Part shown: piece after piece, positions 1 through 32,000 of the stretch
Layout of the letters: every line of letters begins with the position of its first letter
Position numbering within the stretch: position 1 is the first letter of the stretch
From: Opitutales bacterium
Lineage (GTDB): Bacteria; Verrucomicrobiota; Verrucomicrobiia; Opitutales; PNEW01
DNA: 32,000 nt
NCBI GenBank assembly: GCA_965219535.1
Contig: CBDCNV010000002.1
Span: 2,190,001 to 2,222,000 of the forward strand
Direction: 5' to 3'
Program-made: the position numbers and the translations under genes
The notes under the pieces: model-generated
The model's input: the letters and a program-made list of their open reading frames with translations, nothing else
Database searches by the model: none
What the model was told of the DNA's origin: nothing

Positions 1-943
1 GAGTCATCAAATCATAGCTGATATCGGCAGGAGTGCCACCGTAAGGATGAGAGCTGTGCTGATAGATTTCAGAGGGCGTGCTCATGGCAAGAGCCGCATG
101 GGGGCGTTCTTCATTGAAGGTCTTGCGCCACAGATCGAAGGCCACCTGTTGGGTGCGAAGATCGTCCTGGGCATGTTTTTGCAACTCCTCTTTGATATCG
201 CGATGGAGACGCTCATGGGCACCGTTATCCTGGGGTTTACCCGGACGTCCACGCTCGAGATTGATCCCTAAGGCCAGCCACCAGGCCGCCAGTTTGCTCA
301 GGCCCAGGACCGCATTGGCACTGGCAAAGGGACTGCCGTTGTCGCTGCGGATGCAAGCGGGAAGTCCATAGCGTTCAAAGAGTTTTGTGAAGCATTCACG
401 CACCGCTTCGCTACGGGCTGAACTGAGCACCCGCACCTCTAATACATAGCGGCTCCATTCATCCCGTACCGTCAAAGGTTCACAACGGTTGCCATCAACG
501 GTGTGCCACCACCCTTTGAAGTCTACGCTCCACACTTCGTTACAGCCACTGGCCTTGACGCTGCGGTAAAGGCGTCCGCTTTTTTGAGCGCTTCTGCGCC
601 GACGCTTTTGCACCAGTCCCGCACGTTCCAAGACCCGTTTCACGCTCGAGTCTGAGGGGGCCTTCCCGTAACGCCTCTGGTAAAGCTCGCGGATCTTGTA
701 GGGGCCCCACGTCGGGTGATGATGCTTGAGTTTGATCAGCGTACATACTACTGATTCGGATAGTTCCTGAACACTTCCATGCGGTCGGCGTGAGCGCTCG
801 TGCAACCCCTCCATCCCTTCGCTCAGGAAGCGCTTCTTCCATTTATACCCTGTCGGTCGGCTGATCCCGTAGTCTTCACACAGCTCGTTCATCTTTACTC
901 CCGGTTGCATCGATTCCAGGGCGAATTGGTATCTTTGGTCCAT
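1..943 (-). CDS. IS481-family DDE transposase (HTH + rve integrase core), C-terminus outside window
   Basis: My hand translation from the ATG at 943-941 is open to position 1; the ORF track omits it because there is no stop in the window. It reads MDQRYQFALESMQPGVKMNELCEDYGISRPTGYKWKKRF...WSVDFKG...IRSDNGSPF...GKPQDNGAHERLHRDIKEE...FNEERPHAAL. This gives an N-terminal HTH and the D, D, E motifs of an rve-type integrase. Confidence 0.85.
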   Translation of the reverse strand, partial: MDQRYQFALESMQPGVKMNELCEDYGISRPTGYKWKKRFLSEGMEGLHERSRRPHGSVQELSESVVCTLIKLKHHHPTWGPYKIRELYQRRYGKAPSDSSVKRVLERAGLVQKRRRRSAQKSGRLYRSVKASGCNEVWSVDFKGWWHTVDGNRCEPLTVRDEWSRYVLEVRVLSSARSEAVRECFTKLFERYGLPACIRSDNGSPFASANAVLGLSKLAAWWLALGINLERGRPGKPQDNGAHERLHRDIKEELQKHAQDDLRTQQVAFDLWRKTFNEERPHAALAMSTPSEIYQHSSHPYGGTPADISYDLMT

Positions 944-1005
944 TTTATTTGTTTCCTTCCATGACATCATACCCCTTACTTAGCATCCTTCTTTCTTTGG
1001 CAATC

Positions 1006-1050
1006 TGTAAAGGATGTCCTGAACCTTTTGTGTAAAGAATGTCTTGAACC
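1006..1050 (-). repeat. Tandem 20-nt direct repeats at the IS481 leader end (possible transposase-binding or terminal repeat)
   Basis: TGTAAAGGATGTCCTGAACC (1006-1025) and TGTAAAGAATGTCTTGAACC (1031-1050) are separated by 5 nt and match at 18 of 20 positions. Confidence 0.5.
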
Positions 1051-1253
1051 TATACCTCAGGGTCAAACGTAGAATTTAAATATACTCTGTAACGGGTCTC
1101 AGTAGTCGATTGATTCATGATGCATGCTGCAGTATTCAGGATGTCATGGGGTAGGGGGTCGGATTGCAGAATGTACGAAACCGACATTCCCCTGGAGTGG
1201 AAGATGTCGCTGCGCTCGGTAGCCACGGCTGACAAGCAGCCTAGCGATGACAA
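1050..1253 (-). pseudogene. Truncated, degenerate copy of the GIY-YIG repeat element (one long arm plus decayed gene relic)
   Basis: The reverse complement from 1253 reads TTGTCATCGCTAGG...GGCTACCGAGCGCAGCGACATCTTCCACTCCAGGGGAATGTCGGTTTCGTAC, which is the same long left-type arm seen in the other copies. The following frame (..SVSYILQSDP...TRYRVYLNSTFD..) weakly recalls the GIY-YIG N-terminus (YVYILTS...TKKY..LVYHESFYD). No second arm is present and the element ends at the IS481 boundary. Confidence 0.5.
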
Positions 1254-1282
1254 GGTATTTCAATCGAAAAACGGCAATCGTA

Positions 1283-2989
1283 TCATTCTATTGTCACTTC
1301 TTCAGTTGTCACCGCGATATCATCCCCATCCTCGTTGGAGAAGGTAGCGTCAATGCTCAGGGTCGGTTGAGGCGTTTCGTCAGACTTGAAATTGTTCTGT
1401 GTGATCAGAGTCTCAAATCCCGGTGTTGTCGATCCACTCTCCGCCACGACGATCGAAGCGCCATTCGTCTGCAACAGGTCTCCACCCGTGATGCGCAAAC
1501 CGGGGTTGCCCGCCGGTACCGTGAAGGACCCGTTTCCGAACAGCAGGTGCGGCACCGCATCGCCGTCGGCGTCGATGTCGCCCACCGTTAATCGTACCGC
1601 GATCGGTACGCCACGCGCATCGAAGCCGACCTTGCCGGTGCTTCCACTGAACACGGCATTCGATAACTGTACCCCTCCCAGGCCCGTGGAGTTGACTACT
1701 TCCACGAGGGCCACATCGGCCTGGGCGTCATAGACCTGTCCTTCGGGGAACAGCGCCTGGTTAAAGGCGTTGATCCTGCCCACCGTGAAAATGCTGAAGA
1801 AGGTATTGGCGTCAGCTCCATCGATGACCACACTCGGCTTGCCCGTCACATACTCAACGGCCTGGTTGTAGCGTGGAGGGACAGCCGGGGGCAGGAAGGT
1901 GGCCGGGTCCAGGGTTACGGTAAAGGTACCGTTACCTGAGAACTCTACCTGCACAATGTCCTCGTTTTCGTCCATGAAGGAAACACGGGTGATCTGTCCC
2001 GGTTTGGCCTGGAGTTGGACGGACTCTCCGGTGAGTAGTATCTGGTCGAAGACGTTGCCGTTGGCATGCTGAATGTCTTCACCCGCGATATCGCCCGAGC
2101 CGTCGAGGACGAGGGGCACTGAAGGTGCTGCTACCGTGACGACGGCCGTATCGCTGTTGGCGCTCCCTCCGGCGTTCGTTACCTGCACCCAGAAATTCGT
2201 GCTCGCGGTGAGTGCACCCGTGGTCAAGGTATTCGACGTAGCTCCGGCGATGGGATGATTAGCAGAGTCGCCGCTATTGCCTTCATACCACTGGTAAGTG
2301 AGATCGTCGCCGCTGGCTTCAACTGACAAAACGACAGCGGTCCCCGACTGCACTTCCTGGTTCGTGGGTTGGGTAGTGATAGAGGGAGCATCCGCGGGTG
2401 GCGGTGCTGAGGTATCAGTGCCCGGTGCGCCAATAGGAGTAAAACCGAAATCATCGAAGACTGTTGCGCTTCTCGCTATATTTACATTGGGATTGTCCTT
2501 AACAATCAGTCTGCCAATGCCGCCTGGAGCTCCCAACTCTACCGTATTGATTGTAGTTTGACGGGGTTTGAATAAAGCATCAAGAGCCCCAGCACTTTCC
2601 AAGTCCGAAAAGGTAGCAAGAAGGTTATCATTAGTATCGTAAACTTCGATTGTTCCGTCGGGGTCAGTAGTGCCAGTCAAAACAATGGCTGCGGCGAAAA
2701 CATCGATCTCAAATGCCGGGGTTTCAAAAGTGACCGTGAAGCTTTCTCCGTTAGCAATCCCATAGGATTGAAGTCCCGATCGCGTTGGATTATTTGCGGC
2801 AGATAAAATCGAGCCCCCAACAAAAGTAGCTCTAATAGGTGATTCCCCAACAATAATGGGTGCCGTTATACCTGCACCCACACTAAAATCCTCAAAAGTA
2901 GTGAATACGGTGTTATTGGACGGTCTTTTCGTTATGGTGAAACCCAGATCGTCAAGGGAGAATTTTCCTGAAACATTTTTGATTGATCG
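1283..2989 (-). pseudogene. C-terminal part of a secreted Ig-like-domain surface protein gene, separated from its 5' end by an IS3 insertion
   Basis: The track ORF is 1283..2881 (532 aa, GVG start), but the frame stays open upstream to the IS3 boundary at 2989. It contains an Ig-like repeat (ITTQPTNQEVQSGTAVVLSVEASGDDLTYQWYEGNSG...FWVQVTNAGGSANSDTAVVTV). It also contains F(T/D)DFE/G motifs shared with the 4282-4521 fragment. Confidence 0.7.
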
Positions 2990-3010
2990 GACCCCGTTTT
3001 TCGTACCAAT

Positions 3011-3934
3011 TTAAGTGAGAGAGTTACCGGGTGTTAATGGTTTTAGGATTGATGTATATGAGAGATCTTGGCGAAGTGAGGGCGTAGCCCGAACGCGGCC
3101 AAGATCGGAAAGGAATCTGACAAACTCTTGTGGGCTTTTGAAGCCTAAACGACTGTGGGGATGTTCATGGTTATAGGTCTGACGCCATTGTTCGATTACC
3201 ACTTGCGCTTCAGCCACGCTGAGTAACACTTCACGGTTCAAACACTCATCGCGTAAGCGGTTGTGAAACGACTCGATGAAACCGTTTTGCCAGGGACTGC
3301 CCGGATCGATATAGATCGCCTTTATGTTATTACCGGACAACCACTGCTGCACTTGATGAGCAATGAACTCACTGCCGTTGTCACTACGGATATAGCTGGG
3401 AGGTCCCTCCTCTTCAATGGCCTCGCTAAGCACAGAGAGGACATCGGTTGAGGTGAGTTGACGAGCGACCCGGATATCCAGGCATTTACGCGTATATTCA
3501 TCGATTAGAGTCATCATCTTTAATGGACCGCCGTTGTCTGTACGATCATGGACAAAGTCCCAGGACCAAACGTGATTGCGACCCTTTGCTTTAGTAGGTG
3601 ACCCCGTAGAGACTCCTTGACGGTGTCTGCCCTTTTTCGGGGGCTTTACCTGCAGCCCTTCTGAACGTCGTACCGCCTGGACAAACTTCCTGCTTGTTGT
3701 CCAGCCTTCCTTTACCAGCAAGGCACGGATGCGCCGGTAACCGTAGCGGGGATGTTTCCAGGACAAGCTCACAATCCGCTCGACCAACCGCTGAGCTTTC
3801 TCACTGGCCTGTTTGGGCCGGTAACTGAACGTTGACCAACTCAGGCTGAGATAAGCACAAGCCCTCCGCAACGAGCACAACCCTTTCTCAGCCGCAGCTT
3901 TTACTACTCGTTTCTTCTGCTTTGGGCTCACCAT
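3011..3934 (-). CDS. IS3-family transposase OrfB (DDE, rve domain)
   Basis: This 307-aa ORF has WSWDFV, IRSDNGSEF and WQNGFIESFHNRLRDE motifs plus the conserved RRACAYLSLSWSTFSYRPK N-terminal segment. Its frame is open upstream of the ATG, as expected for an OrfAB fusion. Confidence 0.9.
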   Translation of the reverse strand: MVSPKQKKRVVKAAAEKGLCSLRRACAYLSLSWSTFSYRPKQASEKAQRLVERIVSLSWKHPRYGYRRIRALLVKEGWTTSRKFVQAVRRSEGLQVKPPKKGRHRQGVSTGSPTKAKGRNHVWSWDFVHDRTDNGGPLKMMTLIDEYTRKCLDIRVARQLTSTDVLSVLSEAIEEEGPPSYIRSDNGSEFIAHQVQQWLSGNNIKAIYIDPGSPWQNGFIESFHNRLRDECLNREVLLSVAEAQVVIEQWRQTYNHEHPHSRLGFKSPQEFVRFLSDLGRVRATPSLRQDLSYTSILKPLTPGNSLT

Positions 3935-3940
3935 TTTTTT
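3934..3940 (-). promoter_or_regulatory. A AAA AAA slippery heptamer for programmed -1 frameshifting (orfA to orfB)
   Basis: The minus strand reads ..GAAACGCTGTCAAAAAAATGGTGA. The orfA-frame tail ends ..LSKKW*, and the -1 frame continues KKMVSPKQKK into OrfB. This layout is standard for IS3. Confidence 0.6.
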
Positions 3941-4008
3941 GACAGCGTTTCCTCCATTACCTGATTCTTGAGCATTTGATCTGCGAGCAGCTTCTTCAGC
4001 TCGGTATG

Positions 4009-4221
4009 TCAGGCCTTCTCGCTTGCGCTCGTGAATTCTTTTTCCAGCTCTTTAAATCGCTTCGCATCGGCAAGTTCTAAATTGCCATATTTTTTACGCC
4101 AGCGATAGAAAGTCTGTTCGCTCAGGTTGTTTCCACGGCAGATTTCCTGTACCGTTTTACCGGTATCGGCTTGCCGCAATATTGTTATAATCTGTTCTGT
4201 TGTGTATCTTTTTCTTTTCAT
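4009..4221 (-). CDS. IS3-family OrfA (HTH), prematurely terminated by an in-frame TGA
   Basis: The 70-aa product reads MKRKRYTTEQIITILRQADTGKTVQEICRGNNLSEQTFYRWRKKYG. A TGA at 4009-4011 is followed in the same frame by HTELKKLLADQMLKNQVMEETLSKKW*, which is the normal leucine-zipper tail that leads into the slippery site. Confidence 0.8.
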   Translation of the reverse strand: MKRKRYTTEQIITILRQADTGKTVQEICRGNNLSEQTFYRWRKKYGNLELADAKRFKELEKEFTSASEKA

Positions 4222-4281
4222 TGAGGTTATCTGTTTATCCCGATAACCTCTCTCTGTAAATGATACGATTTTTGGGGGTCA

Positions 4282-4521
4282 CTCCACGAGGGTTATCGCT
4301 TTGGTTCCCGAGTGTAAGAGCGCTGGATCTTCTAAAGTTTCTACTGTGAAACCGACTAATTTTACCCTGTTTGGCTCTTCCCCAATGAAAAATTCACCTT
4401 CCCCGCTGATATCCTCAAAATCCGTGAATACCTCGAGGTCTTGCGGTAGAGCTGAGAGCAGAAACGGTAAGATTAATGCACTTAACAAGAGCAAAAAAGA
4501 AATGTGATTTCTAAAGTACAT
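4282..4521 (-). pseudogene. N-terminal fragment (signal peptide plus first module) of the IS3-disrupted surface protein gene
   Basis: The fragment reads MYFRNHISFLLLLSALILPFLLSALPQDLEVFTDFEDISGEGEFF..., a signal-peptide-like start. The ORF runs straight into the IS3 end, and its stop (4279-4281) is supplied by the IS terminus. The FTDFED motif recurs as FTTFEDF and VFDDFGF in 1283-2989. Confidence 0.65.
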
Positions 4522-4584
4522 ATAAGATTCCTCAATGAATAAATTAAAGAGAAATCCGTTAGGGTCAAACGGGATTGAACTTTC

Positions 4585-4835
4585 TTGTCATTGCGAGGAG
4601 CAACACGACGAAGCTACCGAGCGCAGCGACATCTTACACTCCAGGTGAATGTCTGTTGTATGAAGTAGGTCCCTTGGTGTTAGGATTAATTCTCAACCGA
4701 TCGTATACTTAATTTTGAGACGAACCCTCATTGGATAGATTTGAGCGGAAATTGGTTTTCGTAGGCATAATGACTATTTGCCTGGAATGGAAGATGTCGC
4801 TGTGCTCGGTAGCCGCGCTTCGCTCGCAATGACAA
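4585..4835 (+). repeat. Miniature copy (251 bp) of the GIY-YIG element: two long inverted arms around a decayed, internally deleted gene relic
   Basis: The left arm is TTGTCATTGCGAGGAGCAACACGACGAAGCTACCGAGCGCAGCGACATCTTACACTCCAGGTGAATGTC. The right arm, read as reverse complement from 4835, is TTGTCATTGCGAGCGAAGCGCGGCTACCGAGCACAGCGACATCTTCCATTCCAGGCAAATAGTCATT. The interior segment 4730-4787 aligns to 24531-24588, the 3' end of the intact gene plus its right arm. Confidence 0.85.
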
Positions 4836-4990
4836 AAGGAATATTACGAAAATTAGTATTATTTATGATATCCGCTAGGAAAAATCGCTTCCTCCCACGA
4901 GTGATAAGGACCCACTCTCGGAAGCGTCTTTTCCACGAAACATATCACGGGATAACATACAAGGGCGAAGCCCGACATCTTCCAAATCAG

Positions 4991-6058
4991 CTACCGAGGC
5001 GAAGCTCGACATCCCTCATTGTCTATCTCCTGCAACTTGAACCGGACACTCACCACAGACTGCTTTTCCGGTCCCGGTCTGTACTTGATATAGGTCGTGG
5101 CTACCAAGGTGTCGTCGGGCAAGAGCTCCAACCCCGGGTATCCACAGTCGTGCGCCTTTTCTTCATCGTAACTGTGCAGTAGTTTGATGCGATACTGACC
5201 CTCCCGACAGTTGCGCAGGTCTTGATACGTACCCACCCAGGCTACAAAATGTCCCCAGGTCGGGCTATTGGCAGTCCTGTCTCGAAAGCAAATGACGAGA
5301 CGACCGTCCGAGGCGTAGCGCGGTTGGTGGCGGTCGCCCGTGATCGTGCGGTTGAGCTCCACGGGGGGAGTCCACGATTCTCCTTCATCATCGCTGAACA
5401 TAGCGAGCGAGCGGCATTTCATGCTGCCGTTAACCCGCAACACACAGGTAATTTCACTCCCCTCGGGTGAGCGTACGAACGCAGGTTCGCACGGCTTTGA
5501 ATCAGGAAATTCCCCGCCGCTCGTGAGAAGCAATCGCTCTGGTCCCCAGGTCAGCCCTCCATTCTCTGAGATGCTCAGAAAAGTTGAGCCATCTCGATTC
5601 CAGGCACCCAACAATCGGTCTTGAGAAATCTCTATAACCGTCGTGAAGGGCATGGTTGTTTTCAGCCCATTTTCTTCGAATGGTGTCCATGTCTGACCCG
5701 CATCTACCGACATGGCTTGACGCATTTTACCCTCGCCCTCAAAAATGAAGAGCCGTTCAACATTGTCCGGTCCAACAAAACGGTAGAGGGCAGGGCAATT
5801 GTTCGCAGTAATCCAGTTCTCCGGGACGGGCAGTGGATCTGTCCATATCATTCCGCCATCGTCACTGCGACAGAGCACAGCAGACGGTCTCCCGTGTCCT
5901 AATGGGTACACACAATAGATTGTCTTTCCATCTGGCATCAAAAGGGTAGTTGGATGTCCCTTGTAACTTTCACTCGTGCCCTGCGCTACTATTACGTGAC
6001 GCCTCGTTTCATGGGAGATATCGATCATAGGAATATTGAAGGGTATAGTTTCCGTCAT
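4991..6058 (-). CDS. BNR/Asp-box repeat protein (sialidase-like beta-propeller glycosidase family)
   Basis: Four Asp-box motifs are present: SDDGGMIWT, SVDAGQTWT, SENGGLTWG and SDDEGESWT. The track ORF starts at a TTG (6094). I prefer the ATG at 6058, which is preceded by GAGAGGAG. No signal peptide is seen. Confidence 0.8.
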   Translation of the reverse strand: MTETIPFNIPMIDISHETRRHVIVAQGTSESYKGHPTTLLMPDGKTIYCVYPLGHGRPSAVLCRSDDGGMIWTDPLPVPENWITANNCPALYRFVGPDNVERLFIFEGEGKMRQAMSVDAGQTWTPFEENGLKTTMPFTTVIEISQDRLLGAWNRDGSTFLSISENGGLTWGPERLLLTSGGEFPDSKPCEPAFVRSPEGSEITCVLRVNGSMKCRSLAMFSDDEGESWTPPVELNRTITGDRHQPRYASDGRLVICFRDRTANSPTWGHFVAWVGTYQDLRNCREGQYRIKLLHSYDEEKAHDCGYPGLELLPDDTLVATTYIKYRPGPEKQSVVSVRFKLQEIDNEGCRASPR

Positions 6059-6183
6059 TTGAATCTCCTCTCTCTTAAACAACTTCGGTTCCAATATTCA
6101 GTCTGCATAATATTGGGGAAAAGAAATTGAACCTTGAATCCGGTTGGGGCTTTCTCAGCATTTCATGCCAGTGGAAATTGCAC

Positions 6184-7020
6184 CTAATTCCCTTTGGGGG
6201 ATTGAGCCACGAGATTGTAATAAACACTTTCGCCGCATTTAAGTTTTAAATAGGGGTAACTTCTCGTAGTACCTGCAAAGAATTCTGCGGCTTTTCTAAA
6301 AGGAGTGGGTACTGTCTCATTGATCTTGCGCATTTTACGTTCATCGTCCTGATGCATCGCAGCCATTACACGATCAGTTATCATCTCCTCACTTTTAATC
6401 GTCATTCCCACCTCATCCAATAATTTCAGTATTATTTCGTAGACTACCTGTTCGATAACATCTGAAACGATAAAATAACCTCCGGGTTTGAGCACGCGCA
6501 TCATTTCATGGATAAAGGCTATTCTATCGGGCAATGCGTGAAAAGATTCGACACTCATAACGACATCGAAACTGTGTTCTTCAAATGGCATCTCAAGCGC
6601 ATTCCCGGTAATAAATTTTAAACCTGGAGCTTGGTAAATTCGATTACAAAAATTTACTCCGTTCCGCGTTAATTCAAGGCCAGTCATTGAATGCGGGTTG
6701 TGGTAGCGATGGACAAAGGAAGCTCCACCGCCACGGCCTGAACCCACTTCGAGAACATCTAAGCCTTGGAGCGTTAATTTAGAAGCTGTATAATGATAAA
6801 GAGAAAGCGCCAGTCGTTCACTTTCTTCTTCTGGTTCGAGGGGGGGTGAATCGGATTCGTTCAATGGAAGGTATCCATAATTAATACACCTCCAATCCGA
6901 ATGCTTCCGGTAGAGAAAATTGAGCATTTCGTAATAAATACGCGTGTAGTATCTCCATTTTCTTATCTTCCGATAACTGCGGACATAAAAGTTATTTCTT
7001 TTTAATTCGAGTTCCGTCAT
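6184..7020 (-). CDS. Class I SAM-dependent methyltransferase
   Basis: This 278-aa ORF has motif I (VLEVGSGRGGGA) and the post-motif VLKPGGYFIVSD. The substrate is unknown. Confidence 0.8.
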   Translation of the reverse strand: MTELELKRNNFYVRSYRKIRKWRYYTRIYYEMLNFLYRKHSDWRCINYGYLPLNESDSPPLEPEEESERLALSLYHYTASKLTLQGLDVLEVGSGRGGGASFVHRYHNPHSMTGLELTRNGVNFCNRIYQAPGLKFITGNALEMPFEEHSFDVVMSVESFHALPDRIAFIHEMMRVLKPGGYFIVSDVIEQVVYEIILKLLDEVGMTIKSEEMITDRVMAAMHQDDERKMRKINETVPTPFRKAAEFFAGTTRSYPYLKLKCGESVYYNLVAQSPKGN

Positions 7021-7289
7021 GAGCTATAAATATCAAATAATTTCCCTAAAGGATAAAGAATTCAGGATGCTTCAAGAGGATTATTAATGATACATTAATT
7101 AGTCAGCCACCTGTCCGTAATAATTTATGTGAGAAAGGTTTTATCTATCAATTGCTTGTTGTAATTATGCAGACGGGGTGGTGCAGTGATAGCCCTGGTA
7201 TTTTTTAAATAGGGGTCAGACCTTAAGTGCACGCTCTCTAGTGGGCCGATCAGAGAGACAATAATTATCGATCGCAATCACTATGCTGC

Positions 7290-7478
7290 TCAGACCCGAT
7301 CTTGTTCCAGGCAAACCGGACTTGCTTCCTTTTTTTCTTCACTGTCATTTCCACAAATTGCACAATTTCCGACTCCGCCACAACTACCTTTAAGGCGGCG
7401 TTTACCAAAGATAACACCGACCGCCATAGCGATAAAAAAGAAGCCAAAGAAAGCCAGAGTAATGAAGAAAAGATTCAT
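7290..7478 (-). CDS. nqrM: (Na+)-NQR maturation protein NqrM
   Basis: The 62-aa product has one N-terminal transmembrane helix followed by the cysteine cluster GSCGGVGNCAICG. It lies immediately downstream of apbE in the nqr cluster. Confidence 0.8.
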   Translation of the reverse strand: MNLFFITLAFFGFFFIAMAVGVIFGKRRLKGSCGGVGNCAICGNDSEEKKEASPVCLEQDRV

Positions 7479-7484
7479 TAGTTT

Positions 7485-8549
7485 TTATTCCTTATCGTAA
7501 TATTCTCTTTTGAATTTTGTTGTTTCTTTTTCAAAAAATCCGTCTTCACCCTTAATAATAAATAGAGCGGCTTTGCTCTCTCTTTCAGCTAGTTGGTATC
7601 CTTCCTCAGGGCCAAGAACAATAAGGGCCGTAGCCAAAGCGTCTGCCCGCATACAGGAGGAGTCAAGCACCGTAACTGAAGCGAGGCGATGCTGGATGGG
7701 ATAACCTGTTCTAGGATTAATTTCATGTGAGTATCGTTTACTATCTTTTTCAAAATAATTTCTATAATCACCAGAAGTGGCAATAGCCCGGTCATTAAGG
7801 TCAATGACCTTATGAATCTCCTTTTTATCTACGATAGGGCTTTCGATAGCAATTCTCCAGGGTGAATTATCTTTTTTTCTACCCCTGGTCTTCATTTCTC
7901 CTCCTATATCGACAATATAGTTCATAATTCCCTGAGTTTCCAGAAGATTTGCAATTGAATCTACAGCAAATCCTTTAGCTATCCCAGATAAATCAACATA
8001 CAGATCAGCGCGATCTTTCTTAAGCGCAGGGGGGGAGAGGCGTGATTTCAAGTGATGGGAACCTACTTTCTTCAAGGATTCATTTATCTTTTCCGCGCTG
8101 GGGATTTCTTCCTTTCCACCTGGAGGGCCAAACCCCCATAAGTTAACCAGGGGGCCAACCGTGATATCGAACGCGCCTTCAGTTAACTGGTGAATCTCAA
8201 TCCCTTCTGCGACAACCATTGCCGTTTCAAATGAAACAGGAAACCAATCGGTCATAGTGTAGTCATTAAAAAGCGACAGTTCAGAGTCCGAAATATAGGT
8301 GGACATTTGGGCATTGATCTCAATAAGGAGTTTATCGATCTCAGTCTTTAATTTCTCTGCCTCAAGGGAGGAGGAGGGAGAGGCGATGGTAACTCGATAA
8401 TAAGTCCCCATCGTAGAACCCGATAGGGTAAGCGGACGATCATCAGTCGCATTCGATGAAGGTTTACTACAGTGAAAGAGGATTAAGCTAGAGAAAACTA
8501 ATATCCCAATCACAAAAAAGGATTTTTTATTAGCTATGATAAAACCCAT
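7485..8549 (-). CDS. apbE: FAD:protein FMN transferase (ApbE family), lipoprotein-like N-terminus
   Basis: This 354-aa ORF has the ApbE motifs GIAKGFAVD and TSGDYRNYF. It has a hydrophobic leader ending ..ILFHC. It is located between nqrF and nqrM. Confidence 0.9.
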   Translation of the reverse strand: MGFIIANKKSFFVIGILVFSSLILFHCSKPSSNATDDRPLTLSGSTMGTYYRVTIASPSSSLEAEKLKTEIDKLLIEINAQMSTYISDSELSLFNDYTMTDWFPVSFETAMVVAEGIEIHQLTEGAFDITVGPLVNLWGFGPPGGKEEIPSAEKINESLKKVGSHHLKSRLSPPALKKDRADLYVDLSGIAKGFAVDSIANLLETQGIMNYIVDIGGEMKTRGRKKDNSPWRIAIESPIVDKKEIHKVIDLNDRAIATSGDYRNYFEKDSKRYSHEINPRTGYPIQHRLASVTVLDSSCMRADALATALIVLGPEEGYQLAERESKAALFIIKGEDGFFEKETTKFKREYYDKE

Positions 8550-8640
8550 CCGTCGAAAGAAAGTTCCCGGTCACTTTTTATTATATACAATATAATGGAT
8601 ATACGCCGAGTTGGGCCATCGGCTCAAATCCTGTAAAGAA

Positions 8641-9879
8641 CTAACCACCAAAGTCATCGAAGAGGATATTTTCCTCTTCAACTCCGAGGTCAAAGAGCAT
8701 ATTTATGACCGCAGAATTCATCATGGGTGGCCCGCAGATATAAAATTCGCAATCTTCGGGTGCGGGGTGATCTTTAAGGTAATTATCGTAGAGTACCTGG
8801 TGAATGAATCCCGTATAACCTTCCCAATTATCTTCAGGTAAGGGTTCAGATAAAGCAACGTGCCAGGTAAAATTATCGTGTTTTTGCTGGAGCATGTCGT
8901 AGTCCTCAACGTAAAACATTTCCCGCAAACTTCGAGCCCCATACCAGAAGGTAATTTTTCTATTTGAATGTAATCGAGCGAGTTGATCAAAGATATGGGA
9001 GCGCATCGGAGCCATCCCTGCTCCACCACCAACAAATATCATTTCAGCGTCCGTCTCCTTGGCAAAGAATTCACCAAAGGGTCCGGATATCGTGACTTCA
9101 TCTCCGGGTTTAAGATTGTATATATAAGAAGACATCATACCCGGAGGAATTCCCTCGGGTGCACGGGGGGGAGGGGTGGCGATCCGAACATTGAGCATAA
9201 TAATTCCTTTTTCTTCCGGAAAATTAGCCATCGAATAGGCTCTAAACACTTCTTCATCGACTTTTGAAGTAAAGCGCCAAATATTGTGCTGATCCCAGTC
9301 CGGCCTGTATTGTTCGTCGATTACGAAGTCTTTGAAATCTACGACATGGGGTGGACACTCGATCTGGATAAAACCACCTGCGCGAAAATCAACATTTTCT
9401 CCTGCTGGAAGCTCAAGTATAAGTTCCTTAATAAAGGTGGCGACATCATCGTTGGAGCGAACTTTGCATTTCCACTTTTTGACTTCAAATACTTCAGCCG
9501 GGACCTCAATTTTCATATCCTGCTTTACTGCTACCTGGCAGGATAGCCGCATACCTTCGCGCGCATCTTTTTTGGTAATTTGTGAAAGCTCTGTAGAAAG
9601 GATGTCACCCCCACCTTCCATAATTTTTACCGTGCACTGACCACAGGTTCCACCGCCCCCGCAGGCAGAGGAGACAAATATTTTTTCTGTCGCAAGGGCG
9701 TTAAGTAGTTTCCCACCGGCGGGAACGGTGATTGCTTTGTCCGGATCGTCGTTAATGAGAATACTTATATTACCGGCTTGGACGAGCCTCGCCTTGGCCA
9801 TAAGGATGAACACGACTAGAAAAAGGACGACGACAGTAAACATCGTAACGCCTAAAAGGATTTGAAAAATTTCAGACAC
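8641..9879 (-). CDS. nqrF: Na+-translocating NADH:quinone oxidoreductase subunit F
   Basis: The 412-aa product has an N-terminal transmembrane helix, the 2Fe-2S motif [10 protein letters not shown] and the FAD-binding motif RAYSMAN. It has a GTG start. Confidence 0.95.
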
Positions 9880-9907
9880 TGTTATTTCGATCCTATTTGC
9901 TAATCAT

Positions 9908-10519
9908 CTAAAGTTGAATACCCGAAAAGGCCATAAAGGCCAAAGACATCAGTCCAACTATAATAAAGGTGATTCCCAGTCCTTTGAGTCCATCTGGGAT
10001 ATCACTATATTTCAATTTTTCTCGTATCCCCGCTAAACCAGCGATTGCAATAGCCCAGCCGAATCCAGTGCCAAAACCAAAAACGGCACTTTCGGAAAAG
10101 TTATAGTCTCGCTCTACCATAAATAGAGATCCGCCGAGGATGGCACAATTTACGGTAATGAGCGGGAGAAAAATACCCAGGGCATTGTAGAGGGCAGGGA
10201 CATACTTATCTAATATCATTTCCAGAACTTGTATCATCGCTGCGATAACACCGATGTAGGAAATGAATCCGAGAAAGGATAAATCTACGCCATGAATTCC
10301 GGCCCAAACTAAGGCATCTTCTTTGAGAAGATACTGATAGATTAAATTATTCACGGGAATCGTAATTGTCTGAACGACGATCACTGCGATTCCCAAACCA
10401 ATGGCAGTACTGACTTGCTTGGAGACGGCGAGAAAAGTACACATGCCGAGAAAGAAGGCCAGTGCCATATTTTCGACAAAGACCGAAGTGAGAAAGATAC
10501 TAAGGTAGTTTTCAAGCAT
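9908..10519 (-). CDS. nqrE: Na+-NQR subunit E
   Basis: This is a 203-aa polytopic membrane protein in the conserved nqr gene order between nqrD and nqrF. Confidence 0.9.
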
Positions 10520-10524
10520 TGAGA

Positions 10525-11148
10525 TTAAGCTTCTTCAACTTGTTCTTTTTTCCAACATCTCAAAATCCAGATAAAGAGACCAATGATAAAGAATGCGCTG
10601 GGAGGCAGTAGCATCATTCCATTTGAAACATACCAGCCTCCTTCATTAGAGAGGGGTAGGATAATATGTCCGAATAATCGGCCTGAACCAAATAGCTCAC
10701 GAAAGACACCGACTATTATAAGAATCAAACTGTACCCTAATCCATTCCCAATTCCGTCCATGAAACTTAGAAAGACTGACTCTTTCATCGCGAATGCCTC
10801 TGCTCTTCCCATGACGATGCAGTTGGTAATGATTAATCCGACAAAGATTGAGAGTTGTTTGCTGATGTCAAAGGCGTAAGCTTTGAGAATCTGATCAACA
10901 ACGATGACGAGCGAAGCGATAATCGTCATCTGTACGATAATGCGAATACTATTGGGAATATGATTGCGAATAAAGCTGACGCTTGCATTCGATAAGCCCA
11001 AGACACATATCACCGCGATAGACATGACAAATACGGTTTCCAATTTTGTGGTAATTGCCAAAGCGGAGCAAATACCAAGCACTTGAAGACCAATGGGATT
11101 GTTATTAAATAAAGGATCGAGCAGAACTTTTGTCGGTTTACTAGCCAT
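10525..11148 (-). CDS. nqrD: Na+-NQR subunit D
   Basis: This is a 207-aa polytopic membrane protein in the conserved position in the nqr operon. Confidence 0.9.
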
Positions 11149-11151
11149 AAT

Positions 11152-11925
11152 TTATCCTTCAAAGTTGCGTATGTTATTTAAAAAAGGACCGAACCCATTT
11201 TCTCCCAGCCAGTATCGCAGAAGATCCCTGACGCCACGAGATGTAATCGTCGCTCCTGATAAACCATCTACCTGGTATTGAAGATCTGTACTGTTGGGGT
11301 TCACTTTTCCTTTAAGGACTTCTATGCGGGTGTTCCAACTTTCGTCAAACGCTTTTTTCCCAACCCACTGGGCTTTCCAGAGCGGGTTATCCACTTCACC
11401 TCCGAGTCCCGGTGTTTCACCATGTTCATAAAAAGCAAAACCATTAATTGTTGTCATATCAGCATCGAGTGCGAGAAAACCATAGAGCGTAGACCAGAGC
11501 CCCTTACCATGGACGGGGAGAATCAGTTGTTGTAAATCTCCATTTTCATTAGAGGCGATATAAACTAAAGCATATTTAGACCGTCTCTTATTCCCGCCCA
11601 AATCATGATCTTTGGCAATAGCAATACCATATTCATCGCTTTTGGCTGCCTTCCTTTGATCAAAGGTTGCCGCATCAAACGCGTCGCTATATTCACCGGT
11701 GGAAAGATCAACGACGCGCGTGTCGAATTTTGCAAAAAGTTCTTCAATTGATTTCCCTTCTTCCAAGAGACCAGCCGCCATAAGGATGTTCTTTTTCCGG
11801 TCTAAATCTTTATTTCTTACCTGATTAGATTTTAAAAAGACAGCTGCACTGGAGACAATTACAGAGCAGATAATAGAAAGCAGTCCTGCGACAATCAGTG
11901 TTTTTATAATCGTATCGTTACCCAT
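11152..11925 (-). CDS. nqrC: Na+-NQR subunit C (covalent FMN)
   Basis: It has the FMN-attachment motif LSGATITS and a single N-terminal transmembrane helix. The track ORF begins at 11964. I prefer the ATG at 11925, which overlaps the nqrB stop by 8 nt (ATGGGTAA). Confidence 0.9.
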
Positions 11926-13125
11926 AACGCAGCTTTCTTTTTTTAAGGTGCGCATTGACGACAAAATAGTCTATGACGGGAGCAAATACATTACCGAAAA
12001 GAATCGAGAGCATCATCCCTTCTGGAAATGCGGGATTAATGACACGAACAAGAATAACAAGGAATCCTATAAGGAGTCCGTAGATCCATTTCCCTGTATC
12101 GGTCATTGAGGCAGAAACGGGATCGGTTGCCATAAAGACTAAGCCGAAGGCAAATCCACCGAGGACTAAATGCCATGCCGGACTCATATCGAACATCGAG
12201 TTCGTCTCGCTCCCAACCGCATAAAGGAGACTGGACGTTGCGAGAGCGCCAATGAGCACAGCCAACATAATGCGCCAGGACCCTACACCGGTAAAAACAA
12301 GTAAGGCGGCGCCAATCAAACAGGCAAGGGTAGAGGTTTCACCCATGGAACCTTGAATCTGTCCGAGAAAGGCCTGGTTCCAAGTTACGGTTGTGGTGAG
12401 ATCACTCATGCTTTCAGCAGCTACCAGCCCGAGGGGAGTAGCTCCACTGAAACCATCAACGGCAGTCCAGACAAAATCTCCAGACATTTGCGCCGGGTAT
12501 GCGAAAAAGACGAACGCGCGTGCAGTGAGCGCGGGGTTGAGGAAATTCTTTCCGGTACCACCGAAGATTTCTTTTCCAATGACCACTCCGAAGGAAATAC
12601 CGATTGCTACCTGCCATAAGGGAATAGTGGGGGGAAGAGTAAGAGGGAAAAGCAGGCCGGTGACAAGGAAACCTTCATTAACTTCGTGTTTTCTTATACT
12701 CGCAAAAAGCACCTCCCATAATCCACCTGTAATATTGCAAACAAGAAAAACGGGGATGAAGTAAAGGGCTCCATGAATGAGATTCGAAAATATATTCTCG
12801 TGATCATAAGCCAGACCCAGTAACTCCATGACCTGGCCACGCCACCCTGGCGCGGTTACCACACCCATCTCGGCCATCGCAGCATTAGCTTGAAACCCGG
12901 TGTTATACAGTGCCATCACGATACAGGGGGCGAGTGCGATCGCAACGGTGATCATCATGCGCTTTAGATCCATCCCGTCACGGACGTGAGTCATCCCTTT
13001 GTTTACGTGTCCGGGAGAGTAAAGAAATGTATCAATAGCTTCGTAAAGGGGGAAGAGCTTTTCTAATTTACCCCCCTTCGCAAAGTAAGGGTGCAGACTA
13101 TCGAGAGATTTTCGTAAAAACTTCA

Positions 13126-13126
<1 letters not shown>
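11918..13126 (-). CDS. nqrB: Na+-NQR subunit B (covalent FMN)
   Basis: This 402-aa polytopic membrane protein has the SGATPLG motif. Its ATG overlaps the nqrA stop (TAATG). Confidence 0.95.
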
Positions 13127-14478
<1,352 letters not shown>

Positions 14479-14740
14479 TTATCCTTATTATTTATATTTT
14501 CAGGTTTATAGCTGAATTACTTATTCAATTCCAGGGCCGTTGCCTCTACGGTGGTCGAATTCAAGGGTATTACTGATAGATAGGAAATTAAAAGCGTGAA
14601 TTTATATTTTCTAATACTAAATGCAAGCAAGTTGCCAAAAAATTCATGAAGAGGAGTTACCTATAAGTAAAAACGAAAACTTCGATCAGAATAACTTTAA
14701 CTACACAACAGCTATAAAGGTATAAATCTCTTCGTCTGAA

Positions 14741-15013
14741 TTGTCATTGCGAGGGAGGCTATCAGCTGACCGCGGCTACCGAGTCCCGCAACTACGGGAC
14801 GACATCTTCCATTCTAGGCGAATAGTCATTGTGCTTACTCTTACCAGTCACATGGTAAATCTTTCCAATGAAGGTTCGACTTTTAATCAAAACATTACTC
14901 ATCTGAGGATTAACCTTAACATCTGCGGGTCTACATAACGAAACAGACATCCCCCCGAGTGGAAGATGTCGCTGCGCTCGGTAGCTTCGTCGCTTTACTC
15001 CTCGCAATGACAA
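14741..15013 (-). repeat. Miniature copy (273 bp) of the GIY-YIG element, opposite orientation
   Basis: The termini are AATTGTCATTGCGAGG and CCTCGCAATGACAATT. Both arms carry GCTACCGAG...CGACATCTTCCA. The interior is collinear with copies 4585-4835 and 31538-31776 when reverse-complemented. One arm carries a 16-nt hairpin, TCCCGCAACTACGGGA (14784-14799). Confidence 0.85.
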
Positions 15014-15067
15014 TTGTGACGATGACTATGATAACCGTGATCCACCCTTTTTATATTTTCTCTGGAG

Positions 15068-15087
15068 GGCCACGCTCCGTCGTGGCC
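15068..15087. repeat. GC-rich hairpin GGCCACG-CTCCGT-CGTGGCC
   Basis: A 7-bp perfect stem with a 6-nt loop sits inside AT-rich intergenic DNA. The alternative pairing CTCCGT/ACGGAG overlaps it. Confidence 0.5.
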
Positions 15088-15125
15088 ACGGAGAAGCACG
15101 AAATATAATTTTAAAGTTATTCAGA

Positions 15126-15337
15126 GACGAAGACGAAGAGTGATTCGATTTATCTCTAATTTAAATCTTTTAATGCAAGGTGGAGCGGGCTGTCCCTAGC
15201 ACGCTTCTTCTATTACGACTAAATCAAACGCGCTAGGGATCAGCCGTCGCCAAGGCTATGTCGGACAGACACCGCGTTCCACCCTGATATTGTATTAATT
15301 AACTGACGAAGACACAGACGTGGACGAAGACGAAGAT
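15126..15337. repeat. Composite intergenic repeat: GACGAAGACGAAGA direct repeats flanking a long imperfect inverted repeat
   Basis: GACGAAGACGAAGA occurs at 15126-15139 and 15323-15336, and GACGAAGAC at 15305-15313. Between them, GGTGGAGCGGGCTGTCCCTAGC (15180-15201) is partly complementary to GCGCTAGGGATCAGCCGTCGCC...GGACAGACACCGCGTTCCACC (15231-15284). Confidence 0.5.
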
Positions 15338-15358
15338 TATTATTATCCATCCCTTATA

Positions 15359-16645
15359 TCAATAAACACCCTTTGCTTTTTTAATAGCTTCTGTCGTTAA
15401 ATCCGGTTCCCAGGGCCACAGACAATAGCCGTCAAATCCATTATCCCTGAAAGCTTGAAGTTTTTCCCCAAGGCTTTTCAAGTCATGATTATATATCCAG
15501 GCATAGGGATACATGGGGAGTTTCCCTTTCAGTTTTTGGAGATGTTTCATCTGACGGTTGACAGTAGAGAGGTTAAAGGTATCTGAATAAAACATATCTT
15601 CATCTTTGGGGTCGCATGATTGATAGACTTCTGGTCCCGGACCGAGATCCGTGAGTTCATGAATTACTTTTCTTAACTTTATGGTGTCCCCTCGCTTGGA
15701 GGCATCAGTTATTTCGTCGGCAACAAGGGGTATGATGGAACCCGTGAGGTATTCGGGAAACTTGGGAGCTACCCAGTCGTAAAGCGAATAAAGTTTGTCG
15801 TAATCCGTGCCGAACGACTTCGACAATGAGGGTAGATAAAACTCCAACCCGATCTTAAGATCAGGCAGGTGATCTTCTGCAGCTGCCCGGCATGCTTTAG
15901 TTACTTTTTCAATGAACTGTGTTAATGCATTCATGCGAAAAGTAATCCATAGTTTCAAATAGGGTCTTTCCGTGATAAAATTTAAAATACCAGTGGATGT
16001 ATAATCGAATGGTTGGCTGGAGCCATTGCCAGTTGAAGTCAGACTCTGATATAATGTCCCCACTTCTTGTTTCATTTTATCAAAGTCGATGCCTTCAGCT
16101 TCTGCTTTATCTCGACAGTGGTCACAGAAACATACGAAGAGGTCCTTGAGCCCATTGCGCGGCCACACCGGATATTCGACATGATTCAAATGTACGCTAT
16201 CAAGCGATGACCATGAAGCTACGGTTTCACGCATCATCGTCTCGCCCCATTGCAGGACAGCGGGATTATTTGGACAACCATGCATTATCATGGAATTCGA
16301 CTCTCTGTTACTTTTGGTAACATCAACCATTCTGAGTTTACTGAGGTCCGGGCTTAAGGGATGAAGGGGGCAAATATTACAAGTGACATGGAACCCTTTT
16401 TCTTTTGCCAGACTGAGAAAACGCATTATCGACGCATAGTCTTCGGGCGAGACCTTCTGAAAGCCCGTGCCTTCAGATGCATTGACGGAGGGAAGGATTA
16501 ATGGGGAGCCTTTTTGTCCCCATTTCCAGTAGTTATTACTAAGGATGAGAGTATTAATAGCGGTCCACGAATTGAGATCGTCGAGGACGCGCTCCGGCTC
16601 TTTTAGAGCGACCGGCCAATGCATGAACAAAGCTTTTACCGACAT
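15359..16645 (-). CDS. Hypothetical protein (428 aa); possibly a glycoside-hydrolase-like TIM-barrel protein
   Basis: It is a long ORF in an operon-like arrangement with the next two genes. The only cue I recognise is a CFCDHCRDKA segment reminiscent of GHL10-type proteins, so the function call is weak. Confidence 0.6.
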   Translation of the reverse strand: MSVKALFMHWPVALKEPERVLDDLNSWTAINTLILSNNYWKWGQKGSPLILPSVNASEGTGFQKVSPEDYASIMRFLSLAKEKGFHVTCNICPLHPLSPDLSKLRMVDVTKSNRESNSMIMHGCPNNPAVLQWGETMMRETVASWSSLDSVHLNHVEYPVWPRNGLKDLFVCFCDHCRDKAEAEGIDFDKMKQEVGTLYQSLTSTGNGSSQPFDYTSTGILNFITERPYLKLWITFRMNALTQFIEKVTKACRAAAEDHLPDLKIGLEFYLPSLSKSFGTDYDKLYSLYDWVAPKFPEYLTGSIIPLVADEITDASKRGDTIKLRKVIHELTDLGPGPEVYQSCDPKDEDMFYSDTFNLSTVNRQMKHLQKLKGKLPMYPYAWIYNHDLKSLGEKLQAFRDNGFDGYCLWPWEPDLTTEAIKKAKGVY

Positions 16646-16689
16646 GACCGCATTATTTTTCTGAACAACCTCTATCGCGGTTGAATTAA

Positions 16690-17883
16690 TTAAATATCTT
16701 CACTGATTTTCTCTTTGGGTACTTCAGTGAAACTAAATCGTTCATCCGCTGCCCGGCATGGTGTCTCGGGTAAACCGAGTTCGCGTTTTACGGTATTCGC
16801 TCCCATCACCGTTGAGACACATTTATAAAATGCGATTCTTCGGGAAATACCTTCGCGACCAAAACCGCAATCAGAGGAGAGAATCAATCGCTCGGGAGGA
16901 ATGTATTCCAAAGCTTTTCGGATGAGATCGGCTACCAGATCTGGGGGTTCAACGACGGTATTAGTATGATTAACGACACCGATCCCAATCTTTTTGGGTG
17001 TATCATGCTTTGCGATATGTTCGAGATCTTTCCCAAAAGTACTGGCACACTCAAAAGTAATAACATCTGCATTCATGTTATAAAAATGCGGTATCGCATT
17101 TTCGTAAGATGGCGGCACCCAGGAACCACGCTGCTGATTAGGATTTCCCCAACAGGTATGGACCCATATCTCGGCATCCAGTCCTTCAACTTCACGATTG
17201 AAAGCCTCGGTAAAGAATTCCAAATCTTTATCTTTAATATTATCCCTCAGGGCGAGGAAATGATGCATCGGTTCTTCAACTTGAATGAGCGTGCAACCGG
17301 ATGCCACCATCGCCTTGTACTCTTCATTCATTATCGCGCTGAGTTCCATGATGAGTTCCCTGTCAGACGGGTAAAATTTATTCCAGATCATCGCATTAAG
17401 ACTCTGGGCACAGACAGCACCAAATTTAACTGGTTTATGCGTCAATTTCTGGGCGGTTTTCCAAATAGCATCATAGTGGAGAGGACCGCGGGTTACCTTA
17501 TCTACGAGGTAAGGCGCCTGATAAGCTTCCTGTACCTCCCACATGATTCGGCCGGGTGCGATTCCGTGGCTGGACATGAATCCTTTTGCCAAATCGGAGA
17601 AGCCACTAAAACCGCCCAATCGTTCAAGGACATAGAAGAACCAGGATTTCCCACCCACCTGGAGATCAAAGCGAGTGTCCCCATCAGTCAGAATATCCAG
17701 ACCTGCTGTATCCTGATCGGTTAAGATTGTAGCGACAGCATCGAGGTACTGTTCACGATAGAGGCTGTCACCCATCGCCTCTTTGAAAGTGCGTCCACGT
17801 AAAGACTGGTTAAACCAGTTCGGTTTAGGATAAGAACCGGTCGTAGTAGTGGGAAGGACAATGTCCTGAGTCACTTTAATCAT
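16690..17883 (-). CDS. Cobalamin-independent methionine synthase (MetE C-terminal domain)-like methyltransferase family protein
   Basis: It has GSYPKPNWF, LDILTDGDTRFD, IQVEEPMHH, WVHTCWGN and SSDCGFG segments typical of COG0620-type enzymes. The track ORF starts at a TTG (17913). I prefer the ATG at 17883 (MIKVTQD..). Confidence 0.8.
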   Translation of the reverse strand: MIKVTQDIVLPTTTTGSYPKPNWFNQSLRGRTFKEAMGDSLYREQYLDAVATILTDQDTAGLDILTDGDTRFDLQVGGKSWFFYVLERLGGFSGFSDLAKGFMSSHGIAPGRIMWEVQEAYQAPYLVDKVTRGPLHYDAIWKTAQKLTHKPVKFGAVCAQSLNAMIWNKFYPSDRELIMELSAIMNEEYKAMVASGCTLIQVEEPMHHFLALRDNIKDKDLEFFTEAFNREVEGLDAEIWVHTCWGNPNQQRGSWVPPSYENAIPHFYNMNADVITFECASTFGKDLEHIAKHDTPKKIGIGVVNHTNTVVEPPDLVADLIRKALEYIPPERLILSSDCGFGREGISRRIAFYKCVSTVMGANTVKRELGLPETPCRAADERFSFTEVPKEKISEDI

Positions 17884-17956
17884 TACAGTTACTTTTACCA
17901 AGCGACCACTCAAGGGTCTGAATCAATATTACCCTAAATCAAAGCCGGGGTATTGA

Positions 17957-18835
17957 TTATTCAAGGAAAAAGGGTTGGGTCCATGCATTTCTCTCTCCCT
18001 CACCCCAACACTCAAACCGCAGATAACGGGTGAATTCGGATACATCCACTTTAATCGAACCGCTATCACTCCAGGCTACGCGTTGTCCATTTAGAGTTAT
18101 TCCCACGATTCTGCTGGCATTTTCACATTCGATGACAATTTCGGTTCCTTCCACTTGTATGGTATTAATGACAACGCCGGTAGAACAATAAAAGCGACCA
18201 TTTTGCAATGAACCCAAAATGTTTTCCGGGCTGGATGAATCGACATAAACGACATTCCATCCTACGCCGACATCAACATTTCCCGGCATGAAATGAGCAT
18301 CATCATGGGCATATCCCCATAGGTGACGTCCTTCCGAGAGGAGCATGTCCCATTTGTTTGTAGCGTAAGGGCTGCCAGTGCATCTCCCTACCGTTGCGTT
18401 AAAAATTTCAAGGCCCACATAATCCGTCCATTGCTGCAAAAGTTCGAGTGGACAAAAATTAAAATTATAATCCAGGTTCGGATGGGCAACGACGACGAAA
18501 CCCTGGGTAGATTTTGCTTCATCGAAGACTAACTGTCGGTCGGCATGTGGTTCAATTCGGCGGTCACCATTTACATGCACTAAATGCGGGCCATCCTTTG
18601 AAATTTCATTTCCAGGTAGGAGCACGAGACCTTTATTGTCGATCTTTTCGTAGGTTTCATGTCCGGTGAAAATATCATGATCGGATATTGAGAGAAACTG
18701 GTAACCGAGATTAGCGTAAGTATTAATTACCTCCTGCATCTCGCAGGTGCCATCACTGTTGGTTGTGTGGGTGTGCAAATTTCCTCGAATCCAAGTGCCC
18801 CCTTTTAATTTTTCATAGGGATGTGTTATCTGCAT
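17957..18835 (-). CDS. PHP-domain metal-dependent phosphoesterase family protein
   Basis: This 292-aa ORF has PHP motifs HTHTTNSDG, SISDHD, VAHPN and AHDDAH. Confidence 0.8.
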   Translation of the reverse strand: MQITHPYEKLKGGTWIRGNLHTHTTNSDGTCEMQEVINTYANLGYQFLSISDHDIFTGHETYEKIDNKGLVLLPGNEISKDGPHLVHVNGDRRIEPHADRQLVFDEAKSTQGFVVVAHPNLDYNFNFCPLELLQQWTDYVGLEIFNATVGRCTGSPYATNKWDMLLSEGRHLWGYAHDDAHFMPGNVDVGVGWNVVYVDSSSPENILGSLQNGRFYCSTGVVINTIQVEGTEIVIECENASRIVGITLNGQRVAWSDSGSIKVDVSEFTRYLRFECWGEGERNAWTQPFFLE

Positions 18836-18896
18836 AATAGGTAATTTTCGATATTAATATAACTCAATTAATCGCTTTTAAGCCCAGTTTGTTTAT

Positions 18897-18999
18897 AGAT
18901 AAGAAGTCATCGTTGTAGTGGGAAGCATCATCTCACGGGTTATTTTTATTTTCTCTAACCCTAATGCCAAAAGGAATACAATGATTATTCAAGGAAAAA
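18897..18999 (-). pseudogene. Relic copy of the PHP-3'end / MetE-like-5'end junction
   Basis: There is an 18-nt exact match, TGATTATTCAAGGAAAAA, at 17954-17971 and 18982-18999. GTAGTGGGAAG and GATAAGAA blocks match collinearly. The relic translates as ..EMMLPTTTMTSYL* compared with ..DIVLPTTTTGSYPK in the MetE-like gene. Confidence 0.55.
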
Positions 19000-19110
19000 C
19001 TAATGCGAGGAACAATCGACATTCGCATATCGCCAATCGTAAATTGCATTGATCCCCATTGACTTAAAAATTTAACAGCCACATAAATTAACGCAGAGGT
19101 ATTAGTTAAG

Positions 19111-19974
19111 ATGAAATTAACTGAAGCGCAGATGGATTTTTACCGTGTTTTTGGGTTCTTAATCTTTCGGCAGCTCTTATCACCTGATGAAATGGTTATC
19201 TACAATCGCGAGTTTAATTCAGGCATAGAGGAGTGGCTCAAGCATTATAAGGGGAAGCAAGTGAAAGGGCATAGGCGTAAAGTCTATTTAAACGAGTATG
19301 GTTTGGATTATCAATTATGTGTGCCTCTAATGGATCATGACACCCCGTTCATATGTTCTCTTCTGGATGACCACCGTCTTGTCGATGCTGCCGAACAACT
19401 CTTAGGCACTGATGTTCTTGGAATATGGTCTGATGCGGCCTGGTTTTATGGTGACACGCAATGGCACACGGACCAGGTTACCTCGAAATACCGGGCTGTG
19501 AAATTCGCAATTTACCCGGATCCCCTCAATGAAAGTAATGGGGCATTGCGTGTGATTCCCGGGTCCCATCACGATTCTTTCTCAAAACAAATAAACGATG
19601 AGACAGCCGGAATAGATACTTGTGAAAAGTACGGAATACACCCCGATGAAATGCCGGCCTATGTCTTCAGATTAGAACCCGGGGATGTTGTCGCTTTTGG
19701 CAATCCTCTTTGGCATGCTTCATATAATGGGGGTAAACGTCGAAGACTGGGAGTTGTCATGTTTACGGAGGATCCAAAGACACCCTATGCGTTAGATAAT
19801 ATTCAACGCATTATGCATAATATGCATAAACGTCAGGCCGTTCATTTTGGTGGCCAGTTCTACCCCGACTACTGGCGTACTATCGACAATCCACGTCATC
19901 AGTACTGGGTGCGTCGCCTCAAAGAACTGGATATGCTCGAGACCGCAGAGGCGTCTGCATATAAGGAAGATTAA
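19111..19974 (+). CDS. Phytanoyl-CoA dioxygenase (PhyH) family Fe(II)/2-oxoglutarate oxygenase
   Basis: This 287-aa ORF has WHTDQ (HxD), LRVIPGSHH and WHAS motifs. Confidence 0.8.
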   Translation: MKLTEAQMDFYRVFGFLIFRQLLSPDEMVIYNREFNSGIEEWLKHYKGKQVKGHRRKVYLNEYGLDYQLCVPLMDHDTPFICSLLDDHRLVDAAEQLLGTDVLGIWSDAAWFYGDTQWHTDQVTSKYRAVKFAIYPDPLNESNGALRVIPGSHHDSFSKQINDETAGIDTCEKYGIHPDEMPAYVFRLEPGDVVAFGNPLWHASYNGGKRRRLGVVMFTEDPKTPYALDNIQRIMHNMHKRQAVHFGGQFYPDYWRTIDNPRHQYWVRRLKELDMLETAEASAYKED

Positions 19975-20021
19975 ATTCTTTGTATCTAAGAAACTAATAT
20001 ACTATCAAGGATAGGATCGGA

Positions 20022-20801
20022 ATGACACTGAAAGAAAAAGTAGCTATCGTCACGGGGGCAGCGAGCGGGATCGGTCGGGCCACCGCGCATAAATTTACTG
20101 AGGAAGGGGCCAGGGTCGTGGCGGTTGATATTAATGAAGGGGGTTTAAAAGAAACTGTAAATACAGGGTCAGAAAAAGGGAAAGGCTCATTACAATCTAT
20201 AACCACCGATGTTAGTTCTTCGGAACAGGTTAAAGCACTCGTGGAATCTGTAGCATCCCAGTATGGACGCATCGATGTTATTTTCAGCAACGCGGCGATC
20301 ATGAAAGATGGTTCAGTTATTAATTTAACGGAAGAGAATTGGGACGCGTTGTTTGCGGTTAATGTGAAAGGTGCATTCCTTTTAGGGAAATATGGAATTC
20401 CCATAATGATAGAATCAGGGGGTGGGTCTTTTATTATCACCGCGTCGGTGAACAGTTTTTATGCGGAATCAGACATCGCCGGGTACTGCGCTACTAAAGG
20501 CGCAACCTTGCAATTGACGCGGGCGATGGCTGTTGATCACGGTCCGGATAAGGTGAGGGTGAACTGTATCTGCCCCGGTTGGATTGAAACGCCGATGTCG
20601 ATGCCGTATTTAACTGAAAATCCTGAGGGACGTGAGTTCGCGGGTAAAATTGCTCCAGCCGGTCGAATAGGACAGCCGGAAGACGTCGCCGCAGTAGCCT
20701 TGTTCCTGGCCAGTGATGAAGCTGCTTTTGTCACCGGTGCTGCCTACAATGTTGATGGGGGATGGACGGTAGGCATGACGAAGGCGCTCGCGCTAATTTA
20801 G
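20022..20801 (+). CDS. Short-chain dehydrogenase/reductase (SDR) family oxidoreductase
   Basis: It has TGAASGIGRA (TGxxxGxG), NAAI and YCATK (YxxxK) motifs. Confidence 0.9.
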   Translation: MTLKEKVAIVTGAASGIGRATAHKFTEEGARVVAVDINEGGLKETVNTGSEKGKGSLQSITTDVSSSEQVKALVESVASQYGRIDVIFSNAAIMKDGSVINLTEENWDALFAVNVKGAFLLGKYGIPIMIESGGGSFIITASVNSFYAESDIAGYCATKGATLQLTRAMAVDHGPDKVRVNCICPGWIETPMSMPYLTENPEGREFAGKIAPAGRIGQPEDVAAVALFLASDEAAFVTGAAYNVDGGWTVGMTKALALI

Positions 20802-20841
20802 AGTTTAATTCGATTTTTTAGTTTTCGAACCTAAAACAATT

Positions 20842-21573
20842 ATGAGACGCGGCTGGTTAATTGGGTGTTTTATTTTATTCGTCGTTTCTCTCTCGTTATT
20901 CGTTGCACGCGATTATTCGACCTCCGATGGAGAGGCAGATACTTATACTAAAGCGCGTCATCAGATGGTAGAGACGCAAATGGAGCGACGAGGGATATTG
21001 AATCCCGAGGTTTTAAGAATAATGGGAAAAGTTCCCCGTCACGAGTTCGTCCCCTTACTCTATCGATGGCAGTCATACGATGACCACCCCTTACCGATTG
21101 AGAAAGGGCAAACGATCTCGCAACCGTATATTGTTGCTTTAATGACCGAATTGTTAGATCCAGAACCCGCAGATCGAATTCTTGAAATTGGCACGGGGTC
21201 GGGATACCAGGCTGCAATACTCGCTGAATTAGTCGATACGGTCTACACGATTGAAATTATTCCCGCCCTTGCCAAAAGCGCGGCGGAAACTTTTAAGCGC
21301 TTAGATTATAGTAATATTCAAGTAAAAGCAGGGGATGGTTATCTCGGATGGCCGGAAGCGGCACCTTTTGATGGGATCATCGTAACCGCTGCGCCTCCCT
21401 ACCTTCCTCAACCCCTGGTTGAACAGTTAAAAACGGGTGGAAAGCTGGTAATTCCTGTCGGCGATATTTATCAGGAATTAAAAGTTTATACCAAAACAGA
21501 TGAAGGGTTAGAAACTAAAGATATAATTCCCGTTCGATTCGTTCCCATGACCGGTAGAGCACAGGAAAAGTGA
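20842..21573 (+). CDS. pcm: Protein-L-isoaspartate O-methyltransferase with N-terminal hydrophobic segment
   Basis: It has QTISQPYIVALMTELL and ILEIGTGSGYQAAILAEL motifs. The N-terminus reads MRRGWLIGCFILFVVSLSLFVA. Confidence 0.85.
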   Translation: MRRGWLIGCFILFVVSLSLFVARDYSTSDGEADTYTKARHQMVETQMERRGILNPEVLRIMGKVPRHEFVPLLYRWQSYDDHPLPIEKGQTISQPYIVALMTELLDPEPADRILEIGTGSGYQAAILAELVDTVYTIEIIPALAKSAAETFKRLDYSNIQVKAGDGYLGWPEAAPFDGIIVTAAPPYLPQPLVEQLKTGGKLVIPVGDIYQELKVYTKTDEGLETKDIIPVRFVPMTGRAQEK

Positions 21574-21627
21574 TATATTGTAATTCTATTATTGCCCAAT
21601 TGCGATAGTTCATATGATTAGACTTAA

Positions 21628-22809
21628 GTGAGTGATAGTTTACAGGATCAGTTAAATGCGGCAATACAGGTAGAGCGCTTAGTCGATACGGCGGTAAAAA
21701 TCATTGGAATTCCCAGTCCCACATTAAGTGCAAAGTCCGCAGCTGATAAACTGGCAGAAATACTGGAGAAGGATGGATTTAAAGTCGAGCGGCCCGATGC
21801 CAATTGGCCTGAGTCTCCGGCGGTGTTTGTGAGTTACGATTCTGGTCAACCCGGTAAAACTCTACAGTTTAATGGTCATCTGGATACCGTTCATTTGCCG
21901 TTTGTTGAGCCCCGGGTAGATGACGGTATGTTGTACGGAAGTGGCGCTTCGGATATGAAAGGGGGAGTTGCCGCGATGTGTGAAGCACTGCGTATCCTTC
22001 GCGACACGGGATTGTTGAAATCAGGAAAAATACTATTGACTGCCCATGACCACCATGAAGCCCCCTGGGGGGATGGCCGACAGGTTAAAGCCCTGATTGA
22101 AGAAGGTTATGTCGGGGACGGTGTTCTGATCCCAGAATACCTTGCACATTGTTTGCCCGTCCTGGGGCGAGGCATGGCGATTTTCGAAGTCAGTATCACG
22201 CGAGAAGGAAAACCGGTGCACGAAGTCCAGGGAGGTTTGGAGCAGCCCTCTGTCATAGCAGCAGGTGCGGATCTCATCACCCGGTTTATGGAATTAGATA
22301 AGCAATTAACAAAATTGACGCACCCGTTAGGTGCACGTGAAAGTATTTTTATCGGGCAGGTAAGTTCAGGAGAAATTTATAATCAATCACCGACTGAATT
22401 TAAACTCCATGGCACCCGTCGTTGGCTCCCCGGTACTTTAAGGGATAATGTTGAAAAGCAATTTCAAGATATACTTAACGAAGTAGGGAAAGAAAAAGGT
22501 ATAAAAGTGAAGGGTGAATTTAATTCCCTCTTAGATCCTTATGAACTCAATGAGGATCATCCGTTGTTGCCGGCTTTTCAGTCAGCTTACGAGGAAATTG
22601 CAGGCCAATCTCTTCCGCTGGGGGCCAAACCATTTTTGGATGATGGGAATAACTTTATCGCGAAAGCAGGGATTCCGGCGATAACCCATGGGCCCGATGC
22701 AATAGGGGCACACACCGTAAATGAAGAAGTTTCGATTGACGAGTTGAAGAGGGTGGCACTTACTTATGCTTTAACGGCTATTCTATTTTGTGGTAACGGC
22801 GATGAGTGA
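21628..22809 (+). CDS. M20-family metallopeptidase / deacylase (ArgE/DapE-like)
   Basis: This 393-aa ORF has FNGHLDTVH and GSGASDMKGG motifs. It has a GTG start. Confidence 0.8.
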   Translation: MSDSLQDQLNAAIQVERLVDTAVKIIGIPSPTLSAKSAADKLAEILEKDGFKVERPDANWPESPAVFVSYDSGQPGKTLQFNGHLDTVHLPFVEPRVDDGMLYGSGASDMKGGVAAMCEALRILRDTGLLKSGKILLTAHDHHEAPWGDGRQVKALIEEGYVGDGVLIPEYLAHCLPVLGRGMAIFEVSITREGKPVHEVQGGLEQPSVIAAGADLITRFMELDKQLTKLTHPLGARESIFIGQVSSGEIYNQSPTEFKLHGTRRWLPGTLRDNVEKQFQDILNEVGKEKGIKVKGEFNSLLDPYELNEDHPLLPAFQSAYEEIAGQSLPLGAKPFLDDGNNFIAKAGIPAITHGPDAIGAHTVNEEVSIDELKRVALTYALTAILFCGNGDE

Positions 22810-24169
22810 TATAATTACTGAAAAACAAACCCTCGAAGAAAGATATCTAAAGCAGATTTTTGTCCGCTCTCAGATGACGGAATTTGTAAAGGACCCTTTC
22901 GTAATGAGTAGTTCAGATGGGGTTTATTATACGGATATTGATGGAAAACGTTACCTTGATGCCATAGCAGGAATTTTTGTCGCTTCGGTTGGCCATAATA
23001 ACCGACGGGTGATTGAAGCGATTAACGACCAGTTGGACAAAATGTCCTTTTCCCCGATCATACACGGCACGAATGCATTAGCTGTTCAATTAGCCAATTT
23101 ACTGGCAGAAATTGCCCCCGGTGATTTAAGCGCGGTCAAATTCTGCTGTGGGGGATCGGAGGCAAACGAAACCGCTTTTAAAATGGCGCGCCAGTATCAT
23201 AAACTTAACGGTAATCCTAACAAGTATAAGGTAATCTCGCGCTACCAGTCCTGGCATGGGTGCACAATGGGGTCCCTGTCCGCGTCCGGACTAACTTCAC
23301 GTCGTGTTGACTCCGAGCCGCTGGCGGCAGGATTTGTTCATGTATTCCCTCCCTATTGCTATCGCTGTCCTTTTGGTAAGGAATACCCCAGTTGTAATAT
23401 CACCTGTGCCGGCTTGATTGAAGATACGATTATGATGGAAGATCCTGAGACCGTCGCCGCGGTCATTGTTGAGCCGATCGGGCATACCGGTGGCATCATT
23501 GATCCTCCCCCTGAATATCTTCCCCAATTACGAGAATTTTGTGACCGACATAACGTGCTTTTGATTTTTGATGAAATTATTACCGGAATGGGGCGCACGG
23601 GAGAAATGTTTGCTGCTGAAACATTCGGAGTGATTCCTGATGTGATTTGCCTGGGCAAGGGTTTATCTGGTGGATACATGCCACTATCCGCGGTGCTATG
23701 TCGAAGACACATTGCGGATAAATTCTGGGGAGATGAGGAGACAAATCCGGGCTTGGTGTCGGGTCATACATATGAAGGTAACCCCATCGCCTGCGCGGCT
23801 GGATTGGCGACGATAGCGGAGATTATCGAAAAGGATTTGTGCGCAAATACCCGTAAAGTGGGCAGCCATTTGCGCGATGGTCTGGAGGGGCTTCGCAAGC
23901 ACGAAATTATCGGCGACATTCGAGGGAAGGGATTGTTTTTTGGTGTCGAGTTTGTTCGTGATCGGGTGACAAAAGAAAAGTTTTCGGATGATATTCCGAT
24001 TGCCACATTAATTGGAAAACGCGCCTTAGAAAAAGGACTCTTGCTACGCTACGATCCTCATTGGTTATCAATCGGCCCCCCTCTAATCCTGACTGAAAGT
24101 CAGGCCGATGATATTGTTTCTATTTTGGATGCTAGTATAACAGAAGTGCTGCAGGAGATTAAAAGCTAG
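22802..24169 (+). CDS. Class-III (omega) PLP-dependent aminotransferase
   Basis: It has GGSEANETAFKMAR, DEIITGMGRTG and LGKGLSGGYMPLSA motifs. The ATG at 22802 overlaps the upstream stop, whereas the track ORF begins at 22790. Confidence 0.85.
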   Translation: MSDIITEKQTLEERYLKQIFVRSQMTEFVKDPFVMSSSDGVYYTDIDGKRYLDAIAGIFVASVGHNNRRVIEAINDQLDKMSFSPIIHGTNALAVQLANLLAEIAPGDLSAVKFCCGGSEANETAFKMARQYHKLNGNPNKYKVISRYQSWHGCTMGSLSASGLTSRRVDSEPLAAGFVHVFPPYCYRCPFGKEYPSCNITCAGLIEDTIMMEDPETVAAVIVEPIGHTGGIIDPPPEYLPQLREFCDRHNVLLIFDEIITGMGRTGEMFAAETFGVIPDVICLGKGLSGGYMPLSAVLCRRHIADKFWGDEETNPGLVSGHTYEGNPIACAAGLATIAEIIEKDLCANTRKVGSHLRDGLEGLRKHEIIGDIRGKGLFFGVEFVRDRVTKEKFSDDIPIATLIGKRALEKGLLLRYDPHWLSIGPPLILTESQADDIVSILDASITEVLQEIKS

Positions 24170-24192
24170 AGTGTAATTGCATCGCGCCCCTA

Positions 24193-24621
24193 TTGTCATT
24201 GCGAGGAGCAACGCGACGCGGCAATCCAGAAATTTTGGATTAACCATTGCCACATATAAACCGATTTAATACATGTGCGCAATGTGTATTACGTTTACAT
24301 CCTCACCAGTAAGCGTAATGGAACACTTTACACTGGTGTCACCTGTAGTTTATTTCGTCGCTTATGGGAACATAAAAATAAATTTAAGGAAGGGTTTACC
24401 AAGAAATACAATATACAAAGGCTGGTATATCACGAATCCTTTTATGATATTCAAAATGCTATCGTACGTGAAAAGCAAATTAAAGCCGGATCGAGAAAAA
24501 AGAAGATTGCTTTAATTGAAGCAGAGAACCCCCATTGGAAAGATCTGAGCGGAGACTGGTATTCGTAAAACAATGACGATTCGCCTGGATTGCTTCGTCG
24601 TGATGCTCCTCGCAATGACAA
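24193..24621 (+). mobile_element. Candidate autonomous GIY-YIG element: a single GIY-YIG gene bounded by about 37-bp terminal inverted repeats
   Basis: The left arm at 24193 is TTGTCATTGCGAGGAGCAACGCGACGCGGCAATCCAG. The reverse complement of the right end, from 24621, is TTGTCATTGCGAGGAGCATCACGACGAAGCAATCCAG, matching at 33 of 37 positions. The same termini bound four other repeat copies in the window. Mobility is inferred, not shown. Confidence 0.6.
24275..24568 (+). CDS. Small GIY-YIG nuclease family protein (COG2827 / UPF0213-like)
   Basis: The 97-aa product reads VYYVYILTSKRNGTLYTGVT (GIY...YIG), then RRLWEHK, FTKKY, LVYHESF and REKQIKAGSRKKKIALIEAENPHWKDL. It has a GTG start. The ORF is intact, unlike the relics in the miniature copies. 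Confidence 0.85.
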   Translation: MRNVYYVYILTSKRNGTLYTGVTCSLFRRLWEHKNKFKEGFTKKYNIQRLVYHESFYDIQNAIVREKQIKAGSRKKKIALIEAENPHWKDLSGDWYS

Positions 24622-24646
24622 ATGGGGAGGCACGTGCCCTCCATTA

Positions 24647-25486
24647 TCAGGTGCGAACAGCATGTCTGAAGAGTGGTTTAGCTATATCTGGAAGACTTTC
24701 AAAAACTTCCAGAGGCATCGGGGGGTATTGGATAACCCTTTGCTTGGGGTCATCATTAACAATTTTCATTTCTGTCGATCCTGGTAGGTATATATTCTGA
24801 TTCATCCACCAGGGCGCGTATCGGGCAACCATGGAGACACGGGACTTATCCGTTTTATTCGCTCCGCCCGCATGCCACATACGACTGTCAAAAGCGAGGA
24901 CGCTACCCGCAGACCCGGTCACCTGTATTTCATCGGGAAAAGGTTCAAAATTTGGTTCTTCACCATAGGAAGGATTTGTATTTCGTTTATGGCTGCGCGG
25001 CACGAGGTGGGTCGCGCCGTTTTCCTCTTTAAAGGGGTCAATCATCCAGATTGTGGTAATGGTCATTAAAATTGTATTAAGGTATGGACTTTCAATATGC
25101 CCCGCATAGTTTCCCGCGAACGGTTGATCCCCATGCCACTCCCTACGATCGCTATGGGGTATATTATTCGTGGTAGAAGTGGCACAAACGCGAAAATGAG
25201 GGCCGAATAAATTTTCTATCAAGGTGGTCATTCGGGTGTCAGCGAGATATTCGGCAAAAGACGGAATATAATTTATGGAAGAAGCGCAATAATTGGTAAT
25301 TCCATCAGTGACTCGAGTGAAAGGTTTGTTTTCGGGTTCACCTTGTCCGATAGTGATTAATTCGTCTCTGATAGGAGCAATACGCTCTTCTGGCACTACA
25401 TCCTCAATTAAACACCACCCCTCATCACGGATCTCTGCTGCCAATGACTCCGTCGATTTTACCGCTTTGGTTTTTGTTTCCATCAC
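24647..25486 (-). CDS. Phytanoyl-CoA dioxygenase (PhyH) family oxygenase
   Basis: This 279-aa ORF has WHGDQP, THLVPRSH and WHAGGAN motifs. Confidence 0.8.
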   Translation of the reverse strand: MMETKTKAVKSTESLAAEIRDEGWCLIEDVVPEERIAPIRDELITIGQGEPENKPFTRVTDGITNYCASSINYIPSFAEYLADTRMTTLIENLFGPHFRVCATSTTNNIPHSDRREWHGDQPFAGNYAGHIESPYLNTILMTITTIWMIDPFKEENGATHLVPRSHKRNTNPSYGEEPNFEPFPDEIQVTGSAGSVLAFDSRMWHAGGANKTDKSRVSMVARYAPWWMNQNIYLPGSTEMKIVNDDPKQRVIQYPPMPLEVFESLPDIAKPLFRHAVRT

Positions 25487-25693
25487 TGCATCCTCATATT
25501 TATGCGTTTTGCTCTTTGATCAAGATAATACACAGGGACGAAATTATACCCATCTTCAAATTTTACAAGTCCTCAAAATGCGAGATATTAGTGTAATAAA
25601 CCCTTTGTTGAGGTTAAAGTTTATTGATGGGTATAGTTTAATGGAGAAGTAATTATGCTATCGACATGGCGAGAGTTTAAGGTATACTAATAA

Positions 25694-25701
25694 TTGATTA
25701 T
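25694..25701. repeat. Target-site duplication (left) of the IS1595 element
   Basis: TTGATTAT lies immediately outside the left IR and is identical to 26437-26444. Confidence 0.85.
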
Positions 25702-25710
25702 GGGTCATGC

Positions 25711-25748
25711 CTAGAATAGACACATATCAGATGTGTAAGCTATTCTAG
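25711..25748 (+). promoter_or_regulatory. Hairpin spanning the left IR and transposase leader
   Basis: The sequence is CTAGAATAG-ACACAT-atcag-ATGTGT-aag-CTATTCTAG, giving 9-bp and 6-bp stems. It ends 4 nt before the ATG at 25753. It may occlude translation initiation on read-through transcripts, but that is inference. Confidence 0.4.
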
Positions 25749-25752
25749 ACAA

Positions 25753-26427
25753 ATGAGAAATAAGTATGTACATCGTTCAAAAATTTCTGAGGCCAAATTT
25801 CGGCAGTTAGTAAAGTGTTTTAGCTTGGATATGGAAGCGTTGAAGATAGCCCAATTGACAGGATTGAATCGTAACACGGTCAACCGTTATTTGCGCTTGT
25901 TGCGGGAGCGTTTGTTGCAGCAATGTGCGCAGGCCTCGCCTTTTAGGGGGTCGGTGGAAATGGATGAGTCCTACTTTGGAGGCAAAAGAATTCCAGGGCA
26001 AAGAGGTCGGGGTGCATTCAAGAAAGTGCCCGTCTTCGGGTTGCTCAAGCGTAATGGGAAAGTCTATACCCAGGTTGTACGCAATGTCTCCAGAGCCGCT
26101 CTGCATGCGGTGATCCAAGGGAGAGTTACTTTTGACAGTGTGCTTTATTCTGACGGGTGGCGTGCTTACAACGGCCTCGTGGATCTGGGCTATAAGAAGC
26201 ATTACCGTGTCAATCACAACGACAACGAGTTTGCCCAGGGACACTCCCACATTAACGGGATTGAATCTTTTTGGGCTTTTGCTAAACTTCGATTGGCTAA
26301 GTTCAAAGGTCTTTCTCGTAGGACCTTCCAACTGCACCTCAAAGAAACTGAATATCGCTTTAACCATCGTCATCAAAACCTCCATCGTAACATCCTTAAT
26401 ATGTGCTTAAGATACCCTCTGTTCTAG
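25753..26427 (+). CDS. IS1595-family (ISXO2-like DDE) transposase
   Basis: The 224-aa product has MDESYFGGKR..GRG..KVPVFGLLKRNGKVYT...LYSDGWRAYNGL...HYRVNH...HINGIESFWAFAKLRLAKFKG. Confidence 0.9.
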   Translation: MRNKYVHRSKISEAKFRQLVKCFSLDMEALKIAQLTGLNRNTVNRYLRLLRERLLQQCAQASPFRGSVEMDESYFGGKRIPGQRGRGAFKKVPVFGLLKRNGKVYTQVVRNVSRAALHAVIQGRVTFDSVLYSDGWRAYNGLVDLGYKKHYRVNHNDNEFAQGHSHINGIESFWAFAKLRLAKFKGLSRRTFQLHLKETEYRFNHRHQNLHRNILNMCLRYPLF

Positions 26428-26436
26428 GCATGACCC

Positions 26437-26444
26437 TTGATTAT
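26437..26444. repeat. Target-site duplication (right) of the IS1595 element
   Basis: TTGATTAT lies immediately outside the right IR. Confidence 0.85.
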
Positions 26445-26474
26445 TATACTTAATTAATTGATATTTCAGCATAT

Positions 26475-26951
26475 ATGAAAAAGAGACAAGATTTTGAATC
26501 ACAGGGGTTTACTTTGGTCGAGTTGATGATCGTTGTCGTTATCATCGGTCTCTTAGCCTCATTTGCCATCCCCGCTTTTAATAGAACGAGAGTTGTTTCG
26601 CGAGGAACCGCCTTTCTAAATGATCTACGTGTATTCTCGGATGCGGCAGATACCTATATGATAGAAACTGGAGATTATCTCGAAGATTCAGGCAGTGGTT
26701 CTGTTCCCACGGGTTGGGATGCTTACATTAGCACCGCGAAGTGGACCGGGGCTACGCCAATAGGTGGGGTCTGGGATGTGGAATTGGACTCTTTTGGTAT
26801 AAAATCAGGATTAGGCGTACATGGCCCTGACTTTACCTCTCAGCAGATGCAGGATATTGAAGACAGTTACGATGATGGCGATCTTTCGACGGGGAAATTC
26901 CGGAAAATTGCCGCTGACCGTTACTATTTTATTCTGGAGGACAATCCTTAA
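26475..26951 (+). CDS. Prepilin-type N-terminal cleavage/methylation domain protein (pseudopilin-like)
   Basis: It has the N-terminal motif GFTLVELMIVVVIIGLLA and a C-terminal DDGDLSTGKF motif shared with 29416-29874. Confidence 0.85.
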   Translation: MKKRQDFESQGFTLVELMIVVVIIGLLASFAIPAFNRTRVVSRGTAFLNDLRVFSDAADTYMIETGDYLEDSGSGSVPTGWDAYISTAKWTGATPIGGVWDVELDSFGIKSGLGVHGPDFTSQQMQDIEDSYDDGDLSTGKFRKIAADRYYFILEDNP

Positions 26952-27102
26952 TAGGCTGATCCAACAGGCCTTGGTATAGCTGAAGCGTAACTAAGCTATC
27001 CATATTCTCACTCTTGACGGGTGTGAGATGTCTCTACATACAACAGCTAACTCCATCTTATGGGGAGCAAGTAATGGATTTTAGAGCAATTGGGAAAGAT
27101 AA

Positions 27103-28368
27103 ATGTCATTGAAGAGAGCACCTGAAACCGATTTCGAAAAGGTATCTTCCTATCTGAGGAGACAAGAAGGAAAGTGTGTTAAATTCCTTCAAGGATTAAT
27201 TCAGATTCCAACCGTGAATCCCCCTGGAGACTGCTATAAGCAGTGTGTGTCCTATCTCGATACAAAACTTAAATCGATGGGTATGAAAACCCAGGTCATT
27301 CGTGTCCCAATAAATGAGCAGAAAAAAGTGACACCCCACTTAATGAATTACCCCCGGTATAACTTAATTGGGAGATGGAATACCGGAGCTGCGAAGACAC
27401 TACATTTTAATGCACACTATGATGTGGTTCCTGTCTCGGGTGAATGGAAATATGGACCTTTTGTGCCGAGAGTTAAAGACGAGTGGATTTACGGACGAGG
27501 GACAGCGGACATGAAAGGTGCAATTGCCGCTTGTTGTTTTGCCATTCAAGCGGTGAAGCAATGTAAACAATTACCACGGGTAAATTTAGAAGTGTCTTTC
27601 ACTGCGGATGAAGAAACAGGCGGTGAACTGGGGGCCGGATATATTGTCGAGAAGAAGCTGGTTAATCCCGACTATGCCGTAGTCTGTGAAGGGGGTAGTG
27701 GAAGAACTGTAGGTTGCGGACATAATGGTGTGCTCTGGCTGGAGTCGGTGATTACCGGCAAATCTGCTCACGCCGCGCATCCACATAATGGGATTAACGC
27801 CTTTGAAAAAATGTCGGCTCTGGTAGTCCACTTAAACCGTTGGAAAAAAACTCTGAAAAATCGAAGCTATGTATCACCTAACGGACGTAAAATGCATCCC
27901 ACGATAAATATAGGGGGTGTATTTGATGTCGGATTGGGGGCTAAAGTGAATACCGTTCCATCTCATGCGAGTTTTTCAATCGATAGACGCATTATTCCCA
28001 GCGATTCCTTGCGCGATGGGGAGAGGGAAATAAAAAGAGTGATCAATGAAGCGAGGAGACAAATACCGGATCTGCGTGTAAAAACAGCAAGCCTCTTAGA
28101 AATCAAACCCTGTCTTGTTGATCACAGCAGTTACTTTCCCCAAACATTTTCACGCGTTGTTAGTTCGGTGCTGGGCGGTCGTACTCAATTCAATGTTTGT
28201 GACGGGTTTACCGATATGAATCGCTTTGTGAACAGCAAAATAATAACCGTGGGTTACGGTCCGGGGGGTAAATTAAACCACGGGGTAGATGAGCGGGCAA
28301 AAATTCGCAGCATATTGCAAACAGCCAGGGTATATGCGAAACTGATGCTCTCGCTTGAAGAGAAATAA
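27103..28368 (+). CDS. M20-family metallopeptidase / deacylase (ArgE/DapE-like)
   Basis: This 421-aa ORF has HFNAHYDVVP, GRGTADMKGAIAA and ADEETGG motifs. Confidence 0.85.
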   Translation: MSLKRAPETDFEKVSSYLRRQEGKCVKFLQGLIQIPTVNPPGDCYKQCVSYLDTKLKSMGMKTQVIRVPINEQKKVTPHLMNYPRYNLIGRWNTGAAKTLHFNAHYDVVPVSGEWKYGPFVPRVKDEWIYGRGTADMKGAIAACCFAIQAVKQCKQLPRVNLEVSFTADEETGGELGAGYIVEKKLVNPDYAVVCEGGSGRTVGCGHNGVLWLESVITGKSAHAAHPHNGINAFEKMSALVVHLNRWKKTLKNRSYVSPNGRKMHPTINIGGVFDVGLGAKVNTVPSHASFSIDRRIIPSDSLRDGEREIKRVINEARRQIPDLRVKTASLLEIKPCLVDHSSYFPQTFSRVVSSVLGGRTQFNVCDGFTDMNRFVNSKIITVGYGPGGKLNHGVDERAKIRSILQTARVYAKLMLSLEEK

Positions 28369-28425
28369 TAAATGAAAAGAAGAGTTGAGCGCGGGCGCTT
28401 GTCCGATTAGCTCCGCCTATGAAAT

Positions 28426-29265
28426 TCAATTGCTGAAATCTACGGTCTTCATTAATTCGCGGACATAGCCGTTTGTTACCGAAGCATGGTTATTATCAGC
28501 CGCGTTTATTTCATTTTCGATTGCCTTAAAATCTTCATTGCAGAGTGTATCCAGAGAATCGAGCAAATTATCAAAAGTCTGTTGTATATCAGCTATACTT
28601 GATCCTTCTTGTTGTTGTATGATTTCTCTATAGTAGGATTTTAAATTCAGGCGTGGTATGGTAATTGCATGGTACCGCGTGCCGCGGACGCTGGCACTAT
28701 GTCTCTCCGCAATTGAATTATAAATCTGTTCTTCATCTTGAAGCGCTTCTGCCGCCCTGAAAGCACGATCCATTTCATGCTGAGCGGTATCTGAAAACGT
28801 TTTATTTTTCTGGTCATAATCTGAGGTCATCGTATTGCGGGCGCTTCCGATAAGTCGGCTCAGATTAGCGACTTTGGATTTAACATTATCAAAACTGGAC
28901 TGTATATCTTTATAATTCGCTTTAATGGACTCCGATTCCTGGTACTCCTCATCGGAATCTGATAAAATCATCCCAACTTCCAAATCTATTCGGTCTTTAA
29001 GGTTTTTTGCCTTCGTGATTATTTTCGTTAAAAACCTTTTTTCCTCTCTCAATTGCTTTTTCAGTTCCGCCATCTCTGAATCTTTTCTTTTGCGGGACCC
29101 TAAAAAGCTGAATGTTCGGTCGAGGAAGTTATAGGAATTTTCAATCTCTGTGAGATCGCCGTTTATCTCTTCAAAGAGTTGGACTTGCATCTCTTTCGCC
29201 AGATTAAGCTTATAACGCTCATTGATCAGCGTTTTGACATTATCTGGTACGGTGAGCGTTTCCAT
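28426..29265 (-). CDS. Hypothetical charged, predicted alpha-helical/coiled-coil protein
   Basis: This 279-aa uninterrupted ORF has about 37% GC. It has no transmembrane segment and no motif I recognise. It lies 150 nt downstream of, and co-oriented with, the pseudopilin-like gene 29416-29874. Confidence 0.6.
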   Translation of the reverse strand: METLTVPDNVKTLINERYKLNLAKEMQVQLFEEINGDLTEIENSYNFLDRTFSFLGSRKRKDSEMAELKKQLREEKRFLTKIITKAKNLKDRIDLEVGMILSDSDEEYQESESIKANYKDIQSSFDNVKSKVANLSRLIGSARNTMTSDYDQKNKTFSDTAQHEMDRAFRAAEALQDEEQIYNSIAERHSASVRGTRYHAITIPRLNLKSYYREIIQQQEGSSIADIQQTFDNLLDSLDTLCNEDFKAIENEINAADNNHASVTNGYVRELMKTVDFSN

Positions 29266-29415
29266 TAGTATGAATCTTTAAATGAACCCCTGCACAGAAA
29301 ATTTCGACTGACTGTTATTCTGCGCTTTCCAGCAAAGCTTTATATTTTATAAAATAAACTTAAAAGTGAGGTCAATATTTCTCGTAGCTTAAAATCGTGA
29401 AAAAAGTAGGTTTAC

Positions 29416-29874
29416 TTATTCCAGGGCAAGCTGGTAGTTCATTGCCCCTCTTTTCTGAAAGCGACCTGTAGACAAATCGCCATCATCTATATATTCATCC
29501 ATCTCTATCATGACCGCGAGGTTGGCGTTGGGTTTTTGTAACATTAAAGTCGCTTGGGCTTGCAGCCAAATATACCCACTGCCCTGTCCGCTGCCCATCG
29601 CGTATTTACTCGGCAAATAACCTTCCATTCCAGTGGGAATTTGGTTCAATCCCGCGGTGGGTGGCCATTGGCCATGTTCAGTATTATAGAATTCAAAGGC
29701 ATTGGTGAATTCAACAATATCATTTATCAATACAGTGGATTGAGTTTCTTCGTTGGATTTATTCGTCGCCGGTATTAAAAAAGTTGCGAGAATTCCAATG
29801 ATCACGACAACAACCATGATTTCCACGAGGGTGAAACCTTTTTCCAGGGAGAGACTCTGAGACTTGGCGGTCAT
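29416..29874 (-). CDS. Prepilin-type N-terminal cleavage/methylation domain protein (pseudopilin-like)
   Basis: It has the motifs GFTLVEIMVVVVIIGILA, IPTGMEGYL and DDGDLSTGRF. It is a paralogue of 26475-26951. Confidence 0.85.
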   Translation of the reverse strand: MTAKSQSLSLEKGFTLVEIMVVVVIIGILATFLIPATNKSNEETQSTVLINDIVEFTNAFEFYNTEHGQWPPTAGLNQIPTGMEGYLPSKYAMGSGQGSGYIWLQAQATLMLQKPNANLAVMIEMDEYIDDGDLSTGRFQKRGAMNYQLALE

Positions 29875-30184
29875 TAATAGAAAATATAGAGCTACAAAAT
29901 TATTGGGACGTTACATATTACGCCTAAAAGGATACTTTTCAAGTATGAATCCTCTTCCAATCAAAGTCCCCCCAAAGGGGCGGTGACCGTGTAACGATCG
30001 GGCGCTGTTGAATAATAAATTAACGGGAATGCCGGACCCGTCACTTGTATAATTTCGATTGGCGCTTTTCATTAATTTAAACGGAACCTGAAAAATTTGC
30101 TGCGTATTATGGACACTATTATCTATCAAGGATTTCTCTCAGTTAATATAATATAGATACCGCATTTAATTTATCAAGTTAAAA

Positions 30185-30222
30185 TAGGTAAAAAAACAGT
30201 AAATAATAGGGTTTTAACCCTA
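30185..30222 (-). terminator. Possible intrinsic terminator downstream of the dehydratase gene
   Basis: The minus strand reads TAGGGTT-AA-AACCCTA followed by TTATTTACTGTTTTTTTACC. The stem is short and AT-rich, so this call is weak. Confidence 0.35.
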
Positions 30223-30269
30223 AATGCACTATTTTAGAGAAACTGCTGGAATTTTACCTTAGAATGCCT

Positions 30270-31415
30270 CTACCAGTTGTTCAAAGACCCGTCGCGCCGA
30301 TAAATATGAGGTGCCTCCCAAAATTTAAAGGGTTCTTTGGTGGCGAGATCTTCATTAACATCTATACCCAACCCGGGGCCCTCAGGCACGGGAAATCGGG
30401 CCCCCTCTAATTTGGGTTGTAGGGGAAAGATATCATCATCCTTTGAGGCCTGGTCTTTTGGTAACGCTTGTGCTTCCAGCCAGGCAAAATTGGTTACTGC
30501 CGCCGCCATTTGGATCGTCGCTGCGGTGCAGATGGGGCCCAATGGATCGTGAGGCATGAGTTCGATATAGTGTGCCTCCGCCATGCTTGCTACTTTCATC
30601 GCTTCGGTGAAGCCCCCAACATTGCAGATATCGATACGCGCAAAATTGGTAATGCCCCGTTCGATGTAAGGCAGAAAGTGCCATTTGCTCGATATCTCTT
30701 CACCAATTGCAAAGGGGACATCGGTCATCGTTCGCAGTGATTCATAGGCTTCTGGAGTTTCATCGCGGATGGGTTCCTCCAGAAAATCAATCGTGCCTGA
30801 AGGCATTCGCTGACAAAAAGACGCGGCTTCTGCTACATTCAAACGGTGATGGTAGTCAATGCCGAGAACCGGCTCATTGCCGACAGCTTCTCTCAGCTTG
30901 GTTAACCAGGTAGCGGTTGGAGCAATGGATTCGCGTGGCTCAAAAACTCCATCCTGCTTTGCAGCAAAGCCAGTTCGTATCACATTCCACCCTTTTTCGA
31001 TCAATAAATTTGTATCATCGATCATCTGAGGAGCCGAGTTCATGGGGATCGTTGCAAAGCAGGGAACGAAATCGCGTTGTTTTCCCCCCAGCAGCTGATA
31101 GACAGGGATATTGAGTGCCTTACCAACGATATCATGAAGCGCGATGTCGATTGCTGAAATAGCCGCGCTGAGAACACGGCCGCCCTCAAAGTACTGGCAG
31201 CGGTACATTTCCTGCCACAGAGCACCCCTATGCATAGGGTCTCGGCCGATGAGGAACTCACGGTAATGCTTGACCGCACCTGCGACAGCTAATTCGCGAC
31301 CGGATAGCCCTGATTCTCCCCAACCGTAAATTCCCTCATCAGTTTCAACCTTGACGAGCATTTGGTTGCGTCTTCCCACCCAGACGGGGTAAGGTTTTAT
31401 ATCAGTAATTTTCAT
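30270..31415 (-). CDS. Enolase-superfamily acid-sugar dehydratase (D-galactonate / D-mannonate dehydratase-like, MR/MLE family)
   Basis: The 381-aa product reads MKITDIKPY..VKVETDEGIYGWGE, then IDYHHRL, FLEEP, AIGEE, HDPLGPI and a C-terminal ..DGSLNNW. This resembles the DgoD/ManD subgroup. Confidence 0.85.
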   Translation of the reverse strand: MKITDIKPYPVWVGRRNQMLVKVETDEGIYGWGESGLSGRELAVAGAVKHYREFLIGRDPMHRGALWQEMYRCQYFEGGRVLSAAISAIDIALHDIVGKALNIPVYQLLGGKQRDFVPCFATIPMNSAPQMIDDTNLLIEKGWNVIRTGFAAKQDGVFEPRESIAPTATWLTKLREAVGNEPVLGIDYHHRLNVAEAASFCQRMPSGTIDFLEEPIRDETPEAYESLRTMTDVPFAIGEEISSKWHFLPYIERGITNFARIDICNVGGFTEAMKVASMAEAHYIELMPHDPLGPICTAATIQMAAAVTNFAWLEAQALPKDQASKDDDIFPLQPKLEGARFPVPEGPGLGIDVNEDLATKEPFKFWEAPHIYRRDGSLNNW

Positions 31416-31537
31416 AGGGTTACTTTATTAAATTAATTTAGACGCTAGACTTATGAATTTACAATTCTCGTGGCAAATAGAATCTAAATCGATTGCGGAT
31501 TGTCCCTAATGGTTATCAAATATTCATGTATTTACTT

Positions 31538-31776
31538 TTGTCATTGCGAGCGAAGCGAAGCAACCCAGGGGGATGTCGGTTGCGTAAGTAAAGTCTCAGG
31601 GTGTTAGGGTTTACTCTCACTTGAACGTATGCCTAACTTGAACAGATGAACCATCATGGGAAAGACTTGAGTGGTTCCTTTTATTCGAATGCAAAATGAC
31701 AATTCGCCTGGAATGGAAGATGTCGCTGCGCTCGGTAGCCACGTCTCCCGCTGTTGCGGGATCCTCGCAATGACAA
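31538..31776 (+). repeat. Miniature copy (239 bp) of the GIY-YIG element with one short and one long arm
   Basis: The left arm, TTGTCATTGCGAGCGAAGCGAAGCAACCCAGGGGGATGTC, is the short type found beside the intact gene. The right arm, read as reverse complement from 31776, is TTGTCATTGCGAGGATCCCGCAACAGCGGGAGACGTGGCTACCGAGCGCAGCGACATCTTCCATTCCAGGCGAATTGTCATT. The interior TAACTTGAACAGATGAACCATCATGGGAAAGACTTGAGTGG aligns with TAATTGAAGCAGAGAACCCCCATTGGAAAGATCTGAGCGG of the intact gene. Confidence 0.85.
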
Positions 31777-32000
31777 GATGGAAAGCAATCGCGACAAGAT
31801 TTAAATTCACGACTATCGGTCGACGGCACTTACGCTGTCTACCTTTGAGCACTTAGTGAAGTGTAGGTAGCTGGTTAATGTCTATCCATTATGTATCATC
31901 CACAATTTTGACTTATTGGCCCCTTTTGATCGTACGAATGTTTAGTCAGAGTATCCAAATATAATTAAGGCTGTCCCAAAGGATAATTGATCACAAAAGC

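What the first reader, a model, noticed from the sequence alone, without database searches (positions are those of the whole stretch)
1050..31776. Family-level evidence: three miniature copies share one internal-deletion architecture of the GIY-YIG gene, implying spread of a non-autonomous derivative
Copies at 4585-4835, 14741-15013 (reverse-complemented) and 31538-31776 are collinear throughout.
- After the left-type arm, which ends GG(G/T)GA(A/T)TGTC(T/G)GTT, they align with the gene start (CGCAATGTGTATTACGT = RNVYYV).
- They then align with AGTAA (SK) and with GGTGTTAGG (compare CTGGTGTCACC = TGVT).
- They then jump over about 45 codons to TAA(C/T)TTGAA..GAACC.TCATTGGA.AGA.TTGAG.GG (LIEAENPHWKDLSG), the stop region, and the right-type arm AATGAC.ATT.GCCTGG.
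- The distance from GTTA(G/A)GG to CATTGG/CATGGG is 56, 56 and 58 nt in the three copies.
- All three relic frames contain stops.

Independent decay would not produce the same deletion junctions. The simplest reading is one deleted progenitor that later multiplied, as a MITE does. The arms are polar: left-type and right-type inner ends differ consistently. Five family members in 32 kb, all intergenic, is a high density. The copies are diverged, at roughly 70-80% identity by eye, so activity is probably not recent.
Basis: partly seen in the sequence, partly recalled or inferred. Interest (0 to 1): 0.8.

Follow-up and report, generated by a model that had tools for sequence, protein, structure and literature searches.

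The report
Gene-remnant miniatures of an Ssn element
The window holds one intact small GIY-YIG (Ssn-type) single-strand nuclease gene framed by inverted hairpin repeats, plus three gene-less miniatures with the same ends that keep only the last ~20 codons of that gene. Comparison with sister genomes shows such units have been gained and duplicated recently, so they behave like a small mobile-element family built around a nuclease described only in 2025.

Summary
The three miniatures (4585-4835, 14741-15013 reverse, 31538-31776) are real and collinear, and they share one architecture. The same architecture sits at unrelated loci in two other Opitutales genomes.

The last ~64 nt of the interior (codon ~77 to the stop, plus the 3'UTR) is significantly similar to the gene. 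The claimed matches to the gene start (RNVYYV, SK, TGVT) are not. That 47-49 nt is an orphan segment absent from all seven full-length elements examined.

The arms are not plain terminal repeats. They are modular hairpin repeats carrying the GTCATT / AATCCAG boxes of the Neisseria NTS, the target of SsnA (Chenal 2025). The 97-aa protein is 48% identical to the gonococcal NTS-flanked homologue.

The 14741 copy is absent from the same site in the closest relative, whose flanks are 98% and 92% identical, and from two further relatives. In another relative, two full elements 3.3 kb apart differ at 8 of 464 bases, and identity stops at the termini.

The family also includes 100-171 bp arms-only "micro" forms and an independent deletion derivative.

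Verdict: a MITE/REPIN-like derivative family of an Ssn element, a new variant of a known kind. The mechanism remains inferred.

The parts
24193..24621 (+). Full-length unit: inverted NTS-like arms framing an intact 97-aa GIY-YIG (Ssn-type) gene.
   Evidence: Arms 24187-24229 / 24585-24627 are 86% complementary (I7). As single-stranded DNA the unit folds with z = -7.5. The sequence was read.
24193..24229 (+). Left arm, TTGTCATTGCGAGGAGCAACGCGACGCGGCAATCCAG. It has a GTCATT box, a variable core and an AATCCAG box.
   Evidence: It shares both boxes with the Neisseria NTS CGTCATTCCCGCGMAVGCGGGAATCYRG (PMC11893778), but it is not matched by the published SRM search pattern (0 hits).
24275..24568 (+). 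ssn-like ORF, GTG start, 97 aa, single GIY-YIG domain.
   Evidence: Pfam PF01541, E 5.5e-11. It is 48% identical (BLASTP E 4e-29) to the 94-aa N. gonorrhoeae ORF flanked by canonical NTS. The exact protein is present in NCBI/ENA assemblies.
24569..24621 (+). 3'UTR, right inner end (ACAATGACGATTCGCCTGG) and right arm (24585-24621).
4585..4835 (+). Mini m1. Left arm 4585-4657, orphan 4658-4704, gene-derived 4705-4768, right arm 4769-4835.
   Evidence: (fold z = -7.9).
14741..15013 (-). Mini m2. Left arm 15013-14942, orphan 14941-14895, gene-derived 14894-14831, right arm 14830-14741. The right arm has an extra hairpin module, TCCCGTAGTTGCGGGA.
   Evidence: The site is empty in L062, L063 and L032.
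31538..31776 (+). Mini m3. Left arm 31538-31581 (lacks the ~24-nt extension block), orphan 31582-31630, gene-derived 31631-31694, right arm 31695-31776.
   Evidence: An orthologous 228-bp copy in L062 is 92.5% identical.
1179..1252 (-). Solo left-type arm (TGTCATCGCTAGG...CCAGGGGAATGTCGGTT) with no partner arm and no mini interior.
   Evidence: The nhmmer match covers profile positions 2-78 only.

Best explanation
The locus carries a family of small palindromic units, all bounded by the same inverted ends (TTGTCATTGCGAG ... CTCGCAATGACAA).

**What the parts are.** The autonomous-looking member (24193-24621) encodes a 97-aa single-domain GIY-YIG nuclease of the Ssn type. Its characterised relatives bind an NTS hairpin repeat in single-stranded DNA and cut a few nucleotides upstream of the GTCATT box. 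The arms are a long, modular variant of that repeat, with the GTCATT boxes facing outward. The predicted cuts therefore fall at the outer edges of the unit, one on each strand.

**What the minis are.** The three minis belong to one lineage of gene-less derivatives. Each keeps both extended arms, the last ~20 codons and 3'UTR of the gene, and a 47-49 nt orphan segment. The lineage originated once and has been copied to unrelated intergenic sites in several Opitutales genomes. Still shorter arms-only forms (100-171 bp) resemble REPINs.

**Shown.** Homology of the protein and of the arm boxes. Single origin of the mini architecture. Presence/absence differences between close relatives. Near-identical duplication of a full unit with identity ending at the termini.

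**Inferred.** That the Ssn protein acts in trans on the shared ends. That copying is completed by host replication or repair, since a hydrolytic GIY-YIG nuclease cannot itself join strands.
For: **Ends**
- Eight of eight termini are identical.
- Across 78 ends of 39 distinct bounded elements, position -1 is T in 75. Positions -7 to -4 are pyrimidine-rich, and G is almost absent from -7 to -1.

**Protein**
- Pfam GIY-YIG only.
- 48% identity, E 4e-29, to the gonococcal 94-aa ORF that is flanked on both sides by canonical NTS. That matches the published description of SsnA (PMC11893778).

**Single origin of the minis**
- Collinear alignment of five copies from three genomes.
- A shared orphan segment that is absent from the full elements.
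- The same gene junction in every copy.
- Unrelated flanks.
- L020 shows a different, independent deletion.

**Mobility**
- The m2 site is empty in L062, whose flanking proteins are about 96% identical and whose flanks are 97.9% and 92.0% identical in nucleotides. It is also empty in L063 and L032.
- The site of the full element is filled in the window, L062 (inverted) and L063, and empty in L035 and L032.
- Two full units in L038, 3.3 kb apart, differ at 8 of 464 positions. Identity ends at TTGTCATT / AATGACAA.
Against: - No target-site duplication was found, and the empty/filled junction at m2 is not clean. About 31 nt beside the element in the window correspond to about 53 different nt in L062. 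Insertion therefore cannot be separated from local recombination.
- The published SRM search pattern finds nothing in the window.
- The individual arms are not unusually stable hairpins.
- In Neisseria the GTCATT boxes next to ssnA face inward, not outward.
- GIY-YIG enzymes are hydrolases with no known strand-transfer chemistry.
- No nuclease activity or specificity was tested for this protein.
- m2 is only 60-67% identical to the other minis seen, so its donor copy was not identified.
- All comparison genomes are metagenome assemblies, and repeats are prone to misassembly.
Confidence: 0.6

Rival explanations
1. The units are repeat clusters in the manner of REP/BIME or NIME elements. They are spread and reshuffled by homologous recombination, gene conversion and DNA uptake between copies, not by any element-encoded transposition. 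The Ssn nuclease would be a host-domesticated factor, for example restricting incoming single-stranded DNA as proposed for Neisseria. The minis would be one recombinant arrangement that happened to capture the gene's 3' end.
For: - Orthologous copies differ by precise gain or loss of arm modules. Examples are the 27-nt extension block, a 13-nt piece, and a hairpin module in m3 compared with L062.
- At the m3 site one relative has a mini and another has a 171-bp micro.
- At the full site the unit is inverted in L062, as recombination between inverted arms would produce.
- The m2 junction is untidy and lacks a target duplication.
- The Neisseria function shown experimentally is modulation of transformation.
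Against: - Two 98.3%-identical full units have unrelated flanks, and identity stops at the termini. That is what a discrete duplicative unit gives.
- A conserved G-free pyrimidine tract lies outside nearly every terminus.
- The same mini architecture occurs at non-orthologous loci in three genomes.
Confidence: 0.25
2. Each mini marks a place where a full-length element once sat. Each decayed in place, and the same junction arose repeatedly because of a deletion hotspot.
For: - Deletion derivatives do arise independently, as L020 shows.
- The centre of a long palindrome is expected to be unstable. The intermediates L018 and L017 carry different ~100-nt inserts at the centre.
Against: - All core minis share a 47-49 nt orphan segment that none of the seven full elements contains.
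- They also share a left inner end that full elements lack.
- The m2 site is empty, not full-length, in three relatives.
Confidence: 0.05
3. The minis are kept because they do something for the host as DNA or RNA structures, for example as terminators, mRNA stabilisers or protein-binding sites. Their constant length and conserved blocks would then reflect selection rather than common descent alone.
For: - Lengths and block order are preserved at only 60-77% identity.
- Strong whole-unit folding, z = -3.4 to -7.9.
- In the consensus fold, 84-90% of the orphan/remnant cells are paired.
Against: - Neighbouring genes have no consistent orientation: tandem, divergent and convergent contexts all occur.
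- The pairing support is weak. There are five sequences, the structure was derived from those same sequences, and there are few compensatory changes.
- There are no Rfam matches.
- The element is dispensable at orthologous sites in relatives.
Confidence: 0.1

Closest known systems
Ssn nucleases and their NTS/SRM repeats (SsnA of Neisseria meningitidis; Chenal et al., Nat Commun 2025, PMC11893778)
   Same: - A single-domain GIY-YIG protein of about 94-97 aa, 48% identical to the gonococcal NTS-flanked homologue.
- The gene is flanked on both sides by repeats carrying the GTCATT and AATCYRG boxes.
- Many gene-less repeat copies lie in intergenic DNA.
- The authors themselves remarked that NTS-ssnA-NTS looks like an insertion sequence.
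   Different: - The repeat core here is 18-50 nt and modular, with interchangeable small hairpins and an optional ~24-nt block, rather than an 8-bp stem with a 4-nt loop.
- The published degenerate pattern finds none of the arms.
- The boxes face outward, so the repeats bound a discrete unit.
- Derivatives carrying a piece of the gene, recent duplication of the whole unit, and insertion polymorphism were not described in that paper.
REP / REPIN elements with their RAYT (IS200/IS605-like Y1) transposases (own knowledge: Nunvar 2010; Bertels and Rainey 2011; Ton-Hoang 2012)
   Same: - A nuclease gene flanked by inverted copies of a short hairpin repeat.
- Abundant inverted doublets of the repeat that fold into long hairpins, like the 100-171 bp micro forms here.
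- Intergenic location.
- Recognition of single-stranded DNA.
   Different: - The enzyme is a hydrolytic GIY-YIG nuclease, not a HUH tyrosine transposase that forms a covalent intermediate.
- The nuclease gene is multi-copy in some genomes (two copies 3.3 kb apart in L038).
- One derivative lineage retains a piece of the gene.
MITEs derived from insertion sequences by internal deletion (own knowledge: for example Correia elements and IS-derived MITEs listed in ISfinder)
   Same: - Small size and no coding capacity.
- The same ends as a gene-carrying partner in the same genome.
- Multiple unrelated intergenic sites.
- Presence/absence differences between relatives.
   Different: - No target-site duplication.
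- The arms are long, composite and rapidly remodelled.
- Only the 3' end of the gene is retained, together with a segment of unknown origin.
- The partner gene is not a recognised transposase.
Neisseria intergenic mosaic elements, in which repeat units are framed by dRS3 (own knowledge: Parkhill 2000; dRS3 is the core of the NTS according to PMC11893778)
   Same: Short variable units framed by inverted copies of the Ssn-bound repeat, clustered between genes.
   Different: To my knowledge the internal units of NIMEs have not been linked to ssnA. The units here are discrete palindromes rather than tandem mosaics.

Membership tests
Ssn nuclease family (cd10448-type, PMC11893778) | Small protein (~94-100 aa) consisting of a single GIY-YIG domain. 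| tested here: met
   97 aa. The only Pfam hit is PF01541, covering residues 5-77, E 5.5e-11.
Ssn nuclease family (cd10448-type, PMC11893778) | Homology to Neisseria SsnA at the paper's criterion (tblastn E < 1e-10). | tested here: met
   tblastn E 5e-19 at 47.7% identity to the single N. gonorrhoeae locus. BLASTP E 4e-29. That 94-aa ORF is flanked by canonical NTS. N. meningitidis SsnA itself was not available, so the gonococcal orthologue served as proxy.
Ssn nuclease family (cd10448-type, PMC11893778) | Assignment to CDD model cd10448 rather than to UPF0213/cd10456. | not testable with these tools
   No CDD search is available. The match to the UPF0213 structure 1zg2 is only weak, E 3.8e-5.
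Ssn nuclease family (cd10448-type, PMC11893778) | Site-specific cleavage of single-stranded DNA only, upstream of the repeat. | not testable with these tools
   This needs a biochemical assay.
NTS / SRM repeat | Match to the published search pattern HGTCWYN(0-2)YYVSBRHN(0-5)WNVSBRGN(0-2)RNCYNB. | tested here: not met
   0 matches on either strand of the window.
NTS / SRM repeat | Oriented repeat with a 5' GTCATT box and a 3' AATCYRG box around a palindromic core, flanking the ssn gene on both sides. | tested here: met
   TGTCATTGC...GCAATCCAG occurs on both sides of the gene in inverted orientation. The core is longer and not a simple stem-loop.
MITE (non-autonomous derivative of an autonomous element) | Same terminal inverted repeats as a gene-carrying partner. 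| tested here: met
   Eight of eight termini are identical over 11 nt. The arms align.
MITE (non-autonomous derivative of an autonomous element) | Internal sequence derived from the partner by deletion. | tested here: inconclusive
   The 3' ~64 nt is derived from the gene end. The 5' 47-49 nt has no detectable source in the partner on either strand.
MITE (non-autonomous derivative of an autonomous element) | Target-site duplication. | tested here: not met
   No direct repeat flanks any copy. The m2 filled/empty comparison shows no duplication. There is instead a conserved pyrimidine-rich context at both ends.
MITE (non-autonomous derivative of an autonomous element) | Copies at unrelated loci, with insertion polymorphism between relatives. 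| tested here: met
   Unrelated flanks. m2 is absent in L062, L063 and L032.
REPIN-RAYT system | The associated gene is a RAYT (Y1 HUH transposase). | tested here: not met
   The gene is GIY-YIG.
REPIN-RAYT system | Inverted doublets of the repeat forming long hairpins, many per genome. | tested here: met
   21 of 39 distinct bounded elements are arms-only units of 100-171 bp.

The most novel reading that the evidence does not exclude
Units of the form repeat-ssn-repeat would be a previously unrecognised class of prokaryotic insertion-sequence-like element. Their only protein would be a hydrolytic GIY-YIG single-strand nuclease rather than a DDE, HUH, serine or tyrosine recombinase. They would move by nuclease cuts at the outer edge of each end in single-stranded DNA followed by host-mediated copying. 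They would spawn both MITE-like (gene-remnant) and REPIN-like (arms-only) non-autonomous progeny, which would explain the origin of NTS/SRM repeats across bacteria.
Probability: 0.4. Interest if true: 0.8.

Novelty: new variant of a known kind. Interest (0 to 1): 0.55.

Why it matters
The Ssn nucleases were described in 2025 as the first site-specific single-strand DNases. The paper left open why their genes are framed by their own target repeats and how those repeats multiply.

This Opitutales family adds three pieces of comparative evidence that the framed unit is a discrete, duplicating entity with non-autonomous offspring:
- a derivative lineage that still carries a piece of the gene;
- a gain of one copy since the split from a sister genome whose flanks are about 98% identical;
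- two nearly identical full units whose similarity ends at the repeat termini.

This makes the "insertion-sequence-like" hypothesis directly testable with a defined protein and defined ends. It also warns annotators that the published repeat pattern misses long modular variants.

Tried and rejected
- **Rfam and tRNA scans of the window.** Nothing found.
- **Gene-start homology of the 5' interior.** Rejected by pairwise shuffles and by two profile searches.
- **The 5' interior as an inverted copy of the gene-derived 3' interior.** Pairwise tests were not significant, p 0.16-0.87. The consensus fold pairs them at 84-90%, but with five sequences and a structure derived from the same data. Left as inconclusive.
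- **Each arm as a stable hairpin on its own.** Not supported, z between -1 and +1.
- **The published SRM pattern.** No hits.
- **Metagenome scan with the arm extension block.** 18 loci, with no orphan-segment match and no ssn homologue among them. At least seven of those inspected are unrelated sequences that share the 21-mer by chance, as is the Gemmatimonadales genome hit L026.
- **Searching for a full-length element that carries the orphan segment.** None among seven full units.
- **Precise empty site for the full element.** The intergenic DNA is too diverged in L032 and L035 to place the junction, apart from one shared flank between L035 and L043.
- **Site of the second L038 copy compared with the window.** Not alignable.
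- **Literature searches for GIY-YIG with MITE, terminal inverted repeats or COG2827.** Nothing relevant. A follow-up search found only the Ssn paper.


Full report
**What is in the sequence**

The 11-mer GTCATTGCGAG occurs eight times in the window, against 0.5 expected. The eight sites form four inward-facing pairs: 4587/4833, 14743/15011, 24195/24619 and 31540/31774. The pair at 24193-24621 frames a 97-aa ORF (24275-24568, GTG start) whose only Pfam match is the GIY-YIG catalytic domain, E 5.5e-11. The other three pairs frame 239-273 bp with no gene. A ninth, unpaired arm lies at 1179-1252 in reverse orientation, with no related interior.

All of these lie between genes:
- an IS3-type transposase and a BNR-repeat gene;
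- nqrA and a 428-aa gene;
- an aminotransferase and a PhyH gene;
- an enolase-superfamily gene and a methyltransferase.

As single-stranded DNA each whole unit folds far better than shuffled controls, with z from -3.4 to -7.9. The individual arms do not. Rfam and tRNA scans found nothing.

The right-hand ~64 nt of each interior is clearly homologous to the end of the gene. Local scores were 69, 52 and 46 against null maxima of 24-26. Homology starts at the same place in every copy, about codon 77-78 (..ATTGCTTTAATTGAAG). It then runs through ENPHWKDLSGDWYS, the stop and the 3'UTR into the right arm.

The left-hand 47-49 nt is a different matter.
- Against the 5'UTR and the first two-thirds of the gene it scores no better than shuffles, p 0.56, 0.28 and 0.14.
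- A profile built from five minis matches the three full-length elements only with its last 18 columns, which belong to the 3' homology.
- A profile extended to include the inner arm end finds nothing on either strand.
- It is not a detectable inverted copy of the gene-derived part either. A consensus fold does pair the two segments at 84-90% of cells, but the evidence is weak.

I therefore call this segment an orphan.

**Who the host is and how large the family is**

The exact protein occurs in an ENA metagenome contig of 486 kb and in an NCBI record with a 2.3 Mb contig. The minis' arms carry a ~24-nt block that the arms of the window's full element lack. A scan of species-representative genomes with that block returned 30 loci. 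Twenty-eight come from two Opitutales (Verrucomicrobiota) MAGs. One is from a Puniceicoccaceae MAG. One is a chance hit in a Gemmatimonadales gene.

Pairing termini in all loci collected gives 39 distinct bounded elements:
- 21 of 100-171 bp, made of arms only;
- 9 of 221-271 bp;
- 2 of 332-340 bp;
- 7 of 427-462 bp, carrying the gene (one is frameshifted).

The sample is biased towards arms that carry the block. A metagenome scan with the same block added no minis.

**Single origin of the mini architecture**

Copies with the same order of parts occur in OY829953.1 (L029) and in CBDANS01 (L016). The order is:
- left arm;
- inner end GGGGAATGTCTGTTG;
- orphan segment;
- gene end from codon ~77;
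- inner end CAATGACTATTCGCCTGG;
- right arm.

Two 332-340 bp relatives (L018, L017) have the same ends of the interior but different ~100-nt inserts in the middle. None of the seven full-length elements has the orphan segment or the left inner end. In all of them the left arm runs straight into a conserved 5'UTR, CCAGAAAT.TTG.ATTAACC.... One 254-bp element (L020) is an independent deletion. It keeps that 5'UTR and the first ~8 codons and then jumps to the HW codons, so it has a different junction.

Flanks of all these copies are unrelated. This rules out segmental duplication and makes parallel in-situ decay very unlikely.

Interiors are 60-77% identical. The three window copies are no closer to each other (60-68%) than to copies in other genomes. 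The lineage is therefore old.

**Evidence for recent gain, loss and duplication**

Orthologues of the flanking aminotransferase gave syntenic loci from relatives. Flanking proteins give the tree ((window, L062), (L035, L063), L032).

- **m2 site.** The closest relative, L062, has neighbouring proteins about 96% identical and flanks 97.9% and 92.0% identical in nucleotides. It has no element at this site. L063 and L032 have none either. So m2 is a gain in the window lineage. The junction is not clean. About 31 nt next to the element in the window replace about 53 nt in L062, and there is no target duplication.
- **m3 site.** L062 has an orthologous mini that is 92.5% identical but has a different hairpin module in the right arm. 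L035 has a 171-bp arms-only unit there. L032 has nothing.
- **An arms-only unit just outside the window.** It differs from its L062 orthologue only by precise presence or absence of the 27-nt block and of a 13-nt piece, inside flanks that are about 99% identical by inspection of the alignment.
- **The full-element site.**
  - It is filled in the window, in L063 and in L062. In L062 the unit is inverted, and the same GCCCC(T/A)A lies next to the terminus on the aminotransferase side.
  - The site is empty in L035 and L032.
  - The window and L062 nuclease proteins are only 85% identical although the neighbouring genes are 96% identical. Either the copies are not orthologous or the gene evolves fast.
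- **Two full units in one relative.** L038/L063 has two full units 3.3 kb apart in opposite orientation. They differ at 8 of 464 positions, five of them clustered in the core of one arm. Similarity stops at TTGTCATT on one side and within a few bases of AATGACAA on the other.

Outside the termini there is a conserved context. Position -1 is T in 75 of 78 ends. Positions -7 to -4 are pyrimidine-rich. G is nearly absent from -7 to -1.

**Link to what is known**

A literature search led to Chenal et al. 2025 (PMC11893778). That paper reports the following.
- Single-domain GIY-YIG proteins of the cd10448 type (Ssn) are site-specific nucleases for single-stranded DNA.
- Neisseria SsnA (94 aa) binds the 28-nt hairpin repeat NTS, CGTCATTCCCGCGMAVGCGGGAATCYRG, and cuts a few nucleotides upstream of it.
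- 42% of homologues have such repeats on both sides of the gene.
- The authors note that NTS-ssnA-NTS resembles an insertion sequence, but they do not test this.

The window protein is 48% identical (BLASTP E 4e-29; tblastn E 5e-19) to the single gonococcal homologue. That homologue is a 94-aa ORF flanked by canonical NTS copies. The arms here share the GTCATT and AATCCAG boxes with the NTS. Their core, however, is an 18-50 nt modular region, and the published degenerate search pattern finds none of them. In the gonococcal locus the GTCATT boxes next to the gene face inward. Here they face outward, so the predicted cut sites fall at the outer edges of the unit. A cyanobacterial homologue (61% identity) is likewise surrounded by about 115-bp inverted doublets ending TGTCATTCTGAG...GGATGACA.

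**How it most likely works**

- **Shown.** The homology, the shared ends, the single origin of the mini lineage, the insertion polymorphism, and the near-identical duplication bounded by the termini.
- **Inferred.** The Ssn protein made by full units recognises the shared ends of full, mini and micro units when the DNA is single-stranded, and nicks just outside each end. Host replication or repair then completes copying or loss, because GIY-YIG enzymes hydrolyse DNA and are not known to transfer strands. The long inverted arms also invite recombination, which would explain the inversion, the centre turnover and the module swapping.
- **Main rival.** All of the dynamics come from recombination among repeats, without nuclease-driven movement.

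**Verdict**

It is wrong in anatomy and in its timing of activity. The system belongs to a kind described in 2025. The gene-remnant derivative lineage, the modular long arms and the comparative evidence for mobility are new for it.

Noticed in passing
window 2990-4570 (ORF 3011-3934, minus strand) and window ~1-1075; L039 7821-8294: An IS3-family transposase (rve, HTH_21) ends 16 nt from the left terminus of mini m1. The same end motif, AGGGTCAAACG, recurs at 1059, about 110 nt from the solo arm. In a relative (L039) an IS3-type element interrupts a full ssn copy. This may be an insertion sequence that targets these palindromes, as IS1397 targets REPs (own knowledge).
   Followed up: partly
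window 15179-15290; also L001 ~18760-18830, L038 3640-3770 and 4385-4480, L043 3780-3900: A second, unrelated ~110-bp palindromic repeat family (GGTGGAGCGGGCTGTCCCTAGCACGC ... GCGCTAGGGA...CGCGTTCCACC). It is often found next to the Ssn units. One copy is 89% identical to a copy in OY829953.1.
   Followed up: no
window 15064-15090; L038 3775-3800 and 4480-4510; L032 ~11395: A short GC-rich hairpin repeat, GGAGGGCCACGCTCCGTCGTGGCC, recurs in intergenic DNA of these genomes. In L062 it forms a longer inverted pair whose left half is missing in the window, right beside m2.
   Followed up: no
arms of m1, m2 and m3 (e.g. window 4615-4637, 14784-14799, 31736-31755); L062 vs L001 18844-18959: The arms are built from interchangeable modules. 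These include an optional ~24-27 nt block (TACCGAGCGCAGCGACATCTTCC), whose centre is itself replaced by small hairpins, and TCCCGC-N4-GCGGGA hairpins placed at different positions. Orthologous copies in sister genomes differ by precise presence or absence of these modules. The block also occurs alone in other contexts (L015, L051, L058).
   Followed up: partly
window 25753-26427, with inverted repeats 25697-25720 / 26418-26441: An IS1595-family transposase gene with 24-nt terminal inverted repeats. It is absent from the same place in L062 and L032.
   Followed up: no
L036 (NZ_CP119140.1) and NZ_CP119142.1: Two 2.17 Mb Neisseria gonorrhoeae chromosomes are filed as plasmids in the plasmid collection. 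This happened to supply the gonococcal ssnA locus for comparison.
   Followed up: no
L038 3872-3885 vs 8014-8027; window 24183-24192; L043 4348-4360: One end of several full-length units abuts a similar short sequence, (A)ATGC(C/A)CC(T/A)(T/A/C), whichever way the gene points. This could be a preferred target or a few extra bases of the unit.
   Followed up: partly

Follow-up and report, generated by a model that had tools for sequence, protein, structure and literature searches.

The 251-base element at positions 4585-4835 of the window, by which we mean the whole 32,000-nucleotide stretch of DNA that was analysed, is probably a non-autonomous, non-coding and MITE-like derivative of an Ssn-type nuclease cassette. 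We suggest that a progenitor without the gene was copied to intergenic sites and that its copies, including the one described here (copy A), then decayed neutrally. A discrete unit, bounded by arms and carrying a remnant of the nuclease gene, was multiplied; it avoids genes and is without target duplication. The window belongs to a 4.47-Mb genome of Opitutales (Verrucomicrobiota), called G000 below. Comparisons were made with G001, which is from the same genus, and with G003, which is from another genus.

Structure of copy A and its match to the intact cassette

The window also holds an intact cassette, the sole one of its type in the genome, which is presumed to be the source of the enzyme acting on the arms. 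Its 97-aa protein matches PF01541 over residues 5-77 (E 5.5e-11) and has no second domain. The arms of the cassette are inverted, 24187-24229 being 86% complementary to 24585-24627, and the same bracketing of the gene is found in relatives and in many phyla. The parts of copy A, two sister miniatures and the cassette are placed in the window as follows.

4585..4614, plus strand: outer part of the left arm, TTGTCATTGCGAGGAGCAACACGACGAAGC, agreeing at 29 of 30 bases with the right arm of the intact cassette
4615..4637, plus strand: nested micro-repeat of the left arm, TACCGAG-CGCAGCG-ACATCTTAC, at the position between GC and AATCCAGG of short arms
4638..4645, plus strand: inner end of the left arm, ACTCCAGG, where short arms have AATCCAGG
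4646..4708, plus strand: left interior, common to the miniature family, its first ~20 nt like the inner repeat of the 105-137-nt elements
4709..4764, plus strand: remnant of the nuclease gene, the last ~19-20 codons and the stop, in register (L)NFETNPHWIDLSGNWFS and then stop
4765..4786, plus strand: remnant of the 3' untranslated sequence of the gene, doubling as the inner part of the right inverted repeat, GCATAATGACTATTTGCCTGGA
4789..4811, minus strand: nested micro-repeat of the right arm, TACCGAG-CACAGCG-ACATCTTCC as read on this strand
4812..4835, minus strand: outer part of the right arm, TTGTCATTGCGAGCGAAGCGCGGC as read on this strand, with a middle-segment type different from that of the left arm
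14741..15013, minus strand: sister miniature of 273 nt in the opposite orientation, its interior and junction as in copy A
24193..24621, plus strand: intact cassette, with short arms at 24193-24229 and 24585-24621 and the 97-aa GIY-YIG gene at 24275-24568
31538..31776, plus strand: sister miniature of 239 nt, with the same interior and junction

The termini of copy A are TTGTCATTGCGAG and CTCGCAATGACAA, the end being the reverse complement of the start, and they agree with the span proposed in an earlier note on this DNA. In that note the element was taken to be a miniature, gene-less relative of the GIY-YIG cassette. This view is upheld by the terminal repeats, by the remnant of the 3' end of the gene and by the long-type arms, which are capable of forming a hairpin; the evidence of decay that was offered, namely the stop codons, does not hold. 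A global alignment of copy A (4585-4835) with the cassette (24193-24621) scores 81.5 against 19.5 +/- 5.4 (z 11.5), so that the score is far above, and not merely as good as, those of the 300 dinucleotide shuffles used as controls. When the arms are removed, local alignment of the interior gives 39 of 46 identical positions (z 17.9). The alignment of two 58-nt strings drawn earlier by hand, with about 47 of 58 positions matching, was reproduced, while its coordinates were 1-3 nt off, as the strings begin at 4729 and 24533.

The coding frame of the remnant had been described as riddled with stops, reading LIG*I*AEIGF (asterisks are stops). That frame is one base out of register with respect to NPHWKDLSGDWYS. 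In register, positions 4702-4764 read RILNFETNPHWIDLSGNWFS followed by TAG, with 10 of 13 residues identical to NPHWKDLSGDWYS and the stop at the same position. In copy A, stops in the frame of the remnant occur only upstream of 4695, where the sequence has no counterpart in the gene. What makes copy A non-coding is the absence of about 75 codons, the start and the promoter region, and not stops; the frame of the remnant is open. No credible ORF was found inside the element.

The right 78 nt of the interior of copy A are derived from the end of the gene. The 63-65-nt left interior was compared by local alignment with six intact cassettes on both strands, and no match was found (z < 1). Since the left interior has no match in the cassette, a description of copy A as an internal deletion of the cassette covers the right half only. 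Two candidate origins of the left interior were rejected. The 5' end of the gene (the YVYILT region) was ruled out with z below 1 against the six intact cassettes, and an inverted duplicate of the right interior (z ~1, p ~0.16) was ruled out beyond the first ~20 nt.

As to the distribution of the cassette itself, the site in G001 that is orthologous to it (L012, G001:C1:2795900-2796500) is without a cassette and another repeat is found there. Two intact cassettes are present elsewhere in G001, with proteins that are just 77-82% identical, and G003 has several intact cassettes.

Probable multiplication and neutral decay of the gene-less family

There are 182 arm termini in G000 when at most 1 mismatch is allowed, and 73 elements are formed by paired termini. 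The paired elements fall into size classes of ~105-110, 128-137, 190-294 and 338-429 nt, and ~17 of the mid-sized ones have a match to the final ~80 nt of the cassette's interior. In a multiple alignment, ~12 gene-less copies, including copy A, have in common the whole interior and one junction between the ~65-nt left part and the gene remnant. The flanks of the 12 copies are unrelated, save for a few matches to other repeats nearby. The same interior is found in other genomes, with at least 6 copies in G003, and it is present in G001. One miniature copy is orthologous in all three genomes (G000, G001 and G003), and several are orthologous in G001 and G003.

In the family consensus, LIEETNPHWKDLSGDWYS and the stop after it are restored, and the remnants of the copies, translated in register, yield the C-terminal peptide of the gene. 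The consensus remnant (78 nt) is 90-92% identical to the living cassettes of G000, G001 and G003 (73/79, 72/78 and 71/79), and the remnant of copy A itself is 80-81% identical to them. Copy A is 81% identical to the family consensus and at most 79% identical to any sister. The interiors of the copies have a mean pairwise identity of 66%, with a maximum of 79%, and since no pair is closer than this there is no sign of recent activity. Substitutions from the consensus amount to 20, 20 and 23% at the three codon positions (chi-square p 0.64), and this equal substitution points to neutral decay. Just 1.4% of the element bases lie in ORFs of at least 200 aa, against 76% genome-wide. Because the interior and junction are shared, the flanks are unrelated, the consensus is close to living genes and the divergence is even across codon positions, comparison of the copies indicates a single gene-less progenitor, which would have arisen from a working gene, multiplied before the genera split and undergone neutral decay ever since. 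Within this family, copy A is old.

The sites of insertion were analysed in the same genomes. Target-site duplications were sought as direct repeats of 3-8 nt, and no excess was found among 169 offset pairs in 71 elements. Just upstream of each arm there are 6 bases rich in pyrimidines, in which G does not exceed 4%. For copy A no clean empty site was found, the matches of relatives to its left flank being paralogous surface-protein loci. Among these paralogues (C1:1632145 in G000, G001 and G003) the homology of the left flank ends within 2 nt of 4585, the outer terminus, and copy A is therefore at a rearrangement or duplication breakpoint; its right flank (4836-4965) is unique. For the sister copies, the joined flanks of 68 elements were searched in two batches, both against G001 and G003 and the first also against G002, with 40 candidates scored per genome. 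These batches gave orthologous filled sites and messy or rearranged sites, with no clean empty site among the matches listed.

Explanations other than copying of a gene-less progenitor have to be set against these data. The arm-bounded segment could have spread with the dispersed arms serving as sites of recombination, homologous or illegitimate, for instance once DNA had been taken up, with no element-specific copying; the model for this is the exchange that is thought to occur in Neisseria for segments flanked by dRS3/NTS. We consider such a course unlikely. The outer end of copy A is where the homology of the paralogous surface-protein locus stops, which recombination would explain, and it would also be in keeping with the lack of detected target duplications, with the left and right arms of one element being mosaics of different middle-segment types, and with the gain or loss of arms by deletion in relatives. 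However, 12 copies with one junction and unrelated flanks require repeated, precise placement at intergenic sites that are free of arms, and recombination between existing arms does not supply such placement. In addition, recombination would tend to homogenise the copies, whose mean identity is just 66%. It is less probable still that a full cassette once occupied the site of copy A and was stripped of its gene there. Copy A does have both arms and a genuine remnant of the gene's 3' end, as such a leftover would, but ~12 copies in this genome, and others in other genera, share one junction and one 63-nt left interior that is not gene sequence. Independent deletions in place would not yield a shared junction, and the left interior is missing from all six intact cassettes examined, so this explanation is contradicted.

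We also find it highly improbable that the element has been kept for a function in the host, as a structured transcript, a terminator or an mRNA-stabilising hairpin between the BNR and surface-protein genes. The long hairpin expected in the earlier note is indeed predicted, the arms pairing over ~65 nt when the whole element is folded (DNA -56.3 kcal/mol, z -7.9), and the minus-strand RNA gives a very stable fold (-100.4 kcal/mol, z -9.3). The strictly intergenic position would also suit such a function. Against it, there is no U-run after the hairpin on the transcribed (minus) strand, and a scan for promoters and terminators found nothing within copy A. The sole terminator-like site (4572-4556) is outside the element, in the conserved leader of the surface-protein paralogues. 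The Rfam families gave no match, the evolution of the interior is neutral, the middle segments of the two arms are unpaired with each other in the fold, and an IS interrupts the downstream gene. Nothing found here supports a role as terminator or stable RNA.

Comparison with Ssn and other repeat systems

Copying of a gene-less progenitor raises the matter of the enzyme, for which the closest model is SsnA of Neisseria meningitidis, a 94-aa single-domain GIY-YIG enzyme (Chenal et al., Nat Commun 2025, PMC11893778). SsnA binds the NTS hairpin repeat (CGTCATTCCCGCG..GCGGGAATCYRG) only when this DNA is single-stranded, and cuts upstream of the repeat at a distance of a few bases; the ssnA gene has inverted repeats on both sides, and hundreds of copies of the repeat are intergenic (PMC11893778). 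The unit of repeat, gene and repeat was likened there to an insertion sequence, with mobility as a hypothesis only, and the text of that paper makes no mention of gene-less derivatives or MITEs (PMC11893778). A search of the literature on GIY-YIG with MITE, REPIN or palindromic elements turned up no account of such derivatives.

In both systems the protein has a single GIY-YIG domain and ~94-97 aa. Residues Y8, Y19 and E66 of the cassette protein, which are invariant across five homologues, have the spacing (11 and 47 residues) of the catalytic Y6, Y17 and E64 of N. meningitidis SsnA. As in Ssn, the gene lies between inverted copies of a repeat that is also present in high copy, scattered and almost exclusively intergenic, and the sequence immediately beyond the repeat, at which SsnA cuts, varies. 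The arm resembles NTS at its two ends, with GTC-ATT.. at the start and ..AAT-C-YRG at the finish, and only the outer motifs GTCATT and AATCCAG are in common. Cutting and binding depend most on the GTC that precedes ATT.. and on the C that follows ..AAT (PMC11893778). Homologous nuclease genes of many phyla are bracketed by GTCATTSCGAR, with one copy upstream on the plus strand and one downstream on the minus strand. Such genes are found at L037, L043-L046, L053, L054, L061-L063, L073 and other loci, in Patescibacteria, Spirochaetota, Gastranaerophilales, Pseudomonadales and other groups.

The arms of the cassette are unlike NTS in that they are longer and have a variable middle of several interchangeable types. 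The published SRM pattern, HGTCWYN(0-2)YYVSBRHN(0-5)WNVSBRGN(0-2)RNCYNB, matches 0 of the termini, and its 15 matches genome-wide are at about the shuffled rate. Single arms fold at -2.7 to -6.6 kcal/mol (z -0.6 to +0.9), which is not better than shuffles. In short arms a base stem of 5 bp (ATTGC/GCAAT) is possible, and in copy A this stem is split. Unlike the single repeats of the Ssn paper, the repeats here form pairs, there is a family with a gene remnant, and arms are broken by a second, nested repeat. A protein search returned only distant UPF0213 proteins from PDB (E 3.8e-5) and nothing from NCBIfam. On the sequence likenesses above, we treat the cassette as a putative Ssn-type system with a divergent, modular repeat.

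The family can also be compared with REPIN-RAYT systems (Bertels and Rainey 2011, PMC3116915). As in these, a single-copy enzyme gene is flanked by repeats, and there are numerous intergenic, gene-less inverted doublets, with no target duplication and with long vertical persistence (PMC3116915). Unlike in REPIN-RAYT, the enzyme between the arms is a GIY-YIG hydrolase and not a Y1 HUH transposase, and REPINs, unlike this family, are without remnants of the RAYT gene. The genome has four PF01797 matches, and neither the arms nor the nested unit flank them, the Y1-family genes having other repeats at their sides. The likeness to MITEs lies in the small size, the lack of coding capacity, the terminal inverted repeats, which are those of the coding element, the interior, which comes partly from that element, and the many dispersed copies of the same structure at unrelated sites. 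Unlike in MITEs, there is no target-site duplication and the partner is a small nuclease rather than a known transposase, and, unlike in an IS-derived MITE, the right half of the interior alone can be traced to the coding element.

We infer that the copying depended in trans on the nuclease of the cassette. By analogy with Neisseria SsnA, the nuclease would bind each arm as single-stranded DNA, and would nick a few bases outside the arm, in the G-poor pyrimidine tract. The nicks at the two ends would then fall on opposite strands. GIY-YIG enzymes hydrolyse and form no covalent intermediate, so that joining, or the completion of copying, would be left to the replication or repair of the host. 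Joining by the host is consistent with the lack of target-site duplications.

More broadly, we tentatively raise the possibility that Ssn cassettes are, now or once, true transposable elements that spawn miniatures, with movement that is driven by the nuclease, free of target-site duplication and joined by the host, and with ends that host a nested unit that may disable them. If true, a ~95-aa GIY-YIG single-strand nuclease would be the driver of a class of mobile DNA in bacteria, and the end repeats of that DNA would be the landing site of a smaller (23-35 nt) mobile hairpin unit. The 2025 Ssn paper left the mobility of the unit open, and the gene-less family is comparative evidence of past movement as a unit. 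The family also supplies natural substrates, in which short arms can be set against arms that are split by the nested unit. The contribution is modest but real comparative evidence for mobile cassettes with non-autonomous derivatives.

The nested micro-repeat and neighbouring loci

The nested unit of the long-type arms consists of (C/G)TACCGAG, a short hairpin and GACATCTTCC. It is 23-35 nt long and has 136 copies in the genome, 55 of which are at one fixed site of the arm, between GC and AATCCAGG; the others are elsewhere, including in heptamer satellites. In copy A it corresponds to the extra segment that had been noticed in both arms and is absent from the intact copy (4615-4637 on the plus strand and 4789-4811 on the minus strand), and the length of about 26 nt given for that segment is made up of 23 nt and 2 altered bases. 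Elements or flanks that are otherwise ~99% identical in G000 and G001 may differ by this unit, which one genome has and the other lacks as a block with sharp limits, as in the following three cases.

C2:460107 (within C2:459890-460179): nested unit of 34 nt, in G000 only, compared with L016 (G001) and L111 (G003), the G003 outgroup being also without the unit
C2:591761 (within C2:591419-591817): nested unit of 28 nt, in G000 only, compared with L017
Next to C1:46645 (within C1:46538-46745): nested unit in G001 only, compared with L125

Since these blocks were gained or lost between orthologous elements that are ~99% identical, the nested unit is judged to be more active than the miniature family and of much later origin. 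No association of the unit with Y1 transposase genes or GIY-YIG paralogues was found in the genome. Small dispersed repeats with hairpin units of ~24-35 nt within other repeats were reportedly described by Elhai et al. in 2008 from heterocystous cyanobacteria. The nested unit is like the cyanobacterial repeats in being a very short hairpin unit at fixed sites in other repeats, with sharp present/absent blocks, and is unlike them in its sequence and in the phylum of its host.

In copy A, both arms are split by the 23-nt unit exactly between the GC and the AATC that close the base stem of the repeat. Because both arms are split at the closing GCAAT-C, and in view of the mutational data of the Ssn paper, the arms of copy A would probably be poor substrates for the nuclease.

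Copy A is probably an inert relic, and an effect on its neighbours is not evident. The neighbours are those named earlier, with a BNR/Asp-box gene on the minus strand (4991-6094) to one side and, to the other, an Ig-like surface-protein gene of which the N-terminal fragment, cut off by an IS3-family element, is the adjoining part. An ORF of 134 aa on the plus strand (4778-5182), which starts within the right arm and lies in antisense to the BNR gene, can almost certainly be dismissed as spurious. For annotation, such relics matter in that they give spurious ORFs of this kind and flag rearrangement breakpoints. At 4961-5020 of the window, the 3' end of the BNR gene is overlapped by partial and complete copies of the nested unit (GGGCGAAGCCCGACATCTTCC and GCTACCGAGG), and it is inside one of these copies that homology with the orthologue in G001 sets in.

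Other small nuclease or transposase genes of G000 were also seen beside repeats. At L114:1200-2250 (G000 C2:935500-936550) there is a 158-aa Y1 (IS200/RAYT-like) transposase gene (PF01797, E 1e-29), with its own repeats on both sides (CACCCAACGGGTGCA..AGCCAGAGGTG..), which are not the same as the arms or the nested unit. After a tRNA-Asn gene at L118:1100-1850 (G000 C1:399300-400050), a different small GIY-YIG gene occurs in two tandem copies, and each copy is followed by a partial tRNA copy with a perfect palindrome and an insert. Two more small GIY-YIG genes adjoin each other at L121:1147-1930 (G000 C1:1630860-1631640). The second of these is followed by a perfect palindrome of ~60 nt (GGTCAGGCTCTGCATTC.GACATA...), half of which is also found before the gene, and this palindrome and the GIY-YIG gene may form a separate pair of nuclease and repeat.

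Follow-up and report, generated by a model that had tools for sequence, protein, structure and literature searches.

What is a small, intact nuclease gene doing between two inverted repeats in the genome of an uncultured bacterium, and does the unit formed by the gene and its repeats move? The question is raised by a 32,000-nucleotide stretch of DNA from an Opitutales bacterium (GCA_965219535.1, CBDCNV010000002.1:2190001-2222000), referred to as a whole as the window. An initial annotation of this DNA had described a GIY-YIG gene enclosed by inverted ends that also bound four other repeats, and had proposed that it is the autonomous member of a mobile or selfish repeat family. Our analysis indicates that the feature is very probably an Ssn cassette, i.e. 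an ssn gene lying between two inverted copies of its presumptive recognition repeat. This kind of element is already known (Ssn/SRM, 2025), and the hypothesis that it is selfish is already in print. What is new here is the member from an uncultured Opitutales-type bacterium, an arm subtype missed by the published regular expression, a lineage-specific long-arm variant and a set of gene-less derivatives.

The Ssn family comprises single-domain GIY-YIG proteins of ~94 aa (CDD cd10448; Chenal et al., Nat Commun 2025, PMC11893778). Ssn proteins recognise an oriented hairpin repeat, which they bind solely in its single-stranded DNA (ssDNA) form, and their cut falls a few nucleotides upstream; the repeat is named NTS in Neisseria (CGTCATTCCCGCGMAVGCGGGAATCYRG) and SRM in general, and ssn genes typically have it on both flanks (PMC11893778). 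According to the same study, mutagenesis found three elements to be critical, namely the palindrome, the 3 nt preceding it and the C that directly follows, the reverse strand of the motif is not cut by SsnA, the motif co-varies with the protein, and the function of SsnA in N. meningitidis is the modulation of transformation. Its Discussion calls the NTS-ssnA-NTS layout 'identical to' that of insertion sequences (IS), draws the analogy with REP and IS200-IS605, and leaves the mobility of these units open. Our literature search did not find a later paper on Ssn mobility. The premise of the initial annotation that no bacterial IS family is known to use a small stand-alone GIY-YIG protein is hence outdated by Ssn/NTS (PMC11893778), while its cassette anatomy and its RAYT/REP analogy are correct, the latter having already been drawn in that paper.

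The gene and its setting

The ssn gene (24275..24568, + strand) encodes a 97-aa protein with one GIY-YIG domain (Pfam PF01541, residues 5-77, E=5.5e-11) and no other domain in the Pfam scan, which confirms the intact gene described initially. Its start codon is GTG and is kept in relatives. Compared with the gonococcal SsnA orthologue, the protein has 48% identity over 88 aa, with a BLASTP E-value of 4e-29 as against the E<1e-10 by which Chenal et al. 2025 define Ssn homology (PMC11893778). The SsnA reference used here is a 94-aa N. gonorrhoeae ORF, the sole match in one chromosome of the NZ_CP119140.1 / NZ_CP119142.1 set. It is surrounded by 16 NTS copies within 3.2 kb, and we therefore take it to be the gonococcal SsnA orthologue. 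Both accessions (L088) are 2.17-Mb N. gonorrhoeae chromosomes filed in PLSDB as plasmids, and several Sinorhizobium, Aeromonas and Shinella replicons of 3.5-4.9 Mb are likewise found in the plasmid collection. As far as the alignment goes, Y8, Y19, R29 and E66 of the window protein are identical in the gonococcal protein, where they correspond to the catalytic residues, i.e. the Tyr of GIY, the Tyr of YIG, the Arg and the metal-binding Glu of REKQ. The window gene is under purifying selection, its dN/dS being 0.13-0.18.

We searched other collections with the window protein. NCBIfam has no model of the Ssn family, and its only match was a sub-threshold one to TIGR01453 (group I intron endonuclease) with a score of 16 bits, the cut-off being 56. 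PADLOC and PHROGs scans returned zero matches, so the protein has no tie to a known defence or phage family in them. The PDB sequence search retrieved only a distant relative, the UPF0213 protein 1zg2 (E=3.8e-5), and no structure of SsnA. No recognised transposase (DDE, HUH, Ser or Tyr) was detected in the cassette by the Pfam and NCBIfam scans, which give only GIY-YIG there, and the Pfam scan of the protein itself gives no HUH/Y1 match.

The gene is intergenic and lies between convergent Aminotran_3 (class-III aminotransferase) and PhyH genes, a setting that had been described initially and is confirmed by our Pfam scan. The 97-aa ORF had also been called the only one between 24193 and 24621, which does not hold: several unannotated ORFs of 54-80 aa overlap the cassette region, and the 97-aa ORF alone has a family match.

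The arms and their association with ssn genes

The 5'-side arm (24193..24229, + strand; TTGTCATTGCGAGGAGCAACGCGACGCGGCAATCCAG) ends 45 nt upstream of the start codon, and the 3'-side arm (24585..24621, minus strand; TTGTCATTGCGAGGAGCATCACGACGAAGCAATCCAG on that strand) begins 16 nt downstream of the stop codon. The two 37-nt arms are inverted copies that pair at 33/37 positions, as reported before, and the pairing does extend outward past them, reaching 38/45 with the outer flanks. Both carry an SRM-type motif with GTC directly 5' of the palindrome and C directly 3' of it (GTC-ATTGC...GCAAT-C), so that the positions found critical in the mutagenesis of SsnA, i.e. GTC, palindrome and C, are precisely those invariant in the window arms. 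The 5'-side arm also shares GTCATT...AATCCAG with the Neisseria NTS (CGTCATTCCCGCG..GCGGGAATCYRG), and GTCATT and AATCCAG are common to both arms and the NTS. In all likelihood the arms represent an SRM subtype of the form GTC-ATTGC-(variable apical part)-GCAAT-C. The 14-mer core of the motif, TTGTCATTGCGAGG, occurs 9 times in the window with <=2 mismatches; the mean in dinucleotide shuffles is 0.28, and 0/100 shuffles reached 9. In the window the motif is confined to cassette-derived units, with no dispersed solo hairpins beside host genes.

We also found a conserved inner half-site (CCAGGCGAATcGTCATTG / CCAGGCGAATnGTCATTG) at 24571..24588 on the minus strand, inside the 3'-side arm by 5 nt and abutting the stop codon. 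It is found in every copy keeping the 3'-side arm (window, L083, L093 and L002), its further positions in the window being 4768-4785, 14814-14831 and 31694-31711. With the half-site beside it, the 3'-side arm is bracketed by direct CAATGAC repeats. The half-site may be a truncated tandem SRM.

Each arm had been called hairpin-prone. The claim is weak for the window copy, whose stem has only 5 bp (ATTGC/GCAAT) and whose two arms, folded as ssDNA, do no better than shuffled sequence (z = -0.79 and +0.69); the NTS gave z = -2.57 by the same comparison. Support for a hairpin comes from the family level only, where the stems covary. Four parts can be told apart in the motif of 208 unique units from other genomes, i.e. 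the conserved GTC, the outer stem of 5 bp, the small internal loop and the apical stem. The outer stem is present in the MFE structure of 135/208 units and has compensatory ATCGC/GCGAT variants, and the apical stems vary by locus yet remain paired, e.g. GTCCCGAT/ATCGGGAC and CCCTGC/GCAGGG. The commonest 26- and 32-nt forms of the motif contain GCGAAGC, an unusually stable DNA mini-hairpin whose stability is underestimated by nearest-neighbour energy rules. The covarying stems thus argue for an arm hairpin in the family, and the case for the window copy is weak.

The published SRM regular expression, HGTCWYN(0-2)YYVSBRHN(0-5)WNVSBRGN(0-2)RNCYNB, has 0 matches in the window and in the loci L083, L093, L020 and L056. 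In the positive controls, the Neisseria locus gave 9 sites and a Rhizobium locus 6, and the negative outcome in the window and the related loci is therefore real. Among the points that run counter to our identification of the cassette are that the window arms fold like shuffled sequence and that they fail the published expression. Regarding other functions of such palindromes, the whole window has zero Rfam matches at gathering thresholds, the promoter/terminator scan found no terminator-like sites in 24100-24700, and promoter-like matches in that interval are no commoner than in shuffles.

The association between gene and arms holds far beyond the window. One scan of species-representative genomes gave 80 loci with 55-81% protein identity, from Verrucomicrobiota, Cyanobacteria, Chloroflexota, Bacteroidota, Pseudomonadota, Patescibacteria and other groups. 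The initial annotation held that its reading would fail if homologues elsewhere were never flanked by the arms, and we observed the GTCATTGCGAG...GCAATC motif (<=1 mismatch in GTCATTGCGAG) within 300 nt of the gene in 77/79 homologue copies with usable flanks, and on both sides of it in 68/79. The density of the motif is 7.26 per kb in the flanks vs 0.154 per kb elsewhere in the same loci, and motif arrays in both orientations are common around the homologues. We retrieved 290 flanking units using GTCATTGCGAG (<=1 mismatch) followed by GC[A/G]ATC, so the critical positions are present in these units by construction. In two unrelated MAGs the whole gene-plus-arms unit is tandemly duplicated (L012 10001-10684 and L031 9565-10873).

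A Rhizobium homologue has a different, perfectly NTS-like hairpin, CGTCATCCCAGGGCTTGACCCTGGGATCC, inverted on its two sides, indicating that the motif co-varies with the protein, in line with PMC11893778. For the empty-site comparison at this locus, the Rhizobium plasmid relatives are only ~84% identical and match in the neighbouring peptidase gene only. Overall, GTCATTGCGAG...GAAGCAATC is the most widespread arm subtype that we found, being present in many phyla, and the published SRM pattern is blind to it. The published counts of Ssn-repeat association are therefore probably underestimates.

Gene-less copies and turnover among relatives

Four other repeats in the window had been reported to share the arms. 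Arm pairs are indeed found at 4585..4835 (+ strand), 14741..15013 (minus strand) and 31538..31776 (+ strand), and a truncated remnant with only a long 3'-side arm lies at 1160..1253 (+ strand), adjoining the gene at 1283-2881. It is the nature of these repeats, and of their mostly long arms, that has to be revised. In each of them the 3'-side arm and the inner half-site CCAGGCGAATnGTCATTG are retained together with traces of the last ~15 codons, and all four are internally deleted cassettes, not independent repeats. In the long-armed copy at 4585..4835, for example, the remnant translates as ETNPHWIDLSGNWFS up to the stop codon, to be compared with AENPHWKDLSGDWYS at the end of the intact gene.

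Most arms of the gene-less copies are of a long variant, with the GCAAT half interrupted by an insert of ~23 nt (TACCGAGCGCAGCGACATCTTCC). In our sample of loci this long-arm module is restricted to the Opitutales relatives, and intact genes of the L083 genome also have it as their 5'-side arm. Having no GCAATC half, the long arms of the gene-less copies may not be substrates. We also observed ~160-bp 'arms-only' elements, in which two long arms stand back to back and nothing of the gene is left (L090 14485-14651 and L093 1822-1978).

The gene-less copies differ in their distribution among the nearest genomes, which are Opitutales MAGs. Two of them, at 31538 and ~1200, also occur in relatives and are hence older: the first has a colinear copy at L093 3265-3492, and at the position equivalent to the 1160-1253 remnant, i.e. 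downstream of the homologue of gene 1283-2881, there are arm-bearing elements in L090 (17207-17441) and L093 (1822-1978). The 4585 copy has no colinear relative there for an empty-site comparison. The 14741 copy is found in the window lineage only. It is absent from L093 (flanks 96%/91% identical), L089 (93%), L090 and L091, and the homology breaks between 14738 and 14739, which is 3 nt outside TTGTCA. The right junction is not clean because the target region itself is full of other small repeats. By this comparison, the 14741 copy is a recent gain of an element that was already without its gene.

A REP-like palindrome, GGAGGGCCACGCTCCGTCGTGGCC, recurs in intergenic regions of the Opitutales relatives (window 15064-15087; L083 5767 and 6479; L093 2109, 19548 and 19566); it adjoins the 14741 insertion and muddies its right junction. 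Another small intergenic repeat family, starting GGTGGAGCGGGCTGTCCCTAGCACGCT, is common to these genomes and often lies beside Ssn cassettes (window 15179-15205; L083 6383; L093 19433; L089 5016 and 5090). The complete nqrA-F operon (Na+-translocating NADH:quinone reductase) with apbE, at window 7485-14475, is a synteny anchor.

The initial annotation held that its mobile reading would fail if all relatives carried the cassette at the same locus with no empty or polymorphic sites. Taken with the arm association elsewhere, the outcome is mixed and leans towards that reading. All three lineages examined have the intact cassette at the aminotransferase-PhyH site, and an empty site for it was found in none of them; polymorphism was seen as an inversion with discordant divergence in the closest relative, a second copy and the 14741 insertion. 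The cassette has the same orientation as in the window in L083, whose flanks are ~80% identical to the window, and is inverted relative to the flanks in L087/L093, where they are 91-96% identical. Between the window and its closest relative, L093, the dS of the GIY-YIG gene is 0.74, resting on only 97 codons, and that of four flanking genes is 0.07-0.23. The two ssn genes have 48 differences in 294 nt, about twice the flank-based expectation by our own estimate. The pattern is the reverse between the window and L083, with dS of 0.37-1.26 in the flanks and 0.49 in the gene, so that the gene tree is star-like and that of the flanks is not. These contrasts argue that the cassette at the aminotransferase-PhyH site was replaced or re-inserted, and not simply inherited.

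L083 has a second copy of the cassette at a distance of 3.2 kb, inverted and with 99.7% identity to the other one. The two agree from TTGTCA to TGACAA+GAG, up to 3 nt outside the arms, and their outer flanks are unrelated. The counterpart of this second site in the window, 28368-29435, does not align. Within the otherwise identical L083 units there is a local hypervariable spot, a 6-nt apical patch of the 5'-side arm that differs at 5/6 positions (L083 5903-5908 vs 9987-9992 on the reverse strand; TAATAC vs CATCGT). A truncated form of the second Ssn cassette is found in one strain variant of the L083 species (L084 9085-9285 onwards), and an IS3-family element (HTH_Tnp_1 and rve ORFs) directly downstream of the truncation is probably its cause.

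No target-site duplication was found at any junction inspected. As a control in the same comparison, the IS1595-family insertion of the window has a duplication of the textbook kind (8 bp, TTGATTAT), and L093 has the site uninterrupted. This insertion spans 25702-26436, with a 224-aa DDE_Tnp_IS1595 ORF at 25753-26427 and inverted repeats GGGTCATGCCTAGAA.

Our comparisons show the arm-to-arm unit (plus <=3 nt) behaving as a discrete module, which close relatives have gained, duplicated, inverted or replaced. The comparative evidence that the unit moves is circumstantial, yet it is specific enough for testing. The mobile or selfish family proposed initially is thus supported in part, being in keeping with the turnover across relatives; the missing target-site duplication speaks against it, and the only activity known for the enzyme family is that of a hydrolytic ssDNA endonuclease.

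Possible mechanism and place among known systems

By homology with SsnA, the protein is predicted to bind the motif only in ssDNA and in one orientation, and to cut a few nucleotides 5' of GTC on the substrate strand 5'-GTCATTGC...GCAATC-3'. With inverted arms, each strand would receive a single cut, so that either end of the cassette would have one immediately beyond it. The boundaries of the unit seen in our comparisons lie 3 nt beyond TTGTCA and within the approximate zone of SsnA cutting. Our preferred inference is that the turnover would be started by Ssn nicks and completed by host repair. Ssn would nick DNA that is transiently single-stranded during replication or transformation, and the nick would then be repaired by host recombination or template switching, with arms elsewhere used as homology. 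Since one arm is the inverted repeat of the other, the donor could be copied either way round, and this would explain both the in-place inversion or replacement and the missing target-site duplication.

We speculate that Ssn cassettes might be a new class of prokaryotic mobile element, copied to new sites or, at occupied ones, swapped in either orientation, a suggestion that we make only tentatively. Its mechanistic part, in which Ssn nicks start the process, host repair finishes it with no target-site duplication and the gene-less units are mobilised in trans, is put forward with the same reserve. If the suggestion is true, the boundary 3 nt outside the arm, set against the SsnA cutting zone, would be a mechanistic signature.

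A more conventional explanation, and the one to which the initial annotation comes closest, is an autonomous classical IS, in which the GIY-YIG protein would act as a transposase in excision and integration of the unit, with the gene-less copies as its MITEs mobilised in trans. We regard it as possible but doubtful. The terminal inverted repeats, the several copies and the internally deleted derivatives all agree with an IS, as do the gene-less copy gained since the split from relatives with 91-96% identical flanks, the duplicated unit that ends at the arms and the joint spread of gene and arms across phyla. However, the junctions have no target-site duplication, whereas the neighbouring IS1595 shows its 8-bp one. 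GIY-YIG enzymes are hydrolytic nucleases, and we know of no strand-transfer chemistry for them. SsnA moreover cuts one strand only, so a single strand would have one cleavable end, which is not IS200-like excision, and three lineages have the intact copy fixed at the same locus. A classical cut-and-paste role for Ssn is less likely because the enzymes are hydrolytic and SsnA spares the reverse strand.

The conservation of that locus in three lineages could instead reflect a host-domesticated, immobile gene, coding for a nuclease of ssDNA restriction or transformation control as in Neisseria, with the other copies being old decayed duplicates. The function demonstrated in N. meningitidis, the purifying selection on the ssn gene and the two gene-less copies common to relatives are in accord with domestication, which we nevertheless find rather unlikely, and so is its corollary that deletions and ordinary recombination account for the differences among genomes. 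Four relatives at two divergence depths have no 14741 copy, for which a gain needs one event and a loss several; the dS of the cassette is 3-10x that of the flanks, and there is an inversion in addition; the near-identical second copy in L083 ends exactly at the arms; and the motif of the window occurs only within cassette-derived units, not as solo hairpins beside host genes. A free-standing GIY-YIG homing endonuclease, or arms serving as bidirectional terminators or regulatory palindromes unrelated to the ORF, could be suggested by the GIY-YIG domain, the intergenic position between convergent genes and the weak match to TIGR01453. This is highly improbable and is effectively refuted by the TIGR01453 score, which is far below its cut-off, by the 77/79 arm association and by the terminator scan. 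The protein is a single 97-aa domain with no DNA-binding extension, promoter-like matches are at shuffled frequency, no Rfam family matches, and the arms travel with the gene across phyla.

Among known systems, the small stand-alone GIY-YIG domain is shared with the UPF0213/YhbQ proteins (PDB 1zg2, BH0048), the sole solved relative, which is far more distant from the window protein than SsnA is; to our knowledge no arm repeats are associated with UPF0213/YhbQ proteins. The GIY-YIG homing endonucleases (I-TevI and the free-standing Seg proteins) have the same domain and a selfish-element flavour, but the window protein differs from them in having no DNA-binding domain, no intron or target gene and, as predicted by homology, activity on ssDNA only. 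The gene-less units resemble MITEs, e.g. the Correia elements of Neisseria, in their size (~160-275 bp), terminal inverted repeats, intergenic location, origin by deletion and variable presence between relatives; unlike MITEs, they have no target-site duplication and their parent element has no known transposase.

The REP/RAYT systems (Y1/HUH, related to IS200/IS605) have a similar layout, with one small nuclease gene between inverted hairpin repeats that the protein recognises as ssDNA, with repeats dispersed intergenically and with an ambiguous status between selfish and domesticated. The difference lies in the enzyme, a GIY-YIG hydrolytic nuclease here and an HUH tyrosine transesterase there. 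If Ssn nicking drives the turnover, a GIY-YIG ssDNA nuclease would underlie a process resembling transposition, and we know of no described bacterial IS family that works by GIY-YIG ssDNA nicking. The window and its sister genomes offer testable cases on Ssn mobility, i.e. a gained gene-less copy, a duplicated unit and an inverted or replaced cassette.

The closest system is Ssn/NTS-SRM, with which the window shares a GIY-YIG protein of one domain and ~94-97 aa, its identity to the gonococcal SsnA orthologue being 48%, and inverted copies of an oriented motif that starts with GTCATT, ends with AATCCAG and is repeated nearby. The window arm has a 5-bp outer stem, a small internal loop and a variable apex, whereas the NTS is a perfect 8-9-bp hairpin, and it fails the published SRM expression. 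The long-arm variant with its ~23-nt insert occurs only in Opitutales relatives in the sampled loci. The host is an uncultured Opitutales-type verrucomicrobium, and the repeated unit in the window is the whole cassette, mostly gene-less, and not a set of solo hairpins in the hundreds.
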